From: a virus
Lineage: Duplodnaviria > Caudoviricetes
Length of the DNA: 64,000 bases
Strand: one strand, 5' to 3'
Virus record (IMG/VR): IMGVR_UViG_3300028833_000006
Coordinates: 32,001 to 96,000 of that record
Under the pieces are notes generated by a model, which saw nothing but the letters and a program-made list of their open reading frames with translations, was not told the DNA's origin and ran no database searches. Positions 1-64,000 of the stretch are shown piece by piece. How positions within the stretch are numbered: the stretch's first letter is position 1; each line of letters begins with the position of its first letter. Both the position numbers and the translations under genes were made by a program.

Positions 1-1676
1 TTAATGTATAACTCTTCTACATTTGGCTCAAACTCTGAATATTGAGAAAAATCCATATCAAGAGTATCTCGCTTGACAAACAGCTTTGAATAATCTTCAT
101 CTAATATTGTTCCATTGGCAATGATTACTCCAGCATCAAAACTATACGTGAGTGTCATATATCCAAGATGACCACTTTTGCATTCCATCACCATGTCATA
201 GCCATTAGAGTTATAATCCATAAGGTCATACTCACTGAGCGGTATTGCTCCAGTTGCTGACCCACCAAGATACAAGACCTTAATTGCTACGTCATCCGAT
301 GCCGTACCGTTTATTGTCAATGTACCATCGTCATTAACAGTCCACGTAATATTATTTGATTCGCCAGACTCACAATTGATTGGAAGAACATTCTTAGCAC
401 CATTCTTACGTAATATAGTATGAATGTTGTTATTGTTAGTCTTTACTGTATCAACCGTAGTACCTAGTTCTTTCGTAAGATATCTATTTGGATATGCATA
501 CGGAACATAGGTATAGTCAGTACAACTTGATTGAACCATCATTGCATATATGACATTGTTGTCAAATACAGCACCAGATTTTATTGATATATTAACACTC
601 ATCGAATCTTCGTACTGCTTAGTAGATGATTCTACAAGAGCATCAAATTCATGTTCTATATAATACTGAGAATTAGGAGTCTCTTGCCATAGTTCCATAT
701 CAGATACTGGAGATGGGGATTGCGGATTATTGTAATATAATGTTCCGCTTATATAATTTATACTACTAGACTTAAATAGTGCATTCGTGCTATATATCCT
801 AACTTTGACTCCAGTTTCATTAAATAACGTGTGAATGTCTATTGGCATAGTGTTCTCAAGAACTGACAATGAAAAATTCGCAGTTGCCGTGCCATTCAGC
901 GTTATACTACCGTCACTATTTACTGTCCAAGTAACACCATTTTTACTGCCACTTTCACAAGTTATCGGTAAGAAATTCATTGCGCCATTCTTACGCATCA
1001 GCAGTCTAAGGTTATCATCTGTAGTTTGTAAATTTTCTATTTCCTTAGCAACATTTACATCTTTTATCTGATTGGTTATCTGTTTATTTGTAAGAGTATA
1101 AGGCGCATATGTAAAGTCTGTGCATTCTGGTGCCACAAGCATTGTATAAATTACAGCGTTATCGAATGAAGCACCATTAGATACGGTTACAGTTAAGCCC
1201 CAATTGCCCATAACATCCGATTTAACTATACCATCTGCGATTAATACATCAGTAGTTTTTTCTGTAACAGGTTCTAAATAAGGTGAGGAAAATACCGAAC
1301 AATAGAAAGGAGTGTTTATTATAATTTCACCCATGGTTCGTTTATATACGCCACTTATAGTTAATGTTCCTACGTTTGCAATATCCGCACCAGTACTAGC
1401 AAGTACAATTTTATTTGTAGACCTGAATGCATCAACATCTATCGTGCAATTATCTACAAGAGCAATTACAGTATCTGCGGTTGCTGTACCATTTAATTTT
1501 ATTGAACCGTCCGAATTAACTGTCCATGTAAGACCATTACCAGAGCCGCTTGTTCCATTAATCGGCAAATAATTAATAGCCCCATTCTTACGCATTATTG
1601 TCTGTTGCTCATTTATCTTATCTGCGTATTCTCGCAGTATACTTTCTGCATTATCATAAGAAACAAAATTAGCCAT
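1..1676 (-). CDS. Repeat-containing tail/virion accessory protein (partial, runs off window start)
   Basis: Not in the ORF track because it is truncated. ATG at 1676 after a GGAG RBS; reads MANFVSYDNAESIL...; three ~200-aa repeats each starting RKNGAxNxLPI...TWTVNxDGxxxxNGTA (near 1595, 997 and 410). Confidence 0.7.
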   Translation of the reverse strand, partial: MANFVSYDNAESILREYADKINEQQTIMRKNGAINYLPINGTSGSGNGLTWTVNSDGSIKLNGTATADTVIALVDNCTIDVDAFRSTNKIVLASTGADIANVGTLTISGVYKRTMGEIIINTPFYCSVFSSPYLEPVTEKTTDVLIADGIVKSDVMGNWGLTVTVSNGASFDNAVIYTMLVAPECTDFTYAPYTLTNKQITNQIKDVNVAKEIENLQTTDDNLRLLMRKNGAMNFLPITCESGSKNGVTWTVNSDGSITLNGTATANFSLSVLENTMPIDIHTLFNETGVKVRIYSTNALFKSSSINYISGTLYYNNPQSPSPVSDMELWQETPNSQYYIEHEFDALVESSTKQYEDSMSVNISIKSGAVFDNNVIYAMMVQSSCTDYTYVPYAYPNRYLTKELGTTVDTVKTNNNNIHTILRKNGAKNVLPINCESGESNNITWTVNDDGTLTINGTASDDVAIKVLYLGGSATGAIPLSEYDLMDYNSNGYDMVMECKSGHLGYMTLTYSFDAGVIIANGTILDEDYSKLFVKRDTLDMDFSQYSEFEPNVEELYI

Positions 1677-1696
1677 CTTGTATTCTCCCTTTAAGT

Positions 1697-1732
1697 AAAG
1701 GGATACTCTAGGAGCACCCTAAAGTATCCCTT
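1697..1732 (-). terminator. Hairpin, probable intrinsic terminator
   Basis: AAGGGATACT...AGTATCCCTT inverted repeat just after the 1749..2516 stop. Confidence 0.45.
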
Positions 1733-1748
1733 ATCTATTAACTCTTAA

Positions 1749-2516
1749 TTACCCAAGAAGTCCTATAAGAGTATTAACTTGTTCTGATGTAAGTGCATCG
1801 GGTTCTGCGGCTTGTATGATGTCAAGTACTGTTACCTCGTCAACTTCTGCACTGTCCCACGCACCAGCCGCATGGTCTGCTTTAAACTTATAGAGTCCGT
1901 TATCGTATACAACAATATCTCCAGTTGAGTATGCTGTTGAAGTATCAAAGTTATCATCAGAAATCATCTCTCTGACACTTACAAGATTTGTTGAAACGGT
2001 ATTGATATTAGTTTGTAAAATATCAAGTAAGTCATCAACTGTAACCGCTACTACGTCATTTTCATCCCAAGCACCTGCTGAGTGTGTTGCAGTAAACTTA
2101 TAGAGAACCAAATCCTTGACACAAATGTCACCTACTGCATAATTTTCCGTTGCGTCAAACTCACTTGCAATCATGTCTGATACTGCTGTGATTGCATCCA
2201 TGATAGCATCAACGTCAATGAATGAACCAATAACGTCAAACTTCATGTCGGGTGTCTCTGCATTACCAAGATTTACTATTGCAACATTCGTACCAGCGGG
2301 ATAGTCCTTGCCTGCACCCTCTACGAATCTAGCGTCTGTTGTGAAATCATCGGTAATGTTGTAAACAAAACCATTCATAGACGCTGTAAGTGTACTCGGT
2401 AAATCATCAAATGCAGAATTACCCTTCACTACATACGCACCGTTGAGTGCTGAAAGTTTCTGACCTATTGCGGTCATAAGTTCTGTCGCATTAGCATAAG
2501 ATACAAAATTTGCCAT
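1749..2516 (-). CDS. Virion accessory protein with two CBM5/12-like carbohydrate-binding repeats
   Basis: Two repeats FDxxxxYxxGDIxVxxxxLYKFxAxHxAGAW; located downstream of the tail genes. Confidence 0.6.
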   Translation of the reverse strand: MANFVSYANATELMTAIGQKLSALNGAYVVKGNSAFDDLPSTLTASMNGFVYNITDDFTTDARFVEGAGKDYPAGTNVAIVNLGNAETPDMKFDVIGSFIDVDAIMDAITAVSDMIASEFDATENYAVGDICVKDLVLYKFTATHSAGAWDENDVVAVTVDDLLDILQTNINTVSTNLVSVREMISDDNFDTSTAYSTGDIVVYDNGLYKFKADHAAGAWDSAEVDEVTVLDIIQAAEPDALTSEQVNTLIGLLG

Positions 2517-2526
2517 ATTTCCCTCC

Positions 2527-2727
2527 TTAAATGAGACCTAATAATGTATTCATTTGCTCAAGAGTGAGTTCATCACTCTCAATTTCCAAATCATCTGTGG
2601 ACATATTACCTTCTAAAACATGTCCGTTAATCATAGGCTTATTACTTAATTCATTGTAGTTGGTAGTACCACCACCGCCACCACCGCCCTTTTTAATGGC
2701 AATCGCAAGTATTTCATTATATGTCAT
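2527..2727 (-). CDS. Small tail-associated protein
   Basis: Poly-Gly linker and NYNELSNKPMING motif typical of phage tail accessory proteins. Confidence 0.55.
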   Translation of the reverse strand: MTYNEILAIAIKKGGGGGGGTTNYNELSNKPMINGHVLEGNMSTDDLEIESDELTLEQMNTLLGLI

Positions 2728-2745
2728 ACTTAAATTACCCCCTTA

Positions 2746-2958
2746 TTATATCCAATTCCAAGTTCCATCTGACTTCTTGAATGCAAGGTCAGCATCTGCG
2801 GTTAAGACAGTACTGCCAGGCTCTATCTCTTTGCCCTTCGGAAATCCGATTATGTCATCTGTAGATGTTGTTTCTACTTCGTCTTTAGTATCGGAATATA
2901 AGGAAACTACTACTTGATTATTAAGTATTCCTTGACTTAATTCTGTTACTTTCATCAT
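2746..2958 (-). CDS. Hypothetical phage protein
   Basis: 70-aa ORF with GAGGTG RBS, in operon orientation. Confidence 0.55.
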   Translation of the reverse strand: MMKVTELSQGILNNQVVVSLYSDTKDEVETTSTDDIIGFPKGKEIEPGSTVLTADADLAFKKSDGTWNWI

Positions 2959-3049
2959 AGTTATTCACCTCGTTATGAGTACAACAACTCTCACTTTTTA
3001 TTATACTAAACTAATGGTTTTATGTAAACCTATTTTTATGACAAATGTG

Positions 3050-5011
3050 TCAGTCATCAAATCTATTTACTACAAATGCTACAGTGAACCCACTCAAGTC
3101 ATCACCAACACTTAATAAGTTTGAACCAGTCAATGAAAGGTAATACTCAAATGTTTGTGGGTCTTCTTCGATATATGAAATGAATAAATCAGTACCCCTT
3201 TGTGCAAATACCAGATATTCAACAGTCTCTGCACTAAAATTATCCCCACATACTTGCCAATCAAATCCTAAATCAGTACCATCTGGTGCGTGACTTGCAA
3301 ATATATTTTCCAAACTATCAAAAGGTGACACTATTGTCACATCAAATCCTGTAGATGTATTTGTAACTGTGACTGACTGCACTTTATCTAAATCAAATCC
3401 ACTATCTAAAGTTGCCTTAACATATCTGTTGGGCTGACCAGAAATTACAGTGGTATCTGGTGCATATGCAACATAAGTACCTTGGGTAGTCTCATGATTG
3501 ATTATCTCTAGATTACCAAGAGTGCCACCATCAACTACAACTTTCTTATATTTGATTTTGTACAACTCCTCCATAATATCAGAGAATGACTCACCAATAA
3601 CTTGTCGTATTTTTGCTGACGAATACGTATTCGTTGTATTAGTTATATTATCATTAATTAAACCACACCTTTGACTGTATATCTGTACACTTTGTATATA
3701 CTCTCCTTGACTTGTTGAAGTAGATAAAAGACCATGTGTGCCAAGAACAGTGTGTGTAGTCGTATTTACTAAATACATATACATAGAACTGCCGGTCACA
3801 ATAAGTACAAGTGCTATGTCATTATCAATATGATAATATGTGAAATTAGTTAAATTTGTAGCATATCCGTATGATAAATCGTACGTAGTCAAATCTGCCT
3901 TATCTAATACTTGACCTACAACCTCAGTACCATCCATATAAGTTAATGTAATTGCCATTGGAATATCTGAATTATTCCAAGGGTAGAAAATTATAGCACC
4001 TTCATCACCACTATATGCTGTATAACTTTCCCAAGTCTCACCCAAATTCGTAGAGTAGAATGGAACTGGTATTCTACTACCGCTTTCGATAATGACAGAA
4101 CTTACAGTTGACCACGTTGTATCTCCAAAAACATCTGCTACGATTTTCTCACTTGAGTATGTCGTATTTAAAGACTTATTTTCATCATCAATCAGATTAC
4201 TTATGGGCTGTACATTACCATAAACCAATACCATTGGATAATATACATAATAATCTTGTGCGTATCGTATACCAACATTAGTTTGAGTTATAGTATGTGT
4301 TGTTGCATTAAGTCCTACAACTACAGCATAATATGATGAACCATAGTAAGTTAATGCAACTAACAGAATGTCACCGCTAGTGCCTGTCACCCATGAATCT
4401 ACAACGGTATAATTTGATATAGAATCTATAAATGCGACACTAGTGTCAGATTGTAAATATCTGTTCAACACATCGTAGCCACAATATGTCCTTAATACTG
4501 TGGGTACATCTGTGGGTGTAATACCGCTAGGTAAATTACTAGAATCATTGATTTGATAGAACCTAATCGGTAAAATTTCAGACCCAAATGTATAACTATG
4601 CTTAGTATGCTCACCATCATAATAACAAATGTCAATTGAACTGACTTGGTGAAGTGCTGAAAGTTTCATGCTGTTTGTATTTTGCATTACAAACAATTGT
4701 GAATCTATCACACTTTTAAGTTGTCGCAAAGAATCAAGTGTTGCGACATCTCTACGAGACGTACTTGTGAAATTACTGCCATCTAATTTGTGACCAGTTA
4801 TATTCATGTACATCAGAGCATATGCATTATCCACGATAGTATACACGTCATTGACAATGGATAAATCAACGTCTTTTAAGCCATTGGATATTGCCTCATC
4901 TGCGTTATCTGCTGCGTCTTCAATACCATCTTCAATATGTGATAATCTATCTGCACTAATTGGTGTTGTTTCGTCTGGGTAATCTACCCAATTTTGTTTG
5001 TCATATGCCAT
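3050..5011 (-). CDS. Tail fibre / receptor-binding protein
   Basis: N-terminus MAYDKQNW...TPISADRLSHIEDGI is typical of tail fibres; repeated IxDxxxxxxxTYSSxKI linker; position after the baseplate genes. Confidence 0.65.
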   Translation of the reverse strand: MAYDKQNWVDYPDETTPISADRLSHIEDGIEDAADNADEAISNGLKDVDLSIVNDVYTIVDNAYALMYMNITGHKLDGSNFTSTSRRDVATLDSLRQLKSVIDSQLFVMQNTNSMKLSALHQVSSIDICYYDGEHTKHSYTFGSEILPIRFYQINDSSNLPSGITPTDVPTVLRTYCGYDVLNRYLQSDTSVAFIDSISNYTVVDSWVTGTSGDILLVALTYYGSSYYAVVVGLNATTHTITQTNVGIRYAQDYYVYYPMVLVYGNVQPISNLIDDENKSLNTTYSSEKIVADVFGDTTWSTVSSVIIESGSRIPVPFYSTNLGETWESYTAYSGDEGAIIFYPWNNSDIPMAITLTYMDGTEVVGQVLDKADLTTYDLSYGYATNLTNFTYYHIDNDIALVLIVTGSSMYMYLVNTTTHTVLGTHGLLSTSTSQGEYIQSVQIYSQRCGLINDNITNTTNTYSSAKIRQVIGESFSDIMEELYKIKYKKVVVDGGTLGNLEIINHETTQGTYVAYAPDTTVISGQPNRYVKATLDSGFDLDKVQSVTVTNTSTGFDVTIVSPFDSLENIFASHAPDGTDLGFDWQVCGDNFSAETVEYLVFAQRGTDLFISYIEEDPQTFEYYLSLTGSNLLSVGDDLSGFTVAFVVNRFDD

Positions 5012-5022
5012 AAATAATCTCC

Positions 5023-6507
5023 TTATGATAAATCTTCATAATATGAATCACTGTTATAGTATCCAGGATTGTAATAACACACATGCAAATTCGATACAGA
5101 ATATTTTTCATCATTAGATACTATACCAATTAATGGATTAAACCAGTATTTTCTAGCCATCAATACATTATAATTATGCATAATGTTGTCAGAAACATTG
5201 TGCGAAGCACTGATTTCACCGAAAACACATACCGCATGTGGTGAAATATTGTGCATTGCATCAACATTATACTCAAAACCAGAATCTGTACCATTCTTTG
5301 TGGTGATAAATCCATTACAAAGACTACGCTTAATAGCATTCCAAAAATCGTTATAAGTATATAGTCTATAATTTGACCTACCGTATGACACCCTAATGTC
5401 ATTAAAGTTCTCACCACTAGATTCATGTATTTCATGCGCATTAAGACCACCCTCATGGTCTGCAAATGCTAATATCTGTTTTTTGGGGTCTATACCAAAA
5501 TAATCTGTACCTGTTCCAGTAAATTTTTCGAGATACAAATATAAACAACACTGCCAACTTGTTGATGTGGTTAATGGTGCATTTGGAAATACGGCAAAAT
5601 CTCGAAGGTTATAATTATATTCACCTGCAGCTGGGTAACGTCCACCGCTATATACTTCATTCCAACTATATATAACCTTTCTAGTTATACCCCCATATGA
5701 ATTAATTGCAATAACCCCTAAGTTACTCTTGAGACCACCAACATTAATTTGTTGAGTAAATACAAAATAACTTAAACCAGACATAGGTGATTTAAGTGCA
5801 AGAGACTCAAGATTACCACCACTACTTGGGATGAATGACGTAATTTGCGTAATTTCGCTATCCTTTGCATTAAATAATTTACCCCGAAATATAAAATACT
5901 CTGTAATGCCTTTTTGATATTCACTACGAACACCTGTTACTCGTAAATCTTCCGCATAACTACTTGAATACGGCACATTTATATATTCAACGGTGTGTGA
6001 CGTAAAATCTCCATTAAAATTAATTACAGTAATATCATAACCGCCACTAGGACAAACAATTATTCTATTGTGATGTGTAACAAAACATGAAACACTCATC
6101 GCTGTGGTGAAAGTGAGATTAACCGTATCAAGTAAATTTCCACTAATATCATAAATTGATATTGTATGAGTATAACTTCCATAAACACTTGACGGTAAAC
6201 AGAAAATAATACCATTATATTCAGCATATGTTCTATATATCTGCCATGCACTATCACGGTCGCCCAAAAACGAAACTAAACTGTTACTATATGAATTTGT
6301 AGACGGTACATAATTATTACGATTACCCACATAAATCCTTTTACTGCCACCTTGTGAGATTTGACTTAATAAATAACCGCCCTTAAACGCAAACCCATTC
6401 TCCCACACAACAACACCATCATGTATCCACTTAGTGAGATTAACACCATTGTATACAGGTTGCTCAACTATTGTTCCGTTGTAGTTTAGATTTCTTACTC
6501 TTGCCAT
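5023..6507 (-). CDS. Putative tail/baseplate protein
   Basis: 494-aa beta-rich ORF between the hub and fibre genes. Confidence 0.5.
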   Translation of the reverse strand: MARVRNLNYNGTIVEQPVYNGVNLTKWIHDGVVVWENGFAFKGGYLLSQISQGGSKRIYVGNRNNYVPSTNSYSNSLVSFLGDRDSAWQIYRTYAEYNGIIFCLPSSVYGSYTHTISIYDISGNLLDTVNLTFTTAMSVSCFVTHHNRIIVCPSGGYDITVINFNGDFTSHTVEYINVPYSSSYAEDLRVTGVRSEYQKGITEYFIFRGKLFNAKDSEITQITSFIPSSGGNLESLALKSPMSGLSYFVFTQQINVGGLKSNLGVIAINSYGGITRKVIYSWNEVYSGGRYPAAGEYNYNLRDFAVFPNAPLTTSTSWQCCLYLYLEKFTGTGTDYFGIDPKKQILAFADHEGGLNAHEIHESSGENFNDIRVSYGRSNYRLYTYNDFWNAIKRSLCNGFITTKNGTDSGFEYNVDAMHNISPHAVCVFGEISASHNVSDNIMHNYNVLMARKYWFNPLIGIVSNDEKYSVSNLHVCYYNPGYYNSDSYYEDLS

Positions 6508-6511
6508 AAAT

Positions 6512-7852
6512 TTATGAAAGCATGGTAGAAGATGTTTCTAGAATGCCTGTACTAGCATCCCAATTAACAACTACCATTACTTCTTGACCCCCAAAAGTGC
6601 CATATAAATTATCCCAATCGCTGTCATACTCTTCAAACTTATAGTCATAGTCTTTACTACTTGTATCTTGTTTTGTTTGAATAGTCTGTAGTCTAGCATT
6701 GATGTCTGTTATAAATTCGTTTTGATACTCTTCGCCCTTTGACTCAAAGTTATCTTTTAATGCTTGTATGCCAGTCAGTTTTCTATTGAATATATAGAAA
6801 TCCATAGACTGTGTTGCTTGTTGTGCGTCTAAATAATAGAATGATACTGCATCTACTCCGCACTCTGCATAGGGTAAGCCATTATTTGTTGATAAATACG
6901 GATAGTATGTTATGTTCTGCACCTTCATATAGATTTCTCTTGCTATATTCTTCAAAACTTGAGTACTTAATTTATATGCAAACATATTGGCTTGAATAAT
7001 ATAATTGTTCTCACCACTACCATATGTGACACCAGTGTCAGTTTCACTTTCCCTTATAGTTACTTTATCAACTGGCTTTACTTCAAAATCTTGATACTCT
7101 ACAAGTCTGTAATACCCCATTATTTCTGAATTTCTGTAAGGAGACTCAGATGAACCACCTGGGAATATATCATAAGACGGGAACAGCGCAAGTGACGGAT
7201 ATAATGCGTTTACTGTCTGTTTAAGATACCTAAACTCAAATAATCCGTCTCTATTAACTATACCGAAACAACCATTTATCTGACATAGTGACTTTAGTAC
7301 CACTAGACTTTGTAACGTCTTAGGCTCATATTGCTTATTTATGACAACACTGTCATTTGGTAATGTTGACTCTACGTAAGGTAAATGTATATAACTCAAT
7401 AAACTTCTTCTCAATGCCCCCAAAGTTATGGGAAAATGAAGATTGTTATACCAATTAGCAACTTCTACTTGACCACATTTATACAATATGTCATAAGCAG
7501 TTATCTTTATAAAATTCTTTCCAGTTTCTTTCTTGGCTTCATCTACAATGCCCTTAAATAACGGTATCGGCTCATCTTCTGTACCTTCTGTATAAATGGT
7601 AGCCTCTATACGTTTACCCTTGAGTACCTTTTGATATGTTGCATTATTTCGTATTTGTACCTCAAATTTACTTGAGATACATCCCACAAATTCTATACTA
7701 GTATTCTCAAGTATGCTTTCGTACAAGTTCATTGACTCAGCATATACTTCACTCGTAGGTATAGTTAAAGACAACTCTGGAAATGTCAATACCAAAGTCT
7801 TCTGCACACTATCACTTTTATATGCTCTTCTTACTTCATCTGATACATTCAT
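6512..7852 (-). CDS. Tail tip/baseplate hub (Tal-like) protein
   Basis: Second gene after the tape measure; FVGCISSKFEV and GCFGIVNRDG motifs of siphovirus hub proteins. Confidence 0.6.
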   Translation of the reverse strand: MNVSDEVRRAYKSDSVQKTLVLTFPELSLTIPTSEVYAESMNLYESILENTSIEFVGCISSKFEVQIRNNATYQKVLKGKRIEATIYTEGTEDEPIPLFKGIVDEAKKETGKNFIKITAYDILYKCGQVEVANWYNNLHFPITLGALRRSLLSYIHLPYVESTLPNDSVVINKQYEPKTLQSLVVLKSLCQINGCFGIVNRDGLFEFRYLKQTVNALYPSLALFPSYDIFPGGSSESPYRNSEIMGYYRLVEYQDFEVKPVDKVTIRESETDTGVTYGSGENNYIIQANMFAYKLSTQVLKNIAREIYMKVQNITYYPYLSTNNGLPYAECGVDAVSFYYLDAQQATQSMDFYIFNRKLTGIQALKDNFESKGEEYQNEFITDINARLQTIQTKQDTSSKDYDYKFEEYDSDWDNLYGTFGGQEVMVVVNWDASTGILETSSTMLS

Positions 7853-7857
7853 ATGCT

Positions 7858-8259
7858 TTAATACTCAATAAACTGAAACTTAAGTTGCTCAAATCTACCA
7901 CCCATATGTTTTACAGTTGTTTGAAAACTAGGGTCAAGATAGAAGTGTCCTGTTTTCATTGAAAAACTCTCGGTATCAAAGTAAGTACAGTTAGCGTCTC
8001 TTTCTTTTGAATTAATATAATTACTTGTGAGACCTTGCATTATTTCTGCCACTTCTTCCCACTTGAGATTTTTACGTGTGGTGATAGTAATGTCAGTTTT
8101 AGTGTGACTAACTGCATTTCTATGTGTAAGACCTGTTTGGTCTGTATATGGGTCTAAATCTTGCCTTTGATTAGGTTTGATATCATACCCACCCTCATTT
8201 ATATATTTGTCTGGAAATATAAAGTTTCCGAACTTAAATGTATAACTAGGAACTGACAT
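7858..8259 (-). CDS. Distal tail (Dit-like) protein
   Basis: 133 aa directly after the tape measure gene, ends FQFIEY. Confidence 0.6.
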   Translation of the reverse strand: MSVPSYTFKFGNFIFPDKYINEGGYDIKPNQRQDLDPYTDQTGLTHRNAVSHTKTDITITTRKNLKWEEVAEIMQGLTSNYINSKERDANCTYFDTESFSMKTGHFYLDPSFQTTVKHMGGRFEQLKFQFIEY

Positions 8260-8273
8260 TACTTTTCACTCCT

Positions 8274-11200
8274 CTATGCAAATGCGCTCGAACCAGTTTG
8301 TTTTCTATACTGATTGTTTTGTGTCTGTACTGCTCTAAATACTTCCCTACCATCTATTTGTATCACAATATCGCCAGAATTTCCACCACCCATTCCATAC
8401 ATATTCATTTCACCAAGTGCTTCTATCATGGCTTGTTTCATTGTTGAAAGCGGCGATACTACTTCTGTCTCTTTATTGTTATCACCAAGTATTGCAAGGT
8501 ATTCTGACATACTAGGCGGTATCACTTGACCTGTTGCATGTCTAGGTATTGTTATCCTACTTGATACACTTCTATAGGCATTACTTGCCATATTAGATAC
8601 TTGACTACTAACACTTGATACCGCACTTGATATCTGACTTATGACACTAGATATCATGCTTGCAAGTGAACTTAATGCACTTCTCACACTAGATACCATA
8701 CTGCTCACCACACCTAATACTCGTGATTTCACATTATTGAATGCACTCACAAATTGCGTGCCAAAGTTGGATATCTGTGATACAAAATTACCAATGTTCT
8801 GTGTCCAACCGTTTATTAATCCTTGTACAATATCCCTACCAATATTCTGCATTACTACAGAGGGTGAGTGTACTTGGAATATAGTTTTTACAGCGGTTAT
8901 AATGCCTTGTAATCCAGGAGTTATTGCACCTACAATAGTTGCAATACCACCTAATAATCCAGTTTTAAGACCCTCTGATATATTAGTACCTAACGAATTT
9001 GCATTCGGCATATTAGCAGTAGTAAATGTACTATCTAATGCTGAAATGGACGCATTACCAGTCGCTATCATGGTTTCTTGTGGTACAGTAATCTCATTAG
9101 CCACATTCGTACCAAATGTTTGTGCATTAGGCATGTTGGCAGTAGTAAATTCATTATCCATTGCCGTAACTGCTTGCCTTGTCTGTGATGCTAAATTCTC
9201 TGTAGACAATCCAGTATCTAACATTGTTTGAACATTCGGCCCGAAGTTATGACCGTTTGGCATATTGGCTGTCGTGAACTCACTATCTGCTTTTTGTATT
9301 GCCTCTTTTACACTAGTAGGTAGTCTATCAAGATTATCTGCGAGTGACTGTGTTGCCCACTGTGACTCTTGATTTGCTCTTTCAATAGCACTCTTCACAC
9401 TAGTAGGTAATCTGTCCATATTATCAGCAAGTGACTGAGTAGCCCATTGTGCTTCTTGGTCTGCTTGCTGTATAGCCGCCTTAACTGATGTGGGTACTTT
9501 ATCTAATTCAATATTAAGTCTTTCACTCTTCTCAACTATCTTATCAGACGCTGTACTTACACTGTTGACAAGACTGTCATAATATTCTTGTGACTTACCT
9601 TGACTTGCATACCAATCTTCTACAGTCTGACTTGAGTGTAAAATTGTATCATTTGACTGTGATATTGTACTTGCTGTAATGTCCGCAAGTGCTCCGCTTT
9701 CACGCATTGCATTTTGCACAGCAACATATGCTTCATCACCGTCTCTCAAATGGTCGAAGAATTTATATGTCGCATTATCTACCTCACCATATTTACTAGC
9801 AAGTATAGATAACATACCGTTAACATCATTGCCATTAGTTTCAAGTATGCCTAAACCCTCATTTATTTGGATTAATGCTGTCGTATTATCTTTCCACGCA
9901 AGTCCATTACCACGAACCTTGACATTATTTTCGTCTAAAGCACCAGTAAGAGCACTTAAATCTGAGTGGGTTTCAATAATTTTCTTACGGAACTCGTCCA
10001 TTTGGCGACCGGCACCTGCGCTATCGCCATAATTATTCATACGAGCAACTTTATTCATCTCTTCTGTTGCAGGTATGACACCGTTTTCAATAGACTTTGT
10101 AAGGTCATCTACAGCCTTTTGGTTCTCTTTTGCAACATCCGCAATACCATTCTCATACCCAAGTTGCTTTGCAAGTATATCAGCAAGTCCAATAGTAAGT
10201 GCTCCTGCTACCGCACCCAATAATGCGCCAACAAGGAGTCCACCTAATGCTGTACCGAGTCCTGATGCGGCACTTGTCACTGCGCTATTTGTTGCAAGTT
10301 CTTTGAATGGTGCTGTAAAACCTTTGCCTAAAGCAGTTCCACCAAGTTTACTAAGCATACCACTTACAACACTACCGCCCATCTTCTTACCTGCATTGGT
10401 AAGTAAATTAAGTATTACTGCGCCACCAAGTAGTTTGCTAACTATCTCTGGCCAGTCAAGTCTAAGTTTTGCCATTATGACTGATTTGATTGTGTTCTTT
10501 ACTTTTGATAAATCAACAAGTTTAATTGCATGTACAAGGAAATCGACAACTCTGTCAATTACACGAGATACAAGTTTATCTACTTTATCCCAATCAATAT
10601 TTTCTTCTATCTTATCAAGCCATAATTCTATCTCATCAAGTAATGCATCAAATGAATCTACGATACCTTCCCAATCCATATTTTCTATGAATGTTTTGAT
10701 ACCTTGTATGAGTTTATCTTTATCTACTTTCTGTAAGAAATTGGTTATAGCATCTATAGCACCCTTGATAAAATTACCTAATGCCTCACCATTTGTCTCC
10801 CAGTCAAATTCATCAACTGCCTTATTTATAGCACTTGCAAGTCTCTCAAGAATACCCTTGCCATCAAAATTCTCACCAAATTCTTTGGCTTTCTCAAATA
10901 TAGTATTTAATCTATCAGCAAAAGTAGAGCCTATCTCTTCCCACTTAATATCATTCTTTATTCTGTCACTAAGTGTCTTTGCAATATCACCCAATTTAAG
11001 GTTCTTAATGAATTGAGTAATCCTATCTGCTATAGCTTGCCACCTTAATTCTTCAAGTGCATCCCCAATGCCATTGATTATCTGTACAAAATCAATGTCT
11101 TCAATAAATGATGTTATGGTATCTACAAGACCATAGAGGAAATTACCTACTGTCTTACCGTTTTCTCTCCAACTAAAGTTGGCAAATCCCTTATTTATTG

Positions 11201-14099
11201 AGTCAGCAATTTGCTTTGCAATCTTAACACCGTCAAATCCGTCCATAAATCTTTGCAAAGCATCAAATGCACTATTCAGAGTATCGGTAAGACCCATGAA
11301 TAGGCTATCCCACATACTTTTATTGCCCAAGAATGCGGTAATACCCTTACCCAAATCTTCAAAATGTATCTTATCTAATGTTCCACTGATTGTATCAAAT
11401 AGTTTTCTAAAGAACCTACCAATTATTGTTGCTGTATAACTCCAATTGAAATCTGTAAATGCTCTGTTAACCATTTCAGATATACTATCAGATACAAGAT
11501 TGGGGTCAAATGCCTTTAAGAAACTGTCTACGATAGCAAATAATCCATTAAGTCCTGCGGCAAATATATGACCAATAGCACCCCAATCAATAGTTCTAAA
11601 GGATTCCATTAACGCATCACCGATAAACTTACCAAGACTCTCAAAATGGAATTTATCAACAAAATTAGTTAAGAATATTTGAATAGTATTAACTATCTCA
11701 CCAATCGTTCTGCCCACTGATTCTGCAAGCCCTTGCACCTCTAAAAATCCATTGAGGAATGTTGCGATAGAACTACCTAATCTAGCGGCGAAATCTTGTA
11801 TTTTATCCCAAGGAATGCTATCAAGAAACTCTTTTAATTTCTGCCCAGCAAGCGCACCAAGTTCATAGAAGTCACCTTTTTCCCACATCTCTCTGAGCCA
11901 ATCGGCTATCTTCTTAAACTTATCTTCAATAGGCTTCTCCTCAAAAAGACTGCCTAATCCGCCGCCACCGCCACCAAGGTCATCAAGGTCGCCCAAATCA
12001 TCAAGTAAATCTGCTTGGTCTTCAAGGTCTTTATTTTCATCCGCATGTAATACATTAAGTTTATCAAGACCACTTAACTGCTTATCAAGTTCCTTGTTGT
12101 TATCTTTTTTGGCTTTAGTGTTATCCTTAGTTGCTTTGGTATCTTTCTTTGTGCCACTTGTAACACCACCTACACCTTGCTTTACTGCTGTTAGATATGT
12201 TTTATGTCCAGTAAGAGCACCTATCACCTGTGCGATTGCATTAACTACTCTAAGTAACCAATTTACAAACATCTGTAAATAGGGAATAACTAAACTTACT
12301 ATAGGTGCAAATGCGGCTGACCATGAGTATCTTAACTGCTGTAAACTAGCCCTTAACTCATTTATCTGACCAACCATATTTCTGAATGTGGTCATAGCAC
12401 TCTTATTACCAAACTGTTGCATTGTATTCCCAGTATACTGTAATTGAGTGTCTAATTCCTTAACTTTATTTTTGAGCATATCAATATTAGACGCTACTTG
12501 TGGATTGACTTTTAAGTCAATTCCACGCTCTTCTACCTTTGCGGTATAATCGTCTAATTTCTTTTGCATCTCATCCCTTGCGGATACTATATTTTGAGTA
12601 TAATCATCTGCTAATTCTTCAATAGTTCCAGACACATCAAATGCACTCATAAGAGAACTTGTGAAACTACTGAATAGGCTTGATACCTTACCACCAATAC
12701 CCCTAGCAATATTCATAATTCCACTGCCTATGAGTGAGAATAAATTTTTGAACTTACTTAATAATCCAACTACAGCCGAGCCTACTTTACTTGTAATAAC
12801 TCCTGCTAATTGGAACATTTCTTTTTTGATATTCAATACCACTGACGGTATTTGTTTAAGTGCACCAAGCACATTATTAACTATAGTTTTACCAATAGTC
12901 TTAAAGGCATTAATAATGCCTTGATTTATGGCACTTCTCATTTTAAGTATATACGATAATGCCATAGCGAGTGCGGACACTACAAATCTTTGTACTACTC
13001 TACCCCACTCACGAGCACCACTAACTAACTGTTCTTGTCGTAATTGAATCTGTTTCTCTTTGGCTAATGATGCTTCTAATCTTGATTTAGTTTCTCTATA
13101 ATCTTCTGTAGTACGAACATCTACAACAACTTCTCCACGAGACTCTATCTCGCTCATTTGTTGATTAATGTTGCCTAACTCGGCTTCTTCTTCCTTGAGT
13201 TGTTCAACGGCTGTATCTCGTTTTTGCTCTTGTGTTTCAAGTTTAGCCTCTGTACTATCTAATTGGTTCTGTATATTCTGGCCAGCCTCTGTAAGAGTAT
13301 TAGTCCATGCTTTACCACTCTCAACTAACTGTTGCTGTTCCTCTTTTGCCTCATTTAATCCGCTCTCGGTTTCCTCTAATCTGAGATTAGCAGTATCAAG
13401 CATTGCCTTTTGTGTATTATACTCATCCTCATACACTTTTTGCTGTTTCATCAGGGTAGCAACTTCCCAATTACGTGACTGCTCTTGTTCTGCTGTAAGT
13501 GCACCGTGCTTCTTAATTAACTCATCATATCGTTCAACTACTTTCCTAATAGAATCCTCTAACGAATTATATCCTTTTACAGCCTTATTAGAATCAAATG
13601 CGTCTTGAACTGCCTTTTGATTTACTTCTGCTTCCTTAAGTTCATTGTTCATAAACTCAATGGAGCTAAGTACCTCATTGTATTCTTCGGTAGGCATATA
13701 TAACTGCCTGCCTTTAGTATCGAAACCACCCCTTAAAGTCTCTCTTAAAGTATTAGCCTTTTGATTAAGGTCATTGATTGTAGAATTAACCGCACCCAAT
13801 TGTGCCTTATACTTATTCACACTATCGGATGCTTTATCAAAATTAGTTGCAAGTTTTTGATACTCTGGATTAACTACATACTGGTTCTTGCCCATTTCTT
13901 CTAACTTTGACATCAACTCTTCGGTACTATTTCTAGCCGCTCTAAGTGAATTGTTTATAGTCATTAGTTGTGGATTTCTTTTTGCAGCACCAGAAGTACG
14001 AGATAAACTTTTATCTATCTCGTTAGACAAATTAGAAATATCTCTTTTGAATTGACTTAACTCTGCTTCTAAGGGAATTTTGATAGGGTCTGTTTCCAT
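8274..14099 (-). CDS. Tail tape measure protein
   Basis: 1941 aa; coiled-coil and Trp-periodic helical repeats; C-terminal HATG...AILGD...EVVSPL and IDGREV motifs. Confidence 0.92.
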   Translation of the reverse strand: METDPIKIPLEAELSQFKRDISNLSNEIDKSLSRTSGAAKRNPQLMTINNSLRAARNSTEELMSKLEEMGKNQYVVNPEYQKLATNFDKASDSVNKYKAQLGAVNSTINDLNQKANTLRETLRGGFDTKGRQLYMPTEEYNEVLSSIEFMNNELKEAEVNQKAVQDAFDSNKAVKGYNSLEDSIRKVVERYDELIKKHGALTAEQEQSRNWEVATLMKQQKVYEDEYNTQKAMLDTANLRLEETESGLNEAKEEQQQLVESGKAWTNTLTEAGQNIQNQLDSTEAKLETQEQKRDTAVEQLKEEEAELGNINQQMSEIESRGEVVVDVRTTEDYRETKSRLEASLAKEKQIQLRQEQLVSGAREWGRVVQRFVVSALAMALSYILKMRSAINQGIINAFKTIGKTIVNNVLGALKQIPSVVLNIKKEMFQLAGVITSKVGSAVVGLLSKFKNLFSLIGSGIMNIARGIGGKVSSLFSSFTSSLMSAFDVSGTIEELADDYTQNIVSARDEMQKKLDDYTAKVEERGIDLKVNPQVASNIDMLKNKVKELDTQLQYTGNTMQQFGNKSAMTTFRNMVGQINELRASLQQLRYSWSAAFAPIVSLVIPYLQMFVNWLLRVVNAIAQVIGALTGHKTYLTAVKQGVGGVTSGTKKDTKATKDNTKAKKDNNKELDKQLSGLDKLNVLHADENKDLEDQADLLDDLGDLDDLGGGGGGLGSLFEEKPIEDKFKKIADWLREMWEKGDFYELGALAGQKLKEFLDSIPWDKIQDFAARLGSSIATFLNGFLEVQGLAESVGRTIGEIVNTIQIFLTNFVDKFHFESLGKFIGDALMESFRTIDWGAIGHIFAAGLNGLFAIVDSFLKAFDPNLVSDSISEMVNRAFTDFNWSYTATIIGRFFRKLFDTISGTLDKIHFEDLGKGITAFLGNKSMWDSLFMGLTDTLNSAFDALQRFMDGFDGVKIAKQIADSINKGFANFSWRENGKTVGNFLYGLVDTITSFIEDIDFVQIINGIGDALEELRWQAIADRITQFIKNLKLGDIAKTLSDRIKNDIKWEEIGSTFADRLNTIFEKAKEFGENFDGKGILERLASAINKAVDEFDWETNGEALGNFIKGAIDAITNFLQKVDKDKLIQGIKTFIENMDWEGIVDSFDALLDEIELWLDKIEENIDWDKVDKLVSRVIDRVVDFLVHAIKLVDLSKVKNTIKSVIMAKLRLDWPEIVSKLLGGAVILNLLTNAGKKMGGSVVSGMLSKLGGTALGKGFTAPFKELATNSAVTSAASGLGTALGGLLVGALLGAVAGALTIGLADILAKQLGYENGIADVAKENQKAVDDLTKSIENGVIPATEEMNKVARMNNYGDSAGAGRQMDEFRKKIIETHSDLSALTGALDENNVKVRGNGLAWKDNTTALIQINEGLGILETNGNDVNGMLSILASKYGEVDNATYKFFDHLRDGDEAYVAVQNAMRESGALADITASTISQSNDTILHSSQTVEDWYASQGKSQEYYDSLVNSVSTASDKIVEKSERLNIELDKVPTSVKAAIQQADQEAQWATQSLADNMDRLPTSVKSAIERANQESQWATQSLADNLDRLPTSVKEAIQKADSEFTTANMPNGHNFGPNVQTMLDTGLSTENLASQTRQAVTAMDNEFTTANMPNAQTFGTNVANEITVPQETMIATGNASISALDSTFTTANMPNANSLGTNISEGLKTGLLGGIATIVGAITPGLQGIITAVKTIFQVHSPSVVMQNIGRDIVQGLINGWTQNIGNFVSQISNFGTQFVSAFNNVKSRVLGVVSSMVSSVRSALSSLASMISSVISQISSAVSSVSSQVSNMASNAYRSVSSRITIPRHATGQVIPPSMSEYLAILGDNNKETEVVSPLSTMKQAMIEALGEMNMYGMGGGNSGDIVIQIDGREVFRAVQTQNNQYRKQTGSSAFA

Positions 14100-14137
14100 A
14101 AATATGTACCCCTCTTAAGAAAATCTATGATTAAAGA

Positions 14138-14725
14138 TTACTGCTTATTCCATATACTACGGATATAAGCATCTGCTTCTCTTTGTTCTCGTGTTCTTAC
14201 ATCTACTTGGAAATACTGAGGATTTTCTGCTTTGAATTTCTGCTCATGTTTTTCCAATTTCTTACCCATAGCGGTCTTATATCTTATTCCTACTACGGTT
14301 GCTAATGTGCACTCTCCTACTGCCATATAATAGCCCATGAAAGTCCACCAATGTATATAACTCTCACCTCTAACTTCTTTACCTGCCACATGATTGACTG
14401 CTGAACTGATTAGCATAGAATCACCTTCCCAGTCAATCAAGTGGTAGTTGTTAGTAGGTGTATTATACTCTGGTTGGTTGAAATTAAAGAAGTTAAACAT
14501 CTTCTCCACTGCCTCAACCAAGTTGTCACCAAATATGACACCAATGTCACTTATATCATTAATATCTTCATAGAAGATAATCAATGCTGAATATATCCTC
14601 TCCTCTTTGGTCATCTCAACATCGTCAAGTGCCAAATAACAGTCAATAATCACCCTATAATCTGCTTTATTTCGGATAGGGTACATTGTACCGTCTATTT
14701 CAATTGAGGTGGGTAATTCAAACAT
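14138..14725 (-). CDS. Tail assembly chaperone (A118 Gp15-like)
   Basis: LPTSIEIDG, DWEGD and YIHWWTF motifs; immediately upstream of the tape measure gene. Confidence 0.75.
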   Translation of the reverse strand: MFELPTSIEIDGTMYPIRNKADYRVIIDCYLALDDVEMTKEERIYSALIIFYEDINDISDIGVIFGDNLVEAVEKMFNFFNFNQPEYNTPTNNYHLIDWEGDSMLISSAVNHVAGKEVRGESYIHWWTFMGYYMAVGECTLATVVGIRYKTAMGKKLEKHEQKFKAENPQYFQVDVRTREQREADAYIRSIWNKQ

Positions 14726-14727
14726 TT

Positions 14728-15339
14728 CTACTTGTTCTTCGCTCTCCTAGCGGCTCTGTTATTGCCAACGGGCTGTGTGTACTTTGCTGTATGCTTTGAC
14801 ATCTTCTTCTGCATAACCTTAAATTCTTTTGCAATATTAGTCTCATAAAGACCAAGAAGTGTCTCTATAATATGCTCATATCTGAGTGTACCATTATAGG
14901 GGTCGTACATTGTGCCACCATCAGCGGCTTTATCTGCAACTTCTGCATCAAATATATAGTCAATCTGCTCTCTCATAGCCATGTCTAATTTATCCAAAGT
15001 AGCCATAGCCTTATTGAGAACTTCTATGTCATCGGTTTCAGGGTCAAATTCAACATCTGTTATCTCATTTGCAATCTGCCTTAACTTAGCATAGCCCTTT
15101 TCAAGTCTGTTGTATAAGCCAAGGTCAGACATATTAAGTGAGATTACCTTGTTATTGTCACCATTAAGTCTAAATCTCTTACGCTTAATCGGTGCAATCT
15201 CAATGTCAACAATATCGTCTTCTACTTTAGGTTCTGACACAGGTGTCACTTTCTTCTCAACAACCTTTGTGTCTTCCTTAATCTCCTCTAACACTTCATC
15301 TTTCTCAATTTCGGTATTCTTGTTATCCACAAGTGCCAT
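14728..15339 (-). CDS. Tail assembly chaperone
   Basis: Between the major tail protein and the Gp15-like gene; start MALVDNK after AGGAGG. Confidence 0.55.
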   Translation of the reverse strand: MALVDNKNTEIEKDEVLEEIKEDTKVVEKKVTPVSEPKVEDDIVDIEIAPIKRKRFRLNGDNNKVISLNMSDLGLYNRLEKGYAKLRQIANEITDVEFDPETDDIEVLNKAMATLDKLDMAMREQIDYIFDAEVADKAADGGTMYDPYNGTLRYEHIIETLLGLYETNIAKEFKVMQKKMSKHTAKYTQPVGNNRAARRAKNK

Positions 15340-15414
15340 ATTATCCTCCTTAAAATATGGCATACACACAGGGGTATTTCACCCTATGTGTATGCTACAA
15401 TATCTCTGTAAGTC

Positions 15415-16065
15415 TTATACTGTCACGTCAGGTGTGAACTCAAAGTCATCAGATAACTTATCTACAGTACCTGGTGTTGACTTGTTTGAGTAGTGTACAG
15501 TAATGGGGAAGTTAACCTTTGTGTCACCACCAAGTGAATCGTAAGTGATTGTACACTCAGTCTGCCTCTGTGCCTTATAACCGTTGGTCTCATCACCGAT
15601 GTATGCAGTAATGATGTACATTGTGAACTGGTTAAGTTCTGATACTGCATTTCTGAACATGATATCATGCAACTTCGGTGCTAACTTTGAACCGCCAAGG
15701 ATAAGGAACGGGTCGAATGACTGCTCAGGCTCTGTCTTGTTCATATCTGTATATGAGTTACCACGAATATCAGTGGTTGTCTCAATATCGGGATTGAACT
15801 CGATAGAAGAGTCTTCGGTACGAGTACCAAGGATATCTCTAACCTCTTCGCCCTTGTAATACTTATTGGTTTCAAAAGTAGGTGCTTCTGAACCAGTTAC
15901 ATGTGTATACACATTACCACTCTTTGTGTAGTAGTCTGTGTAATTGGTAGACCAATCAGCGGGTGCTGACTCAAGAAGTGTGTACTCATCCCAAGCCGCT
16001 ACCGTAATGAGTGTCTTTCTCTCGGCTCTCTGACCTTGCGCCAGATTAAACTGCTCAACTGCCAT
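15415..16065 (-). CDS. Major tail tube protein
   Basis: Synteny; GTRTEDSSIEFNP...DSLGG pattern of siphovirus tail tube proteins. Confidence 0.75.
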   Translation of the reverse strand: MAVEQFNLAQGQRAERKTLITVAAWDEYTLLESAPADWSTNYTDYYTKSGNVYTHVTGSEAPTFETNKYYKGEEVRDILGTRTEDSSIEFNPDIETTTDIRGNSYTDMNKTEPEQSFDPFLILGGSKLAPKLHDIMFRNAVSELNQFTMYIITAYIGDETNGYKAQRQTECTITYDSLGGDTKVNFPITVHYSNKSTPGTVDKLSDDFEFTPDVTV

Positions 16066-16078
16066 AATTCATTTCCTC

Positions 16079-16570
16079 CTATGATTTATTGTATATCTTT
16101 TTGCTTGTATCTAGATAATCTACTTGTATAGTAAAACTATACTTTGCAAGCGGTGGTGTTGTCTGTGTATCCACACTGTTAAGTCTTGGATTTTCAGTTG
16201 TGACACGCATGTCATCTATCTCACAATACTCACCAAAATTAGGATAATTCCTAATGTCGGCTTGCTCGACTATCCAATCGATTATGTCTTGTACCTCTGA
16301 AAAGTCCATAACATTACTGTCAACATGACTTTCTGGGTCAACCTTTACTATTTGATTATAAGCCACTGACTTAAAATCTACAATAGTTGCGGAGTATCTT
16401 TTTTCAATACATCCGTCTATATATGCTTTGTTGACAGCCTTGTCATTTGCTAATGCTACAATCTGCTTATTATTCTCTTTCGCATTGATGAAATTGAAAT
16501 ACAGCGGATTGTCTCTAATGATAGGACAGTCTAACAAAAAAGTTATTATCGCTTGGTTCTTGTCACTCAT
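16079..16570 (-). CDS. Tail completion/terminator protein
   Basis: Position just upstream of the tail tube gene; ends AKYSFTIQVDY. Confidence 0.55.
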   Translation of the reverse strand: MSDKNQAIITFLLDCPIIRDNPLYFNFINAKENNKQIVALANDKAVNKAYIDGCIEKRYSATIVDFKSVAYNQIVKVDPESHVDSNVMDFSEVQDIIDWIVEQADIRNYPNFGEYCEIDDMRVTTENPRLNSVDTQTTPPLAKYSFTIQVDYLDTSKKIYNKS

Positions 16571-16920
16571 GCTTTATTTAACCTATCGCTCAAAATATCG
16601 GCTACCTTGGCTATAAATGTATCGCCCTCGGCATCTAACATTGCTTTATCCCATTGAGCACTCGCAAGTGGGTGGATGTTTGTATTGTGATTGGGATTTA
16701 TGTACTGCTTGGTTGAGTATGGAGCATTGTACTTAACACCAGTTTCATCTACAGTAATGTCATTAGCAAGTCTACCTGTTTGATAGGGTACATAAGGGTC
16801 ACTCATGTCTGCTAATAATTGATTTATCTCTGTAAGTGTCTCTGGGTTCTCTACAACGTCTCTAATCTCGTCTACTATCGCATCTGGATTAAATCCAGTT
16901 TTTATCCTAGAGTACATCAT
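16567..16920 (-). CDS. Minor capsid / neck protein
   Basis: DPYVPYQTGRL...YNAPYSTKQY...QWDK, resembling the A118-like minor capsid family. Confidence 0.7.
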   Translation of the reverse strand: MMYSRIKTGFNPDAIVDEIRDVVENPETLTEINQLLADMSDPYVPYQTGRLANDITVDETGVKYNAPYSTKQYINPNHNTNIHPLASAQWDKAMLDAEGDTFIAKVADILSDRLNKA

Positions 16921-17369
16921 TTACCCCTTACTCTATAATGCTCGTTGTTACGTCCACCGCCAGTATTGTCTGTAAAGTTCATTATCTCAATATAGTTTAC
17001 AAGGTCTTGGTATTTCGCTTGAATGTCGCTCATACTCTTGCCCTTTGCATACTCATCTACTTCGTCTTCTATCTCGCCCTCAAATATAACATCTCCCCTA
17101 CCAAGTGTGAAATAATCACCCATTTGGTCATTAGGTAATTGTACCCATTTAAGTCTAGGAAGATATTTATCATTCTTGGGTATACGGCAAATCGTACTTG
17201 TGGCTGATACTACGGCATCTCCAAGTCTTAACTGCTCTGCATCATTCTTGAAAAAACAACTAGGAATTACTGTTCTGTACCACTGTTTAATGCCTGTGGT
17301 GTTATCTTCATATTTATTGTAGAGTGTAATGGTATCATCCCACCAACTTGCGATTCTCTGATTGTCCAT
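16917..17369 (-). CDS. Head closure / head-tail joining protein
   Basis: DTITLYNK, FTLGRGD and HYRVRGK motifs; synteny. Confidence 0.6.
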   Translation of the reverse strand: MDNQRIASWWDDTITLYNKYEDNTTGIKQWYRTVIPSCFFKNDAEQLRLGDAVVSATSTICRIPKNDKYLPRLKWVQLPNDQMGDYFTLGRGDVIFEGEIEDEVDEYAKGKSMSDIQAKYQDLVNYIEIMNFTDNTGGGRNNEHYRVRGK

Positions 17370-17379
17370 CTTATCACCC

Positions 17380-17799
17380 TCATTCGTCTTCGTAGATACC
17401 ACGGTATAAAACCTTGTGCCCTAACTCATTGACTACACTATGAAGATATTTCCTTATGGTATCGCCTTGGCTTTCCCTAAATGTTTTTAACAAATCTGAA
17501 TACGAGATGTTGTTATAACTTATGGATACACCATCATTTGACTGACTCGCTACTGACTTACTAGCAGTACCTTCTATCCCAACTGCAAGTCCAGCGTTCT
17601 CTGCATCTTGTATCTTCTCAATCTGTGAGATTAGATACATCATACACATCTTAACCTCTTCTGGCAGTCGTGTCATTTTCTTTAGTCTGTCAAACGTATA
17701 CCAGTCTACAGTCGCTCTTGCCTCAAACTCTAATAGATTAAAGGTGGTTTCGTCTTTAGTGCCACCCATAGAAGTATATTCTTCAAAAGTTAAGTACAT
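17380..17799 (-). CDS. Head-tail connector (adaptor) protein
   Basis: MYLTFEEY...SQSNDGVSISY...LYRG. Confidence 0.75.
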   Translation of the reverse strand: MYLTFEEYTSMGGTKDETTFNLLEFEARATVDWYTFDRLKKMTRLPEEVKMCMMYLISQIEKIQDAENAGLAVGIEGTASKSVASQSNDGVSISYNNISYSDLLKTFRESQGDTIRKYLHSVVNELGHKVLYRGIYEDE

Positions 17800-17828
17800 A
17801 AAACTCCACCACCTTTACAATGATTTAC

Positions 17829-18155
17829 TTATTCAGACTTCTTTGTTGCTCGTGTCTTGGGCTTAGGCTCTGCTTTGGGTTCTACTTCTGCTGTGTCTTC
17901 ACTCTCGGCTTTAACTGCCTTTGCTGACTGTGCTTTTTCTAACTCTGCCTTAAGTGCATCTACCTCTGCCTTGAGTTCTGCTATCTCCTTAGTATGCTCT
18001 CTATATGCTCTTTGTAGATTAGGAACGTCAGCGGGAATTGTCTCTCTGATAACTGCGCCCTTATCGTCTACTATCTTATAGCCTTGATTTGCATATCTTT
18101 CGATACTCTCCTCATCAATCTTAACAACTCTATTGTCTTTTTGAGCATAAATCAT
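17829..18155 (-). CDS. Hypothetical head-associated protein
   Basis: Follows the major capsid gene; coiled coil with a Lys/Pro-rich tail. Confidence 0.5.
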   Translation of the reverse strand: MIYAQKDNRVVKIDEESIERYANQGYKIVDDKGAVIRETIPADVPNLQRAYREHTKEIAELKAEVDALKAELEKAQSAKAVKAESEDTAEVEPKAEPKPKTRATKKSE

Positions 18156-18175
18156 AAGTGACTGTCCTCCTACTA

Positions 18176-19069
18176 TTAAGGTTCAATATTGAATTGAATA
18201 GCACCAGCCTTGTTATTGAGAATGAATACGTCCTCGAATGACTCCTCAAAGTAGATGTACTTACCTTCTGAACCAGCACTAGGCTCGTCTAACTTAGAGA
18301 ATGTGTAAGATACGGGTGTAATTACTGCTGTGGGCTGTACAAGGAACATATTAATCTGCTTTGCGCCAGTAGCAGGCTTCCAACCCTGTGTGAAGTCGTA
18401 AAGTGTCTTCATAAGGGGTGCAGGAACACCAATTATCTCTACTTCGTCAAGTCTGTTGACTACTCTATCAATCTTGTGGTTATTATCTGTTACGTCTATG
18501 CTACGAGAAATCTTGTCAGCTTCCTTAAGAATGTACTTAACTTCATTCGTAACATAAAGGATTCTACCATTAACGGGTACTCTTGCATTATCCATCTTAA
18601 GCATAAGTGCATCAAATACTTGAAGTGCGTTTGCTGATGTGATAACAGTCGTGTCAGCCGCAGTAGTTGCGAGTGCATTCCAATCTGAGAAAATCTTTGA
18701 AACGCAGTATGCATCCATCTCGGGGAACTTCTGCTCTTCGTTGAATACCTTTGTGATATTCTGAATGGTAGTAACCATGTTTGTCTGGTCAACATCCATA
18801 GGATGTACGAGCGTAGACCACTTTCTCTGATTTTTAAGGGTCTTCGTCTCCCAGTTGTTGTCGTAATTTCTCTGTGCCGTTGCAATCGTGTCACGGTTAG
18901 AGTCCACACGACCTGTGGTTGAGATACTAGGTATCTCGATTGTCTTTGCGTTTACCCAACGATATGTATTGTTGTTGGGAGTGTTGTAAAGTGCACCAAA
19001 GTTAAGTGTGTACGGAAAAGCCTGTGCAAGTGCTCTTGAGTACTGTGTTGCATAATTCAATGCTGCCAT
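18176..19069 (-). CDS. Major capsid protein
   Basis: 297 aa; NYATQYSRAL, PEMDAY and FILNNK motifs; follows the scaffold gene. Confidence 0.88.
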   Translation of the reverse strand: MAALNYATQYSRALAQAFPYTLNFGALYNTPNNNTYRWVNAKTIEIPSISTTGRVDSNRDTIATAQRNYDNNWETKTLKNQRKWSTLVHPMDVDQTNMVTTIQNITKVFNEEQKFPEMDAYCVSKIFSDWNALATTAADTTVITSANALQVFDALMLKMDNARVPVNGRILYVTNEVKYILKEADKISRSIDVTDNNHKIDRVVNRLDEVEIIGVPAPLMKTLYDFTQGWKPATGAKQINMFLVQPTAVITPVSYTFSKLDEPSAGSEGKYIYFEESFEDVFILNNKAGAIQFNIEP

Positions 19070-19096
19070 TATACGTGTCCTCCTAATAATAAGTAA

Positions 19097-19837
19097 TTAG
19101 TGAGACCTTACTCCTTGAAAGTCGAATGACCAATCTTCGTCACCGCTGTCAAACCCTTGTGCTGACCCAACAAATACTTCGGGAATCTCAATATCGTCAG
19201 GCTCAACTTCCTCTACCTTAGGCTCTTCAACAATCGGATGAGACACAACTTCTGACACTTCTGTCACAATCGGCTCAGGCTCTGGTAACTCTACTTTGAA
19301 AGCGTCTGCATTCTGCTCAGAATAGATAGATACAAAATCATCTGCACCTATTAGTCTATCCCCCTCCATCTGCAACTGCTTGGCAAGCATCTCCCTAGTG
19401 AAGTCTCTCTTAGCCGCCTCTGATGAGAATTGCTTTGTGTTAGCAAATTCCTTAACAGCAAACTCATACTTCTGCTGTGCCATAAGGTCTTTGTAATTCT
19501 TAACGTCTGCTTCGTACTTACTCTGTAAGTCTGACAGTGATGTCGTTAAGTCTGCTAACTTTGTAGCGTCCTCGTCAGCCGATTTTAACTTCTCTTGCAA
19601 CTGTGCAAGGTCAGTATCCCTCGTGCTTATGGTCTCATTGAGTGTGTTTATCTGCTCGTCTCTAGTAGCAATCTCATTATCCTTCGCCTTGATAGCGGAA
19701 TCAAATTTTGATACGCTGACATACTTACCGTCTGATAAGTCTGCAAATTTCGCCCCACTCTCTTTCGCCATTGCCTCGAACTGCTCATAGGTCAACTTAC
19801 CGTCTTCGGCATTCTCGAAAAGGTCTTTAATGTTCAT
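19097..19837 (-). CDS. Capsid scaffolding protein (GP20-like)
   Basis: YVSVSKFD motif, long coiled coil, acidic tail; directly upstream of the major capsid gene. Confidence 0.8.
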   Translation of the reverse strand: MNIKDLFENAEDGKLTYEQFEAMAKESGAKFADLSDGKYVSVSKFDSAIKAKDNEIATRDEQINTLNETISTRDTDLAQLQEKLKSADEDATKLADLTTSLSDLQSKYEADVKNYKDLMAQQKYEFAVKEFANTKQFSSEAAKRDFTREMLAKQLQMEGDRLIGADDFVSIYSEQNADAFKVELPEPEPIVTEVSEVVSHPIVEEPKVEEVEPDDIEIPEVFVGSAQGFDSGDEDWSFDFQGVRSH

Positions 19838-20060
19838 TTGTCATTGTCCTCCTAACAATCTTTTATATCTGCTTTATTTGTAACTGCCCAGTCGCAGTTC
19901 TGGGCTGATTGCTACCTCATTTTACAGGTCTTTGGCTTGACCTCTATATAAATGCAATATAGACAAGGTTACATAACTAACCTATCTGTTGTATAGTATA
20001 TCATACTTCTTATTATTATGTAAACTGTTTTTCACAATATTTTGAAATATTTTTCATACA

Positions 20061-22223
20061 CTATACATTATCTTGTGTCTTGAGTTTTGTCGCTTTGGTC
20101 TTTTTCTGCTTTAAGACTTGTGACTGCATGGACTGATATGCGCCACCGCCAACTTTTCCTACACCACCATTTGTAGAAATTTGGTTGCCTTGATTTCCTT
20201 GCCCCCCTTGTGCCCCTTGTCCATTGGTAGGGGTGGGTGCTTGCTGTCCTTGATTATTCGTGCCCCTATTATTATTGGCTTGAGTTGAATTTAAATTTTG
20301 TTGCTCACCGCTGACACTCGTGTCACTTTCCTCATCCCCCTTGTCTGAGTTGGTGGGGCTTTGGCTATTACCGTTGGAATTAGGGGAGGGTTGTCCTTGT
20401 GCCATCATTGATGAGACTGCCATGTTCTGCTCAATTGCTTGTTGAGATTCTTCTTGAACTCTTTGCAGTGCATCCATTGCCTGTCTCTTGGTCTCTCCGT
20501 AATACCACATTCTTGTTTCTAACTTGCTTGCCAATCCCTTGTCCATGAGAGTGAGCCTTGTGTTTAACTCTGTTACCATGTCTACTAGAATGCTGTCATC
20601 CCATGTGAATGAGACATCGTAAAGACCTAACTTCTTGGTGTCCACTTTGCCCCCTCGGATTACTACGTCTCCGACAATGTTGTAAATTGTGCAGTAAACG
20701 TCCATTGCGTAAATTACGTCTTTAAGGGCTGACTCTAATGCTTTTTGGATTTCTGCGTTGCTTGCGTAACTTCTTTGCTTTAAAATCTTAATCTCTGTTG
20801 CTGTTCTCGCCTCTGCGCTCACGTCTGCGATTGTGCCCCTGCTTAATGCCACTACGTCTTCAATTCGCATCAAAAGCGTGTTTAATCCATTAATCATTGA
20901 CGCATCTCTAAGGCTTGGTGCGTAAGGTTTGTAAGTGTCTGACTCACCTAAGTCAACTGGTCTGTAAAGTCTTTGCTGTAAGTGCCCCATCATTGAATGA
21001 GAATTACCCTTAAAGTCTGTTACATCTGTAAGTGCATCTCTGTCAATGTCAATTGCTAATTCGCCACCTTCGTACTCCCAAAGTAATCTAGAATACTGTA
21101 AATCCGCTTGCTTGATTAACTCCTTTGCTCTTGCGAAACCACTGATTCCTAACGGTGAGTGCGGGTCAATCGTGTTTGCTTCTGGCATCTTAAAATAACC
21201 AAACATCATTCGGTCTACGTTCTTAATTGTTGCCCTCTGCGGAATGTTCTTCCATTCTGGAACTTGCTTTAACTCAATCTCTGCCCCAAGCACTGCGTTG
21301 CCCAAAGTCATCGTGTTGTCTGTTCGGTTCAGACTCCTAAATGCTCTGTTAGTGATTGTAACTGTGTTATTCTCCAACTTGTGATACTCTAACCTAGTGT
21401 AAGTGTATTCCTTGTCAACCTTGGTCTGTAAGAATGCTACCTCTATTAGATTGCCACTGCTGTCAAATGAAAAAGGATAAAAACAATCTGCTTGTACAAA
21501 GTCAAACTCTATAGCGTACTTGTACTTCTTATTGTTCTTATCTGTTTTTATCTCTGCTGTTCCCTCTGTGTCATTAGTACTACTTTCAGAATTTGATTGC
21601 TCGTTTGTTGATTCAGCGTTGGCTACACCTTCTGATTTCTGCTCTGCCTTTGCCCCCACCTTACTATTATCAAGTCCTGCTACCTCTGCTACTGCCATTC
21701 TTGTCACATAAGGTTTTATTATAAGACTACCTTTAGCAATACCCAATTCAAGTTGTGTTCTTAATCTAGAAAGCAACTTATCTTGGTATTCCTTATTCAT
21801 AAACTCCGCTCTCTCTGTTGGAGATTTTGCTTTTTCCTTTATTACTGTTTTGGGTTTATTGCTAATAGATATGTTTCCATTTATATCTGATACTGGCGGT
21901 TGATACTCTGGATTAACAACTTCTTGAATACTCATTGGTGCGGTTATCTCTGACTGTAATTCTAATACCGCCATCCTTGCTTTTTCACTTGCTATAAATG
22001 CTGGTAACCCCAAAGACGTTACTAATGAATGGTCTTTGAAATCTGGTTCGTGCAACCAATCTGCTCTGTCTTCATACATTGCTGTCCACTCATCAATAGC
22101 ATCTATCATCTTACTACTGATTGCTGGTGAAATATGTAATGTTTGTTCAATATTTTTAACACCTATCATACCTTGCACCTTCTCTTTAACTGTTGACCAT
22201 AATGACATATTTATATACCTCAT
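20061..22223 (-). CDS. Portal protein (A118/SPP1-like) with low-complexity extensions
   Basis: YTRLEYH, ANTIDPHSPLGIS, RTATEI and FTWDDS motifs; true start may be M6 (22208). Confidence 0.85.
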   Translation of the reverse strand: MRYINMSLWSTVKEKVQGMIGVKNIEQTLHISPAISSKMIDAIDEWTAMYEDRADWLHEPDFKDHSLVTSLGLPAFIASEKARMAVLELQSEITAPMSIQEVVNPEYQPPVSDINGNISISNKPKTVIKEKAKSPTERAEFMNKEYQDKLLSRLRTQLELGIAKGSLIIKPYVTRMAVAEVAGLDNSKVGAKAEQKSEGVANAESTNEQSNSESSTNDTEGTAEIKTDKNNKKYKYAIEFDFVQADCFYPFSFDSSGNLIEVAFLQTKVDKEYTYTRLEYHKLENNTVTITNRAFRSLNRTDNTMTLGNAVLGAEIELKQVPEWKNIPQRATIKNVDRMMFGYFKMPEANTIDPHSPLGISGFARAKELIKQADLQYSRLLWEYEGGELAIDIDRDALTDVTDFKGNSHSMMGHLQQRLYRPVDLGESDTYKPYAPSLRDASMINGLNTLLMRIEDVVALSRGTIADVSAEARTATEIKILKQRSYASNAEIQKALESALKDVIYAMDVYCTIYNIVGDVVIRGGKVDTKKLGLYDVSFTWDDSILVDMVTELNTRLTLMDKGLASKLETRMWYYGETKRQAMDALQRVQEESQQAIEQNMAVSSMMAQGQPSPNSNGNSQSPTNSDKGDEESDTSVSGEQQNLNSTQANNNRGTNNQGQQAPTPTNGQGAQGGQGNQGNQISTNGGVGKVGGGAYQSMQSQVLKQKKTKATKLKTQDNV

Positions 22224-22373
22224 ATAATTATGTAAACTACCACAAAATATTATACTAAATATTTATTTCTGTGTAAAGAAAAAAGGCTTGCCAATATAGG
22301 CAAACCTCTTCTCGGAACAAAATGGATTTATTGGTCTGTGACTCTCAACAAACTATATACTAATATAATCACA

Positions 22374-22556
22374 TTATTTTGTCAATGCCAAATCACCACG
22401 GATACATTCCTTTATATACCCTTGCTTATTTGGTACAGACTCTAGTTTTGATATTATATCCGCATCTGTTACTTTGTTCAGTTTGATTAAAAACTTTTTA
22501 GTATGTTCCTTATCATATTTTGCTGTTGCTCGTATCTGCGCCTTTGTTGTTGCCAT
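22374..22556 (-). CDS. Small DNA-binding (ribbon-helix-helix-like) protein
   Basis: AQIRATAKYDK...LNKVTDADII...NKQGYIK. Confidence 0.5.
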   Translation of the reverse strand: MATTKAQIRATAKYDKEHTKKFLIKLNKVTDADIISKLESVPNKQGYIKECIRGDLALTK

Positions 22557-22557
22557 A

Positions 22558-22842
22558 TCACTCATCTCCTCTCACACTTATAGAACCATAAACAACATCA
22601 TCAAACACATTTGTCTTCTGCCAATCTTTAAATTTATCTTCTGTCATAAAATACACTCGAAATTCTTGTGTATCATAACTACCCATATATCCAGACCACG
22701 TATATCTCTGTAGTGTATCTGACTTGGCTACCTTATCCAACTCTGCACGTAATGCTTTCTCCGCATCAACTTCGGTTAATAATATATGTACTATAGTGAA
22801 TCTTTGTATCGTACCAGAATGTCTCATTCGCATACCCTTCAC
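22558..22842 (-). CDS. Hypothetical protein
   Basis: ORF track; start uncertain. Confidence 0.4.
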   Translation of the reverse strand: MKGMRMRHSGTIQRFTIVHILLTEVDAEKALRAELDKVAKSDTLQRYTWSGYMGSYDTQEFRVYFMTEDKFKDWQKTNVFDDVVYGSISVRGDE

Positions 22843-23007
22843 TGCTTGTAAATTTTTACATCAATACCTTGCTGTTGTATCTTGGTCGTATTATCGGCTA
22901 TTTTTGCCAACGACTTTGCTATATCCATAAGCAATAAATCTGTATCCATACTACCATCTCCTTTAGTAATTACATCCTTTATCATTTCGATTAATTCACA
23001 ATACCTA

Positions 23008-23364
23008 CTAGTCATCAATCACAACCTCCACTGTGCCTGCGTCTAATTGTCTATATTTCTTCTGATTATCCAACTGCAACATAAACTTGGAATTATTCAG
23101 TCTATTTTCATTCTCATTGTGTTTCGGTGTAGCCACTTCCCCACTACTTATCAAACTACTTAACGCTGATTCAATTCGTGCCCTTAACTTTTGTCTATAC
23201 TGCTTTATCACATCGACTATCAACCTCTCTGACCGTCTCCCTACGGTAACTGATACTGGCTCATCTATTACATTCATTATCTTATCTTTGGTATCTTGCA
23301 CCCCCTGCTGATACCCCGTGTGATAATATGTATGATAAAGTGCGTCTAACTCATGTTGCGACAT
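23008..23364 (-). CDS. Hypothetical protein
   Basis: ORF with GGAGTG RBS. Confidence 0.55.
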   Translation of the reverse strand: MSQHELDALYHTYYHTGYQQGVQDTKDKIMNVIDEPVSVTVGRRSERLIVDVIKQYRQKLRARIESALSSLISSGEVATPKHNENENRLNNSKFMLQLDNQKKYRQLDAGTVEVVIDD

Positions 23365-23386
23365 ATTATATCACTCCCTAATTATG

Positions 23387-23665
23387 TTATTTCCGTGCTG
23401 TCAACAGATATACGTTTCTTAATTTATCCACTCCCTTTATTCTCACATACTTATCTGTCTCCCTATCAATAGTCATACAATCGAAACCTAATAGATTCAA
23501 CGCTGCTAAATGCATGAATAAATCATGTGCGTCAACGCTATCCTCTACGGCATCTAATACATCTGTTACTGTCGCATATCTATCAAACCCATTTCCACAC
23601 GCAACATTACTTAATGCAAGCGGAACGTCACCTACTGTTGTTAATCTCACACTATTTCTCTGCAT
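23387..23665 (-). CDS. Hypothetical protein
   Basis: ORF in operon orientation. Confidence 0.5.
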   Translation of the reverse strand: MQRNSVRLTTVGDVPLALSNVACGNGFDRYATVTDVLDAVEDSVDAHDLFMHLAALNLLGFDCMTIDRETDKYVRIKGVDKLRNVYLLTARK

Positions 23666-23821
23666 CTTCGTCCTCTTTCTCTAACTTTTCCAACTCTGTT
23701 TTTAACATACCATCAAATACAAAATCAAACTGTGTAATCTGCGACTTGTCATATTTATTTTTAGAATTTTTCTGCCCCAAAAATGTAGCCAACTCCGACT
23801 TCCCAACTTTTTTAATCGCCA

Positions 23822-24166
23822 TTATGAAATCTCCTCGAATATCGGAACTAATGTCTGTGCCAATCTACGCTTTGATACTCGCATTCTCTTGTCATTCATA
23901 ACTCTCCTAGCATTCTCAAGGTTATTTATGCCCCAACTTGCCCCCTTATCAAGCAATTTAGCATACTCTGTGCCCACTTTGATTGCTTTAACTGTATTCG
24001 GATTAATTGTGTAATCATCCTTGTTATACCATTCAGCTAAAGGAATCCATTCATCATCCCCCATATTCTTACCGATATTCCATACAAAAAACCCATTCGG
24101 TATCTTATTCACTATCTCATAAGTTTTCGCAACCCCAAAAGTATCAACCGTTGTAATTGTACGCAT
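23822..24166 (-). CDS. Hypothetical protein
   Basis: GAAAGGAG RBS; first gene after a promoter repeat. Confidence 0.6.
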   Translation of the reverse strand: MRTITTVDTFGVAKTYEIVNKIPNGFFVWNIGKNMGDDEWIPLAEWYNKDDYTINPNTVKAIKVGTEYAKLLDKGASWGINNLENARRVMNDKRMRVSKRRLAQTLVPIFEEIS

Positions 24167-24232
24167 ATTCGTTTCTCCTTTCAATACTAACTTCTTGTCA
24201 CATTATAAGTATATACCATACTAGCATATATG

Positions 24233-24610
24233 TCAATACATAGTTTCGTCTAACACATCATTTACCCTTACAAGCACCTTACCATCTTCAACCTCAACCA
24301 TAATTATGTCATCATACTTAATGTACTCTTTGAAATCTAATCCAATCGTCTTATAGTATAAATCTACGTATTTGTAATCAAGGTTATATGCCATTTCATC
24401 AAAATCACGGACTGTTAACTTTCTATCAATTATCTCGTACTCGCCATTGTTCGGCACAACATACACCTTAAATATCTCGTCAAATTCAATTGACTCAACA
24501 ACCATAGTGTCATCAATATCTATTTTGTTTTCGTCCAAATCATAGAACTCAACTACTTCGTCTAGATACTTCTCAATATCCTTTGCCAATACTGTTGCTC
24601 TTGCTCTCAT
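24233..24610 (-). CDS. Hypothetical protein
   Basis: AAAGGAG RBS. Confidence 0.6.
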   Translation of the reverse strand: MRARATVLAKDIEKYLDEVVEFYDLDENKIDIDDTMVVESIEFDEIFKVYVVPNNGEYEIIDRKLTVRDFDEMAYNLDYKYVDLYYKTIGLDFKEYIKYDDIIMVEVEDGKVLVRVNDVLDETMY

Positions 24611-24623
24611 AAGTTTCTCCTTT

Positions 24624-24902
24624 CTACGCTATCTTAAGTATTGCTGACTTCGGAATCCACACCCTATACCCATTGTATACTGTGAAATTCGGTCTATAAG
24701 ACCGTGTACTCCAATATCTGCAATTAACAAATACTGCCTTTTCGGTCTCCTTTACAATATCCTCAACTCCGATATTGTATATAGCAACCTCATTACCGTT
24801 CTCGTCATAGTCATACTGCTTATCCCAAACTATAGTCTTGGAATTACAAAATGCCCTTGACTGTATTTCCTCATATATCCAACTCTTGATTGTAAATGTC
24901 AT
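24624..24902 (-). CDS. Hypothetical protein (ETEKA...WIPKS small beta-barrel type)
   Basis: GGAGG RBS; KETEKAV and WIPKSAI motifs common in phage proteins. Confidence 0.55.
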   Translation of the reverse strand: MTFTIKSWIYEEIQSRAFCNSKTIVWDKQYDYDENGNEVAIYNIGVEDIVKETEKAVFVNCRYWSTRSYRPNFTVYNGYRVWIPKSAILKIA

Positions 24903-24997
24903 ACCTTATACCTCCGTATTTAAGTTTCCCAACTGTTCCTTACAAGTATAGTATAAGGCAATACTTATTATATGTCAATACTATTTTGAAAAATTTT

Positions 24998-25234
24998 TCA
25001 AATTAAATATTGTTCTATTGGCTTTGCGTCATCTATATTCTCCTCTTCATCTCGCACCACTAATATAAGCGTATTTGTATCTGCAACATACATACTGACA
25101 ACTTCTAAATCTCGGTACTGCTTATCTATCATTTCGCCAATACCGTACTCCGCATATACATAATTAGTCTGATTAATTATTCTCACACTTGTTTGAATAT
25201 CAACTATCTTGGATAAATCACGTACTGTTGTCAT
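24998..25234 (-). CDS. Hypothetical protein
   Basis: ORF; start re-assigned to MTTVR. Confidence 0.45.
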   Translation of the reverse strand: MTTVRDLSKIVDIQTSVRIINQTNYVYAEYGIGEMIDKQYRDLEVVSMYVADTNTLILVVRDEEENIDDAKPIEQYLI

Positions 25235-25271
25235 ACCTACACCACCTCTCACGCACACACATAACCGCAAC

Positions 25272-25571
25272 CTAGAATAATCTAGCCTGCGGTCTCTTCC
25301 TACCCTGTGCACTCTCTAACTGCTTTATCTTAGTCTTTAATGCCTCTACATCTCTACGCAAATACTCATTTTCATCATACATATCTGTGTAACAATCTAA
25401 ATCTCTGTGTAACGCTCTTATATAATTTGCAAAATCTGTACTGACAAACTCTTCTGCTATCTCATATATATCTTTGTCACTAAATACCGCTACTGCACCC
25501 TTTGGTGTCTCTATCATATCCACACTGTTCATCTTCTTCCACCTCGTTATCCTCATCTTCTGGCCCGCCAC
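25272..25571 (-). CDS. Hypothetical coiled-coil protein
   Basis: Resembles 32340..32666; start uncertain. Confidence 0.5.
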   Translation of the reverse strand: MAGQKMRITRWKKMNSVDMIETPKGAVAVFSDKDIYEIAEEFVSTDFANYIRALHRDLDCYTDMYDENEYLRRDVEALKTKIKQLESAQGRKRPQARLF

Positions 25572-25631
25572 ACATTAAATCGCATAATTCATCCCATGTT
25601 AGATTTTCAAATGTCTTACCCATATATCCAC

Positions 25632-25814
25632 CTAATCAATATTCAACCATACCAATGTCCGCTCAGTATCAAACCCCATACGTTCAAACTTATCATAGTT
25701 TGGTGCACCGCCAACCCAATCTGGTTCTTCTGTCGGCTCATATGTGCTTCCATATGTCTCACTTGTCTTAATTGGTGCTAAATTATCCATACCAGGATAC
25801 CGCTTTTTTGTCAT
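25632..25814 (-). CDS. Hypothetical protein
   Basis: ORF with RBS. Confidence 0.45.
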   Translation of the reverse strand: MTKKRYPGMDNLAPIKTSETYGSTYEPTEEPDWVGGAPNYDKFERMGFDTERTLVWLNID

Positions 25815-26258
25815 TTAAACCACTCCTTTCATATCAGCCAACTTATTCCTAACTGCACTAACTTGCTTGCCTATATCACCGATTCTCTTACCTAAATCAG
25901 ACGGTACTGTACCACTCCTAATCTCATTGCCTAAGATATCTACGACAACGATTATGTCATCCAAATCACCAACCAAACTATTGATTTCAGATTTCTTCGC
26001 TTTAGGTAAACGTGCCTTACTCTCTATAGCCCATTCAAGTGCTTTCCATTCGTCATTACTCAAATCGAAAAACTGACCATTACAACTCAAATGCTCTAGC
26101 ACATACTCAAGTGCTTGCTCCGCTGTATAGTCTTTGTTAATACTGACGCACACTGCTAACGGTAATATATCCGCTCTAGTGTTTCTGCACTCGCATAATC
26201 GTGTATGCACATCTGCATCTAAACCTCTCCACAACTGCTCACTTGTCATATTCGCCAC
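25815..26258 (-). CDS. Hypothetical protein
   Basis: ORF track. Confidence 0.55.
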   Translation of the reverse strand: MANMTSEQLWRGLDADVHTRLCECRNTRADILPLAVCVSINKDYTAEQALEYVLEHLSCNGQFFDLSNDEWKALEWAIESKARLPKAKKSEINSLVGDLDDIIVVVDILGNEIRSGTVPSDLGKRIGDIGKQVSAVRNKLADMKGVV

Positions 26259-26261
26259 CCC

Positions 26262-26579
26262 CTATACATACTGTGCTAAAAACTTCGGTGTCAATACTAC
26301 CTTGGGATATACACAAAATCCGCTAAATCCCAAATCACCAACTTCTTTGATGTATCCGCTATCTATCATGCTATTTACCAAATCTTCGCAATTGTTGATA
26401 TCTGCGTAAAACTCATACTCCTTACACCCAACACTCTCCTCAAGATTTACGGATACTGTTGCATACGGCTCACCACTCTCTGTATAAGCCTGCACCGCTG
26501 TGCTACCATTATTAGCATACTTTGCGGTCTTGAAATATAAATCATACTGTTCACCACCAAACTGACTTGTGTACTTCAT
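26262..26579 (-). CDS. Conserved hypothetical phage/MGE protein
   Basis: YANNG...EPYATVSVNL...DINN...SGFCVYP; strong RBS. Confidence 0.6.
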   Translation of the reverse strand: MKYTSQFGGEQYDLYFKTAKYANNGSTAVQAYTESGEPYATVSVNLEESVGCKEYEFYADINNCEDLVNSMIDSGYIKEVGDLGFSGFCVYPKVVLTPKFLAQYV

Positions 26580-26717
26580 ATGTATATTCTCCTTTCGTAT
26601 AACTACCTTTACATTACAGTATAAGTATATACCCATACACACCATATGTCAACACTTTTTTGTAAAAACCTTAAAAATTATTTGCTTAAAAATTTCTATA
26701 CGCAAAAAGTGTAGGAA

Positions 26718-26930
26718 CTAAATCTTACCTAATTCTAATTGCGTTTTTGTATTCTGACTCCGATTTTTGTAGTCTGACTCTGATATTGCTACTATCTGTC
26801 TGACTGATATATCAAGATTCCACATCCTTATATATCTGTTAGCATCTGCTCTCATTGCTGACATGTTCTTTGCATACCCAACGGTATCTGAAAAATCCGA
26901 AAATATAACTCTATAATAATTCTTTGCCAT
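26718..26930 (-). CDS. Hypothetical protein
   Basis: ORF with RBS. Confidence 0.5.
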   Translation of the reverse strand: MAKNYYRVIFSDFSDTVGYAKNMSAMRADANRYIRMWNLDISVRQIVAISESDYKNRSQNTKTQLELGKI

Positions 26931-26933
26931 ACG

Positions 26934-27119
26934 CTACTCCTCACCACAGTCCTTCATTCGCCTCTTATAATCCGTATCCATTAAAATTGTGTCATTATCG
27001 TATTCCTCAATATTTGTAACATAATACATACCATCTTCAAACATTTCATCATTTGGAATCAAGATTTTTGCATTTTCTGGATATTTTGATAGTTTCTTAA
27101 TTAACTGTTTTACCGTCAT
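26934..27119 (-). CDS. Hypothetical protein
   Basis: MTVKQLIKKLSKYP N-terminus common in phage small ORFs. Confidence 0.55.
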   Translation of the reverse strand: MTVKQLIKKLSKYPENAKILIPNDEMFEDGMYYVTNIEEYDNDTILMDTDYKRRMKDCGEE

Positions 27120-27432
27120 TCTTATCCTCGCTTTCTCTCCACACTTCCCTTAATTCAGCACCACAATAACAAGGTCTATGGTCTATAATACTCACAGTTA
27201 ATCTGCATTTCACATCACGAATAACATCTTTTTCAAAGGTTGTATCGGAATCCAGTTTTCCTCTTATCCTTTCTTCCATTAACAAATCTGCTAATATATC
27301 TGGTGTAAGTGGTATGCCGTTTATAACTGCATCTTTAATGTCTAATACATCACTATTCGCAATATGTTCATATTTACGAATATAATTATAAACTCGCTTA
27401 GGTATCTTAACTACTAACTCTATATCAGCCAT
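27097..27432 (-). CDS. Hypothetical protein
   Basis: ORF with GGAGG RBS. Confidence 0.5.
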   Translation of the reverse strand: MADIELVVKIPKRVYNYIRKYEHIANSDVLDIKDAVINGIPLTPDILADLLMEERIRGKLDSDTTFEKDVIRDVKCRLTVSIIDHRPCYCGAELREVWRESEDKNDGKTVN

Positions 27433-27434
27433 AC

Positions 27435-27707
27435 TTATTCCTCCGTATATTCTGCAATCACAACCTCAAAATACTCATCAATCTTATTGTCGTATAACAA
27501 GCCACATTCTGTATGGAAATTACAATCCTCAAGCAAATCTACTATCTTCTGCTGAATGTCTGTGTTTGCACCATACTGATACAGCACCCCCAATACTAAA
27601 AGGTCTTGCTTACCAAAGCCCCACTCTATATCGGCTGATAAATCCCAACCCCTTTCTACTGAATTTAATGCTGACTCCCAATCTGCTCTAATCTCTTCTC
27701 CGCTCAT
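27435..27707 (-). CDS. Hypothetical protein
   Basis: Start re-assigned to MSGEE after AAAGGAG. Confidence 0.55.
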   Translation of the reverse strand: MSGEEIRADWESALNSVERGWDLSADIEWGFGKQDLLVLGVLYQYGANTDIQQKIVDLLEDCNFHTECGLLYDNKIDEYFEVVIAEYTEE

Positions 27708-27708
27708 A

Positions 27709-27921
27709 TTAGTTCTCCTTTCCGTTGACCAACTCTTCAAGCCTAGCCTTTGCATCTGCATAGGATACATCACCGTCCACCCTATTACCCTCGGCATCGT
27801 AAATATACCAAAAATCTGCTTTAATAGGTCTACCAGTAAATATGTTCTTACTTGCATTTGACTTGATTGTGTAACCATTATCTGCCTTGTATAACCCTGC
27901 GCTAATTCTTTTAATCTTCAT
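27709..27921 (-). CDS. Hypothetical protein
   Basis: AAGGAG RBS. Confidence 0.55.
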   Translation of the reverse strand: MKIKRISAGLYKADNGYTIKSNASKNIFTGRPIKADFWYIYDAEGNRVDGDVSYADAKARLEELVNGKEN

Positions 27922-28306
27922 ACTGTATTCTCCTTCCTTTAAAATGCCTTTACCTCATACTCAAACTTCGGCTTGCCACCATACATGTAAGTTCCGCAAA
28001 ACTCTTTGCCAAACTCATCTGCTTTCTTACGGCTTGCAAATGTGGTCAGTGTCAACTGCACCTCATTAGTTCTCTTATTCCTTAATGCTACTCTGTAATA
28101 TCTTGCCATAGACAACTCCTTTCTCTATTCAACTTCCTTACAGTATCATTATAAGGGTATACTTATATATTGTCAATACCTTTTTTGAAAAATTTTTCAA
28201 CTTTTTATCTGCGACAATATCCCCACAAACAGTTTATGCGGTGTAGGAACTCCTACCAAATCCCTAACACCGCACACTATATAACTAATCCCCTACCACG
28301 GACTAA

Positions 28307-28771
28307 TTACCAACAATCATTTGCTCTCACCGCTTTAGCTGCTCTGTTAAACTCTTTCATCACCTTATTACTGTAACCACCCTCTCTAAGATAGTCTACC
28401 CAATCCTTACCATCACCGTACTCACAATCCCCAAAGATTGAACATACATCATAATCACCTTCCCAATTTATCGGATATTCGTGATTGTACATCTCATACT
28501 CAAATGCCTCATATGCGAAACCATCTTCATTCTCCATAAGATTTCTTAACTCTGAATACTTATCTCTCTTAAAGAATGCCCTTATCACATCAGCATCAGA
28601 CTTAAGATAAAACCCACCTAAATTATTTAGTCTGTATATCTTATCCGTGTCATTCAATGTCAACCCACGCTTATTCATCTCTTCCTCTAACTGCTTTTCT
28701 GAAAAGGCAAAGAATATAGGCAATGCGGAATACTCTTTTTCATTCTTGATTCTATAATCTGCATACGTCAT
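28307..28771 (-). CDS. Conserved hypothetical phage protein
   Basis: FFAFSEKQ...AFEYEMYNHEY; strong RBS. Confidence 0.6.
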   Translation of the reverse strand: MTYADYRIKNEKEYSALPIFFAFSEKQLEEEMNKRGLTLNDTDKIYRLNNLGGFYLKSDADVIRAFFKRDKYSELRNLMENEDGFAYEAFEYEMYNHEYPINWEGDYDVCSIFGDCEYGDGKDWVDYLREGGYSNKVMKEFNRAAKAVRANDCW

Positions 28772-28790
28772 AACATTGTTCTCCTTTCTA

Positions 28791-29297
28791 TTACGCACTT
28801 GCAAGTATCTTCTTGATATCTGCTAACTTGTACTGATTTTCCCAACCATCTGCCCAATTACCATCTATGCACACATCCCAATAATTCTCGTTTGATACGA
28901 AACTGTGGTAAACTGCGTCACCGTCAGGACTATATCCGTTAACGCTCTCATTCTTGTGTACCCACATTCCATTTGCACAACCCACTGCGCCAACCTTAAA
29001 GCAAGCATATCCATTGAATCCCAACCTGATTGACTGCTCAAGGAACTTCTTCATCTGCTTTAACTGTGAGAGTGAAAGAGTGTCGTTCCACCAATCAAAG
29101 ATTGAAAGGTCTCTGCATACGGTCGCTATCCTATAAGACCAACTACCGCCCCAACCACGCTTCTTGAACTGAATGCTATCAATATTAGGATTGAAATAAT
29201 CATAACCTTGTGCGTTCTTGTCCTCAAGTATCTGAATATACTCATTAATCTTATCAAGTACATTCTGTGCGTTATACTGCCTATAATCTTTTGCCAT
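28791..29297 (-). CDS. Hypothetical protein
   Basis: GAAAGGAGAAAACAGT-ATG leader. Confidence 0.65.
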   Translation of the reverse strand: MAKDYRQYNAQNVLDKINEYIQILEDKNAQGYDYFNPNIDSIQFKKRGWGGSWSYRIATVCRDLSIFDWWNDTLSLSQLKQMKKFLEQSIRLGFNGYACFKVGAVGCANGMWVHKNESVNGYSPDGDAVYHSFVSNENYWDVCIDGNWADGWENQYKLADIKKILASA

Positions 29298-29455
29298 ACT
29301 GTTTTCTCCTTTCAATTAAGTACCACAACTACCTTACAATGATAGTATAAGCCTATCCTTATATATTGTCAATACTTTTTTGAAATATTCTTCAACTTTT
29401 TACAAGCCAACTAAATCCAAACCCAATTCACCTACATTTTCAGACACCGAATTTT

Positions 29456-29935
29456 TTATATTGGATACTCTCGTACCAACTCATATCCTATCGGTGACTT
29501 CCTAGATTGCTTGTAATACTGCTTTTCCACCCACTTAAGACTTCCGTCTGTATTAAGGAATGTGTTATTATGAAAATCCTCTCTACGAACTAAATATCGT
29601 ACTGACTGGTCGCCATCTATACACAGTCCTATAAACTTATTATCTAAATAAGATTTACCCTCTGTTTCTTCATACGCTTTAATATAATCATCCATTGATA
29701 CCCAATGCTCATACAACCACTTACATATCTCCTTTGGCTCAAAATCCGCACAAGTTATGGCTGACTGCTGACCACAGTCATATGACTTAAACCACGGCAC
29801 TGCAAACTGTATATGCTTATGGTCTATACGCTTACAAGTAGTATCCTCTCTGCGCTCTGCGTCACACTGATGATATCTACAATCACCGCAACCTAAATGA
29901 CAATGACACTCGTATATGTTATCTCCCATAGTCAC
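29456..29935 (-). CDS. Cys-rich hypothetical protein
   Basis: CxCxxxCxxCxxxxC cluster. Confidence 0.55.
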   Translation of the reverse strand: MTMGDNIYECHCHLGCGDCRYHQCDAERREDTTCKRIDHKHIQFAVPWFKSYDCGQQSAITCADFEPKEICKWLYEHWVSMDDYIKAYEETEGKSYLDNKFIGLCIDGDQSVRYLVRREDFHNNTFLNTDGSLKWVEKQYYKQSRKSPIGYELVREYPI

Positions 29936-30342
29936 ACCTCTCTTTCATAGTACCCATACAATGACTTCCTACCACTATCCCACGTGTCATAGTATTTGCC
30001 ATCCACACATGCCACCTCATGGTTAGCGACATTTAATATATACGTACCACTCGTATGTGATTTGGCAAACTCCTCAACCGTAGGTCGCTTTGTACCCTTT
30101 TTATTTGACACCCCATAGTACTTAAACCCCAACTCGGACATTGCTTTTATCTCATCCTTATTAGACAAATTGAATACATTCGGTGTTTGGTATTTACGAC
30201 ATATAGGAATCATCCTATCAAATGCCTCTATCCAACTGCACCCCCACGCTTTAGATAATGCACGGATAGTACAGTCGCCATACTTATCTTTTAAGTCTAA
30301 ATCGTTCGGCTGATAATATTCAAATCTCTTCATTATGCCCAC
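29932..30342 (-). CDS. Conserved hypothetical protein (possible Cys-His-Asp, papain-like fold)
   Basis: GDCTIRAL...HEVAC...YYDTWDSG. Confidence 0.55.
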   Translation of the reverse strand: MGIMKRFEYYQPNDLDLKDKYGDCTIRALSKAWGCSWIEAFDRMIPICRKYQTPNVFNLSNKDEIKAMSELGFKYYGVSNKKGTKRPTVEEFAKSHTSGTYILNVANHEVACVDGKYYDTWDSGRKSLYGYYEREV

Positions 30343-30557
30343 CTCGCATTTCCACTGGTTTCTGCTAACTGCTCGTACTGCTCCACCACATCTGAATAAT
30401 CCTCACACACTATATCATCTGTGTCCGACACCACTATGCCCAACCTCTGTATGCGGTTTATATACCTCTGTATAGCGTCCACCTTACAACTTGCCTCATA
30501 CACCTCTCCGTCTATGTAGTTACCATTGATATTTCGTATTCTTACACAATATGTCAT
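30333..30557 (-). CDS. Hypothetical protein
   Basis: ORF track. Confidence 0.45.
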   Translation of the reverse strand: MTYCVRIRNINGNYIDGEVYEASCKVDAIQRYINRIQRLGIVVSDTDDIVCEDYSDVVEQYEQLAETSGNARWA

Positions 30558-30571
30558 ATATACCCACCCCC

Positions 30572-30874
30572 TTACTCTTGAATTGGTGCTACCTGTGACT
30601 TAGTGAAGAAACTAAGTACTCTCGTACCCTTTTTAGTCTTAGGGTCGGTTACTGTCAACTGAAAGACATTCTTGCTCTCATGTATAACCTCGTACCCCAA
30701 CTGATACCAGCCATACCAAGTGTGAACTTCCTCATTGATTACATTGTCTGCGATTGCATTGATGAAATCTTTTGTCTCTGCCCAAGCAATCCTTAAGCAA
30801 TCTGCAAAAGACATCTCTGACTCTCTGAATAATGACCAAGCCTTATTCATGATACTTGAAAGATTGTACTTCAT
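30572..30874 (-). CDS. ArdC N-terminal-like ssDNA-binding protein
   Basis: TWYGWYQLGYEVIHESK...FFTKSQV resembles the ArdC-N signature. Confidence 0.45.
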   Translation of the reverse strand: MKYNLSSIMNKAWSLFRESEMSFADCLRIAWAETKDFINAIADNVINEEVHTWYGWYQLGYEVIHESKNVFQLTVTDPKTKKGTRVLSFFTKSQVAPIQE

Positions 30875-30966
30875 AGTGTTCTCCTTTTCTAAGTGTTCTA
30901 ACTTTTCCCTTACAATGACATTATAAGCCCATACTTATATAATGTCAAGTACTTTTGAAATATTTT

Positions 30967-31590
30967 TCAAGTCTTTTTCTTCTTTTTAGGTAAATAGTGT
31001 TTACATTCACTCAAAAAATCATCTATACCAACCCACCCACTATCCGCATCATCATATTTAGCATAAATACTAAATTGTGGACATCTAACAGTATTGTACT
31101 GCTTATATTTAAAACAAAAGGGTCTGTGATATGATTTGCCATTTCGTTTCTTTAATAATCTCTTATAATACCAAATACAACCTTGACACGACTCACACTT
31201 GTGTGTCGAAGTGTTCCTATTCTCGGTGTAGGTGATACCCATCTGCTGTCTGAGATATATTATTTCTTGTTTAGTTCCAGTAAAACCGTCTGCATACCCC
31301 TTATTGTGAATATAGTTATGGCACTTCTCACACAGCGGAATTAAATCTGTTGGTAACTCATGCCCAACTCTCTCATAAGTGATGTGGTGCAAATGAATAG
31401 CCTTATTACTCTTACCACACACAGTACATTTATGGTCTTTAGGAACTAGTTGTTTGCGTAACTGTTTCCAATGTCTTGTCTTTAAATAATTGTCATAGCC
31501 TACACAAGTTTCATTCGTATCCTCACAATAATATGTCTTGGTATAAACCTTTTGTGACTTATGGCTATATCCCTTCTTTTTCTTACTCAT
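30967..31590 (-). CDS. HNH endonuclease
   Basis: YLKTRHW...CTVC...HLHHITY...LCEKCH. Confidence 0.75.
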   Translation of the reverse strand: MSKKKKGYSHKSQKVYTKTYYCEDTNETCVGYDNYLKTRHWKQLRKQLVPKDHKCTVCGKSNKAIHLHHITYERVGHELPTDLIPLCEKCHNYIHNKGYADGFTGTKQEIIYLRQQMGITYTENRNTSTHKCESCQGCIWYYKRLLKKRNGKSYHRPFCFKYKQYNTVRCPQFSIYAKYDDADSGWVGIDDFLSECKHYLPKKKKKT

Positions 31591-31843
31591 AATCAACAAA
31601 AAAAAACAGTTATCACTCGGCAATAGCATAAATATGCTATTCTGGAATTAGCCAAATGATAACTGTTATTCACTATGTTTATGTATGATACAATTCCAGT
31701 AGTATCATAAAGTAAATTAATATTATCAAATATTGTTTATACTGTCAACAAAGAAAGAGCACTGTCATTACGACAATGCTCTCTAGAAAAGGGGGTTACT
31801 TCTATGAAATCATATATTCATTATACCACAGTACTATAAATGG

Positions 31844-32113
31844 TCAATATGATACCTCTAAAAATTTAACACCTTTGTATATAAAACTTGTTTCTATATA
31901 ACTCCCATTATTTAATGTCTCCACCCTGTGTGATGATGTTGGTAACTCTAATATATCCGCTACGGTTTGTAGACAATTATACAAGTGTACATAATCCTTA
32001 CCACTTGCATTGCATAGAGTTAAAGATTCATTTATCTTCAAGTCTGCATTCTCTACCTTAGTTGCCTTTATCTGCTTATCTAACCACTTTTCAATCTTCT
32101 GCTTGTTTGTCAT
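31844..32113 (-). CDS. Hypothetical protein
   Basis: GGAGG RBS. Confidence 0.5.
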   Translation of the reverse strand: MTNKQKIEKWLDKQIKATKVENADLKINESLTLCNASGKDYVHLYNCLQTVADILELPTSSHRVETLNNGSYIETSFIYKGVKFLEVSY

Positions 32114-32116
32114 TGT

Positions 32117-32338
32117 CTAATCCTCCACTAATTCAGTTTCCATATCCCAACCACGATTTGGGTCATTCTCCCACTTCTTCCACTCATCTTCGGAATACTG
32201 AAATGCCCACTTATCTCCATACTTATCGACCATCTGCTGTCTTGCTTCACCATATGTGCCAAATCTCTTCACATAATGTCCACAATGCTTTTGCCCACTA
32301 CCAAATGTAAAATAGTACCACATCCTCTGTTCTTCCAT
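32117..32338 (-). CDS. Hypothetical protein
   Basis: YFTFGSG...WAFQY. Confidence 0.55.
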   Translation of the reverse strand: MEEQRMWYYFTFGSGQKHCGHYVKRFGTYGEARQQMVDKYGDKWAFQYSEDEWKKWENDPNRGWDMETELVED

Positions 32339-32339
32339 A

Positions 32340-32666
32340 TCAAACCTCCCTTAATTCATTCAATACCTTTGCTAATTTAGATTTTATCTCCGACACATCA
32401 TCCAACTTCATAACATCAGATATACTTTGCATTGTGTCATTCACAGCACATTCAAATGATAATACAGTACTTTCAAGGTCACTTACTTGCTCATCAAGGT
32501 CATCAGAATATGTTTTCATATCATCACATTCTTGAATAGCGTAGTATAACACATCACTCACAGCATCAGCATAGTCTTCACTGATAAACTCTCTCGCTAT
32601 ATCCTCAAAATCCTTCACACTCATTATAGTCTGTGTTCCTCTCGGTGTGTCAATTGTATACAACAT
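32340..32666 (-). CDS. Hypothetical coiled-coil protein
   Basis: Start re-assigned to MLYTID after an RBS. Confidence 0.55.
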   Translation of the reverse strand: MLYTIDTPRGTQTIMSVKDFEDIAREFISEDYADAVSDVLYYAIQECDDMKTYSDDLDEQVSDLESTVLSFECAVNDTMQSISDVMKLDDVSEIKSKLAKVLNELREV

Positions 32667-32725
32667 GATGCATCTCTCCTCTTTTTTAAAAATTATACGG
32701 TCAAAAATGTAGGGCTTTGCATAAC

Positions 32726-33016
32726 TCAACTAGCATTCGCCAAATTAGTTAGCTGCTTATTGTACTTCACCAACTTTTTACGTACTATAACCTTCTGCTT
32801 ATCCGTGAGAAAGCCCCTCTCTATAAGGAACTGTGCCATACTAGAAAGTATAGGTGCATCAACACCATTGAATCCAACACCATTAGCCTCGGCTGTCTCA
32901 CCCCAAGCCTGCTCATCTGCTGTCTGACAAGCATATAACTTTTTAAGTGCACCATAAAGCACCTTATCGTTGGTCTGTATAAGGTTTTTGATTTCGTCTG
33001 CTGTCCATACTCTCAT
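32726..33016 (-). CDS. Conserved hypothetical protein
   Basis: QTADEQ...NGVGFNGVDA...KYNKQL. Confidence 0.6.
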   Translation of the reverse strand: MRVWTADEIKNLIQTNDKVLYGALKKLYACQTADEQAWGETAEANGVGFNGVDAPILSSMAQFLIERGFLTDKQKVIVRKKLVKYNKQLTNLANAS

Positions 33017-33048
33017 AAGTTTTCTCCTTTTCTAAGTGTTTTTACAAT

Positions 33049-33190
33049 ATCTCGGGTAAGGATTTGAATTTCTGTCACCTTACATGATTTAGATTCAACC
33101 CAGTGGGTGTTTTGACTCGTCGGTCTTCTATGTCACCTCTTCGACTACTAAATCTTTAGGTTAAGCGTCTACCTATTCCGCCACCGAGAT
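33049..33190 (-). ncRNA. tRNA-like RNA / tRNA-Leu-type pseudo-tRNA with expanded central region
   Basis: Acceptor ATCTCGG/CCGAGAT; D-arm GGCGGAATAGGTAGACGC; T-stem GTAAGG/CCTTAC; ~80-nt centre with no canonical anticodon arm. Confidence 0.55.
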
Positions 33191-33534
33191 ATATCTACTA
33201 CTTTCTGAAATGCTATACCCCCGTCCAGTCCACACCAACTTGCTAGGCGGTCAACTCTAGCGCAAGGGTTGTTGGTTGTCTTTGCCCCACTTATATTTTA
33301 CAAGGGTGGTTGGCTCATGCCTTTGCTTTTATGATGGTCTTACACGGTCTACTTGTGACCTCGCTGGCTCTCCTGTGGTCTGCCATCCCCAACTCTGCTG
33401 GACACCTCGGGCCTGTTGCCCCTTGGGTTTTAGTGACTTTTCCTTGTCTATTCATTTATAACTACCTCTTACATTATTAAGTATATACCTATACTTTTAA
33501 TTTGTCAACACTTTTTGAAAAATTTTTCAACTTT

Positions 33535-33729
33535 TTAATAATCCTCAAGTGGCGCTAATTCAAATCCACTACAACCACAACAACTACTATTCCACTCCTT
33601 GCCATCGCAAAAGTATTCATCAAACTCCTCTTCTGTGATATTTTCGCAATTCTTGCACTCGGCCTCGCTCGGCTCATAGAATGTTGCGGGCCAGTATCTG
33701 TAGTGTCTACAATCTGAGCAACTGAACAT
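33535..33729 (-). CDS. Cys-rich small protein
   Basis: CxxC motifs; GGAGG RBS. Confidence 0.5.
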   Translation of the reverse strand: MFSCSDCRHYRYWPATFYEPSEAECKNCENITEEEFDEYFCDGKEWNSSCCGCSGFELAPLEDY

Positions 33730-33741
33730 ATCTATACCTCC

Positions 33742-34122
33742 TTACCTACTCAACCTCTCGTTAAGTTCCCATGACTCCTGTCTGTCATGCAACTTCATAG
33801 GATTGCTACCAAATCTGCTATCACTTGAATAGACAAGTGAACCACCAAACATCCAACCTGCACCTACTGCATCTGCATAAGGTCTTACATAGTCATGTCT
33901 TTCACCGAACAACTCACGCTCAACATATACACATAAGTTCTCGGGCGGATTGTCCATATCAATTTCGTAGTTACCTTCCTTGTTAAGTATCAGCACATCT
34001 CTGTACCTTGCACTAATACCATTGTTACTGCAATTACCAATATCCTTGCTCTCAAAGATACTTACACTCAATGCTCTACCACAATTTAAATCTCTTGCTC
34101 TTTCATTACTTGCTAACTTCAT
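33742..34122 (-). CDS. Conserved hypothetical protein
   Basis: NCSNNGIS...WMFGG...SSDSRF...LHDRQE. Confidence 0.6.
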   Translation of the reverse strand: MKLASNERARDLNCGRALSVSIFESKDIGNCSNNGISARYRDVLILNKEGNYEIDMDNPPENLCVYVERELFGERHDYVRPYADAVGAGWMFGGSLVYSSDSRFGSNPMKLHDRQESWELNERLSR

Positions 34123-34214
34123 ACTGTTTTCTCCTTTCAGTTGAATCAATTTTTCCTTACATACTCATTATAAGCCTATCCTTATATGCTGTCAATACTT
34201 TTTTGAAATAATTT

Positions 34215-34547
34215 TCAATTTTCTTCTTTTTCTTCTGCAAACCCATTTTCCGCTAAATACTCTGACACGGCTTTATATATAGGCATATCCTTTAAATCAT
34301 TCGCCACTTCTTCTCTGTTACCCAATCTATATGTCATACTCCTTGTGGTTTCCTTTATAGGCTCAATACCTAAATACGACTTAATTCGCTTTTTAGCCGT
34401 TTCTTTATATGTACCACTAATGTCCTTAACTACGACACAGAAATCACCGTTGACTACCTTTGTTCCTATATAAGCCTTACCAATAGAACAAGATACTGCT
34501 GATTCTTCAATTACTCGCGCCTTATAAAATACTCCATTCTTCACCAT
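34215..34547 (-). CDS. Hypothetical protein
   Basis: AAAGGAG RBS; follows a promoter repeat. Confidence 0.55.
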   Translation of the reverse strand: MVKNGVFYKARVIEESAVSCSIGKAYIGTKVVNGDFCVVVKDISGTYKETAKKRIKSYLGIEPIKETTRSMTYRLGNREEVANDLKDMPIYKAVSEYLAENGFAEEKEEN

Positions 34548-34745
34548 ACAAATCTCCTTTCTTAAAATCACCTTACATTATCATTATAAGACCATACTTA
34601 TATATTGTCAACACTTTTTGAAATAAAATTCAAATTATTTTTCTCAATTCGGTGGGTGTGGCTACACTTTGTTTCAACACAATGCAAAACCCATAGGCTA
34701 CTTCATTCACCTATGGGTCTGCTGTAAGGAATTTATAGAGAAAAC

Positions 34746-34952
34746 TTATGCGATATATCCTAATACATCAAATATGTAATCCATCTCAAGTCCTAAATCA
34801 CTCAGCATTATATCTTCTGCGTACTCATAATCTCCATCTGCTACTGCATCTTCTATCTGCTCTCTGACATCTGCAACTAAATCTCTAGCCTCTTCCAATG
34901 TCATATCATCTCTCTTCATAAGTATGCCGATTACCTTATTTATTCCGCTCAT
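34746..34952 (-). CDS. Hypothetical protein
   Basis: ILMKRD...LGLEMDYI. Confidence 0.55.
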   Translation of the reverse strand: MSGINKVIGILMKRDDMTLEEARDLVADVREQIEDAVADGDYEYAEDIMLSDLGLEMDYIFDVLGYIA

Positions 34953-34964
34953 ATTCTTTCTCCT

Positions 34965-35177
34965 TTACATTGTATAATATATCACCACTGCCATTCTCTC
35001 ACGCTCGGTTATCTGACCACAATCTCGTAATGCTTCTACATACCCAAGTATCTTATTCTTGAATGCTGTTGAGTCAATACGATTCTCGTTTTCTTTTGCA
35101 CGTAGATAATAATTTCTGTATGTATCTAATACATCTTTCTGTGTATCAGTTAATTTTCTCAACGCTCTCTTTGTCAT
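34965..35177 (-). CDS. Hypothetical protein
   Basis: ORF with RBS. Confidence 0.5.
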   Translation of the reverse strand: MTKRALRKLTDTQKDVLDTYRNYYLRAKENENRIDSTAFKNKILGYVEALRDCGQITERERMAVVIYYTM

Positions 35178-35320
35178 ATTAAATTCCTTTCATATACCGC
35201 ACTTTTTGCCCCAAAATCGACCTTTAAATATTTAAGTGATTACTTTATCCACTCACTCGCTTAAATGCGCCCTGTGTGGCAAAAACCGCTATTATTCGTC
35301 CTCTTCTATAGACCCCACTC

Positions 35321-35671
35321 TTACCACAGTCTTGTATACATCTTGGTTACTTCCGTAAACAACTCCTCTAACTGGTCACAGTAGATTTCCTTGAACTCCT
35401 TAACCTCGACTATCTTCTCCTCTGAGAATGTATATGTCTTGGTGTTAAGTCTAGGTGCTGTATACTTGAAAAATCTCATTGTGTAAGTATCCGTGCCCCA
35501 ATTGTATGTTACCCAAAGTCTATTAGCCTTACTACCATTCTTAGGAATTGTCATCCTAAGTGTACTGTTCTCATTATCCCATACAAAATTCTTGCATCCT
35601 GTCATTGCGATAAATTTATTACCGCCTAACTGCTCCAATATTGTCTGTCCTATGTACTTGTTGTTTTCCAT
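35321..35671 (-). CDS. Conserved hypothetical phage protein
   Basis: TILEQLGGNKFIAMTG...DTY...IYCDQL...YTRL. Confidence 0.65.
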   Translation of the reverse strand: MENNKYIGQTILEQLGGNKFIAMTGCKNFVWDNENSTLRMTIPKNGSKANRLWVTYNWGTDTYTMRFFKYTAPRLNTKTYTFSEEKIVEVKEFKEIYCDQLEELFTEVTKMYTRLW

Positions 35672-35931
35672 ACTGTATTCTCCTTTCAGTTTCCTTACTT
35701 GAGATATTTGCGATACTTTCTTGGTACTTACTCAATCAAGACTAATTGTCATCAACTGCCTTAATCGGCTTTTTCCTCTTAGAGAAGTATCGGCTTTCGC
35801 TTTCCCTATCTCTTCCTTACAATCATAGTATAAGTCAATACTTATATATTGTCAAGTACTTTTTGAAAAATTTTTCAACTTTTTTATTCAGCTTGTTATG
35901 TAAACCTACATTTTTTGCGTATAAAAGAAAT

Positions 35932-35965
35932 AGAGCAATTGGATTGCGCATTGTCCAATTGCTCT
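35932..35965 (-). terminator. Intrinsic terminator hairpin downstream of the radical SAM gene
   Basis: AGAGCAATTGGA...TCCAATTGCTCT followed by a U-rich tract on the minus strand. Confidence 0.6.
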
Positions 35966-36043
35966 CATTCCCACTGCACTGTAAACCGAAGAATTAATAA
36001 GAACACCTATAATATACATCAATACACCTTACTTGTCAACAAC

Positions 36044-37168
36044 TTATATAAGACTCCCTTGGGATTTCCCAAATAACTGTTTCTGTACTCGTTGTCTGCT
36101 ACTGCCTAAATAATCTGGGTGTGCCCTAATATAATCATCCACATACTCCTTTGGGTCTATCTTTAGTCCATACTTTTGGTCATTTATATGCTTTCTCGGA
36201 TTACATTTCGGTATCCACTCGTCACCAAACTCACCAGTACACATATATGTGAGATTATACTTCATATAATTCTCAAATGCACCCCCTATCAAATCTGTAC
36301 CACAGCAACACCGTGAATCTGATAAATAATGTAAGTCATTATCTCCCACCCCTATAGGAATACCACTATCCTTTAACTTATCTTTTATTCTGCCGATATT
36401 CCGCAATTTCACATCTCGTTTTACTCTTATTCTGCCATCCGTTGCCTCATATTCTTGTTTATGTGCACTTGATACCTTATCTAAGAACGCTTGTGTACTA
36501 CCTAACACATCATAAGTAGATTTAAAATGCTCTACTGTTATATAGTTAGGCTTAATATCTTTAAGATACTCACATAATATCAATACTTCGTCTATGTCTA
36601 TGATAGGTTGTATTCTGACACTGCACCATATGCCAAAATCATTTTTTAGCATCTGCACAAACTCACATCTCTGTTGTGGACTTGGTGTGTTATATTCCCA
36701 CTGGTTTACATAACTATTTCGCCACCCCATTATTGACACTTGAAATGCATGTATCTTCGGATTCAATAACTCATAATAATTGTTATGTAAACTTGCTGTC
36801 TTAGTACTAAATAACACCGGGTAATCATATTTATTAGACATTTCTATAAATCGCTTTGTCTGCCCATATTCCCACTCTCTATGTTGGAAAGGGTCTGACA
36901 TACCACCACAATGTACAGGCACTCTATGCCTTATCATTTCAACTATAATAGACTTACTCGATTTATCAGTTTCTAATGCTTTATAGAAAAATCTTTCTAT
37001 TCTATCCATATCAGCTATATCAAAAGTACTACATTGCTTACCTTGCATCCAATCCATATTTGCCGAACAGTAGACACACCCGTATGAACACCCCTTATAT
37101 GTATCTATCCTAAATGCCATAGGACAGAATGCAAATTGTCTTGTTATTTGAATACACTCTGAATACAT
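36044..37168 (-). CDS. Radical SAM protein (SPL/DUF1848-like)
   Basis: DTYKGCSYGCVYC (CxxxCxxC), GGMSDPF, FSTK, RIQP and CCCG motifs. Confidence 0.8.
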   Translation of the reverse strand: MYSECIQITRQFAFCPMAFRIDTYKGCSYGCVYCSANMDWMQGKQCSTFDIADMDRIERFFYKALETDKSSKSIIVEMIRHRVPVHCGGMSDPFQHREWEYGQTKRFIEMSNKYDYPVLFSTKTASLHNNYYELLNPKIHAFQVSIMGWRNSYVNQWEYNTPSPQQRCEFVQMLKNDFGIWCSVRIQPIIDIDEVLILCEYLKDIKPNYITVEHFKSTYDVLGSTQAFLDKVSSAHKQEYEATDGRIRVKRDVKLRNIGRIKDKLKDSGIPIGVGDNDLHYLSDSRCCCGTDLIGGAFENYMKYNLTYMCTGEFGDEWIPKCNPRKHINDQKYGLKIDPKEYVDDYIRAHPDYLGSSRQRVQKQLFGKSQGSLI

Positions 37169-37234
37169 CTGTTTTAATCTCCTTGGCTACACCACAAGTA
37201 TAACAAAGTGGGCGGTAATTGTCCACCCACTGCA

Positions 37235-37513
37235 TTACAACCTCTCTAATATATCCTCTGCGGTTAGATATCCTTCTACAGAATCTCCTGCATTAGGACT
37301 TACTATATCTCCCATGATTTCAAGTTTACCCTCTTTATGACCATATGAATAACTATGACATATAGCATCCCACGCATAGTGCTCATTTTCATCATTAACC
37401 ACTATCTGATATCCGTCAAATAACTCATGAAATACATACGGTATCCCACGCTCATCTAACCCCTTTGCCAATTTTCTTAACTCAATGTCATAAAACTCCT
37501 TTAAGTTTTCCAT
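37235..37513 (-). CDS. Conserved hypothetical protein
   Basis: DAICHSYSYG...LEIMG...VEGYLT. Confidence 0.6.
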   Translation of the reverse strand: MENLKEFYDIELRKLAKGLDERGIPYVFHELFDGYQIVVNDENEHYAWDAICHSYSYGHKEGKLEIMGDIVSPNAGDSVEGYLTAEDILERL

Positions 37514-37682
37514 TCACGCACTCCTTTCTAATTGTAATTGGTTTACTCTTTCTATAACTTGTTATCATCTGTATAGCAAATACAAACTTCTCGTATTCAT
37601 CCCAAGTCAAATAGCCTGCTTTCCACGCACCCTCTGCCTCTGCTATCATATTTACCATTTCATCTAAGTACTTATCTTTCAT
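37488..37682 (-). CDS. Hypothetical protein
   Basis: ORF track. Confidence 0.45.
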   Translation of the reverse strand: MKDKYLDEMVNMIAEAEGAWKAGYLTWDEYEKFVFAIQMITSYRKSKPITIRKECVNGKLKGVL

Positions 37683-37698
37683 ATATACCCCTATCTAC

Positions 37699-38031
37699 TC
37701 ACCACTGCACAGTCATCACAAGCCTATTTCTTAAATATGCTTTCTGCCCACTCTTCCGAACACTACCACGGTAATTTATCCAAGAACCCTTGGTCGTATA
37801 TTCAACATCCTTTTTGTCAAATGATACATCAAAACCTCTACGCTGTAACTCTGTTGCTATCCCAAACTCACCATAAAGGTCATCCTCTACCGTATTAGGA
37901 CTGAATGGAATTTGTATAACATTGTTATCCATATCCACAGAACTACCACGCATCGTGTCCGCATAATTTACAATATAATCAATATCAGTCTCTCTAACCA
38001 TATCCACCTCTTCAATCTTCTTTCTTGTCAC
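37699..38031 (-). CDS. Hypothetical protein
   Basis: ORF; start probably MVRETD. Confidence 0.5.
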   Translation of the reverse strand: MTRKKIEEVDMVRETDIDYIVNYADTMRGSSVDMDNNVIQIPFSPNTVEDDLYGEFGIATELQRRGFDVSFDKKDVEYTTKGSWINYRGSVRKSGQKAYLRNRLVMTVQW

Positions 38032-38037
38032 CGCTAC

Positions 38038-38511
38038 TCAAAACTCATAATCATAGTAGTACTTTGCTACTCCAAAACTTACATTCCACCTATCATACTT
38101 GGTCTGTGCCTTACCACTTTCAACTATGTCTGACAACCTAAATCCCCAATTACTTGCCCAAATCTTCGCATCAATATCGTCACCGTCAAGAATCTCCTTT
38201 GCCCTTTCTGGTGTGATTGATACTGTCATGTACCAATACTTACCACGCTTGGTCAAATCTATTGTAGGATTGTTCTCATTTGAAACAAGTACCCAATCAT
38301 TGCTATAAGAATAATCCTTGTCATCATCAGGTCTCTTGTGGTCATATTCTCTAATTGTCACATGCTTCTGGTCTTTAACTGCCACAACCTCGTATGCGTG
38401 TCTGTCTGACCAAGAATACTTTGTTACTCCAGTACCAACTTTAATTTCATCACAGAGCATCTTATTCTCTTCAATTCTGTTGTTAAGACTCCCATACCAC
38501 TTTCTTGCCAT
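38038..38511 (-). CDS. Conserved hypothetical protein
   Basis: VGTGVT...WSDRHAYEV...YYYDYEF; strong RBS after a promoter repeat. Confidence 0.65.
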   Translation of the reverse strand: MARKWYGSLNNRIEENKMLCDEIKVGTGVTKYSWSDRHAYEVVAVKDQKHVTIREYDHKRPDDDKDYSYSNDWVLVSNENNPTIDLTKRGKYWYMTVSITPERAKEILDGDDIDAKIWASNWGFRLSDIVESGKAQTKYDRWNVSFGVAKYYYDYEF

Positions 38512-38614
38512 ATTGATTTCTCCTTTCAGTATGTACTACCGTTTCCTTACAATCATAGTATAAGGCAAGACTTATATATTGTCAAGTGGTTTTTGAAAAA
38601 TTTTTCAAATATTT

Positions 38615-39661
38615 CTATTCCCAAATGAAAGTATACTTGAAAGGGTCTATATCACCCCTAAAAAATTTAGATTTTTTAATACTATAAGGGATATAGTGCT
38701 CCCACACCTCATTGATATAGTATTTTGTTTCATCCTCTCGCTCAAGATTTCGCTTTAGATTATTGAAACAATATATATAATAACTCTCATTATATTCTTG
38801 TAAATCATTATCTGCCATATAGATATACTCCACACAGCACTTATAACACCTACCGCATCTATGTTTAGGTAACATAATACCATACTTCTGTAATACCCAA
38901 TCATGCCAATACTGACGTAGATTAGCCCTACCCAAACAACTGACTGACAAATCTAATAAATCCTTATCATAGCATACGGACTTAAGACTGTCCTTAACAT
39001 CCTTTAGCACAACCCCCATCTTAAACTTTGGTATAAATGACCGCATAATCTCGTTATAGATATCCCACATCTCCATGTCATCCCCACCACAAAATTCGAA
39101 ATTGTCATAGTACCAAGTACTTGATTTATAATTACCGATTGCCAAGCGTGTACCTACACCCTCACGAATACCATACTCCAATGCCCCATTCGCTATCATA
39201 TAATTCTTCATGGGATGTTCAACATAATCATGATGACCAGATAATTTAATAGTATCTATGTACAACGGTATCTTTAGATAGTCTGCTATATCTTGAGCAA
39301 TTAAGTATTCATCTGACAATGCGGAATTAATGTGCCTCATATGATACAAATACACATTAAACCCCTTGGTCATATAATATTTAACTGTCGCTATACTATC
39401 TTTACCGCCACTAAATAGTACTATTATATTCTCTGCATTTCGCACAGTATTTAATTTAGGATACTCTCGGTCTTGATACGTCACATTTCCATGATGGTCT
39501 GCGTATAGTACAAAAGTATCATACAGTTCTTTAAACCTACTATCTAATACTGTCGGTACTAAAGACGGTTTCTCCTTACGCTCGGATAATAAAGAATACA
39601 CCCTATCAAACTCATCAAAGATAGGGTGTATATGTGGTTGGTCATATTTTATTGTTTGCAT
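38615..39661 (-). CDS. QueC-like PP-loop ATP pyrophosphatase (7-cyano-7-deazaguanine synthase family)
   Basis: VLFSGGKDS PP-loop and C-terminal SC...CGRCYKC zinc site. Confidence 0.7.
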   Translation of the reverse strand: MQTIKYDQPHIHPIFDEFDRVYSLLSERKEKPSLVPTVLDSRFKELYDTFVLYADHHGNVTYQDREYPKLNTVRNAENIIVLFSGGKDSIATVKYYMTKGFNVYLYHMRHINSALSDEYLIAQDIADYLKIPLYIDTIKLSGHHDYVEHPMKNYMIANGALEYGIREGVGTRLAIGNYKSSTWYYDNFEFCGGDDMEMWDIYNEIMRSFIPKFKMGVVLKDVKDSLKSVCYDKDLLDLSVSCLGRANLRQYWHDWVLQKYGIMLPKHRCGRCYKCCVEYIYMADNDLQEYNESYYIYCFNNLKRNLEREDETKYYINEVWEHYIPYSIKKSKFFRGDIDPFKYTFIWE

Positions 39662-39664
39662 ATT

Positions 39665-39784
39665 CTACTTCTTATTCTTCTTAGGCTTAATCACCATCTT
39701 ACCAAAATCATCTGCTACGAATCTTTTATCTGCTCTATCTTGCCCCTTTGTATTTGGTGCGTTTGCAGGTTTCTTCTTTGTCAT
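39665..39784 (-). CDS. Small basic protein (39 aa)
   Basis: Below ORF-track cutoff; GGAGG RBS; MTKKKPANAPNTKGQDRADKRF... Confidence 0.45.
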   Translation of the reverse strand: MTKKKPANAPNTKGQDRADKRFVADDFGKMVIKPKKNKK

Positions 39785-39835
39785 AATGTACCCTCCAAGT
39801 AATTACATTGTATACTATGTTTACTTAAATGTCAA

Positions 39836-40573
39836 TTATTTTTTAGTAGTCTTGGCACGAATAATTAACTCATTATGGTCATTATCCCATTCAAGTTTTT
39901 TAATGTTTAGCCCAGACTTCCTATCAAATACTACCTCAGACTCTTGTCCTGTCGGACTAAATAAAGCCTTTGTGCCTTTAGTACCAACATATTCTATCCT
40001 AACTGGATGATGCCAATCCTTAAATGCTGAATCGCTTAATGACAGATTGTATGTCGCTGATTGGAATGTCTTATCATAATAAATTGCGTCATTATTCTCT
40101 AAGAAATTATTAATTTTATCCATTCTCTTCTGCACAATATAGTGCAATACATCTGGGTCAACACTATTTAAATCTGGTGTTGCTAACCCAAATGACTTCA
40201 ACATAGACAGTAACCATTTACCAGTTGTTAACCGAACTACATTTATATCAGCATCAAGTGGCTTCATATTCTTATCCATAGTTGCCAAAGTCTTCTTCAC
40301 TCGATTAAGTCTACTCTCTTGGACTTCTGGACTTAATGCATTCCACTGTGGGTGTTGTGCCCTAATTGCATCATCCAATGGCACTCCGTTCACTTCATGC
40401 TCACGTATCGCCTTATTTAATCTCCAACTCTCTGATGTCTGAAAGTATCCGTACCAATTTGAATCACCGTCAAGAATTGCCTTATCCGCATCTGATATAT
40501 CTGTACTCTTTGTGGCTACGTCCGAATACCCACCGCTATACTGTCTTCTAGAACCATATCCATACGAACCCAT
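39836..40573 (-). CDS. ADP-ribosyltransferase (VIP2/C3-like) with MGSYG N-terminus
   Basis: Y...LNKAIR, VVR, FQSAT and ESEVV (R-S-ExE pattern); RBS before MGSYG. Confidence 0.7.
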   Translation of the reverse strand: MGSYGYGSRRQYSGGYSDVATKSTDISDADKAILDGDSNWYGYFQTSESWRLNKAIREHEVNGVPLDDAIRAQHPQWNALSPEVQESRLNRVKKTLATMDKNMKPLDADINVVRLTTGKWLLSMLKSFGLATPDLNSVDPDVLHYIVQKRMDKINNFLENNDAIYYDKTFQSATYNLSLSDSAFKDWHHPVRIEYVGTKGTKALFSPTGQESEVVFDRKSGLNIKKLEWDNDHNELIIRAKTTKK

Positions 40574-40622
40574 AATCCATCTCCCAATAAGAAAGCACCC
40601 ACAATCCGTTGGGTGTAGGTAC

Positions 40623-40769
40623 TCACTTTTTCTTCTTCTCCTTGTAACCAGACTTCTCAATAGCGTAACCTTGCTTTATGGCTTTCTGCTTTGCGCCCTT
40701 ACCGCAATATACTGTCTGATTACCCCACTGATAACAATCTTTCTTACCTTTTACTTTATGTACTGGCAT
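40623..40769 (-). CDS. Small basic phage protein (48 aa)
   Basis: Below ORF-track cutoff; MPVHKVKGKKDCYQWGNQTVY...KAIKQGYAI; GAGGTG RBS. Confidence 0.6.
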   Translation of the reverse strand: MPVHKVKGKKDCYQWGNQTVYCGKGAKQKAIKQGYAIEKSGYKEKKKK

Positions 40770-40907
40770 ATTTACACCTCGTAGTTAACTTAATTACAAT
40801 CTATGTTAACTATTTTATCATATAAGTTAAAAATTTCCAACACGAAAAATGTAGGCTAACATAACAAAATGGGCAACCACCCCATAAAGATGATTGCCCA
40901 ACTCGGT

Positions 40908-41114
40908 TTAATACATCATGTCTAAGCAACTTGCTACTGCTTGCGGTGAATGACTTGCTGACACACCCTTTACGTATCCGTCATAGTCATCCTTGATATG
41001 CGCCTTAACGCTATCAGTATTGAAATACTTCACCATCTCATCGGTGCTGTAACCGCACCCCATGAATGCCTTTCTTACCGCCTTTGTGTAATCCTCAAAT
41101 GTCATCTTACTCAT
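40908..41114 (-). CDS. Small protein coupled to the upstream effector gene
   Basis: ATGA overlap with 41111..41866. Confidence 0.55.
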   Translation of the reverse strand: MSKMTFEDYTKAVRKAFMGCGYSTDEMVKYFNTDSVKAHIKDDYDGYVKGVSASHSPQAVASCLDMMY

Positions 41115-41866
41115 CTCTGTTCTCCTTTCTTCTCCTTTATTTGTCTATCACGATATGCATATGCATTATCATAACCGTCATCACCGACATATGGCTTTGT
41201 GTTCTTTAGGAATGTATCTAAATCAGTATTCTTGACATTGCCTATACCAACATACTTATAAAATACAACTTCCTCTTCGCCACAGCCACTTTTATCCCAA
41301 CCATCTGGTGCGTAATCCTTATTAAATGGTGTCCAACTAATCGGCTCAAATCCATTGGCTGTATAGAACTTATGGTTACCTGCGAAACTATCAAGTTTCC
41401 TACCACCCATCTTAACTGCTTGGGCTAATAAATCCTTACCACGGACTGTATTATCACCCTGTTTCTTACATACACTAATGATATCACCCTCGTCTGTCAC
41501 GGCTACTGTAGAACCACCTTTGGATGTCCAACACTTACTATTGTGTTCTTTGTAGTCATCTGCGGTATGAACATCTACTCGCCACTTATCCTCAACTGGT
41601 CTTGATTCCTTGGCACTTGTAATATCTTTGTGGAATGTTGTAGCATCTACTGACCTACCACTATCACTGTTTGACTTACCATTAAGCCTATCTCTTTCAG
41701 CCTTTGCCTTGGCTATCTGCTGTTCCTTGACATCCTCATTATGGTCTGCAACGCTACGATTATCACCAAATGCTTTTCGTATAGCGTCTGCTTTAGTCTC
41801 GCCTGCACCTATCGGTATATGTTTACCATTAACGGTTATCCATTGCAAATCTTTACTATCTGCCAT
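41111..41866 (-). CDS. WITVNG-leader protein with GNAT-like acetyltransferase domain
   Basis: Shared leader; DIISVC...RGKDLLAQA...LDSF...FYTANGF. Confidence 0.55.
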   Translation of the reverse strand: MADSKDLQWITVNGKHIPIGAGETKADAIRKAFGDNRSVADHNEDVKEQQIAKAKAERDRLNGKSNSDSGRSVDATTFHKDITSAKESRPVEDKWRVDVHTADDYKEHNSKCWTSKGGSTVAVTDEGDIISVCKKQGDNTVRGKDLLAQAVKMGGRKLDSFAGNHKFYTANGFEPISWTPFNKDYAPDGWDKSGCGEEEVVFYKYVGIGNVKNTDLDTFLKNTKPYVGDDGYDNAYAYRDRQIKEKKGEQR

Positions 41867-41867
41867 A

Positions 41868-42047
41868 TCACACCTCTAATACTTCTGCTAAATCATCTTC
41901 ACCAACTGCGTATACCTCATCATTGTTTGCTTTAACACCCCACGCATCAAGTTCTCTATCATATCCCATTACTTCATATATCTCGCCTTTGGTATATGCC
42001 CAACTTGACTCGCCTAAATATCTTACTTTCTTTCCTGCTTCTAACAT
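41868..42047 (-). CDS. Small SH3-like protein (possible immunity partner)
   Basis: KVRYLGE...KGEIYEV; directly downstream of 42058..42579. Confidence 0.5.
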   Translation of the reverse strand: MLEAGKKVRYLGESSWAYTKGEIYEVMGYDRELDAWGVKANNDEVYAVGEDDLAEVLEV

Positions 42048-42057
42048 TTTACCCTCC

Positions 42058-42579
42058 TTACTTACGTGTTTCAAGGTTTCTTATATGCTCTTTAATAAAT
42101 GCTTCTCTGACTTTTTTATCTTTACCCTGTACCCAATGTACCTCACGATTTAAGGTTACTTTACCATTAGTTATTTGTGCCATTCCTGCACAATGTTGCC
42201 AATCTTCTGGTTTACCACCCCAACGCTTTGCGTACTTAGATGCATCTCTAAATTCTTTTGAGCATCCTTTTCCTGCAAACACATATACATTCTTTATAAA
42301 TGTACCATTCTTAAATCTGTACCTCTGTTTAGTCCTTAGATTTAACACATCAGATGATGTATTAGCCTCACTCGCTGGGATATCTGGTAAGTATAATATC
42401 TTTGGAAGTGGTTTTCTGCTATCAGCCTCTTCCTTATTTCTCGCCATCTGCTTATTCTTTATCTCTTCATTCTTCCTAGCGATAGACTCATTTTTAATCT
42501 GAGATTGAGATTTGTAATTAGGGTCTAGTAGTATATGCTTACCATTTACTGTTACCCAACGCATTTCTTGGTTTGCCAT
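42058..42579 (-). CDS. WVTVNG-leader protein with putative toxin/nuclease domain
   Basis: Shared leader; VFAGKG...WQHCAG...EVHW C-terminal domain. Confidence 0.5.
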   Translation of the reverse strand: MANQEMRWVTVNGKHILLDPNYKSQSQIKNESIARKNEEIKNKQMARNKEEADSRKPLPKILYLPDIPASEANTSSDVLNLRTKQRYRFKNGTFIKNVYVFAGKGCSKEFRDASKYAKRWGGKPEDWQHCAGMAQITNGKVTLNREVHWVQGKDKKVREAFIKEHIRNLETRK

Positions 42580-42590
42580 ATATCACACCC

Positions 42591-43877
42591 CTACTTCTTC
42601 TTGGGATGCTCTTTATCCCACTGTGCTTTTCGCTTCTCAGCATAAGCATTGTATTCAAATATCTTATCAGGTGTATAATTGAATGACTCATCGTGCTCTG
42701 CACTCTGAAAAGTATTCCATCTACCTTGGTCTATAATAGATAACTTCTTGCCACCAGTCTGACTTGCTACCTTAGTTAACTTCCTACCCGTATTATCCCA
42801 CAATGTAAAACTATCATAAAGACTTGCTATCTCTGGCACTGCCTTTTGTGCTTTCCTATGTGCACCCATCAATACTTCTACAGGGACTAAACGGTTCATA
42901 CCATAATCGTCACCCTTACAGTATCTGTATATGGAATTTTCCCTTACCGTAGGTTCGTCTGCAAAAATATAGTTTTGGTGACAAGTATAACCCTTATCAC
43001 GACACGACTTCAATCTTCTCTCGACACTCTTAGATTTTGTTGCTGTACCATCGTACATTACGGGATAGTTGTTATCTATAGCCATTGACCATACTTGGTC
43101 GGCTAATGCGGAACTTTCATTGTGGTAGTATCCTGCATTGAACAAATCTTCTATCTTGGCATCAGGATTAGCTGCCTTAAGCGACTTAAACTCATCGTCA
43201 TACATACCATTAGCCAAATCGTGTCTCCACAGCATGTACTTCAATCTGTCTGCGTCTATAACCAAATGTTGTTTATCACTGCCATAGAATTTACTAAACC
43301 CACTACCTTCAAGTGACATTGCGCTTAATTGCCCCTTACCAGCAGCACCACCGCCACCAGTAAACAACGCTTTCTTCTCCTCACCGGGCGCATAAGGCTT
43401 ATATGTAACTGGATGGTCTTCTCCATTTACGGGTATCTTATTAAAATAATCCTCAAGAACTTCTCTATGAATATCTGCTCTCTCTTGTGTGAGATTTCCA
43501 TTCTTATCAAGTGCTCTATACATAGAGTCGCCATTAGGGAACTTATCATTAGGTTGTGTAGTAGTAATCTCATCATACTCACCTAACTTATAATCTTTAC
43601 CCTTAAATGACATCACGCCATTCTTGTTAGTTACTTTAGTACCTTGTGTGAGATTATCACGATATTTCTGCTCATCTTGCAATCTCTTCGCCTCGGATTG
43701 GGCTTTGGCTATATCAGACTGTTGCTTATCAACTGCCTTTGCGCCACGCTTACTGGCCTTTGCTTGTGACTGTTCCTTAACCCAACGCTTTACAGCATCA
43801 TCTTTAGATTCACCGTCATATAAGGGTACATGATTACCATTTATGGTTATCCAATTTTTCGGTTCTTTATTCGCCAT
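42591..43877 (-). CDS. WITING-leader protein with zeta-toxin-like P-loop kinase
   Basis: Shared leader; TGGGGAAGKG Walker A, IDAD, YDGT, RLVP and WDNT motifs. Confidence 0.7.
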   Translation of the reverse strand: MANKEPKNWITINGNHVPLYDGESKDDAVKRWVKEQSQAKASKRGAKAVDKQQSDIAKAQSEAKRLQDEQKYRDNLTQGTKVTNKNGVMSFKGKDYKLGEYDEITTTQPNDKFPNGDSMYRALDKNGNLTQERADIHREVLEDYFNKIPVNGEDHPVTYKPYAPGEEKKALFTGGGGAAGKGQLSAMSLEGSGFSKFYGSDKQHLVIDADRLKYMLWRHDLANGMYDDEFKSLKAANPDAKIEDLFNAGYYHNESSALADQVWSMAIDNNYPVMYDGTATKSKSVERRLKSCRDKGYTCHQNYIFADEPTVRENSIYRYCKGDDYGMNRLVPVEVLMGAHRKAQKAVPEIASLYDSFTLWDNTGRKLTKVASQTGGKKLSIIDQGRWNTFQSAEHDESFNYTPDKIFEYNAYAEKRKAQWDKEHPKKK

Positions 43878-43889
43878 ACTAGTACCCCC

Positions 43890-44147
43890 TTACCACGGTA
43901 TATTATGCTCTGCTCTAGACGCATAATCAAGTAATCTAAGTTTATACAACTCGTAATCAGCCTTATTCGCAAAATTATTTGCGCCCTTGATTGGTCTCCG
44001 ATTGACAATATCACCATATGCAATTGCGTCTACCTTGTTGTACTGCGGATTGTCATAATCACAATCATAATCAGCAATAACCTTTGGGTCATAGGTGACA
44101 TTCTTGTAATAGGCAATCTCTTTTGGTGTCAAATTTTTATTTGCCAT
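43890..44147 (-). CDS. Hypothetical protein (upstream of the zeta-like gene, possible antitoxin)
   Basis: AAAGGAGG RBS; first gene after a promoter repeat. Confidence 0.5.
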   Translation of the reverse strand: MANKNLTPKEIAYYKNVTYDPKVIADYDCDYDNPQYNKVDAIAYGDIVNRRPIKGANNFANKADYELYKLRLLDYASRAEHNIPW

Positions 44148-44406
44148 CTTCTTATCCTCCTTTCCTATTCTCTTTCCATAATAAGTATATACCAATATGT
44201 CAAGAGTGTCAATAGGAATTTTGAAAAATTTTTCAATATTTACTTTAAATCATCTTCTTCTGGGTCTTCCCACCACGGTATTTGTATCATATAATATACC
44301 CAATAGTTTACATAATAAAACAACCTATCCATATTATACTGAATAGGTTGCCTAATGTCTACTCTTCTTCACTAGTTTCCATTTTTCTATACGCAAAAAA
44401 TGTAGG

Positions 44407-44598
44407 CTACGCTCTCCGTGCAATTGTGATATCGTTACTAATTTTTAAACTTGTCGCCCTTTCCAAATCTTCTGCTCTGACTACTATCATATTTGCCATT
44501 GGTCTTGATTCTATTGGATATATACCATTCTTATTAAGTTTCTTAATCTGCTTTGATATAACTGAATAGTTCTGCATTGTCTTCATATTATATTCCAC
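44407..44598 (-). CDS. Hypothetical protein
   Basis: ORF track. Confidence 0.4.
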   Translation of the reverse strand: MEYNMKTMQNYSVISKQIKKLNKNGIYPIESRPMANMIVVRAEDLERATSLKISNDITIARRA

Positions 44599-44767
44599 TA
44601 ATCTCCCTCACATAACAATCATCTAGTTTTGCGAAATCAGACCTACCTGCACCTATCCGAACATACAACTTACCGTCATCCTTATTCAAATATACTCTAT
44701 TCCACTCCTCGTCATCATCAAGCCACACTATAACCTTTGTAATTACAAATCCGTCTGTTCTTGTCAT
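44588..44767 (-). CDS. Hypothetical protein
   Basis: Start MTRTD after AAGGAG. Confidence 0.45.
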   Translation of the reverse strand: MTRTDGFVITKVIVWLDDDEEWNRVYLNKDDGKLYVRIGAGRSDFAKLDDCYVREISGI

Positions 44768-44781
44768 ACCAATTCTCCTTT

Positions 44782-45081
44782 CTACTCTGCCCACACACAT
44801 CTCTCACTGTACGGAACATATCTCTTTGCTACCTTAAACCACTTCTTATTATCAAGCGAAACCTCTAAATATTCACATACCATTGTGACATCATAAGTTG
44901 AGCACATTCTGTAATCTCTCTTAATATAATTATCGCCCAAATCCTTGACGCAACGAAGATATCTGTAAAAACCGTCCTTGATATAATACACGATATCCTT
45001 AATTAAAGGTTCTTCACCCTTAATAATCTCTTCCCAACCCATTGCTTTCATATTATTTACGGATAATTCTGCTCTAGTCAT
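44782..45081 (-). CDS. Hypothetical protein
   Basis: AAAGGAG RBS after a promoter repeat. Confidence 0.55.
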   Translation of the reverse strand: MTRAELSVNNMKAMGWEEIIKGEEPLIKDIVYYIKDGFYRYLRCVKDLGDNYIKRDYRMCSTYDVTMVCEYLEVSLDNKKWFKVAKRYVPYSERCVWAE

Positions 45082-45237
45082 ATTGGTTATCTCCTTTCCT
45101 TACAATACCATTATAGGTGTATACTTATATATTGTCAAGTAATTTTTGAAAAATTTTTCAAATGACTTACACTTGAATCATATATGATACATTTAATACA
45201 ACAAAAAGGACAGCCAAAACTGACTGTCCAATTTAAA

Positions 45238-45894
45238 TCATATTAACTTAGTTTGGTGTGGTTTCTTTTTGTCTACAACCGTCATATGCCGTAATTTACC
45301 TGCACAACTCCTAGAACAAGTTTTAGTCGGCTCATACTTGTTTATACTAAACTCCTTACCGCAAATGACACATACCCTAGTAACATTATCCTTACCAACA
45401 TGTCTCCTATAATAAGATTTACAAGCATTGCTACAAAAAGTATTCTTCTTACCTGTATTGCACGCAATAAACTCTTTGCCACAATTAGTGCATGTACATG
45501 TTATGGGTGCATTTAAAATACCCCGCTCTATTAACCGCTTTGCGTTCTCTCTACTAACGGCTCTACCCTCTTCTGACCTATGCCACGCACTCGCTCTACT
45601 TCTATACCTGGCTAATGTTTCAATATCCTTTTGTAATCTTTCTTCGGACTTATGTGTTCCATGATATGTAGAATGCGTCTCATTTGATAAACATTCTAAA
45701 TTAGATATATCATTATTGCCACGGTTCTCATCCCTATGGTGTATTACACAACCTTTTGGAATCACACCCACTTCATGTTCCCACACATATCTATGCATCA
45801 AAACCGTATGACCATCAAGTTTTGTAATAAAATATCCATCAGACCGCCTAGTAAATTTAATACCATTGTAAAATTGTACCCTACTCTCTGCCAT
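45238..45894 (-). CDS. Free-standing HNH homing endonuclease with C-terminal zinc fingers
   Basis: MHRYVWE...IHHRDENRGNNDISNL; CxxC...FCSxxC repeats; AGGAGG RBS before MAESR. Confidence 0.85.
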   Translation of the reverse strand: MAESRVQFYNGIKFTRRSDGYFITKLDGHTVLMHRYVWEHEVGVIPKGCVIHHRDENRGNNDISNLECLSNETHSTYHGTHKSEERLQKDIETLARYRSRASAWHRSEEGRAVSRENAKRLIERGILNAPITCTCTNCGKEFIACNTGKKNTFCSNACKSYYRRHVGKDNVTRVCVICGKEFSINKYEPTKTCSRSCAGKLRHMTVVDKKKPHQTKLI

Positions 45895-45972
45895 ATCATA
45901 CCTCCTATATATAGGAATAGTATAACAAGAATAGGCAGAAAAGTAAATATCCGTATCGCACAATATCCGCAA

Positions 45973-46428
45973 TTAGTTACCTTTTCTACTTGCGTATTTG
46001 TCAATACCGTACCTTACCGCATCAATACTGTGGTCGTTCCCATCTGGATATGCACTAATGAAATTACCTTCCTTGTCTGTCTCATACTCATAGTTAGTAA
46101 ATTCTGCATAGGTGTAGGGGCACTTTCGTCTATCTATATAAATGTGATTAAGTCCCTGTAACCACTTCATAGAATAAGTACGACTCTCTGGCCCCTTTAC
46201 AGCACCACGGATAAATGCGCCATACGCCTTAAAGTCTGCTATTGACTTCGGCTCTGCGGAATCTGCGATAAGTTGCTCATCCTTCCTAATGAGTTTTTTC
46301 TCCTCATATAACTCATCAAAAATTTCCTTATTCCTCTTCATATAGGTGTTGTATTCTCTAAAGATGTACAAATCTAAATGCTTAGCATCAAAATGCATTT
46401 TAACAAATCTAGTAGGGTCTTTAGCGAA
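45973..46428 (-). CDS. terL: Terminase large subunit (PBSX family), exon 3
   Basis: FAKDP, ADSAEPKSI and DHSIDAVRY nuclease motifs; join(47968..47556,47122..46702,46428..45973) = 1290 nt, 429 aa in frame. Confidence 0.88.
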   Translation of the reverse strand, partial: FAKDPTRFVKMHFDAKHLDLYIFREYNTYMKRNKEIFDELYEEKKLIRKDEQLIADSAEPKSIADFKAYGAFIRGAVKGPESRTYSMKWLQGLNHIYIDRRKCPYTYAEFTNYEYETDKEGNFISAYPDGNDHSIDAVRYGIDKYASRKGN

Positions 46429-46701
46429 CATATTTAACCCTTATCTACCCTCGGTTTCCCGATATTTATTAGGGGATTAGACTATCTCTTAATATTATGG
46501 TTTACATAATATTCAGTGCACTTCGGACTGTGCTAATCTCAGCCCTACTTCCTTACGGAATAGTCGTTACACCTTTCCTTTCGGACTTGGCACGGTATTG
46601 TCATAGGCTGTTGCCCTTAGAGTTTCACCGTTAGCCGTATCTTCATATGACACCGCTTTTGCTTGCGTTCACACTGTTTTATACTGGAGCTACGCTACCC
46701 A
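46429..46701 (-). ncRNA. Group I intron 2 in terL (no ORF)
   Basis: Interrupts GLDWG|FAKDP after U and ends in G; P CTAACGGTGAAA, Q CAATACCGTG, R GTAACGACTA, S AAGAGATAGTCT. Confidence 0.85.
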
Positions 46702-47122
46702 ACCCCAGTCCAATCCATTATAAATCTTGTCAAATGTCTGCCACATAGGTACTTGTCTGTCACCCATCTCTACCAGTTGCTCCATGTCCAAGTCTTCTGC
46801 ATTAGGGAATACATCTCCACCTGTACCAATGGCTACACCCATGTATTCATGGATATAGGCTCTCTCATTCCTCTGCCTTAACTCCTCTGCCTCTTCCACA
46901 AACTGCATCCCTAGCCAGTCTATAGGGACATCAAAGTAAGTATTACTTGTTACTAATGTATTCTCTTGCAACTCTGCCTGCTCTGCATATTGATTAGCCC
47001 AATTAAGTTTACTGATAGGAGGGTTGAATGTTCTAAAATCCCAAAAGTTTTGACCACCACGCATTGTAGACTGTAATACCTTACGTATCTCTGCCTCGCC
47101 TGCGAACTGGTCAAGTTCCTCA
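46702..47122 (-). CDS. terL: Terminase large subunit, exon 2
   Basis: EELDQFAG Walker B, TFNPP, YIHEYMG and GLDWG. Confidence 0.85.
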
Positions 47123-47555
47123 CTTGGAGCATTGCGTATATAGCGTAAAGTTTTGTTATACGCTCCTATATTACTATAGGGTTCGGACTATATCATACTG
47201 TATATAACTGTTACCATTACATACAGCCCTTGCGCTTCGCTTTCGCTACTCTACTTACTTCTTCACATAAGGATTTCTCTTATGCTATGCTTTCGATAGT
47301 CTCTGAGCCTTCCTATCACATGGTTTGTGCATATTGCACAATGGATTTCTGAAATCGCAAAATCAGTTTGTATTTCCCTAGGGGAGATTTTTTATACCCC
47401 AAGGATACCCAATTCCGCAAACCCTTGATTTTACTGCATTTGTAGACTTATGTGCAAATTGCACAATAAAATGATAGGCTTGGTTGCTGATTGTCCTATA
47501 TGCGTATAGGATTTCCAGCAGTTCACAAGGTTTTACATGGTCTGAGGTCTAGTTA
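47123..47555 (-). ncRNA. Group I intron 1 in terL (no ORF)
   Basis: Interrupts ITWF|EELDQ; P AACTGCTGGAAA, Q AATCAGCAACCAAG, R TCAGAGACTA, S GATATAGTCCG; U before the 5' splice site and terminal G. Confidence 0.88.
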
Positions 47556-47968
47556 AACCATGTTATCCCGATGTAGCCAAATGACAGTTTGATTGACTTA
47601 ACCTTATTTGGGTCATCTAACCCCATAAAGATTATCTTCTGGCCAGTCGGAATATATGTTATAGGTGTTGAATAAGTTTTTGGAATCTTAAACAGACTGT
47701 CTACCCCTAACTGATATATCCCCCATACTACTTGGGCAAATATACTGTTCTGTATTGTATTTCCTACCTTGCGGAAACATACAGCGTGTACAGTGGGATT
47801 TGACATAATGAGTAGCGGAATACAAATACCACCGTAAAAAGAAGACTTTGTACTTCCTCTACCACCTTTACCAACATAATGTGTATGCTTATGTTGTAAT
47901 ATATCTTGTAGAATAGGTTTATACATAGGTATAATACATCTATCTAAAGATATACTCATATCACTCAT
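47556..47968 (-). CDS. terL: Terminase large subunit, exon 1
   Basis: KGGRGSTKSS Walker A, FRKVGNTI and GLDDPNKVKSI; GGAGG RBS. Confidence 0.88.
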
Positions 47969-48193
47969 TCTCTTACCTCCTTTTATTTTACTCTGTGTCA
48001 ATATTCAATTTTCAAGGTGCACATCATGGTGGTGTAGCCACTCGCTATTATCCACCCACCACTCAACTTATTGTTATTGTACTGTCCAATTTATCACTCT
48101 GTCAAATATTTGTACACAATGGGTACAAAAAAGGCTTGTTTTATACGCAAGCCTTATATTTTCCCTATAGGAACTTTTTATCTATGTATAGTC

Positions 48194-48712
48194 TTATGTG
48201 AGGTCAAGATTGCCCATTTCATCAGCATTTTCAGTTGGTGTAGCCACTATGTCCTTGACCAATTTCATCCCACTCTCTGCACTCTCACTACTAGCCCAAT
48301 CTAATGTTATCTTTATCTCTGGTGTCTTATTGCTCTCTAACTTATTAGGTATGTCTATAAGCCTTTTTGCCAACTCTTGTGCCGCCTTTGTGCGCTCTGC
48401 TAAACTCGCTTCAAGTCCGAATTGGTCTGTGATTTCGCCCCTTGCCACTGAACTGAAATATTCGAGCACTTCTTCTGCTGTCATAATGCTAGATTTCCTT
48501 ATTTCTTGCATTCTGTAAGCAATTTCATTGGCGATATAGTCTTTTTTCAGCAGTGCGTTTGCTTGCTGTGCAGGTGTCCTACTCTTATATCCTGCATTAA
48601 TTGCACTTTGAGAAGCATTACTTGTTTCTATATATTCTGATATAAACTTATCTTCTCTTGGCGTTAAGGGATGTCCTGTATATGTTGTTAATTTTGTATT
48701 TACTTTTGGCAT
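48194..48712 (-). CDS. terS: Terminase small subunit
   Basis: LTPREDKFISEYI...NASQSAINAGY, EVLEYFSSVARGE and RTKAAQELAKR. Confidence 0.88.
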   Translation of the reverse strand: MPKVNTKLTTYTGHPLTPREDKFISEYIETSNASQSAINAGYKSRTPAQQANALLKKDYIANEIAYRMQEIRKSSIMTAEEVLEYFSSVARGEITDQFGLEASLAERTKAAQELAKRLIDIPNKLESNKTPEIKITLDWASSESAESGMKLVKDIVATPTENADEMGNLDLT

Positions 48713-48783
48713 ACTTATTATATACCTCTTTCTCTAATCTCTTATTCCGCCCGACTTTTGGGGATTTTTATATGACATGTATG

Positions 48784-48966
48784 TCATTTATTTACTTCTT
48801 GTACTAATCCTTTTGTTATCCAACTTAATGGTACTGCTTTTTGGTATCCCTTTATTGAATTTTGCCCCCGATTTTCCGTGAATTTTACTGCTATTCTAGG
48901 GTCTGCTTTTCCTAATTCTGTTAGTATAAATTTTGTATTTTCTGTTGCATGTTTATAAGTTACCAT
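48784..48966 (-). CDS. Hypothetical protein
   Basis: 60-aa ORF with AGGAG RBS. Confidence 0.45.
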   Translation of the reverse strand: MVTYKHATENTKFILTELGKADPRIAVKFTENRGQNSIKGYQKAVPLSWITKGLVQEVNK

Positions 48967-49143
48967 TTGGATTTAGTACTCCTAGATTATTTGAAATATT
49001 TTTCATATTTCACTTTTTCCGCAAAACATATTTTTTGACATTAGTGTCATATTGTCTTGTTTTTGTTTACATAAAACATTATATCACAAAAAGGTAAAAG
49101 AAAAAAGAGATATTTTTATCTCTTCTCTCTTATGACACATATG

Positions 49144-49674
49144 TCATTTTACTATTCTTGTATGTACATACCACTTAGCTGGTTCTGTTTTATATTCATC
49201 TTCATCATTAAATCTTCCTGCACTATCTACGGGTTGATATTCTAATATATATTGTACTCCGTTATTACTATCACTTGGATTATTATATTGTTCTGCCTCA
49301 CCCGCTTTTACGCTTGCCCTTAATGCATCTGCTTCGCCCTTATCATATTTACCTAATGCCTTTGCTAAATCACTCAATGCACCTTTGAGTGTTGGCTTAT
49401 TACTATATCCGTCTATATCTACAAACTTATCCGTAATTATCGCTGTACCAAATACAAGTATATTGCTTGGTATATCCTCTTCTTTTCTCGTAGTACCCTT
49501 ACTATCATTAATGTCTTTGATATTTTTAGTACTTTGCTCTATCTGCTTTGCTTTTAAGTCTTCATTATTTTTGGCTACTTGTCTATTGTATGCGTCTTGG
49601 GTAGTTTCACCTTTATATATTGGCACATGTACCCCTTTTATTGTGACCCATTTTTCTATTTCTCGCTCTACCAT
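49144..49674 (-). CDS. WVTIKG-leader protein, unknown C-terminal domain
   Basis: Shared leader KWVTIKGVHVPIYKGE. Confidence 0.6.
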   Translation of the reverse strand: MVEREIEKWVTIKGVHVPIYKGETTQDAYNRQVAKNNEDLKAKQIEQSTKNIKDINDSKGTTRKEEDIPSNILVFGTAIITDKFVDIDGYSNKPTLKGALSDLAKALGKYDKGEADALRASVKAGEAEQYNNPSDSNNGVQYILEYQPVDSAGRFNDEDEYKTEPAKWYVHTRIVK

Positions 49675-49698
49675 AATTTAACCTTTCTGACACATATG

Positions 49699-50478
49699 TC
49701 ATTTTCTTTTATTTGGTACTAAATATTCTTGTTCTGCTGTTGTTTGATAACTTCCCCATGTATCTATAGGTCTTATTTTTATCTCTGTTATTTTATCGCC
49801 AAACTTTTCCGCTATTTTTCTATCTGGTGTATAAGCACTGAATATATCATTTGCTACTTGTTTTTGTCCGTATTCACCTCTATACATTGTTATTGGTGTT
49901 GTTAACCAATCTTTGAATGATAACGGTTTTTCTTTACTGCCCCGAATTTTTTGTATTTCAATATCGCCCAAGTAATTGTGATATGCTATATTAAGCCCTG
50001 CATTTAATGTACCTTTATTGGACAGTATATAGTCTACTAATTTTGGTTTGATATCACTATTCGCACTTCTAAACCAACCACTATGTGTTTGCTCTGGAAT
50101 ACTCTCTCTTATCTTGGATACTGCATCTTCTATTTTCATCTCATGCACATCCTTAAGTTCCTCTTCCGCTCTCTTATCTCGCCACAACTGCTTTACCATA
50201 TCCATATGGTGTGTTCTGCCATATTCTTTGAATTGTGGATTTGACATATTATCTTTTATGAATGCCTTAAAATCAGTATTATCTTTTACTGTTGGTATAT
50301 CTGATTTACCGTTTAACTTATCCGCTTGCTCTTTGGCTTTTGCGATTTGTTTTTCTTTGGTATCTTCATTCTTTTCTGCTATATATCTATTTACTGCTTT
50401 GTCTTTTGATTCACCGTCCATTATTGGTATATGTTGACCGTTTACAGTAATCCATTGTTTTACTTCTCTTTCTGCCAT
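49699..50478 (-). CDS. WITVNG-leader protein with ART-like C-terminal domain
   Basis: Shared leader; MYRG...FSAYT...EQEYLV. Confidence 0.55.
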   Translation of the reverse strand: MAEREVKQWITVNGQHIPIMDGESKDKAVNRYIAEKNEDTKEKQIAKAKEQADKLNGKSDIPTVKDNTDFKAFIKDNMSNPQFKEYGRTHHMDMVKQLWRDKRAEEELKDVHEMKIEDAVSKIRESIPEQTHSGWFRSANSDIKPKLVDYILSNKGTLNAGLNIAYHNYLGDIEIQKIRGSKEKPLSFKDWLTTPITMYRGEYGQKQVANDIFSAYTPDRKIAEKFGDKITEIKIRPIDTWGSYQTTAEQEYLVPNKRK

Positions 50479-50561
50479 TTATAATACTCCATAAATTCAG
50501 TATTTATCAGCGTTTCACGGATTTATGTCCGTGAGTGACAAACATATGACATGTATGTCAT

Positions 50562-51002
50562 TTATTTTGACTTGTCTTTCTTATTACGGAAATACCACTC
50601 TTTGCCCTCGTCCGAGTTAGCAAATGCCTTTGCCTCTTTCAATGTCGAAAATTTTTGTCTCTCCTTAAGCCATGCTTGGTTCTTTATACCTAACTCATAT
50701 CCGCTCTCTTTCCACGATGTGTTTGGTGAATTATGTGTGTATTTATCAATCTTAAATAATTCACTCTCATATCTTTTATTATTAATAGACGAATGAACCA
50801 ACTTAAATATCTGTGGTGCATACTCACTATTATTCATCCGATTTACTTGGTCGGCACGGTCTTTTATTTGCTGTTCTTTTATATCTTCATTGGCTTTAGC
50901 AACTGACCTATTATATGCGTCTTGTCTGCTCTCTCCCTCAAAGATTGGAACATGTTTTCCATTTACCGTTATCCAATCCTTTACCTCTCTTTGCTGTACC
51001 AT
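50562..51002 (-). CDS. WITVNG-leader protein, short C-terminal domain
   Basis: Shared leader KDWITVNGKHVPIFEGE. Confidence 0.6.
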   Translation of the reverse strand: MVQQREVKDWITVNGKHVPIFEGESRQDAYNRSVAKANEDIKEQQIKDRADQVNRMNNSEYAPQIFKLVHSSINNKRYESELFKIDKYTHNSPNTSWKESGYELGIKNQAWLKERQKFSTLKEAKAFANSDEGKEWYFRNKKDKSK

Positions 51003-51027
51003 AATATCCTCCTAATTGACACCTATG

Positions 51028-51168
51028 TCACTTTTTCTGTAATCTCTCATAATATGCCTTAACCTTTTTCATATCAGGTAAGTTCTCTGTCGGTCGTTTA
51101 TAGTTTTTTGGCATATCTATCATCGAATCTGGCTCTTTGTATGTTTTTGGTTTCTGCTCAATTATCAT
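51028..51168 (-). CDS. Small protein downstream of the metallopeptidase-like effector
   Basis: Start MIIEQK after a GGGGGT RBS. Confidence 0.4.
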   Translation of the reverse strand: MIIEQKPKTYKEPDSMIDMPKNYKRPTENLPDMKKVKAYYERLQKK

Positions 51169-51181
51169 ACTTTTACCCCCT

Positions 51182-52249
51182 TTATTTAGAATACAATCGC
51201 TCATAAAATTCTTTAACACCATTTGTATCAGTAGACGTTACATTACTATACAATTGATTTGTAAGTCTCATAACCTCTTGTGCCAATATATTTGCACTAG
51301 TACCATAGGCTTTATAATTTATATAGGATTCTGCAAACACCTCAGTATTAAAATCTTTTCCGTGTATATCCTCGGTATTGTAATGATTCGTAAACACATA
51401 GCCGCTCAATTGGTGAACTAATTGTCCCACTGTCGGTTTACTACTAAACCATCCGTACTTCTTCCAATTTTTCTGAACATTATTTATTGCCAAGGGAACT
51501 ATGATACCACTTATCATAGGATTACTTGCAGGATTAGTATTAAAATCAGCACAAGAATACAATTTACCGTCTAATTTAAAACACTTGACGCTTGTGTCAC
51601 AATCTGGTATATCTGATACAACCTCATCAACCTTTAACTTTCGCCCAAGTGCCCTACCATATGCCTCTGCCCACTTCTCATTACGCATTGTTGTGGGTTC
51701 TTTATACACTAACGGTGCGTGATTCATTAACACATTATACATCTGCATATCCACATTATGTGCTAATTCATGTGCTACAATGCTATCTGCAAAATCACCG
51801 TTTCCTGCCAAATACCCCTTGTCACAAAGACCTTCGATGTGCTCTTGCGTAAACTCATAATCATTAAATAAATCACTACGCAATTGCAACATACCTAGTC
51901 CATTCATAGCACCAAGCGTGCCACCCATTTTAGATTTATCTTCAATCTGTATATAATCTATCTCTTTAACCTCTGGATAATCATTATGTATATCTTGTGC
52001 TACCCTTGTAATATCATCAACAAATCTTTTATCCTTGATTGTACCAAGTATCTTAAAATTATCTTTATTTACCTTGGTCGGATTTAACTGTTCTGCTTGC
52101 TCTTTAGCCTTTGCTATGTCACGCTCTTTTTTGCTTTCATTCTGCATAGCAACACTACGATTAAATGCGTCTTGTACAGATTCACCGTCATATATCGGTA
52201 CGTGATTCCCGTTTATCGTTACCCAATTTTTTACTTCTCTATCAGCCAT
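51182..52249 (-). CDS. WVTING-leader protein with zincin metallopeptidase domain
   Basis: Shared leader; IVAHELAH (HExxH) and EVFAESY; start re-assigned to MADREVK. Confidence 0.65.
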   Translation of the reverse strand: MADREVKNWVTINGNHVPIYDGESVQDAFNRSVAMQNESKKERDIAKAKEQAEQLNPTKVNKDNFKILGTIKDKRFVDDITRVAQDIHNDYPEVKEIDYIQIEDKSKMGGTLGAMNGLGMLQLRSDLFNDYEFTQEHIEGLCDKGYLAGNGDFADSIVAHELAHNVDMQMYNVLMNHAPLVYKEPTTMRNEKWAEAYGRALGRKLKVDEVVSDIPDCDTSVKCFKLDGKLYSCADFNTNPASNPMISGIIVPLAINNVQKNWKKYGWFSSKPTVGQLVHQLSGYVFTNHYNTEDIHGKDFNTEVFAESYINYKAYGTSANILAQEVMRLTNQLYSNVTSTDTNGVKEFYERLYSK

Positions 52250-52293
52250 AATATATCTCCAATATGACAAGTCTGTCATATATTGATTATACC

Positions 52294-52325
52294 AAAAAAG
52301 CGATAATATTACTACTATCGCTTTT
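52294..52325. terminator. Intrinsic terminator hairpin
   Basis: AAAAAAGCGATA...TATCGCTTTT. Confidence 0.55.
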
Positions 52326-52355
52326 CCGTGTATGCCAGTGTATTTACAAAGAAGA

Positions 52356-52544
52356 TTATTTATAATCTTCTAATGTACCTGCTCCGTCAACTATTTCTTG
52401 TAAATCTTTATCAAGTACAAAATCATCATCCTCTTCTGCTATCAACTCGGCAGCCACCTCTTCACCAAAAACCTCTATGAGTTTCTTGTGACAGAAATCA
52501 ATTCTATTCTCCACATCCCTATCTAATGATACCGCTCTTGCCAT
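52356..52544 (-). CDS. Small acidic protein (possible partner of the JAB protein)
   Basis: AGGAGG RBS; acidic C-terminus. Confidence 0.5.
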   Translation of the reverse strand: MARAVSLDRDVENRIDFCHKKLIEVFGEEVAAELIAEEDDDFVLDKDLQEIVDGAGTLEDYK

Positions 52545-52569
52545 TTGTTATACCTCCTTTATATCACCA

Positions 52570-53265
52570 TTATTTTAAATTTTTACCTGCCTTGGTTGCA
52601 ACATACTTAAATCCAATTTTCTCAAGGTTTTTTGAATATGTTCTATCAAACATACCTACTGAATACTGTCTAGCATATGCATATGCTTGCTTGGGTGTCA
52701 TAGGCGGTCTATATGTAACCTTACCAGTTGAGCCATCCACCAACTTAACCATACCCTTATGTGGGCCAGACTTAAGTGGTGTTGTTGCCGCTTTAAGTGC
52801 TCTGTCATACGACTTATTAAAGTTTTTCTCAAGAATACTTTTCTTTGAATTTACCCACTTTGCTAATTTCTCTCTATCAGCATTCTCTGACGCAACTATA
52901 GAATACAACTGACCTTGTTTTGTAGTTGCTCTCAATTCTTTCCAATTTGACTGTGCAAATGTCTTTAAATCTGTAAGTGATAGTGTACCACCTAATGCAT
53001 TATTTGGATGTAAATGAGTAACACTTGCACCCTCGGTCTCTTTAGCATTTAAGATTTTAGGGTCAATGTTAACAGAATGCCTATCACCCTCATATGCTTG
53101 CATAAAATTACCGTCCTTATCAAATATAGCAAGTGTTTCTACACGACCTTGACCAAAGCCCTTTTCCTTGGTCTCATCTTTTGCTCTCAATTCCCACTCA
53201 TCTATCGTAGGTTTACCAGTCACAACCAAATGTTTAACATTTCCACCAACTACTATCCCACCCAT
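52570..53265 (-). CDS. JAB/MPN-like metallo-domain protein with MGG N-terminus
   Basis: VETLAIFD...THLHP...LSLTD (E...HxH...SxxD). Confidence 0.6.
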   Translation of the reverse strand: MGGIVVGGNVKHLVVTGKPTIDEWELRAKDETKEKGFGQGRVETLAIFDKDGNFMQAYEGDRHSVNIDPKILNAKETEGASVTHLHPNNALGGTLSLTDLKTFAQSNWKELRATTKQGQLYSIVASENADREKLAKWVNSKKSILEKNFNKSYDRALKAATTPLKSGPHKGMVKLVDGSTGKVTYRPPMTPKQAYAYARQYSVGMFDRTYSKNLEKIGFKYVATKAGKNLK

Positions 53266-53291
53266 AATTACCTCTCAATCTGACACTACTG

Positions 53292-54068
53292 TCACTTCTT
53301 TGCATTAACCTTTTTACTTATTTTTTCCTTAGATATTGTTGATTTATTATCCTTACTTATTGCTTGATTCTTTGCAACACCTAACATATAAGCATTTACA
53401 TGTATTCTTCCACCAGAATCTTGTCTGACAGAATTTGGGTCGTATCTGAATACTGAATTATTATTCACAAGTACTTCATTTTCGCCATTATTAGATGATA
53501 TGGGGTCAACGTATGCACAATATCCTTTACTCTTAGGAATTGCTAAATGTATAATGAGACCACTACTTGATACACCCATACCTCTATCACCTGCACAAAA
53601 AGATAAAGCACCATCATTTTGCAATACACCGCCACTAGCGTTTAAAAAATCCTTAACTTCATCAACTGTCATTTTTACACCCTTACGCTTACCAAACGGT
53701 CTAAAATCTGTCTCTCTTGTAACATTGATACCTTGCTTTAACTCAAACTTATTTATGGCATCATGCAAATTTTCAACTATTTGCCTATACTGATTAGACT
53801 CGGACAGATTTTCAAGTGGTGTGTTAAACATCATCTTATTTAACTCTCTATATAAACTGCCAGTATATCTCTCTACTGCATACAACTCATCGGAACTTAA
53901 TCCGCTATTATTCTCATCATTTATCCACACGTTCTGATTTGAGTTTCTTGAGTTAGAAAACCAATCCACTGCCTCATCATAACTCTCAAAATCCTTAAAA
54001 TCTCTAGATTGTGCCTTTAATTGTTGATAAGTTCCACCACTATTATTGGTTATACCATAACTACCCAT
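53292..54068 (-). CDS. ADP-ribosyltransferase (VIP2-like) with MGSYG N-terminus
   Basis: YTGSLYRELN, VTR, ALSF, AYVDPIS and ENEVLV. Confidence 0.75.
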   Translation of the reverse strand: MGSYGITNNSGGTYQQLKAQSRDFKDFESYDEAVDWFSNSRNSNQNVWINDENNSGLSSDELYAVERYTGSLYRELNKMMFNTPLENLSESNQYRQIVENLHDAINKFELKQGINVTRETDFRPFGKRKGVKMTVDEVKDFLNASGGVLQNDGALSFCAGDRGMGVSSSGLIIHLAIPKSKGYCAYVDPISSNNGENEVLVNNNSVFRYDPNSVRQDSGGRIHVNAYMLGVAKNQAISKDNKSTISKEKISKKVNAKK

Positions 54069-54084
54069 GAACAATCACCTAAAA

Positions 54085-54228
54085 TCACTTAAATTTTCCA
54101 GACTTATTTTCCCACTGTATCTTATTAACATCTACTGGAACTGCCTTGCCCATAGAACCCCACCTTGCTTGACTCTTTGCTTTAGGTGTTGTTTTCTTCT
54201 TTGCTGTAGTGGTTTTTGTATTTGCCAT
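54085..54228 (-). CDS. Small basic protein (47 aa)
   Basis: Below ORF-track cutoff; AAGGAG RBS; MANTKTTTAKKKTTPKAK... Confidence 0.45.
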   Translation of the reverse strand: MANTKTTTAKKKTTPKAKSQARWGSMGKAVPVDVNKIQWENKSGKFK

Positions 54229-54239
54229 AAAAATCTCCT

Positions 54240-54578
54240 TTATGTTAAACGCATATTCTCAATGTCAACCTTTTGAGATTCTTTAATCTTATTCCAAGTA
54301 GGATTATCTTTTGGTATCTCTTGCCCATTTACACTATACCATAAATCTCTTAGATATAATAATATCTGTATCTGCGAAAAGGACTTGAATAATTCTGTAT
54401 TGACCATCTTGTCCTTTTCCGCATCATAGGTTGCTTGCTTTATGATATATTGCGTTATAGGTCTATTTTGGTCTTTGGAATAAAACTGAGATGTTGAGTA
54501 AAGGATATTATATCCCCTACTATTCAATGCTCTTTGTAATCTATGTATATTAACACTATTACTTGCCATATATAACAC
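54240..54578 (-). CDS. Hypothetical protein
   Basis: RLQRALN...QFYSKDQNRPIT...LRDLWY. Confidence 0.6.
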   Translation of the reverse strand: MLYMASNSVNIHRLQRALNSRGYNILYSTSQFYSKDQNRPITQYIIKQATYDAEKDKMVNTELFKSFSQIQILLYLRDLWYSVNGQEIPKDNPTWNKIKESQKVDIENMRLT

Positions 54579-54729
54579 CTCACCTTTTATTATATGCTAT
54601 ATTTTAGGCTAAAACAACTTATTTTTACTCTGTCGCTTTCTCCATTTCTCAAAACATATTTTACCCATACCACGTTCTTTGGCTTCTTGATTTTTCAATC
54701 GCCTACCGCACACTATACACCTCGTATAC

Positions 54730-54918
54730 TCAATCTCTTTGCTCACCAATTAATCCCTTTTCTATACAATCCCAATAAGCATGTACTAACACATGTGTCA
54801 ATGCTTCGTCTACTGATATCCCTCTAGAACTGACATATCTGTCAACATATCCCTTGAATATAGGCTTGTTTTCATACTCGCTCTTCCAATCAATAATTGT
54901 CTCAATCATATCATACAC
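54730..54918 (-). CDS. Hypothetical protein
   Basis: FKGYVDRY motif. Confidence 0.45.
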   Translation of the reverse strand: MYDMIETIIDWKSEYENKPIFKGYVDRYVSSRGISVDEALTHVLVHAYWDCIEKGLIGEQRD

Positions 54919-54923
54919 CGTCC

Positions 54924-55883
54924 TTATCTAAATATATTGATTAACACATACTGTAGTGCTGTATCTTCTGCTATCGTATCTTGCTTTATTCCAACTTCTA
55001 CAGACCTAATTAATTTTAATGCATTCACTAATTCTGTCAATGAGTATGCACCTATCTTTTTTTGAGTTCGCTTAACCTCCCAATCTTCTAATCCCGTAGT
55101 CCCTGCAATATCCGTAGATTTACATGATTGTACTTGCAACATCATTTTAAAATTGTTATATAACAATGTGAGCACACCAACAATAGAATCAGACATTGCT
55201 TGACAATCGTCAAGTAATTCATATGCATATGAAATATTGCCAGTGACAACATTGTCAATAAAATCAAAAACAACATTCTGTGACTCTTGCCATATAACAC
55301 CACTATTCAACAAGTCCAATAATATACCCTCAATTGGTTTAGGCTCTTGCTTATCTCGTATATACTCTTCTCGATATGCTTTGATTTTGTCTATCTCTAA
55401 CAATATTCTATCATAACTATGGTCACAAGCATTTATTAATGCTCTACAATTCTTCTCGGACACTTCGCCCATCTCTCGTTGAATGTATGTCACTAACCAT
55501 TCATCAGATATCCTGTCAAAAGTGACAACTCTGTCAATATCATTGAAATACTTATAAAACTTACTACGCTTATCTAACTTATTACACCATAATATAAGTA
55601 TATTATCACCAACTATAGACGATATCTTATCCCAACTCTTCTCGGCATTCATAAAATCATTATCATCTATACACACATAACAATATGACATTGGTGTCAA
55701 AAATGACTTAGTTGTCTTAGAGTATATCATAGAAACACTGTCTATATACTTCACTTGCTTTTCAGTAAATTTACCAATCTGTTCAACATATATCTGCTGT
55801 ACTGTAATTTCATCACCCGTGAATACATAGACGTTATCTAGTTCTCTATCCATTATATGTTTTCTAAGAGTTACAACGTCCAT
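54924..55883 (-). CDS. holA: DNA polymerase III delta subunit-like
   Basis: NVYVFTGDE, KLDKRSKFYK and EIDKI; adjacent to dnaX/holB-like genes. Confidence 0.7.
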   Translation of the reverse strand: MDVVTLRKHIMDRELDNVYVFTGDEITVQQIYVEQIGKFTEKQVKYIDSVSMIYSKTTKSFLTPMSYCYVCIDDNDFMNAEKSWDKISSIVGDNILILWCNKLDKRSKFYKYFNDIDRVVTFDRISDEWLVTYIQREMGEVSEKNCRALINACDHSYDRILLEIDKIKAYREEYIRDKQEPKPIEGILLDLLNSGVIWQESQNVVFDFIDNVVTGNISYAYELLDDCQAMSDSIVGVLTLLYNNFKMMLQVQSCKSTDIAGTTGLEDWEVKRTQKKIGAYSLTELVNALKLIRSVEVGIKQDTIAEDTALQYVLINIFR

Positions 55884-56074
55884 TATTCCCACCTATATTC
55901 AACTCTGTGTTGTCCATGATATTCAACAACAACTCCCTATATCCACTCAATAACATATTTGCTTTACACCAATCTAAGTTTGGTATCCGCTCCATGTTCT
56001 CTTGCTTTATCTTTTCAGATACTTCATTAATATCTAATATGGTCAACATAGCATCTGTTGCTGTCATATACACC

Positions 56075-56932
56075 TCACATCCAATTCTGTCTAATATCCA
56101 AAAGCCACATATCAAACAAACTTGATTTATTCAAAGATGGCACTTGTAATTCCTGTAAATACTTACTAGTTATACTAACACCTAATGCATAATTCAAAGT
56201 ATTTTCATTGGTATCATTTTTCTTCACATCTGACTGTAATCTGACAAAACATTCACTCATAAATGCCTTTAAGAATAGTCGTAAATCATATTTATCACTC
56301 TCACCCTTAAATGCCAATTTATTACCAATCTTAAATGAATTAGCACCACTCACAACTGCGATATTATCAATCACCTTATCAATATATGTCTTAAATTCTA
56401 CAACACCTTGGGATAGCATTAAATCAATATCGCCAGGAGTCTCACATATACTTAACAAAATATTAATGACATTGGTGTCATTAATGTCTGGGTGTGCGTA
56501 CTCAACATATTCTCTCAACTCACTCTCCGTATAAATATCCATTGAATACACAAATCCACGACTAATCAATGTCGGTAATATCTGCTCCCTATTCTCTACT
56601 GTGAAAATCCAATATGCATTATTTGGCGGCTCTTCTGTCACCTTCAATAACGCATTCTGTGACGCTACTCTTAATGCTCCAGCATTTGGTATAAGGTATA
56701 CTGTTGGTCTTACAATATCATATGATTGCTGGATAATATCTTTAATATTCGCTGTTGTACCATCACTCACAATTAACTGTGCATCTAATTTTTCTGCTAC
56801 TCTTTCAGAAATAGTTTGTCTACCACTTCCTTTTGCACCAACTAAAATAATAAATCTCGGCAATGTGTTTTGTGATATATCAGCATACAATTTCTGCTGT
56901 ATATCCTTTTGCCCTATAACTACTCTCATCAC
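56075..56932 (-). CDS. holB: DNA polymerase III delta-prime subunit-like
   Basis: VIGQ, GAKGSGR degenerate Walker A, QNALLKVTEEPP and LPTLISR. Confidence 0.75.
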   Translation of the reverse strand: MMRVVIGQKDIQQKLYADISQNTLPRFIILVGAKGSGRQTISERVAEKLDAQLIVSDGTTANIKDIIQQSYDIVRPTVYLIPNAGALRVASQNALLKVTEEPPNNAYWIFTVENREQILPTLISRGFVYSMDIYTESELREYVEYAHPDINDTNVINILLSICETPGDIDLMLSQGVVEFKTYIDKVIDNIAVVSGANSFKIGNKLAFKGESDKYDLRLFLKAFMSECFVRLQSDVKKNDTNENTLNYALGVSITSKYLQELQVPSLNKSSLFDMWLLDIRQNWM

Positions 56933-57963
56933 TCACTCCTATTCATGAACAATAACAATTCTGCCTCCAATACAGACCTAGGATTGGTCTCCCAACGCAT
57001 ACCCCCATTCACCTTAACTATCACATCTAATAGTTTATAAAATGTCTGATAATCCTTATCTGTATAGTTATCTAAATCCGTTTTATGAGTGTTTGGTATT
57101 TTTATATATTTAAAGTTTTTATATAGACTATACTTACATACATCTAACAGCATATCAGTAAAATTCTTAATAAACTGTTTCATATCAGCACCATTCTGAT
57201 ATACCGTATCTATGCACTCTAACGCTTTTATGACATCTCTGTCATTTATTGCGTTAAGCATAGTAAACATGGTGTCATAATCGGCTATACCAAGTGCTTT
57301 TAGAACATTATCAATCGTAAGTTGCTCCGAATAACCAAGACACTTCTCAAGTAAAGTAATTGCATCACGCATACCGCCATCTGCCAAACGACTGACATAA
57401 TCAATAGCATCAATATTACTCTCATCAACCACAATACCCTCATTTGCAAGAATATACTGTAATCTATGCATAATACCTTGCTGTGATATTCTCTTCAAAT
57501 CGTACCTCTGGACTCTTGAAAGAATAGTCTTCGGTATCTTCTCTGGATTAGTAGTACACAAGATGAATATAGCCTTAAGCGGTGGCTCTTCAAGTGTTTT
57601 CAACAATGCCTGAAATGCTTGTGAACTCAACGAGTGGACTTCATCTATTAGAAATATCTTATACTCACTATCAATAGATTGTGTCTTTGCTTGATTTATT
57701 ATCTCTCTGATATTTTCAACACTACTATTACTAGCGGCATCAAGTTCTATAATATTCCCTCGGTGATTATTTATCTCAGCACCGAATAGGCGGCCCATTG
57801 TTGTTTTCCCAGTGCCCTGAGAACCTGTCAATAAATATGCTGGCTTATAATTCTTAGACTTCAATTGATTTGAAAGTATCGTTTTTATCTCATCTTGCTC
57901 CACCACCTCACTCATAGATTGTGGTCTATATTTTGTTGCCAAACTCCTTGTATTATTAATCAT
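56929..57963 (-). CDS. dnaX: DNA polymerase III gamma/tau subunit
   Basis: LATKYRPQ, GSQGTGKT, ELDAASN, IDEVH, LLKTLEEPP and GGMRDA. Confidence 0.92.
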   Translation of the reverse strand: MINNTRSLATKYRPQSMSEVVEQDEIKTILSNQLKSKNYKPAYLLTGSQGTGKTTMGRLFGAEINNHRGNIIELDAASNSSVENIREIINQAKTQSIDSEYKIFLIDEVHSLSSQAFQALLKTLEEPPLKAIFILCTTNPEKIPKTILSRVQRYDLKRISQQGIMHRLQYILANEGIVVDESNIDAIDYVSRLADGGMRDAITLLEKCLGYSEQLTIDNVLKALGIADYDTMFTMLNAINDRDVIKALECIDTVYQNGADMKQFIKNFTDMLLDVCKYSLYKNFKYIKIPNTHKTDLDNYTDKDYQTFYKLLDVIVKVNGGMRWETNPRSVLEAELLLFMNRSE

Positions 57964-58280
57964 TTATTTTCTCCCATGTAATCTATTTCTGACTGTATAT
58001 CCTTTATTTTATCCTGTAGTGATTTTATCCTTTTCTGTCGTTTATATACTTCCAACTCTTTTGTATAATCCTTATTTATAAGTTCTTCAACGGTTATCCC
58101 TAAATACTGAGTAATCGTGTATATCACATTAAATGTGTATCTATGTTTTCTGCTAAAATATCCTTGTGATACATCCGCTAAAGATTCAAATATACCTAAT
58201 GGAATACCACGTATCTTTGATATTGCTTTTAAATTCTTATAGATTATCTCTGAATAATCTTGTGCTAACTGCTTTCTCAT
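57960..58280 (-). CDS. XRE-like HTH protein
   Basis: ESLADVSQGYFSR...YLGITVEELI. Confidence 0.6.
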   Translation of the reverse strand: MRKQLAQDYSEIIYKNLKAISKIRGIPLGIFESLADVSQGYFSRKHRYTFNVIYTITQYLGITVEELINKDYTKELEVYKRQKRIKSLQDKIKDIQSEIDYMGENK

Positions 58281-58285
58281 CTGTA

Positions 58286-58504
58286 TTATCCACCGTAATG
58301 CTCTTCATCAACATTCTCTCTTATCACTGCCTTACCTTGTTTTAATCTAACTGACAACTCTGTCAGTAATGCAATATCATATTTCAATCTATCTGGATTT
58401 TCTAAGAATTGCTTGGTTAGATTAAAATCAGCATTATCCAATGATTTTTCTATGGCTAATGCTGTTTCTATCATTCGTATATATTTATTTGTTACATCCA
58501 TCAT
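58286..58504 (-). CDS. Hypothetical protein
   Basis: ORF track. Confidence 0.45.
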   Translation of the reverse strand: MMDVTNKYIRMIETALAIEKSLDNADFNLTKQFLENPDRLKYDIALLTELSVRLKQGKAVIRENVDEEHYGG

Positions 58505-58845
58505 ATATGTAAATCACCCCATATTATTTTTAGAAAGGACACCATACTGCATTCTCGCATTCCTATATGATGAGCGTGTTCGTGATACACAGGAAATGAT
58601 GCATTACACACGACCGCTGAAACCTTGTATGAAATCCGCAACCCTAGTGGTGTTGGGAAATACCTAACTACGTAGTATAGGACAACTTCGGAATTACCTA
58701 TAACCTATACATGCTAAATCGCTTTATCGAAACCGTCCGTATCTCACTTAGTGCACACAACGTCTTGAATGCACATGTACGGCTTAATCTTCTCAAAAAG
58801 TTTTTCTATCAATGTTGTCATTATAACATTCTATACAATGTTTTG

Positions 58846-59142
58846 TCAACCCAAAACTTGCTTTAATTCCTTTAAATATGTCTGTATATTTATTAGAGTA
58901 GGCTCTTGTTGTGATGCTAAATCTATCACGTAATTTACCTGCTCTAACTTCCGCTCTGCGGCTAATGTTCGCCTATCCAACTCCTTATACAAATCAGTAG
59001 TTCTTAAATTTGCAAGCACTATCAGTTTCTCATCTTCACTTAATCCCAATGTCCTATTCTGTATTTCCTCTATCTCCATAGGGCTTAACTTCTTATCAAT
59101 CATTTGCACTATCCTCTCTGTCGTCACCACCAAATAAATCAC
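58846..59142 (-). CDS. Hypothetical protein
   Basis: ORF; probable start MIDKK. Confidence 0.5.
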   Translation of the reverse strand: MIYLVVTTERIVQMIDKKLSPMEIEEIQNRTLGLSEDEKLIVLANLRTTDLYKELDRRTLAAERKLEQVNYVIDLASQQEPTLINIQTYLKELKQVLG

Positions 59143-59314
59143 TTACAGACATATCAAAAAAATTTGCAATCTTTTTGATAAACCCAAAATTCAAACTATC
59201 CCAATTCTCTACTCTACTTATATATCCAACGGAACAACCAATGGCTGTCTCTAAATCGCTCATCTTCAACTTGCGCTCTTTCAACATTGCCTTTATTCTC
59301 TCATAAACACCCAT
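59096..59314 (-). CDS. XRE-family HTH transcriptional regulator
   Basis: ERIKAMLKERKLKMSDLETAIGCSVGYISRVE...KIANFFDMSVSDL. Confidence 0.75.
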   Translation of the reverse strand: MGVYERIKAMLKERKLKMSDLETAIGCSVGYISRVENWDSLNFGFIKKIANFFDMSVSDLFGGDDREDSAND

Positions 59315-59323
59315 ACTATCACC

Positions 59324-59668
59324 TCAACTCTCACTCAAATGCTCAACAAGTATCTTAAACAATCTCTCATCTATGACATAATAGTTCTCGCTACCTTCGC
59401 CATAATTAAAACATAATGCTGAATATTCTTTACCAGTCTCAAACGCTTCTTCTCTGTTCTTCTTTAGCCACTCGTGCTTTATAGCAAAGGATTTTTTCTC
59501 CTCAATACATGTCTTACACTCTATCAAAAATATATTACTGACAGCAACGTCACCACCAACAAATTTAGCCGCACCACTATTCGGAACTGTTTTTCCACCA
59601 AGTGTCTTAGCAACCTTTTTTTCCATATTACTTGAATAAAATCTTGTGGGTCTTCTTTTATTGTCCAA
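59324..59668 (-). CDS. Holliday-junction resolvase-like PD-(D/E)xK nuclease
   Basis: EKKVAK...NSGA...GD...IECK. Confidence 0.65.
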   Translation of the reverse strand: MDNKRRPTRFYSSNMEKKVAKTLGGKTVPNSGAAKFVGGDVAVSNIFLIECKTCIEEKKSFAIKHEWLKKNREEAFETGKEYSALCFNYGEGSENYYVIDERLFKILVEHLSES

Positions 59669-59678
59669 TAATTTACCC

Positions 59679-59912
59679 TCACTTCTTTACGAGTATATAT
59701 CCATTTGATAATGCCTTTAGCACACAATCTAATGCATCATAAACATCTTTTGTTATTTTAATATTCACCATTTCAGTATCTACGGTCGGAACGGTCTGCA
59801 TACGCAACTGATTACAAGCCCACTCCAAACTATCTTCCCATTTACTATGTGCTAACATATCACACCACCTCCGCATTCTCAAATACAACACCATTGCCCA
59901 AACTTCTAGCAA
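59679..59912 (-). CDS. Hypothetical protein
   Basis: ORF; start uncertain. Confidence 0.4.
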   Translation of the reverse strand: MLEVWAMVLYLRMRRWCDMLAHSKWEDSLEWACNQLRMQTVPTVDTEMVNIKITKDVYDALDCVLKALSNGYILVKK

Positions 59913-60054
59913 CTTCTATTGCTCTATCTATGGTCTCATATGTACCATAGAACCAAAACTCAGCACTATCTGCTCTAGCAACTGTATATGGCTCTAGTTC
60001 ATAACTCGGGAAATTCTTTAATGTCACTTCTGTCTTAATTTTCTTATTTGCCAT
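59860..60054 (-). CDS. Hypothetical protein
   Basis: FWFYGTYE motif. Confidence 0.5.
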   Translation of the reverse strand: MANKKIKTEVTLKNFPSYELEPYTVARADSAEFWFYGTYETIDRAIEVARSLGNGVVFENAEVV

Positions 60055-60206
60055 GCTACTCTTCCTCCAATAATTTCTTTAACGTGTCAGCATCTATCTT
60101 CAATAATTTTGCACTATCGACCAAATTATCAAAATCACAATCCTCAATAATATCATATGCTTGTGTCTTGCTCATTCTCCTATCGTTGCACAAAATACTT
60201 GCAATC

Positions 60207-60833
60207 TTAATTCTCTGATATGGTGTTGTCATCTACTTCCTCACATTCCTTTATTGCCGATTTGGGTATCCACCCAACCCAATGTATATTAACTAACTGC
60301 TCTGCTATACTATCAACATCATCAACATCTGCCACAATACCAACTTTATGTATACACTCTATACCCAATCCGTATTTTCTACTAACGGGATTTGATAATG
60401 TCTTACCACAACGCATACAACGGATTATAGGTAATGCTTCACCTTTTAAAGACATTTTAACCATACCCTTTGTTTGCTCCAATACCTCACCAACCATATT
60501 GACTAATGGCATGGGATTATCATTATTCCATTTAGCCATAAAATCAAATTCTAACGTGGCTTTTTTGGTCATATAACTCTTTACGAATATGCGGTATACA
60601 TTTCCATTAACAAACTCATTAGAATTAGTTTTTGGGGCAATTTTAATGGGTTCTGCGCTAGGCTGAGTACCAGTAATATCTACTGGTACTCTCCTAGGCT
60701 GTACGCTATGCTTAAGAGATATCGTTTGACTTTTAGTAAAGTCAATATCGTCAACACTGACAGCAATGTCATTTATCTCAATTGACCCACCCCAACTTGA
60801 TATTGAATTTTTCAAAATCTCCAACTCATTCAT
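60207..60833 (-). CDS. Zinc-finger (DUF6011-like) domain protein
   Basis: CMRCGKTLSNPVSRKYGLGIEC and WIPKSAI. Confidence 0.6.
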   Translation of the reverse strand: MNELEILKNSISSWGGSIEINDIAVSVDDIDFTKSQTISLKHSVQPRRVPVDITGTQPSAEPIKIAPKTNSNEFVNGNVYRIFVKSYMTKKATLEFDFMAKWNNDNPMPLVNMVGEVLEQTKGMVKMSLKGEALPIIRCMRCGKTLSNPVSRKYGLGIECIHKVGIVADVDDVDSIAEQLVNIHWVGWIPKSAIKECEEVDDNTISEN

Positions 60834-61035
60834 CAAATATCTTCTCCGATAATGTGCATAGTGCATCCGTAACTACTATACCTATTACATTTATAGCCAT
60901 TGGCGATATGTTTACACCATCTTTCTCAGCGCATTCTGCACTGTGTGCTAACCTCGATACTACCTCATCTATAGTATCTTCAATGTAATCCGATAATGTA
61001 TTTTCGCTCAACAAAACAGTCCTATCAGTATTCAC
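60826..61035 (-). CDS. Hypothetical protein
   Basis: ORF track. Confidence 0.4.
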   Translation of the reverse strand: MNTDRTVLLSENTLSDYIEDTIDEVVSRLAHSAECAEKDGVNISPMAINVIGIVVTDALCTLSEKIFDE

Positions 61036-61517
61036 TACTTTTTATTCTCCCTCGGTAAAACTGCGACAGGTCTTTCTGACTGCTTAGGCATCTTCTCAAG
61101 TATCTGCATCATAACATTGCCAAGTCTATTGATTGACAACTCTATATTCTTTAACTGCTCGGCTATCTCTGAATTATTTGCTATTGTTGTCTCATCATTC
61201 TTGACAGTATTGTCAGTAGGTGTGCCATATCTAGGTACTTTATAAATATCTTTGAGATGGAATATTTCAAGTATCTTATCATAAAAATCTACGGTCACTC
61301 TACCAACACTAATATATTCAGTAGTGTCGAACACCTTATCAACTTCTTCCTTATATCTCACATAACTTGTTCTCATATTGCTAAATACTGAATCATTCAT
61401 ACCATTCAGTACACACTGTTTTGACATTACAAGCCCATTTGCATGACAATATGCAAGAACATCACTCCTCAATCTTGCTTCATCAACTATTACTACAGGT
61501 CTTTTTCCCACGTTCAT
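61035..61517 (-). CDS. Hypothetical protein
   Basis: AGGAGG RBS. Confidence 0.55.
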   Translation of the reverse strand: MNVGKRPVVIVDEARLRSDVLAYCHANGLVMSKQCVLNGMNDSVFSNMRTSYVRYKEEVDKVFDTTEYISVGRVTVDFYDKILEIFHLKDIYKVPRYGTPTDNTVKNDETTIANNSEIAEQLKNIELSINRLGNVMMQILEKMPKQSERPVAVLPRENKK

Positions 61518-61533
61518 CTTTAATCCTCCTTAA

Positions 61534-61746
61534 TTATTTCAAAATGTAATTTGCGTACTGACAAGTGTTTCCGTTACGGTCTTTAGTTACCTCAATCCTA
61601 GTCTCAATGTCATATCCATCCTCTCTAAGATTGAATATTATGGATGACAACCTTGTTGCCCCATACTGCTGAATTGCTTCCCAAGATGTAATACTACCCT
61701 TGTCCTTTAAGTGCTCAAGCACTTGCTGTGTTTTCGTTACTCGCAT
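61534..61746 (-). CDS. Winged HTH DNA-binding protein
   Basis: VLEHLKDKGSITSWEAIQQYGATRLSSIIFNLR. Confidence 0.7.
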   Translation of the reverse strand: MRVTKTQQVLEHLKDKGSITSWEAIQQYGATRLSSIIFNLREDGYDIETRIEVTKDRNGNTCQYANYILK

Positions 61747-61769
61747 TTTGTTACCCTCCTTTATTTAAC

Positions 61770-61970
61770 TTACACACCTATTCCACGGTCTGCATCTGAT
61801 ACTATCTCATCTACGTACCACGTAAGACCGTCAAGAACAATATTATCACCAACATTGAGTATCTTATTGGAATTTAACTCATTCCTATACTCATCACTTC
61901 TTGTGTTGGCTCTCTCACTTGAAATAATGTACTTTGCTCTAAACTTCATTTTGGTCTCTCCTTTCTTCAA
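61770..61970 (-). CDS. Hypothetical protein
   Basis: Follows a promoter; start probably MKFRA. Confidence 0.45.
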   Translation of the reverse strand: MKKGETKMKFRAKYIISSERANTRSDEYRNELNSNKILNVGDNIVLDGLTWYVDEIVSDADRGIGV

Positions 61971-62107
61971 TACCTATAAGCACCTCTCAAAACTATGTGT
62001 TTTTCAGTACCATAGTTATATTATCATAGTATATAATGTTTTGTCAACAAAAAATTGAGATATTTTTCAATTTTTTTTCAAATCTCAAAAACATCCCAAT
62101 TTTAAGC

Positions 62108-63130
62108 CTATTCTATGGTGTGTATTTTCTCATCTATCTTATTCTCAATCATCTTGAGTACATCTGTATGTTCTTCAAGATACTCGTATACCTTATTCAC
62201 CCCCTGCACTTTGGCTAACTCTTCTCCAGTCTCCGTATCAACTATAGCATACCAAGCACCGCTTTTAACTATCATATCCTCTTTAATAGATACTTCAACT
62301 AAATCCTTAAAGTAATCAATGCCATTGAGATAATTAAGTGTATAAAAACCTTGTCTCCTTAATGGTGGACATGTCTTATTCTTAACCATAGTAGCCATTA
62401 CATAATTACCTGCTGGATTTTCTGCACCTTTTGTAAGGTCATTCCCATTAGCATCAAAATACTTACCCATTCTAAACTCAATTCTGACACTTGTGTCATG
62501 TTTCCAACCACGACCACCAACAGTCTTCGTACCACCGAACATACTATCCAAATCGTCTCTCAACTGATTTATACCAATAAATGTACAATTATGCCTATGA
62601 CACAATCCAACCGCTTTAGCACTAAAATTAGTAAGTGCCATTGCTATACCGCCATATGTCCTTTCTGCAACTGACTTCTCCATTGCTTGATTAGATACCA
62701 TTACACCCAAACTATCGAGCACTACAAGCCCAACATCACCAGTATCTATCATGTCAAGAATAAATTGGAATATCTCTTCTGCGCCTTGATTAGTAGGCTG
62801 TAATAATATCAAATCCTCAACACTGACATTTAATTTACTCGCCCATACAAAATCAAGTGTATTCTCGCAATCTACCCATAATACCCTTCTTGCACCATCC
62901 ATACACTGATAATTTGCAACAATATCAAGTGATGAACTGCTTTTGCCACTATGCTCAGGGCCAGAAAACTCAATCAACTTACCCACAGGTAAACCACCAT
63001 ATGTCATATAGTTCAACCTCGGACTTGTGAATGGTATTCTATCATAGTCATATTTCGGTAAACCATTATGCACCAAATCTTCTTTAAATTTCTTGTTAAA
63101 GTCTTTCATTACCTCATCAATACTTGCCAT
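62108..63130 (-). CDS. recA: RecA-family recombinase
   Basis: GGLPVGKLIEFSGPEHSGKS, VVLDSLG, INQLR, GGRGWKH and KNKT. Confidence 0.92.
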   Translation of the reverse strand: MASIDEVMKDFNKKFKEDLVHNGLPKYDYDRIPFTSPRLNYMTYGGLPVGKLIEFSGPEHSGKSSSSLDIVANYQCMDGARRVLWVDCENTLDFVWASKLNVSVEDLILLQPTNQGAEEIFQFILDMIDTGDVGLVVLDSLGVMVSNQAMEKSVAERTYGGIAMALTNFSAKAVGLCHRHNCTFIGINQLRDDLDSMFGGTKTVGGRGWKHDTSVRIEFRMGKYFDANGNDLTKGAENPAGNYVMATMVKNKTCPPLRRQGFYTLNYLNGIDYFKDLVEVSIKEDMIVKSGAWYAIVDTETGEELAKVQGVNKVYEYLEEHTDVLKMIENKIDEKIHTIE

Positions 63131-63471
63131 TATATATCTCCTTCTTTTCTATGCAAACTATTTTCTGCACTAAAACCGTCTGGATATCTTGCTTTTAATT
63201 TGTCAATATTCATCTGCATAATATCAGACATTTCCCAACCACATGCTGTACAATACTCCGCAATAAACCAAAGTAAATCACCAAGTTCTTTTTTTCTATG
63301 CTCATCATTTTCTTCCACATGTCCTTGGTATCTTTTTTGATAGATAGAGTGTAACTCACCTATCTCACCAACCATACCATGCAATGCATGGTGCTCACAA
63401 TCTGCAAGTGTTCTTGTATCAAGTTGCATTGTCCTCTCCGCAAGTCTTTGATAATCTGATATTAACTCCAT
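63130..63471 (-). CDS. MazG-like nucleotide pyrophosphohydrolase
   Basis: GEIGE...KELGDLLW...NIDKLKARYP. Confidence 0.85.
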   Translation of the reverse strand: MELISDYQRLAERTMQLDTRTLADCEHHALHGMVGEIGELHSIYQKRYQGHVEENDEHRKKELGDLLWFIAEYCTACGWEMSDIMQMNIDKLKARYPDGFSAENSLHRKEGDI

Positions 63472-63495
63472 GTATATGCCTCCTAATAATTTTTA

Positions 63496-63567
63496 CAGCC
63501 CTTGTAGGATTCGAACCTACGAATACAAGAATCAAAATCTTGCGTCTTACCGCTTGACGAAAGGGCT
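63496..63567 (-). tRNA. tRNA-Gln(TTG)
   Basis: Acceptor AGCCCTT/AAGGGCT; anticodon arm CAAGA-TTTTGAT-TCTTG; GTTCGAATC T-loop; no encoded CCA. Confidence 0.9.
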
Positions 63568-63719
63568 AAATGCTAGTCTCTTCCTAGCAGTCAACTGCTC
63601 TCTTAACATACTGCTTGCTCATTTACGCAATCAAATCGAGCACTGTATACCGTGTATGCTTGGCATAGGTTTAGCGTGTACTGCATCCCCTCGGTCTCCT
63701 ATGGTACATCTCGACTACG

Positions 63720-63790
63720 CAGGAACAATAGGACTCGAACCTATATTTACGGTTTTGGAGACCGTTGTTCTACCATTGAACTATATCCCT
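63720..63790 (-). tRNA. tRNA-Trp(CCA)
   Basis: AGGGATA acceptor; ACGGT-CTCCAAA-ACCGT anticodon arm; GTTCGAGTC T-loop. Confidence 0.9.
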
Positions 63791-63915
63791 AAATGTGTAC
63801 TTATGAAGGGTGTACCACTTTCCACTTGAGGCTCATATTAATTTATATACCACACCAAAAGTTAATCAATAACTTTAACCCGTCGGTTGCACCCATAGCC
63901 ATCCGTGTGGTTTAT

Positions 63916-64000
63916 ATCTCGGGTAAGGATTCGAACCTTACACGGCACGTCAGAATAATGGATTCTTCTGTGTTCTCCAATGCCCCATCCGCATTTGCGT
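63916..64000 (-). ncRNA. tRNA-like RNA, paralog of 33049..33190 (truncated by window end)
   Basis: 3' end GTAAGGTTCGAATCCTTACCCGAGAT; long central region; ACGC (end of D-arm) at the window edge. Confidence 0.55.

Follow-up and report, generated by a model that had tools for sequence, protein, structure and literature searches.

The 111,212-bp genome of an uncultivated, circularly assembled phage carries 54 exact copies of the palindrome TGACA-N4-TGTCA, a symmetric word that is selected for and is shared with the two nearest relatives of the phage, whose host is of the Gram-positive type. The motif is probably a protein-binding site on double-stranded DNA, and its copies show a distribution complementary to that of the early-type promoters. 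As a whole proposal, to which we give somewhat less than an even chance, the motif would be the docking site of a homodimeric, probably phage-encoded protein acting on transcription. The window analysed here is a stretch of 64,000 nucleotides, bases 32001-96000 of the virus record.

Number, anatomy and selection of the sites

An exact scan of the window recovered 31 copies against 0.19 expected, at exactly the positions listed in the original prediction, and 100 dinucleotide shuffles of the window contained at most two. Thirteen copies lie in 551-20325 and 18 in 48773-62498; the interval 20-48 kb, for which an exact scan had been proposed, does not have a similar density, with 0 copies in 20326-48772. 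Across the whole genome the reversed control word was absent, and no arm spacing from 0 to 12 was enriched except 4 bp. One-mismatch variants number only 19 genome-wide and include the near-matches noticed earlier at 4435, 10544 and 19532, which are real. In the replication, effector, morphogenesis and lysis genes a site recurs about every 1.5 kb, and most copies fall within replication and structural genes. The copies in the window are as follows, listed without strand:

551-564: inside a 794-aa tail-region ORF
2117-2130: inside 255-aa ORF 1749-2516
3039-3052: TGA is the stop of ORF 3050-5011 (minor-tail-like); TTTACA-N17-TATAAT promoter-like site 10 nt downstream
3326-3339: inside ORF 3050-5011
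7027-7040: inside ORF 6512-7852 (tail-spike-like, phrog_18190)
7342-7355: inside ORF 6512-7852
9566-9579: inside 1941-aa ORF 8274-14099, whose size and position lead us to read it as the tape measure
14536-14549: inside ORF 14138-14725
15235-15248: inside ORF 14728-15369
16201-16214: inside ORF 16079-16570
16432-16445: inside ORF 16079-16570
19253-19266: inside scaffold gene 19097-19837
20312-20325: 3' part of portal gene 20061-22223; last before the gap
48773-48786: TGA is the stop of 60-aa ORF 48784-48966; TerS start 60 nt downstream
49036-49049: intergenic; an extended -10 promoter-like site (TGATATAAT) lies 28 nt upstream
49133-49146: TGA is the stop of ORF 49144-49674; then a terminator-like hairpin
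49688-49701: TGA is the stop of ORF 49699-50478; next start codon 13 nt downstream
50547-50560: intergenic; 1 nt past the stop of ORF 50562-51002
51017-51030: TGA is the stop of ORF 51028-51222; next start codon 14 nt downstream
52265-52278: intergenic; preceded by a terminator-like hairpin and then an extended -10 site (TGGTATAAT), the latter 7 nt upstream; start at 52249 lies 15 nt downstream
53281-53294: TGA is the stop of ART-like ORF 53292-54068; next start codon 15 nt downstream
54831-54844: inside 59-aa ORF 54730-54909
55244-55257: inside clamp-loader delta-like gene 54924-55883
55523-55536: inside the same delta-like gene
55686-55699: inside the same delta-like gene; reading frame differs from its other two copies
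56467-56480: inside delta'-like gene 56075-56929
57231-57244: inside DnaX-like clamp-loader gene 56929-57963
58352-58365: inside 72-aa ORF 58286-58504
60758-60771: inside DUF6011 gene 60207-60833
61202-61215: inside ORF 61035-61517
62485-62498: inside RecA/UvsX-like gene 62108-63130

In full the site is a symmetric 20-mer, WWN-TGACA-N4-TGTCA-NWW, in which the 5-bp arms (9 bp centre to centre) are invariant and the 4-bp spacer is free, as first described. A or T occupies the flanking positions -3, -2, +2 and +3 in 52, 47, 45 and 47 of the 54 copies, in all frame classes. Base-pair covariation was sought in the flanks and spacer and none was found, so that a protein dimer on double-stranded DNA is a better match to the site than an RNA hairpin. 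The dimeric binder foreseen in the original prediction agrees with this anatomy, in which invariant arms, a free spacer and symmetric, unpaired A/T flanks would suit a protein of two-fold symmetry.

Selection acts strongly on the motif at the level of the DNA sequence itself. The codon-shuffled control that had been proposed left about 0.7 in-ORF copies under synonymous shuffling, as against 41 observed. The in-ORF copies occupy two reading frames, and 29 of the 162 GTC codons of the genome, GTC being the rarest Val codon, fall within the motif. The description of the array as embedded in genes holds for these 41 copies and fails for about a quarter (13-15 of 54), which lie outside genes at junctions.

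The motif-free block and the promoters

The largest interval without sites, and the gene with which it begins, are:

20326-48772, minus strand: motif-free block, 28.5 kb, no exact copy
48194-48712, minus strand: small terminase subunit gene, TerS (Terminase_2), first gene of the block

A gap of this length arises in only about 5 per million random placements (P about 5e-6), so the gap behind the proposed 28-kb exclusion zone is real; since zero copies equals the chance expectation (about 0.08) and half-sites are not depleted there, what the zone shows is a lack of enrichment and not, as such, active exclusion. The block comprises the 5' portion of the portal gene, a three-piece TerL with a group I intron, TerS and about 22 kb of small or accessory genes, including ART-like, zeta-toxin-like, QueC-like and HNH genes. 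Its tetranucleotide signature is native (r=0.88 against the replication region), and recent import therefore does not explain the missing sites.

About 19 of the roughly 30 near-consensus sigma-A promoters fall within these 28.5 kb, as do eight of the ten members of a near-identical promoter family carrying the palindrome ATAAG-N6-CTTAT between -35 and -10. At genome 107177 a promoter of perfect consensus stands at the head of a second motif-free block of small genes, which spans 7 kb (genome 100.7-107.6 kb). The 28.5-kb zone is better seen as the part of the genome where consensus sigma-A promoters and small accessory genes are chiefly concentrated, and sites and early-type promoters are distributed in a complementary manner. 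In our reading the division into early and non-early parts is not clean, because consensus promoters at window positions 58849 and 62047 sit among motif copies in the replication region. The first copy past the early-type block lies 1.9 kb into the portal gene, away from the boundary.

For three copies in four, no promoter-like site lies nearby. At genome 26643 and 15607, copies overlap a promoter-like site in its -35 element and spacer, although the site at 26643 may not be a real promoter, since it shares bases with the start codon called for the following ORF; others follow extended -10 sites by 7 and 28 nt (window 52314 and 49106, respectively). Because several copies thus adjoin or overlap promoter-like sequences, the view that the sites are something other than ordinary operators was too strong.

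Candidate binders, proposed function and alternatives

Two HTH genes bear on the identity of the binder:

59096-59314, minus strand: 72-aa XRE-type HTH_3 gene; candidate binder, found only in the motif-bearing lineage
61534-61746, minus strand: 70-aa HTH_39 gene; disfavoured as binder

Of the three HTH genes nominated originally, the one at 59096-59314, which encodes an XRE/Cro-type protein, offers the best though unproven candidate; what keeps this protein in consideration is that it occurs in the motif-bearing lineage alone, and its only relatives in two very large protein libraries share 97% and 76% identity. Its pairing with the motif would be one of several possible, since the phage encodes several HTH genes, and at least three further palindromes in its genome (ATAAG-N6-CTTAT, TGAAA-N4-TTTCA and ACATT-N6-AATGT) are likewise lineage-specific. 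The HTH_39 gene at 61534 is disfavoured by an 80%-identical ortholog in a relative without any motif, and at 57960 no HTH domain was detected.

The two closest relatives carry the motif. L101, the nearest (66% DnaX identity), has two exact copies in 1.7 kb, one of them 4 codons away from the position of the DnaX-like copy 57231-57244; in L103 (76% HTH_3 identity) the counterpart of copy 58352-58365 lies at a near-equal offset from the gene start (139 vs 133 nt) with one spacer base changed. Relatives at 55-58% identity have no motif. By these comparisons the motif tracks a narrow phage lineage.

From the sequence we infer protein binding, the likely binder and an effect on repression or timing. 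The 20-mer would be the high-affinity docking site of a sequence-specific homodimer, probably phage-encoded. At some promoters, dimers would be bound over the promoter itself or immediately behind it, and they would serve as roadblocks within the co-oriented gene train, holding back non-early genes while the site-free blocks, small genes with their own family of consensus sigma-A promoters, are read.

A less likely reading gives the sites no part in transcription and has them mark or organise the genome, by loading or anchoring a DNA-organising protein in the style of Noc, SlmA, MatP, RacA or ParB/KorB; compaction, organisation of replication or recombination, packaging, or telling phage from host DNA could be the purpose. 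The dispersal of mostly intragenic sites without a preferred position inside genes would suit such a role, as would the single large site-free domain, the preservation of motif density at greater divergence while single positions turn over, and the densest stretch, 15 copies in the 10 kb directly upstream of terS. This reading leaves the coincidence of the site-free domain with the strong-promoter block unexplained, and no partition, packaging or nuclease partner is identified. A search of the genome found no ParB_N domain gene. It found no integrase or resolvase gene either, which leaves no evidence for a prophage state, and segregation or lysogeny roles lack a basis; the original picture of a coated chromosomal domain, drawn from RacA, MatP, Noc and ParB, is an analogy only.

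A host regulator is improbable. Crp/Fnr-type boxes have a 5-N4-5 layout with half-site centres 9 bp apart, which the motif matches, and a dimer of this type might couple replication and late genes to host physiology, the phage binder being still only a candidate. Against it, relatives with the syntenic replication module are entirely motif-free, and the motif follows a narrow phage lineage, as would be expected of a phage-encoded reader.

Slightly more doubtful still is a role in RNA, in which UGACA-NNNN-UGUCA would serve as an mRNA hairpin for processing, stabilisation or translational control. All genes lie on one strand, and every copy would therefore be transcribed as a hairpin, whose stem is predicted to form with a mean pair probability of 0.61 (80-nt context). 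Seven junction copies supply the stop codon of the upstream gene through the motif's TGA, and four lie 13-15 nt upstream of start codons, immediately 5' of the ribosome-binding site; one-mismatch variants that keep a G-U wobble number 10 on the mRNA strand vs 4 on the other, which is not significant. However, an invariant stem with a free loop inverts the usual requirement of proteins that read hairpins, there are no compensatory stem variants, the symmetric A/T flanks are required without pairing, the free energy of the hairpin by itself is only about -3 kcal/mol, and the majority of copies lie deep within ORFs. Finally, short recombination sites that shuffle effector cassettes adjoining terS are very improbable: nearly every gene boundary in 48.7-53.3 kb has a copy, and insertions and deletions bounded by their repeat were reported in Cluster O phages (PMC4351075), but 41 copies lie within conserved genes where exchange would be harmful, the paralogous effector genes in the zone (starts 41866, 42579 and 43877) have none, and 14 bp is very short for homologous exchange.

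Comparison with known systems

Dispersed phage repeats of this kind have been described, and the closest precedent is the 17-bp dyad repeat TGTTCGG-N3-CCGAACA of Cluster O mycobacteriophages, whose copies number in the tens in each genome (Corndog has 34) and for which a dimeric DNA-binding protein was presumed and a transcriptional role judged unlikely (Cresawn et al. 2015, PMC4351075). Both motifs have invariant arms, a varying spacer and very few one-mismatch variants, are spread unevenly within and between genes, and are common to close relatives and absent elsewhere. The Cluster O repeat is unrelated in sequence, host phylum and phage lineage; the arms of the present motif are shorter (5 bp with A/T flanks), its copies are more numerous, more densely spaced and more often intragenic (about 76%), and they are complementary to a consensus sigma-A promoter block, a relation not reported for Cluster O.

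The operators and stoperators of the Cluster A repressor (L5 gp71 type) likewise comprise more than 20 identical sites genome-wide, some at promoters and most elsewhere, and are thought to stop both initiation and elongation of transcription (PMC9283540). They differ in being asymmetric, monomer-bound 13-mers oriented with transcription in short intergenic spaces of temperate phages, whereas the present motif is palindromic and mostly intragenic in a genome without integrase.

The Noc NBS, ParB parS and KorB OB sites are 13-16-bp palindromes dispersed over a replicon, also within genes, and Noc has a site-free domain. The present array resembles them in both respects, but the half-site sequences differ and the phage has no ParB_N gene.

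Unrelated IMG/VR phages contain the identical word TGACA-N4-TGTCA in tandem, as 4-10 copies with 22-23-bp phasing inside or adjoining an HTH_36 gene, like the origin iterons of lambda-O-like initiators; in three of them (L025, L029 and L033, one shared arrangement) an unannotated 440-aa ORF follows. The copies there form phased clusters, whereas those of the present phage are single, spaced by about 1.5 kb, and no HTH_36 gene was found in its genome.

The SPBRE sites of SPbeta likewise recur in the genome of a large Firmicutes phage. They differ in number, about ten, and in lying without exception in promoter regions; SPbeta is temperate, and its sites are read by a master repressor of recombinase fold, MrpR, found by ChAP-seq decades after the sites had been predicted (PMC10516654).

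Enrichment and sequence of the palindrome

An exact search of the window for the palindrome TGACA-N4-TGTCA returned 31 copies, compared with 0.19 expected per 64 kb, at the same coordinates as the 31 of the original prediction, and no shuffle of the window contained more than 2. The complete 111,212-bp record, to which coordinates labelled "genome" refer, carries 54 copies and none of a reversed control word. N4 is the sole enriched spacing, as spacings of 0-3 and 5-12 gave 0 or 1 copy each, and only 19 one-mismatch variants accompany the 54 exact copies (each exact word has 30 possible such variants), indicating that the exact word is what is kept. The copies are distributed as 41 within ORFs and 13 at gene junctions. 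Synonymous-codon shuffling within ORFs, the control proposed with the original prediction, left about 0.7 in-ORF copies in place of the observed 41, and the shuffles thus rule out chance, composition and codon bias as the cause. A conserved peptide is likewise ruled out by the use of two reading frames (29 and 12 copies), by the intergenic copies and by the differences among the encoded peptides. The third frame is unused because TGA would be read as a stop codon; at seven junctions the TGA of the motif is itself the stop codon of the upstream gene. GTC is the rarest valine codon of the phage (162 of 2206), and 29 of these 162 fall in the motif. The observation is solid and selection on the motif is strong. 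A methyltransferase or restriction target, suggested by the GAC-N6-GTC within the motif and by two N6/N4 methylases of the phage, was set aside, since we infer that such a target would not be enriched and that ten specified bases are too long for one.

The sequence preference extends beyond the arms. Positions -3 and -2 and positions +2 and +3 are A or T in 52, 47, 45 and 47 of the 54 copies, respectively, and the positions directly flanking the arms (-1 and +1) are free. This preference was seen in both coding frames and at junctions when set against codon-position backgrounds, so the unit is a symmetric 20-mer. Pairing between flank positions, or between spacer positions, was at chance level among the 54 copies. 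An invariant stem with a free centre is what would be expected of a protein dimer that contacts half-sites in two major grooves spaced 9 bp apart, and is the opposite of what a hairpin-binding protein usually needs; together with the unpaired flanks, it leads us to interpret the motif as a probable double-stranded DNA site. A signal acting as an RNA hairpin is a minor rival. Such a hairpin has only about -3 kcal/mol yet would often form, and four junction copies lie 13-15 nt upstream of start codons; however, base-pair covariation and compensatory stem variants are both absent, the arms never varying.

Most copies are well inside ORFs, with no bias towards any part of the gene. Copies are most crowded in the 10 kb upstream of terS, which contains 15 and has one at nearly all gene junctions. 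A few copies are close to promoter-like sites: some overlap the -35 element and spacer of the sites at genome 26643 and 15607, one lies 7 nt after an extended -10 site at window 52314, itself preceded by a terminator-like hairpin, and one lies 28 nt after the extended -10 site (window 49106) at the head of the small-ORF-TerS unit. These placements, few in number, fit repression better than activation. The site at genome 26643 coincides partly with the start codon called for the following ORF and may therefore not be a real promoter.

Genome organization and the motif-free zone

Nearly every gene lies on the minus strand. Along the direction of transcription, TerS and TerL with an HNH gene are followed by small and accessory genes over about 22 kb, among them ART-like, zeta-toxin-like and HNH genes, then by portal, scaffold, major head protein and tail genes, the lysin, and a long replication module. 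This module encodes an SNF2 helicase with an intein, DnaB, primase, PolA, the two N6/N4 methylases, the beta clamp, a radical SAM protein, a PARG-like protein, RecA/UvsX and a three-subunit clamp loader. The SNF2-type helicase gene (genome 17219-19828), whose intein has an HNH endonuclease domain, contains three motif copies. Two tRNA genes (window 63496-63567 and 63720-63790, minus strand) adjoin the MazG and RecA genes. The phage also encodes two ADP-ribosyltransferase-like proteins, a zeta-toxin-like kinase and a microbial PARG-like protein.

Features of the terminase region and accessory loci
Window 45238-48001: large terminase region, with TerL pieces at 47549-48001, 46690-47064 and 45973-46431
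Window 47164-47574: group I intron (match to Rfam RF00028)
Window 45238-45972: HNH_3 endonuclease gene, directly after TerL
Window 39836-40660, 42591-43877 and 53292-54068, and genome 98528-99361: ADP-ribosylation, zeta-toxin and PARG-like loci

The record ends in a 127-bp direct repeat (genome 1-127 and 111086-111212). It falls within the PolA reading frame, and real terminal repeats were therefore rejected; most simply, the repeat is read as a k-mer overlap left by the assembler from a genome that is circular or permuted. Strong ribosome-binding sites and sigma-A consensus promoters point to a Firmicutes-type host. The portal is about 37% identical to those of Clostridioides difficile siphoviruses, and the clamp loader 40-46% identical to those of Dp-1, MS1, phiCTP1 and Flasso. 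A host search with the portal and lysin in genome contigs found nothing.

The original prediction had described an exclusion zone between 20326 and 48772 of the window. The gap is real, as a 28.5-kb interval among 54 sites on 111 kb would arise in about 5 per million random placements, but what it demonstrates is a lack of enrichment and not avoidance: only about 0.08 copies are expected there by chance and half-sites are as frequent as elsewhere. Composition gives no support to recently imported DNA, the tetranucleotide correlation of the gap with the replication region (0.88) being as high as that of any pair of regions.

What distinguishes the gap is its promoters. Of roughly 30 coding-strand sites that nearly match the consensus TTGACA-N16-18-TATAAT, about 19 lie within it, including eight of ten near-identical consensus sigma-A promoters.

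Family of near-identical sigma-A promoters
Window 24953-24968, 28151, 29347, 30923, 34170, 34586, 35830 and 38560, minus strand: copies within the gap
Genome 10157 and 10836, minus strand: two further copies

All of these promoters are preceded by a TGAAAAATTTTTCA palindrome and have a second one, ATAAG-N6-CTTAT, between their -35 and -10 elements; the family is probably the operator of a second regulator shutting off early genes. The copies at genome 10.1-10.8 kb stand upstream of a 7-kb stretch of small genes whose single motif copy is at the junction where it starts, and the other 7-kb block of small genes, itself free of the motif, has a perfect consensus promoter at its head (genome 107177). 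The motif distribution is thus complementary to seemingly early, host-polymerase-driven blocks of small genes, "early" being our own label. Within the replication region, which does bear the motif, there are also consensus promoters of another family (window 58849 and 62047). The first of these is a perfect TTGACA-N18-TATAAT promoter with a TG, and about 340 nt of ORF-free leader come after it (window 58505-58849). Promoters of this type are also present at window 62047 and genome 9138. The leader is conserved in part in the relative L103, and it may be a structured RNA; it had no Rfam match at gathering score.

Relatives and candidate binding proteins

No close relatives were found among GenBank phages or in IMG/VR. 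The nearest contig by clamp loader, L101 (SRR22808627; 66% identity, 1.7 kb), carries two exact copies and one with a single mismatch, and its DnaX copy lies four codons from that of this phage; at this level of divergence, individual positions change but the motif and its density are retained. The closer relative L103 (ERZ28633325; about 76-81% nucleotide identity) retains the copy of the 72-aa ORF at a similar distance into the gene; a spacer base differs and the arms are identical. Four relatives with a syntenic replication module and clamp loaders at 55-58% identity (L098, L099, L102 and L104; 61 kb) had neither the motif nor any other enriched palindrome with 5-bp arms. Dp-1 and phiCTP1 have no copy and Flasso has one. 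The presence of the motif in L101 and L103, a comparison resting on 3 kb of close-relative DNA, and its absence from the relatives at 55-58% indicate that the array belongs to a narrow lineage.

Among the candidate binders of the original prediction, the ORF at window 57960 shows no HTH domain. The gene at 61534-61746 (HTH_39) has 80%-identical orthologs in many relatives, one of them L104, which has no exact or near copy in a 12.7-kb replication module, so this gene is an unlikely reader and was rejected on phyletic grounds. The remaining HTH candidate, the 72-aa XRE-type HTH_3 (59096-59314), has only two relatives among 5.8 billion sequences, at 97% and 76%, and a full HMMER search of 1.8 billion representatives added nothing but generic XRE hits below 47%. 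L103, which bears the motif, is the source of the 76% relative. This lineage distribution fits HTH_3 as a candidate binder, but it does not amount to proof, because the other palindromic operator families of the phage are all equally lineage-specific and the phage has at least three further HTH genes. Other small HTH proteins that could read the site are encoded at genome 2541-2648 and 20904-21695, besides a sigma-4-like gene near genome 25-29 kb. Alternatively, the array could be bound by a host regulator.

Interpretation and comparison with known systems

The best reading of the array is as the sites of a dimeric DNA-binding protein, spread over the genome and sparing the early-type promoter blocks. 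As a tentative proposal, we favour a role of the array in holding back or timing non-early transcription. As one specific but improbable form of this proposal, the array could be a replication-coupled timer. An early-made repressor would occupy the 54 sites of the infecting genome, closing promoters and stopping elongating polymerase in genes for replication, effectors, structure and lysis; replication would then multiply high-affinity sites until they outnumber the repressor pool, releasing the late genes. Intragenic copies would serve as decoys selected for number and not for position. If true, this timer would account for the sharp consensus and the turnover of positions, as well as for the site-free units, which would be those that must be read at the highest occupancy.

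The array is a useful test case: copies are very numerous, the consensus is extremely sharp, candidate binders are few, there is a clear relation to one promoter class, and 28 kb of native site-free DNA serve as an internal negative control. The reader protein and its effect would tell timing devices, silencers and genome organisers apart and would give a rule for interpreting similar arrays in metagenomic phage genomes.

The same word was found in unrelated phages. Scanning IMG/VR for two copies 70-100 bp apart, the only spacing class covered, returned 87 loci, and 28 records counted whole had 2-10 copies each. Where positions were listed, the copies were grouped locally or as tandem iterons and in no case as a genome-wide array; often the groups were tandem arrays of 4-10 copies, phased at 22-23 bp, within an HTH_36 gene or next to it. 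Five or six such copies are present at each of L025, L026, L029, L033 and L083; L025, L029 and L033 share one arrangement, in which the HTH_36 gene is followed by an unannotated 440-aa ORF. The HTH_36-associated copies look like a lambda-O-like origin of replication and show that phage winged-helix or HTH proteins reading this word exist. Whereas lambda-O-type origins have at least three iterons phased at about 22 bp, the closest pair here is 97 bp apart, and the genome has neither a phased cluster nor an HTH_36 gene. BLAST with all proteins of the phage revealed no binder shared with the 87 loci.

Among dispersed binding sites, the arrays of ParB, Noc and KorB resemble this one in being 13-16-bp palindromes scattered over a replicon, also within genes, and a purely organisational role is an alternative to transcriptional control. 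However, such arrays are encoded together with a ParB_N protein, and the phage genome has no PF02195 match at E<=1. Stoperators are asymmetric, transcription-oriented, intergenic sites of temperate phages with integration functions (PMC9283540), unlike the perfect palindrome with symmetric flanks found here in a complete record that has no Phage_integrase or Resolvase match. SPBRE sites are found at promoters and number only about ten (PMC10516654).

Reports of dispersed in-gene palindromes in phages, with no function assigned, go back to at least 2015. The nearest described counterpart is the 17-bp repeat TGTTCGG-N3-CCGAACA of Cluster O mycobacteriophages, with 34 copies (14 between and 20 within ORFs), invariant 7-bp arms, a variable 3-bp spacer, conservation inside the cluster and an unknown binder, for which the authors doubted a transcriptional role (PMC4351075). 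Both repeats have invariant inverted-repeat arms, a variable spacer and few near-matches, occur in tens of copies per genome, far above chance, within and between ORFs, and are found in close relatives and missing from distant ones. Since word and host type differ and there is no sequence homology, the relation is one of analogy and not of common descent. The array belongs to a known but unexplained type of phage repeat, within which its copy number, its intragenic share and its complementarity with one promoter class are particular to it.

Follow-up and report, generated by a model that had tools for sequence, protein, structure and literature searches.

The window analysed here, a 64,000-nucleotide stretch of a complete rumen phage genome (111,212 bp, with direct terminal repeats), encodes on its minus strand a 348-aa PP-loop/zinc enzyme of the QueC superfamily, hereafter Q (38615-39661, assigned by motifs and an AF2 model). 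Directly 5' of Q lies a 39-aa basic ORF (39665-39784, minus strand) with a GGAGGG ribosome site, an ATG at 39784 and a TAG at 39667-39665. Both are preceded by a promoter-like site, TTGACA-17-TACAAT (39807-39835, minus strand), a consensus match only, at 11 of 12 positions, and they are probably co-transcribed; in locus L014 a 46-aa basic ORF is likewise found 5' of Q. The next gene, ART1 (39836-40573, minus strand), encodes a 245-aa ADP-ribosyltransferase that starts MGSYGYGS behind a GGGAG ribosome site and an ATG, matches Pfam ADPrib_exo_Tox at 21.5 bits and has the R / S-x-T / E-x-E motifs. An upstream TTG was considered as the ART1 start and ruled out by the ribosome site and the starts of homologs. 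Because the 39-aa ORF intervenes, the initial annotation was correct in placing Q two genes downstream of the MGSYG-initiated ADP-ribosyltransferase.

Two further genes of the window, both on the minus strand, have the N-terminal sequences that the initial annotation gave them. The second ADP-ribosyltransferase, ART2 (53292-54068, 258 aa), starts MGSYGITNNSGG behind an AGGTGA ribosome site and an ATG, with matches to ADPrib_exo_Tox (58 bits) and ART (26 bits). A 231-aa JAB/JAMM peptidase-like protein (52570-53265) starts MGGIVVGG behind a GAGAGG ribosome site; its JAMM signature (E43, H84-x-H86, S96, D99) is present and invariant across homologs. A gene missed at that stage, c16 (36044-37168, minus strand), lies about 1.4 kb downstream of Q and encodes a 374-aa spore-photoproduct-lyase-like radical SAM enzyme with the cluster C27-x3-C31-x2-C34, described below as the partner of Q.

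Comparison of the ADP-ribosyltransferase and JAB families revealed a common short N-terminal tag: (i) all ART1 homologs, from four genomes, start MGS-x-G and cannot be aligned over the next ~25 residues, (ii) MGSSG or MGSRG opens the JAB homologs of four other phages, and (iii) across both families M1, G2 and G5 are invariant, S3 is found in five of six ADP-ribosyltransferases and three of five JAB rows, and the 20-40 residues after the tag do not align. The Ser3 and Gly5 codons differ between ART2 and ART1, and the tagged genes use different synonymous codons and different ribosome sites, which rules out a recombination cassette kept at the DNA level; as read from the sequences, the tag is kept at the level of the peptide. 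In the Q-carrying phages 50 distinct proteins start MG[STA]xG, far above the chance expectation of ~6e-4 per ORF, and their residues 6-14 are mostly S, T, G, N and K. The tagged set comprises ADP-ribosyltransferases, the JAB peptidase, a papain-fold glutamine deamidase and others, all with a low-complexity tail after Met-Gly-Ser/Ala-x-Gly; one tagged family of 149 aa had no match in the ESM Atlas. These toxin-like proteins are probably delivered into the host cell.

The co-occurrence of tag and enzyme, a check that the initial annotation had proposed, was assessed in 22 near-complete related phages, 12 Q-positive and 10 Q-negative, the latter at least 91% complete and at least 68% identical in TerL. 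Genes with ribosome sites and an MG[STA]xG start numbered 30 in the Q-positive genomes and 0 in the Q-negative ones (Fisher p 1e-4 to 2e-6, before correction for relatedness), whereas other MG-starts had equal density in the two groups. No homologs of the tagged proteins were found in the Q-negative genomes. Tagged genes flank Q in L005, L007, L012, L013, L014 and the window; in G002, G015 and G019 they lie 8-57 kb from it, so linkage alone cannot explain the pairing. Q-positive G017 has a degenerate tag, MGATYMG, alone, and four small basic proteins of Q-negative genomes start MGNGG, MGGGG or MGGSS. The distribution of Q on the TerL tree can be explained by 3 changes, of which strongly supported branches force 1; thus, the perfect co-occurrence rests on few independent events, about three.

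Each Q has one SAM-enzyme partner, either a spore-photoproduct-lyase-like radical SAM protein, as in the window phage, or a methyltransferase-like protein, and the two types never occur together. Of the 12 Q-positive genomes, 11 have the partner next to Q, and in 16 of 17 metagenome loci of at least 7 kb it stands directly 3' of Q, often with overlapping start and stop; radical SAM genes of the c16 type are directly downstream of Q in G001, G002, G004 and metagenome loci, and a methyltransferase-Q fusion exists (P0210). The c16 protein falls into the NCBIfam PA0069/Rv2578c families, and its PA0069 score of 40 bits, far under the equivalog cut-off of 360, makes it a relative rather than an ortholog. 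Its AF2 model (pLDDT 90.5) finds spore photoproduct lyase (SPL) as best PDB match, at Z 17.4-17.8 over 248 residues; it has the SPL-type partial TIM barrel, and the CxxxCxxC cysteines are invariant. The methyltransferase-like partner belongs to PF01555 / N6_N4_Mtase. In the near clade it carries an invariant CPPY in place of S/D/N-PPY and lacks a ParB domain, and the NCBIfam family that it matches best, though weakly, is that of a protein glutamine methyltransferase. Enzymes acting on DNA are the best-known members of both partner families. More distant Q relatives (24-27% identity) lie in an operon in which a ParB_N + SPPY methylase is followed by Q and a PALP-like gene (L212:8176-10967, for example), in small phages and next to terminase or replication genes; these phages, one of them 90% complete, contain no MGSxG proteins. 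In many phages Q is located between clamp-loader genes.

The enzyme itself consists of an N-terminal alpha/beta domain (residues 1-75), a PP-loop core, a Cys4 zinc ribbon and C-terminal helices. Its motifs are SGGKDS (84-89), D117-E118, E148-H-P-M-K-N153, N177, D194, W199, S241-C242 and C269-G-x-C272-x-K-C275; these residues are invariant in 53 homologs, except for S84, G85 and M151, each at least 90% conserved. The Pfam QueC model, which has a cut-off of 22 bits, gives Q 16.6, matching residues 79-138 alone, and gives weak matches in 49 of the 53 family members (best E 7e-5). The PADLOC QueC model scores 44 bits (E 6e-12); PADLOC PDLC00911 ('QueC') is positive in all 14 control genomes and therefore cannot tell Cap9 from QueC. 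By VIA-align, the AF2 model of Q (pLDDT 92) is closest to Cap9 (Z 14.8), QatC (Z 14.2) and QueC (Z 13.6 and 12.9), with the next structural tier at Z 10.6 or less. The label 'QueC-like' of the initial annotation is thus borne out by fold and falls short of the Pfam threshold. With Cap9, 173 of 181 residues align (rmsd 2.8). With QatC, 267-278 residues align at 10% identity (rmsd 4.7 for 278 residues); as this alignment runs from residue 3 to 348 of the model (chain residues 40-457), it takes in both extensions of Q. A MurL-family model of the ESM Atlas, which we treat as a lead only, reaches a TM of 0.73 over 316 residues. No match to MurL_N or MurL_epimerase_C (PF26299, PF26298) was found in the 53 members at E up to 1, within the 25 most widely matched of 30 families, nor did the window Q protein match the MurL Pfam models. 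In profile comparison with one canonical QueC only the PP-loop half of Q aligned, and a class-wide search for further QueC sequences yielded one; the placement of Q relative to QueC, Cap9 and QatC is based on fold scores and motifs. We propose that Q is an ATP-dependent carboxylate-activating ligase of the QueC superfamily.

The Q family comprises more than 500 clusters at 50% identity, without annotation. Among 185,579 species genomes it was found in 3 metagenome-bin contigs alone, which pointed to no host. The locus had no megablast match among 50,697 phage records, and tblastn gave a sole match, Staphylococcus phage Alsa_1 (21% identity). BFVD held no close viral relative of Q; its matches were all annotated as 7-cyano-7-deazaguanine synthase, at a TM of about 0.45. 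Related-locus searches with the single proteins P0203 and P0183 found no loci.

Enzyme Q, its SAM partner and the tagged toxin-like set constitute a real, previously undescribed three-part phage module. Our leading interpretation, to which we give slightly less than an even chance, is that the tagged proteins are acylated at the N-terminal glycine. In this predicted pathway, the host methionine aminopeptidase would strip Met1 and expose Gly2; Q, acting on the tag, would adenylate a carboxylic acid, and attack by the Gly2 alpha-amine would yield the N-terminally acylated protein. The model for the Q step would be Cap9, which joins 7-carboxy-7-deazaguanine to the Gly2 amine of a CD-NTase, its partner (10.1101/2025.04.06.647259); QatC is thought to act likewise on QatB. 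If the acid attached by Q is a deazaguanine, it would be host-derived. The SAM enzyme might complete the attached group or recognise it, and the modification might serve to load the proteins into the capsid, to shield their N-termini or to regulate the toxins.

Several observations favour N-terminal glycine acylation. The three best fold families of Q all belong to the QueC family, two of them modifying N-terminal glycines of proteins, and the MurL-like fold points to an enzyme family proposed to adenylate the terminal carboxylate of a peptide (PMC8788868). The tag and Q co-occur, homologs of the tagged proteins are missing without Q, and the tag is conserved as a peptide across ADP-ribosyltransferase and JAB leaders that are otherwise unalignable. 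The known substrates of QueC-family protein modifiers start MGGS or MGTS and have long disordered tails (PMC13279940; 10.1101/2025.04.06.647259). In addition, the near-clade CPPY partner, without ParB, leans weakly towards glutamine methyltransferases. Other observations disfavour it: the gene found beside Q most regularly encodes a SAM enzyme of DNA-acting families instead of a tagged protein, a methyltransferase-Q fusion exists (P0210), distant Q relatives accompany a ParB-methylase in the absence of MGSxG proteins, the independent events on the TerL tree are few, the G017 tag is degenerate, MGNGG, MGGGG and MGGSS starts occur without Q, and the stacking Tyr of Cap9 appears lost. Taken together, the comparison suggests that phages may tag their probably injected proteins as bacterial QueC relatives do.

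The initial annotation had linked the Gly2 leaders to Q as a second class of tagged effectors formed by deazaguanylation. The link has gained strong comparative support from the co-occurrence, whereas the specific chemistry is weakened on three counts. First, the base-holding residues of Cap9 appear mostly changed in Q, a motif reading in which Asp alone is kept, Arg becomes Lys and the stacking Tyr becomes Gly. Second, the overlooked SAM-enzyme neighbour comes from families best known on DNA. Third, the distant Q relatives pair with a ParB-DNA-methylase in phages without tagged proteins.

The same partner evidence is the basis for a reading that we regard as somewhat unlikely, namely that Q and its partner form a two-enzyme hypermodification pathway for nucleic acid, most likely DNA, and that the tag is a separate feature. 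The partner would flip a base and install or expose a group; Q would then adenylate and amidate a carboxylate, much as QueC converts an acid to an amide. The tag might then be a capsid-loading or processing signal travelling in the same accessory gene pool, or would be linked to Q in another way, the modification shielding phage DNA from the phage's own toxins. This agrees with the near-constant adjacency of Q and partner, the origin of the partners from PF01555 DNA methylases and the SPL fold, the P0210 fusion, the distant-clade operon beside terminase or replication genes and the position of Q between clamp-loader genes. It leaves unexplained, however, the confinement of the 30 tagged genes to Q-positive genomes and the likeness of the tag to the substrates of two protein-modifying QueC relatives. 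Moreover, the near-clade methylase-like partner lacks the canonical S/D/N of motif IV as well as ParB, a base-exchange enzyme is absent, and the two partner types would attack different bases by different chemistry for one Q family.

In an improbable combination of both readings, the tag would serve as the handle by which proteins are coupled to nucleic acid. Here, Q would join the Gly2 amine to a carboxyl-bearing nucleobase, either free or made on phage DNA by the base-flipping SAM partner, and the effectors would be tethered to the genome, to be packaged and injected alongside it. If true, this would reconcile the protein-type evidence (the tags and the Cap9/QatC-like fold) with the DNA-type evidence (the partners and the ParB-methylase), and would represent a new route for loading cargo into a virus particle.

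The fold shared with Cap9 and QatC, the position of Q among anti-host toxin-like genes and the lack of a deazaguanine precursor pathway in the phage are also consistent with a counter-defence enzyme directed against host type IV CBASS or Qat. Such an enzyme would mis-modify or block the Gly of the host CD-NTase or QatB, or drain host 7-carboxy-7-deazaguanine, with the phage tags incidental or decoys. We consider this highly improbable: it leaves unexplained the obligatory SAM partner and the multiplicity and peptide-level conservation of the phage tags, and the Q family is nearly absent from the species genomes searched.

The initial annotation had recognised no folE, queD, queE or dpdA in the window, and this absence extends to the whole 111-kb genome, which has no TGT/DpdA, FolE or QueE. 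Its QueD profile gave a chance-level match of 12.7 bits in a structural gene alone, and its two radical SAM genes resemble PA0069/SPL rather than QueE. Searches of all 12 Q-positive genomes gave neither TGT nor PTPS. The alternative raised alongside the tagging proposal was that Q serves ordinary DNA modification with 7-deazaguanine (preQ0 or related), its companion genes lying in another part of the genome. This accords with the membership of Q in the QueC superfamily, the commonness of phage QueC genes and the BFVD annotations, yet is scarcely credible and is rejected here, because TGT/DpdA and QueD are missing from the complete genome and 11 relatives, FolE and QueE are also missing from the window genome, and Q itself falls below the Pfam threshold with altered YxQxHxxE, VPxRN and YPDC motifs.

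The ability of QueC relatives to attach a nucleobase to a protein's N-terminal glycine came to light in 2025-2026. To our knowledge, this tagging is known in two bacterial anti-phage systems alone, with one substrate each and, for QatC, a presumed reaction. If N-terminal glycine acylation by Q is correct, viruses as well as bacteria would use this chemistry in their conflict. With dozens of unrelated toxin-like proteins sharing the five-residue tag, the tag would be a general address label rather than a switch for one protein, and the obligatory SAM enzyme would add a second enzymatic step. The compactness of the system, with one enzyme, one partner and a short peptide, would make it suitable for learning what QueC relatives attach. 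If instead DNA is the substrate, Q and its partner would represent an undescribed route of phage DNA hypermodification. Either outcome, protein or DNA modification, is new.

Among known systems, the tagged proteins resemble T4 Alt, the T4 internal proteins and MuF toxins in being toxin-like enzymes, particularly ADP-ribosyltransferases, that have a short N-terminal element in common and whose genes lie near those for terminase and portal. The T4 proteins and the MuF polymorphic toxins are carried in the capsid and injected. The N-terminal capsid-targeting sequence of the former is cleaved by the prohead protease, and the latter are fusions; a free Gly2 and a ligase-like companion enzyme are required by neither group. 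MurL provides the best full-length match to Q among predicted structures; in contrast to Q, it is a bacterial cell-wall enzyme without a tag system, and the Q family showed no match to it among the Pfam families named above.

Canonical QueC (PF06508 cluster 1; PDB 3BL5, 2PG3) shares the PP-loop, a four-Cys zinc site and the core fold. The spacing of the first Cys differs: C(x)8CxxCxxC in QueC, C242-(x26)-C269-x2-C272-x2-C275 in Q. The QueC catalytic signature YxQxHxxE, VPxRN, YPDC (PMC13082051) has the counterparts Y106-H-M-R...E118, H149-P-M-K-N153 and G192-G-D194-(D/C), aligned past residue 138 by motif alone; the Tyr of the first motif and E, P, N and D are kept, whereas Q, H, R and the Tyr of YPDC are lost. 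Furthermore, Q carries extra domains and stands outside any queD/queE/folE/tgt context.

The QatC-QatB pair of qatABCD (PDB 9Y01/9Y02; PMC13279940, PMC13639016, PMC13376578) may resemble Q in architecture: QatC has a QueC core with N- and C-terminal extensions, and its alignment covers nearly the full length of the Q model. In QatB an essential MGTS start is followed by a long disordered tail, an arrangement that the phage tags resemble, with no homology to QatB implied. QatC-specific motifs such as CGxCxxRR are absent from Q, which has CGxCxKCC. QatC is a bacterial defence gene paired one-to-one with QatB in an operon with qatA (KAP NTPase) and qatD (TatD), whereas Q is a phage gene with phage neighbours. 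No QatA/QatD was found in the genome, searched with the KAP_NTPase profile, which gave a 15.8-bit P-loop match inside a clamp-loader gene alone.

The best structural match is Cap9 of type IV CBASS (PDB 9NTO; Wassarman et al., bioRxiv 10.1101/2025.04.06.647259). Both proteins have the PP-loop and the zinc ribbon, and the Cap9 substrate, like the phage tag, starts Met-Gly-small-small and has a flexible tail; the base-stacking Tyr and the Arg of Cap9 are the residues that the motif reading gives as Gly and Lys. In CBASS, the CD-NTase, Cap10 and Cap11 stand beside Cap9; Q has other neighbours, and no SMODS/CD-NTase was found in its genome. Cap9 is minimal (~185 aa) and acts with a TGT-like Cap10 on one CD-NTase substrate, whereas Q, encoded by a phage, is 348 aa long, has further domains at its N- and C-terminal ends, and combines a SAM partner with numerous candidate substrates.

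Comparison of 22 related genomes, complete or nearly so and with TerL proteins 55-100% identical, revealed an association between the QueC-like PP-loop/Zn enzyme (Q) and a short N-terminal tag. MG[STA]xG starts with a ribosome site occur 30 times in the 12 genomes with Q (897 kb) and not once in the 10 genomes without it (657 kb, each at least 91% complete); the remaining Met-Gly starts have equal density in the two sets. The pairing of Q with MG-leader genes suspected in the initial annotation thus extends across this phage group, and homologs of the tagged proteins were not found in the Q-negative genomes. In addition, 23 viral loci with Q relatives were fetched; mutually unrelated neighbors of Q start with MGSVGSN, MGSVGAN, MGSIGAK, MGSTGSN, MGSRGGG and the like, each with a ribosome site. 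Two Q-positive genomes, G016 and G017, fail the strict pattern, and both still hold a homolog of a tagged 149-aa family, starting with MGSTGHG without the ribosome-site motif used (G016) or with MGATYMG (G017). This conserved protein of unknown fold is the sole tagged protein in the clade of G015, G016, G017 and G019, always located between a conserved ~105-aa gene and the small terminase gene (L063:9106-9555, L053:18988-19437, L059:17039-17485). A looser tag pattern admits four small basic proteins from Q-negative phages (two with MGNGG, one with MGGGG and one with MGGSS); they are encoded in the terminase-portal gap (G028:60038-60295, G029:63381-63626, G030:39541-40056, G036:20557-20877), and their homologs in other genomes start with MA or MP. 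On the TerL tree the Q trait needs three changes, only one of them forced by strongly supported branches, so the perfect co-occurrence stands on few events.

The source record is a complete genome (111,212 bp, direct terminal repeats), of which the window covers bases 32,001-96,000; the window has a G+C content of ~36% and nearly all of its genes lie on the minus strand. The MG-leader starts proposed earlier were upheld for two ADP-ribosyltransferases and a JAB-like protein, all on that strand: (i) ART1 (39836-40573) begins at an ATG after GGGAG and reads MGSYGYGS, (ii) ART2 (53292-54068) follows the ribosome site AGGTGA and reads MGSYGITNNSGG, and (iii) the protein at 52570-53265 starts with MGGIVVGG and carries a full JAMM signature. 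Both ARTs match ADPrib_exo_Tox, ART2 clearly (58 bits), and a 39-aa ORF separates ART1 from the Q gene. A 428-aa protein (42591-43877) has a WITxNG-type leader and matches the Zeta_toxin kinase domain at 53.5 bits; taken with the ARTs, it shows that toxin-like enzymes are decorated by both tag classes. The conserved ~105-aa gene c13 (54240-54578; ...SRGYNILYSTSQFYS...) forms the upstream border of a cargo-gene slot in Q-positive and Q-negative phages alike. The large terminase gene spans three separate ORFs (47549-48001, 46690-47064 and 45973-46431), with a 244-aa HNH/zinc-ribbon-like ORF (45238-45972) just downstream of the last piece, which suggests an intron or homing-endonuclease insertion.

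Altogether, 50 distinct tagged proteins were found, 82% of them with Ser at position 3; the chance expectation for the tag is ~6e-4 per ORF. They include ADP-ribosyltransferases, a papain-fold glutamine deamidase, JAB peptidases, the 149-aa family and many unknowns. The ART and JAB families keep M1, G2 and G5 without exception and mostly have Ser at position 3, and the next 20-40 residues are unalignable. Copying of the tag as a DNA cassette was ruled out, since it is encoded by differing synonymous codons with differing ribosome sites; the tag is thus conserved as a peptide. The tag is followed by small polar residues. At position 4 it varies among V, T, S, R, I and Y but tends to uniformity within one genome (five MGSRG starts in G001, five MGSVG in L007, two MGSYG in the window), which hints at co-adaptation with a tag reader. 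Between genomes this position changes from R in G001 to V in L007 and L012, apart from one T and one I, and to Y in the window; in G022 the shift is instead at position 3, to Ala, giving MGA(V/T)G.

A third component, overlooked in the initial annotation, is a SAM enzyme. Each of the 12 Q-positive genomes encodes exactly one of two such enzymes beside Q, and neither was found in the Q-negative genomes. The first, c16, belongs to the radical SAM proteins and has ~375 aa (36044-37168 in the window, six genes downstream of Q); its model (pLDDT 90.5) matches spore photoproduct lyase best (Z 17.4-17.8), followed by SuiB (15.7). The second, c1, is a methyltransferase-like protein of ~310 aa matching PF01555; in the near clade of closer Q relatives it has the motif I DPFAGG and an invariant CPPY in place of the S/D/N-PPY of DNA amino-methylases, and its best NCBIfam match, a weak one, is ribosomal protein L3 glutamine methyltransferase. 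Q proteins at least 45% identical to that of the window are paired with c16, and those at 35-42% with c1. Among 17 further metagenome loci spanning 7 kb or more, 16 have the partner directly after Q, and the lists of Q and c16 homologs share at least 26 equal-sized contigs. Since c16- and c1-type genomes are interleaved on the TerL tree, Q and its partner travel as a unit. A methylase-like domain is fused to Q in P0210, and further fusions join Q with a PLP enzyme or with GNAT. Four near-perfect TTGACA-17-TAnAnT promoter-like sites occur on the minus strand of 35827-39835 (39835-39807, 38585-38557, 36039-36011 and 35855-35827), and a terminator-like hairpin (37231-37207) directly precedes c16; the small genes of this region look as if transcribed one by one.

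The Q gene (38615-39661, minus strand) encodes 348 aa with a PP-loop SGGKDS (residues 84-89) and the cysteines C242 ... C269-x2-C272-x2-C275. By sequence Q would be just marginally a QueC: it scores 16.6 bits against Pfam QueC (cut-off 22, residues 79-138), obtains generic PP-loop matches only in NCBIfam, and in a profile search of PDB sequences matches TtuA, MJ0690, QueC and MnmA as one group, with Cap9 at E 0.13. The PADLOC 'QueC' model gives 44 bits, and it matches every control genome and hence cannot tell Cap9 from QueC. An AlphaFold2 model built from 53 homologs (mean pLDDT 92) was compared by VIA-align, and the five best entries are all Cap9, QatC or QueC: Cap9 9NTO_B (Z 14.8, 173 residues, rmsd 2.8), QatC 9Y02_B and 9Y01_B (Z 14.2, 267-278 residues, covering model residues 3-348), and QueC 3BL5 (Z 13.6) and 2PG3 (Z 12.9). 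YcfA, TtuA and LarE come next, from Z 10.6 downward. The predicted fold settles the assignment of Q to the QueC superfamily; the earlier 'QueC-like' label therefore stands by fold and fails by the Pfam threshold. The ESM Atlas's own model of Q aligns with the MurL epimerase family (TM 0.73 across 316 residues), and MurL Pfam models are absent from the sequence-level matches listed (25 of 30 families for the 53 homologs); this predicted resemblance is a lead. For MurL, adenylation of a muropeptide's terminal carboxylate has been proposed (PMC8788868). Q belongs to a large family without a name (141 clusters at 90% identity within word-search range, 518 at 50% identity and E <= 1e-3) that is nearly restricted to contigs of viral or metagenome origin; in 185,579 species genomes it turned up on just three contigs, all from metagenome bins, and no close relative was found in BFVD.

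Distant relatives of Q (24-27% identity) occur in small phages, e.g. G043 (31 kb, 90% complete), in a tight operon ordered as a ParB_N + SPPY DNA methylase, Q and a small PALP-like protein. The same three genes lie in the replication region of Staphylococcus phage Alsa_1 (OR354820.1), its Q-like gene in three ORFs. The genes overlap in L212:8176-10967 (31-kb phage) and L196:6663-9423 (Alsa_1), ParB_N being optional on the methylase. The operon looks like an undescribed DNA-modification cassette. MGSxG proteins were not found in any record of the small phages with 24-27% relatives; thus, the Q-methylase pair is older and wider than the tag.

We tentatively favor, at somewhat below even confidence, the reading that Q acylates the N-terminal Gly of the tagged proteins. 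A pair for nucleic-acid hypermodification, linked to the tags just indirectly, is a less likely alternative: the two partner families are known above all for action on flipped-out DNA bases, the distant Q shares an operon with the ParB_N/SPPY methylase where MGSxG proteins are absent, and Q is placed between clamp-loader genes in many near-clade phages. However, this evidence bears on the partner and the distant clade, whereas the evidence for protein tagging comes from the near clade itself, namely its fold family, tagged genes that, though unlinked, co-occur with Q exclusively, and a tag mimicking the known substrates. In type IV CBASS, the TGT-like Cap10 and OGG-like Cap11 are nucleic-acid enzymes recruited for a protein-attached nucleobase; by analogy, a methylase-like or SPL-like partner would be compatible with protein tagging by Q. 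A counter-defense role against host Cap9/QatC systems is improbable. The classical preQ0 route, raised in the initial annotation with its genes elsewhere in the genome, is rejected as most improbable, because TGT/DpdA, FolE and a credible QueD were not found in the whole 111,212-bp genome, both of its radical SAM genes belong to the PA0069/SPL-like group and not to QueE, and TGT and PTPS were likewise not found in 11 further Q-carrying phages. Together, these four readings leave part of the probability unassigned. The second radical SAM gene, a c16 paralog (G000:C1:100219-101151, 80 bits), lies ~4.2 kb past the right end of the window.

We found no description in the literature of the Q family or of a phage-encoded protein-tagging QueC relative, and the set of Q, SAM enzyme and MGSxG-tagged toxin-like proteins is a solid comparative finding without earlier report, whichever substrate holds. 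Q differs from canonical QueC in score, signature and context; from Cap9 in size and in a genome without CD-NTase and TGT; and from QatC, with which it shares 10% identity, in its zinc motif and its context, which is of phage genes and not of a qatA/qatD type. Of the Cap9 residues holding the deazaguanine (D117, Y115, R86), Q appears to keep the Asp (D194, invariant) and to have Lys (K152) for Arg and Gly for Tyr, the correspondence past residue 187 being a motif reading and not a residue-level structural alignment. We place Q in a branch of its own within the QueC superfamily, carried by phages and with an extended architecture that appears QatC/MurL-like. The phage tag, in turn, is similar to how the two protein substrates known for QueC relatives begin: CD-NTase with MGGS and QatB with MGTS. 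In each of them a flexible tail comes next, and each depends on Met1 removal (PMC13279940; 10.1101/2025.04.06.647259).

Follow-up and report, generated by a model that had tools for sequence, protein, structure and literature searches.

The same unnamed module stands at the N-terminus of eight unrelated, toxin-like proteins of one uncultured phage, and in other phages it connects portal, MuF or head-protease proteins with toxins. We lean, with slightly more than even confidence, towards reading the eight genes as free-standing 'cargo cassettes', each consisting of a conserved adaptor and one interchangeable effector, whose products are carried in the capsid and injected. The existence of the family, its predicted fold, wide distribution, junction position, neighbourhood and several of its cargo identities are supported by the results below. 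The genes belong to a 111,212-bp complete virus record with terminal repeats, from an uncultured gut or rumen phage. The window, the stretch of 64,000 nucleotides of this record that was analysed, contains seven of them (Table 1).

Table 1. Leader genes, partner ORFs and other genes considered here (window positions, except for leader gene 8)
Feature	Position	Strand	Length (aa)	Description and basis
Leader gene 1	41111..41866	-	251	Possible GNAT-like domain; alignment and profile
Partner ORF of gene 1	40908..41114	-	68	Overlaps stop codon of gene 1
Leader gene 2	42058..42579	-	173	Degenerate leader (HILL) and beta-rich domain
Partner ORF of gene 2	41868..42047	-	~59	Directly after gene 2
Leader gene 3	42591..43877	-	428	Zeta-toxin-type P-loop kinase; Pfam
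Partner ORF of gene 3	43890..44195	-	101	Immediately upstream of gene 3
Leader gene 4	49144..49674	-	176	Cargo without assignment; leader alignment and profile
Leader gene 5	49699..50478	-	259	Helical domain and R-S-E ADP-ribosyltransferase-like domain
Leader gene 6	50562..51002	-	146	Cargo without assignment; profile
Leader gene 7	51182..52249	-	355	Zincin-like HExxH metallopeptidase; from ATG at 52249
Leader gene 8	G000:C1:11192-11359			Outside the window; adjoins primase and helicase genes; cargo without assignment
ADP-ribosyltransferase	53292..54074	-		No leader; adjoins the cluster; Pfam ADPrib_exo_Tox 9.8e-16
Weaker ART-like gene	39836..40660	-		No leader; Pfam ADPrib_exo_Tox 2.4e-4, below family cut-off
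Terminase small subunit	48194..48712	-		phrog_51, 1.1e-30
Terminase large subunit	45973..48001	-		Three exons; PHROG terminase matches on all three pieces
Group I introns (two)	47164-47574 and 46458-46711			In terminase large subunit
Portal protein	20061..22223	-		SPP1 gp6 type; phrog_533 1e-98; homologues with PF05133
Scaffold	19097-19837	-		phrog_194/phrog_422 assignment for scaffold and capsid pair
Major capsid	18176-19069	-		phrog_194/phrog_422 assignment for scaffold and capsid pair

The leader is a conserved module with a predicted fold

The initial annotation had described seven ORFs with a common leader and complete divergence thereafter, and both descriptions were borne out. All seven exist on the minus strand, flanking the terminase genes, and an alignment spans their first ~57 residues, in which M1, W9, T11, G14 and H16 are invariant; beyond the leader the sequences are unalignable (21-33% identity to the first sequence, derived from the leader). 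The count of seven is correct for the window and rises to eight with the copy outside it. Against the leader profile, every one of the eight copies reached an E value of 1e-25 to 4e-33, so the likeness is not due to chance. The consensus of the adaptor hairpin is W-[IV]-T-[IV]-x-G-x-H-[IV]-P-[IV], then G-E-S-K-x-D-A, with a long charged helix in this lineage. Most copies carry the motif as first proposed, but gene 2 reads HILL in place of H[IV]P[IL]; the leader of gene 3 has an 11-residue insertion within the helix.

Two independent AF2 models, of genes 5 and 2, agree in predicting a beta-hairpin and one long helix for the leader, placed in gene 5 at residues 6-20 and 25-56, respectively (pLDDT 89-97). 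Within the genome, the 11-codon leader core has a nucleotide identity of 65%, with pS of 0.70-0.72, near saturation, and pN of 0.13; judged from these codon comparisons, the leader is under selection at the protein level. The conserved His is not catalytic, since homologues of the same cargos have Arg or Pro in its place. Neither Pfam nor NCBIfam has a family that matches the leader, and no named PHROG matches it either; the Pfam families presumably include the LPD domains of the paper on polyvalent proteins.

Cargo domains and partner ORFs

Of the enzymatic identities first proposed for the cargos, one was confirmed and two were supported. The zeta-toxin-like kinase of gene 3 was confirmed by a Pfam Zeta_toxin match (2.7e-14, residues 160-353), and its P-loop, FTGGGxAxGK, is kept in seven homologues. 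For gene 5 (AF2 model with pLDDT 88), Foldseek/VIA matches were weak, with E 0.016 or worse and Z up to 4.5, and were nearly all to R-S-E ADP-ribosyltransferases (ARTs); the R (YRG), S and ExE elements are kept in 10 full-length homologues of 12 aligned, which supports the ART-like call. The HELAHN motif of gene 7 is kept in three homologues and its atlas neighbours included clusters named 'Pro-Pro endopeptidase family' and 'Metalloprotease family', at a TM by query of 0.51-0.59, in agreement with the proposed HExxH metallopeptidase. Further atlas neighbours of gene 7 were C-terminal portions of MuF-bearing proteins, and Pfam gave a weak match to M90.

The GNAT-like call for gene 1 found weak support, two of 12 homologues matching Acetyltransf_7 (0.03). 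The gene 1 family alignment contains a conserved block, GGSTVA...GDI..C...G..L...AV..GG.KLD..GN..FY...GFEP, and a PDB profile search with this family gave no match. The putative nuclease called from VFAGKG/EVHW in gene 2 was unsupported, as the model (pLDDT 82; above 90 over residues 61-160) matched no PDB fold (Z up to 4.3). Instead, the gene 2 cargo domain recurs within MuF-annotated minor capsid proteins: it matched a 451-aa BFVD 'Minor capsid protein' (E 2.5e-9, 30% identity), and its atlas structural neighbours bear PF06152, PF04233 or VG15. Comparison with the MuF core itself by hhalign gave a probability of 0.2%. Genes 4 and 6, initially listed as two unknown domains, still carry no assignment. 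The sole homologue of gene 4 (L026:2989-3456) retains the helix and has no hairpin, while the search for gene 6 homologues returned none besides gene 6 itself.

Conserved small partner ORFs accompany the cargos of genes 1, 2 and 3. Homologues of the 68-aa ORF, a candidate antidote or immunity protein, lie directly downstream of gene 1 homologues in four loci (L006, L008, L009 and L016), and those of the ~59-aa ORF, with 45-68% identity, lie directly downstream of gene 2 homologues in seven (L006, L008, L009, L012, L014, L016 and L018). The 101-aa ORF also stands immediately upstream of gene 3 homologues in L010 and L014. Neither the 68-aa nor the 101-aa ORF matched a Pfam family. By analogy, these small conserved ORFs appear to form arrangements resembling toxin-antidote pairs.

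Packaging and head genes of the genome

The two introns of the large terminase gene scored 54 bits (E 1.5e-11) and 32.6 bits (E 3.6e-5) against Rfam Intron_gpI. The portal protein ends in a Q/N/G/S-rich C-terminal tail of ~110 residues and lies 19-32 kb from the leader cluster. Portal, scaffold and major capsid genes follow one another directly, with neither a MuF nor a protease gene in between. The initial annotation had claimed the absence of MuF between portal and scaffold; this absence extends to the whole 111,212-bp genome, in which no MuF family was detected. The prohead protease families S78, ClpP, DUF2213 and S77 were likewise not detected in the whole genome.

Distribution of the module in other phages

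With a threshold of E 1e-3, the survey of C-terminal partners by leader profile, as proposed at the outset, recovered 994 cluster representatives, of which 216 remain at E up to 1e-10. The module occupies residues 1-57 in nearly all of these, in proteins of 54-520 aa. Their C-termini are almost all without a Pfam match; among 149 scanned, three were ARTs and one was a zeta toxin. Leader-bearing relatives carry PF15644, PF18760 (ART-PolyVal) and PF18812. The module was not found in 50,697 cultured-phage records, nor did the searches turn up a cultured relative.

Among the occurrences in IMG/VR loci, 22 of 111 were internal. The motif was found behind portals of PF06381 (2.8e-82), PF04860 (1.5e-31), PF06074 (7.6e-9) and phrog_10963 (up to 6e-84), behind DUF2213/phrog_3778 head-maturation proteases (2e-43, 2.8e-98), and behind MuF (PF04233, 7.6e-16), where a Gln_amidase toxin follows. 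One fusion protein has the order portal-motif-ART-motif-X. An acidic run precedes the Trp of internal copies. The surroundings of free-standing leader genes were sampled as the 107 largest ORFs (at least about 310 aa) within 4 kb, across 50 loci; these comprised 25 large terminases, 14 portals, nine MuF proteins, four DUF2213 proteases and four capsid proteins. Leader genes immediately adjoin MuF in four loci (L028, L029, L038 and L044). In ~35-kb gut phages, the leader gene closes the replication block, just ahead of the terminase. Homologous cargos were found behind differing leader variants in different phages.

Proposed role as capsid cargo and alternative explanations

From these results we infer what follows on packaging, docking partner, injection, targets and cleavage. 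The cassettes would be made alongside the packaging and head genes, and the hairpin would dock each of them to a component within the procapsid, with the charged helix as a rigid spacer. As the phage has no MuF carrier, the SPP1-type portal, or another component at its vertex, would be a first guess at the docking partner. The proteins would accompany the DNA out of the capsid and, in the newly infected cell, serve takeover or counter-defence, and for at least three cassettes the conserved small neighbour ORF probably holds the effector inactive in the producing cell. The initial proposal of a tag on modular effectors is partly and indirectly supported: in other phages the module links toxins to a portal, MuF or prohead protease and free-standing copies lie in packaging and head modules, cargo types recur as the C-termini of MuF fusions, and the genome has no MuF. 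The parts of it that require revision are the number of members, which is eight, the nuclease, and the His, which varies in relatives. A T4-style tag that is cut off by a prohead protease is unlikely here, because no family of such proteases was detected in the genome. A single loading role is also questionable: cargo already fused to portal or MuF would need no loading tag, but such fusions retain a conserved motif, which may therefore serve release, ejection or another step. Its presence behind at least four portal families, MuF and protease is hard to square with one specific docking partner, and the two ARTs that adjoin the cluster without a leader count against a tag.

Gene placement bears on whether the proteins are packaged at all. 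The distance of the cluster from the portal, the eighth copy among replication genes and the position in ~35-kb phages make late expression an assumption. T4 ModA and ModB are enzymes that act inside the producing cell, and the effectors could similarly remain unpackaged and serve as takeover or anti-defence enzymes there, the leader being a common interaction module through which they might, for example, oligomerize, bind the same host or phage factor, or be regulated by one inhibitor. The remoteness of the cluster from portal and head genes, the eighth copy among replication genes, the placement at the end of the replication block in ~35-kb phages and the partner ORFs, which suit intracellular toxin-antidote pairs equally, would fit this. 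We consider it unlikely, as it leaves unexplained the module behind portal, MuF and prohead protease in single polypeptides and the free-standing copies elsewhere that directly flank MuF and portal genes. Those same fusions could indicate that processing or release is the main role of the module, which would mark a boundary at which self-cleavage or a peptidase (a prohead protease elsewhere, the gene 7 zincin here) frees the cargo, with loading achieved through something else. The motif marks each junction between carrier and cargo or between two cargos, with two copies in one portal fusion, and is fused behind prohead proteases; an acidic run stands before the internal Trp; and zincins have been proposed to cut polyvalent proteins into units (PMC5512222), one of the eight cargos being such a peptidase. 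However, the genome has no detectable prohead protease, the module is predicted to be well folded, unlike a typical extended cleavage site, free-standing proteins have only ~8 residues upstream of it, and self-cleavage through the His is made improbable by the Arg or Pro of some homologues. Processing as the main role is therefore quite unlikely, although it can coexist with capsid carriage.

A role in recombinational swapping is attributed to the conserved pre-toxin motifs of CdiA and Rhs polymorphic toxins. The leader could likewise be chiefly a DNA-level homology handle for the exchange of cargos, given the polymorphic-toxin architecture of conserved head, swapped tails and partner ORFs, and the homologous cargos behind different leader variants. 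This explanation is very improbable, since leaders with only 65% nucleotide identity, nearly saturated synonymous sites and low pN are too diverged for homologous recombination and point to selection on the peptide.

Comparison with known systems

Gene 3 shares with epsilon/zeta systems a zeta-toxin P-loop kinase and a conserved ~100-aa ORF upstream, which holds the position of the epsilon antitoxin, a likeness of gene order only. Unlike in those systems, the upstream ORF matches no antitoxin family and the kinase bears a phage leader within an effector cluster. The T4 capsid targeting sequence (IPI-III, Alt) and the P1 DarB N-terminal signal are, like the leader, short N-terminal elements on unrelated proteins, and the proteins that bear them, one an ART, are loaded into the head and injected (PMC3012670, PMC9024508). 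The T4 signal, some 10 residues long, attaches to the scaffold core and is removed by the gp21 protease, whereas the hairpin module has no sequence likeness to these signals, is a folded unit of 30-57 residues, doubles as an internal junction and occurs here in a genome with no detected prohead protease.

Polyvalent proteins (Iyer, Burroughs, Anand, de Souza and Aravind 2017, PMC5512222) have the same repertoire (zincin peptidase, ART, PBECR, MuF/portal fusions) and the same proposed delivery from the capsid, and leader-bearing relatives share ART-PolyVal and PF18812 with them. They differ in having 2-15 domains per chain, compared with one effector per leader protein, and no description of the hairpin module was found in the text of PMC5512222. 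The MuF polymorphic toxins (Jamet et al. 2017, PMC5576092), in whose text the words 'motif' and 'linker' are absent, differ in that the eight leader proteins have no MuF domain and their genes are apart from the portal; the MuF toxins occur in temperate phages, and a 111-kb record with terminal repeats is not a typical temperate prophage. However, they likewise combine a head-associated front end with interchangeable toxins (ART, peptidase, deamidase) and have downstream partner genes that may be immunity genes; in SPP1, gp7 attaches to the portal through its MuF domain. In relatives, the hairpin module lies between MuF and toxin, and the domains that genes 2 and 7 carry as cargo are also seen in MuF-bearing proteins.

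Leader genes around the terminase

The seven ORFs described in the initial annotation as sharing an N-terminus were all present on the minus strand, alike over ~57 residues and completely divergent thereafter. Five residues of this leader (M1, W9, T11, G14 and H16) are invariant across the seven. Seven ORFs was the correct number for the window, but the leader profile detected eight copies genome-wide (E 1e-25 to 4e-33), the eighth lying outside the window, where it adjoins primase and helicase genes. Each of the eight proteins consists of the leader and one cargo region (the C-terminal domain behind the leader). The leader genes lie at 41–52 kb of the window; the position of the portal gene is listed in the table. 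Four copies are upstream of the small terminase subunit and three downstream of the large subunit, and the genes had therefore been correctly described as flanking the terminase. The family is real and well delimited, and can be seen as a novel variation on the theme of virion effectors.

Features of the window discussed in the text (window coordinates)
Feature	Position	Strand	Remarks
Leader gene 1	41111–41866	−	
Leader gene 2	42058–42579	−	
Leader gene 3	42591–43877	−	
Leader gene 4	49144–49674	−	
Leader gene 5	49699–50478	−	
Leader gene 6	50562–51002	−	
Leader gene 7	51182–52249	−	
Partner ORF	41868–42047		Follows gene 2 in 7 loci
Partner ORF	40908–41114		Follows gene 1 in 4 loci
Partner ORF	43890–44195		Precedes zeta-like gene in 2 loci
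19-nt palindrome TATGACATGTATGTCATTT	48771–48789, 49131–49149, 49686–49704, 50545–50563, 52263–52281		Five copies; core TGACA-N4-TGTCA
Leader-less ADP-ribosyltransferase-like genes	53292–54074, 39836–40660		
231-aa protein	52570–53265		
PP-loop (SGGKDS) PAPS-reductase/QueC-like gene	38615–39661		
Portal	20061–22223	−	phrog_533 at 1e-98; homologues with PF05133
Scaffold	19097–19837	−	Directly after portal
Major capsid protein	18176–19069	−	After scaffold
Large terminase	45973–48001		Three exons; group I introns (Rfam RF00028) at 47164–47574 and 46458–46711
HNH endonuclease ORF, free-standing	45238–45972		After last terminase exon

The small partner ORFs of genes 1, 2 and 3 matched no family. 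By analogy, conserved small ORFs beside three cargos are the layout of toxin–antidote pairs. The palindrome copies occupy gene boundaries within the right-hand leader cluster as well as the region preceding the small terminase gene. Some coincide in part with promoter-like ATGACA-N16–18-TAxAxT sites. The palindrome probably serves a phage regulator as its operator. Two leader-less ADP-ribosyltransferase (ART)-like genes bracket the cluster. As read from the translations, both can start MGSYG from an internal start and the adjacent 231-aa protein starts MGGIVVGG, which may constitute a second, different N-terminal signature.

Structure and nature of the leader

The leader falls outside all Pfam, NCBIfam and named PHROG families. 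For each of two different members, AlphaFold2 predicted a β-hairpin (about residues 6–20) and, after it, one long helix (25–56), with a leader pLDDT of 89–97 in the model with the deeper alignment. The helix is Lys/Glu-rich and is conserved in its own lineage only, Gly/Ser/Lys-rich linkers taking its place elsewhere; the elements common to all are therefore the hairpin and G-[EQ]-[ST]-K-x-[DE]-A.

A reading of the leader as an HNH-like or His-dependent self-cleaving motif was rejected, as some homologues with the same cargos have Arg or Pro in place of the His. One-residue insertions also occur. The motif therefore has a structural or binding role and not a catalytic one. A role as a recombination handle is disfavoured by the 11-codon leader core, in which nucleotide identity is 65 % and pS is near saturation (0.72) compared with a pN of 0.13; these values point to leader copies that are old and constrained as peptides.

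Distribution of the module

The leader profile was run against 1.84 billion cluster representatives and had 994 matches with E-values of 1e-3 or better, 216 of them reaching 1e-10. The module was located at residues 1–57 in nearly all of the best 150 of these 994 matches, in proteins of 54–520 aa. The C-termini were almost entirely unrecognised by Pfam, with three ARTs and one zeta toxin among 149 scanned; a second search detected further relatives with Gln_amidase (PF15644), ART-PolyVal (PF18760), PF18812 and DUF2213. One match of 2440 aa with seven matched stretches (P0009) was considered as a seven-leader polyprotein but contained just one hairpin motif, the other stretches matching the charged helix. 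The carriers of the module were uncultured gut and rumen phages, plus 22 MAG contigs, mostly Clostridia, and no carrier was found among 50,697 cultured-phage records. Eight free-standing hairpin genes without the long helix, with small cargos (90–520 aa), were observed on a second uncultured phage contig (IMG/VR contig 2061766007_000957, 64.6 kb; loci L033 and L075).

The module as an internal junction

Across 78 IMG/VR loci, the motif was internal in 22 of 111 occurrences, 120–830 residues into long ORFs. Upstream of the internal motif were portals (PF06381 at 2.8e-82, PF04860 at 1.5e-31, PF06074 at 7.6e-9 and phrog_10963 at 1e-36 to 6e-84), MuF (PF04233 at 7.6e-16, TIGR01641 at 3e-13), in which case a Gln_amidase toxin follows, or, in other ORFs, a DUF2213/phrog_3778 head-maturation protease. 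Portal–motif–cargo fusions include L027:2760–4829 and L073:7033–10272, and one protein had the order portal–motif–ART–motif–X. At the point corresponding to the start of a free-standing gene, some internal copies retain an in-frame Met, accompanied in three cases by a ribosome-binding site, which suggests recent fusion or nested expression. An in-frame ATG with a GGAGG-like site was observed 8–15 codons before the motif Trp in L039:4958–6094, L043:9422–11170 and L069:1272–3506; these carrier–motif–cargo fusions may therefore allow additional, separate production of the cargo from a nested start, comparable to lambda C/Nu3 or Mu I/Z. A description of the junction module was not found in Jamet 2017 (PMC5576092), Iyer 2017 (PMC5512222) or further full-text literature searches.

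Free-standing leader genes directly flank MuF genes in four loci (L028, L029, L038 and L044). Among the 107 largest ORFs (of at least about 310 aa) situated at most 4 kb from free-standing leader genes in 50 loci were 25 large terminases, 14 portals, nine MuF proteins, four DUF2213 proteases and four capsid proteins. A leader protein of 125 aa is encoded just upstream of the terminase in gut phages of ~35 kb. PAPS_reduct genes also occur beside leader genes in unrelated ~35-kb gut phages, and the PP-loop gene of the window lies just downstream of the left-hand cluster.

Cargo domains

Gene 3 encodes the zeta-toxin-like kinase that had been proposed, with a Pfam zeta toxin match (PF06414) at 2.7e-14 (53.5 bits against a cut-off of 22.3) and a conserved P-loop. 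Searches of PDB sequences with genes 1, 2, 5 and 7, both single-sequence and profile, yielded nothing useful. For gene 5, the proposed ART-like motifs (YRG, S/T and ExE) are kept in all 10 of the 12 aligned homologues that are full length, but there was no Pfam ART match and fold matches were weak; the model matched almost solely R-S-E ADP-ribosyltransferases (best Foldseek E-value 0.016; maximum VIA Z 4.5, with rmsd 3.5–3.8 over about 100 residues). The HExxH of the proposed gene 7 metallopeptidase is conserved, but the Pfam M90 match is weak (0.046). Its nearest atlas structures were Pro-Pro endopeptidase-like and metalloprotease clusters (TM 0.51–0.59), plus C-terminal parts of MuF proteins. 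The GNAT assignment of gene 1 was reduced to a weak likeness (Acetyltransf_7 at 0.03 in two of 12 family members and GNAT_acetyltran at 0.0097 in one of 12), with an empty PDB profile search. The cargos of gene 4, gene 6 and the eighth copy matched no known domain.

The nuclease proposed for gene 2 was unsupported, with no fold match reaching Z 5 among 48,161 chains and no Pfam PBECR or MuF_C match. No PDB fold matched its confidently modelled β-rich domain (Z up to 4.3), a homologue of which (30 % identity, E 2.5e-9) lies inside a 451-aa ‘minor capsid protein’. Atlas structural neighbours raised the possibility that gene 2 is a hidden MuF, which was rejected: three MuF-type Pfam models were empty across the genome, Pfam gave no match in 10 family members, and hhalign of the cargo against a MuF-core alignment gave a probability of 0.2 %. 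The gene 2 cargo resembles an accessory domain found in MuF-annotated proteins, not the MuF core.

Genome and head module

The virus record is complete (111,212 bp with direct terminal repeats); the window has ~36 % G+C and nearly every gene is on the minus strand. No close relative of this uncultured phage was found among the 50,697 cultured-phage records. The phage has an SPP1-type head module, with scaffold and capsid genes directly after the portal, and the MuF models PF04233, PF06152 and PF25310 had no match in the whole genome (E up to 1–10), in agreement with the initial annotation that no MuF gene lies between portal and scaffold. No prohead protease (S77, S78, ClpP or DUF2213) was detected in the whole genome. 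The portal C-terminus (20061–20400) is a Q/N/G/S-rich low-complexity tail of ~110 residues with a basic stretch at its end; in most of 32 relatives the tail is shorter by ~100 residues. The terminase introns matched RF00028 with 54 bits (E 1.5e-11) and 32.6 bits (E 3.6e-5), and many Staphylococcus, Listeria, Enterococcus and Bacillus phages have a terminase region that matches ~60 nt at the intron-2/exon-3 border (46436–46498) with 90–94 % identity.

A possible capsid-loading module

Phages inject proteins together with DNA, and to our knowledge the rules for protein entry into the head are poorly known outside T4, P1, P22, T7 and N4. The simplest reading of the data, and one that we favour on balance, is that the hairpin marks capsid cargo, although we infer the mechanism. 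The same cassette of hairpin, linker and effector occurs either as a gene of its own or joined to the end of a protein whose place inside the procapsid is certain. The hairpin is found after MuF, after proteases and after portals belonging to several families, and fusion does not abolish its conservation; its role may lie in release or ejection, or in binding a component shared by all heads. Given that neither MuF nor a prohead protease was detected in this phage, a T4-style cut-off signal is unlikely, and the best guess is that its leader proteins would dock without a carrier.

A more tentative proposal, which we consider possible but rather doubtful, is that the hairpin is a self-sufficient, portable adaptor for capsid loading and ejection that needs no fusion to MuF or portal, that this SPP1-type head can thereby carry a mixture of at least eight different effectors, and that the hairpin is a general, as yet unnamed ‘address label’ of gut and rumen phages. 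If so, it could be reused for loading chosen proteins into phage particles. The module, both a free N-terminal tag and a joint behind portal, MuF or head protease, is shared by roughly a thousand protein clusters that are otherwise unrelated. It would provide a sequence handle for finding virion-delivered effectors, most without a known fold, in metagenomes, for studying how cargo docks and is released, and for introducing foreign proteins into phage particles in the laboratory. With eight tagged genes in a phage that lacks both MuF and a prohead protease, the window offers a clean test case.

Comparison with known systems

Effector fusions to MuF and portal, with proposed injection, are established ideas (PMC5576092; PMC5512222). 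T4-type CTS internal proteins have a short N-terminal signal that the prohead protease removes, whereas here the module is folded, of 30–57 residues, and no such protease was detected. MuF polymorphic toxins (Jamet 2017) resemble the leader genes in having variable C-terminal toxins on a conserved N-terminus. However, they have an N-terminal MuF domain (PF04233, PF06152 or the related MuF3/MuF4) and are encoded immediately downstream of the portal, neither of which applies to the leader genes. They may also have an adjacent cognate immunity gene, a role for which the conserved small ORFs beside genes 1, 2 and 3 are candidates by their position. Polyvalent proteins (Iyer 2017) contain two to fifteen effector domains per polypeptide, in contrast to the one cargo region of each leader protein, but their repertoire (zincin MPTase, ART and PBECR, among others) in a virion-gene context is shared by the leader family.
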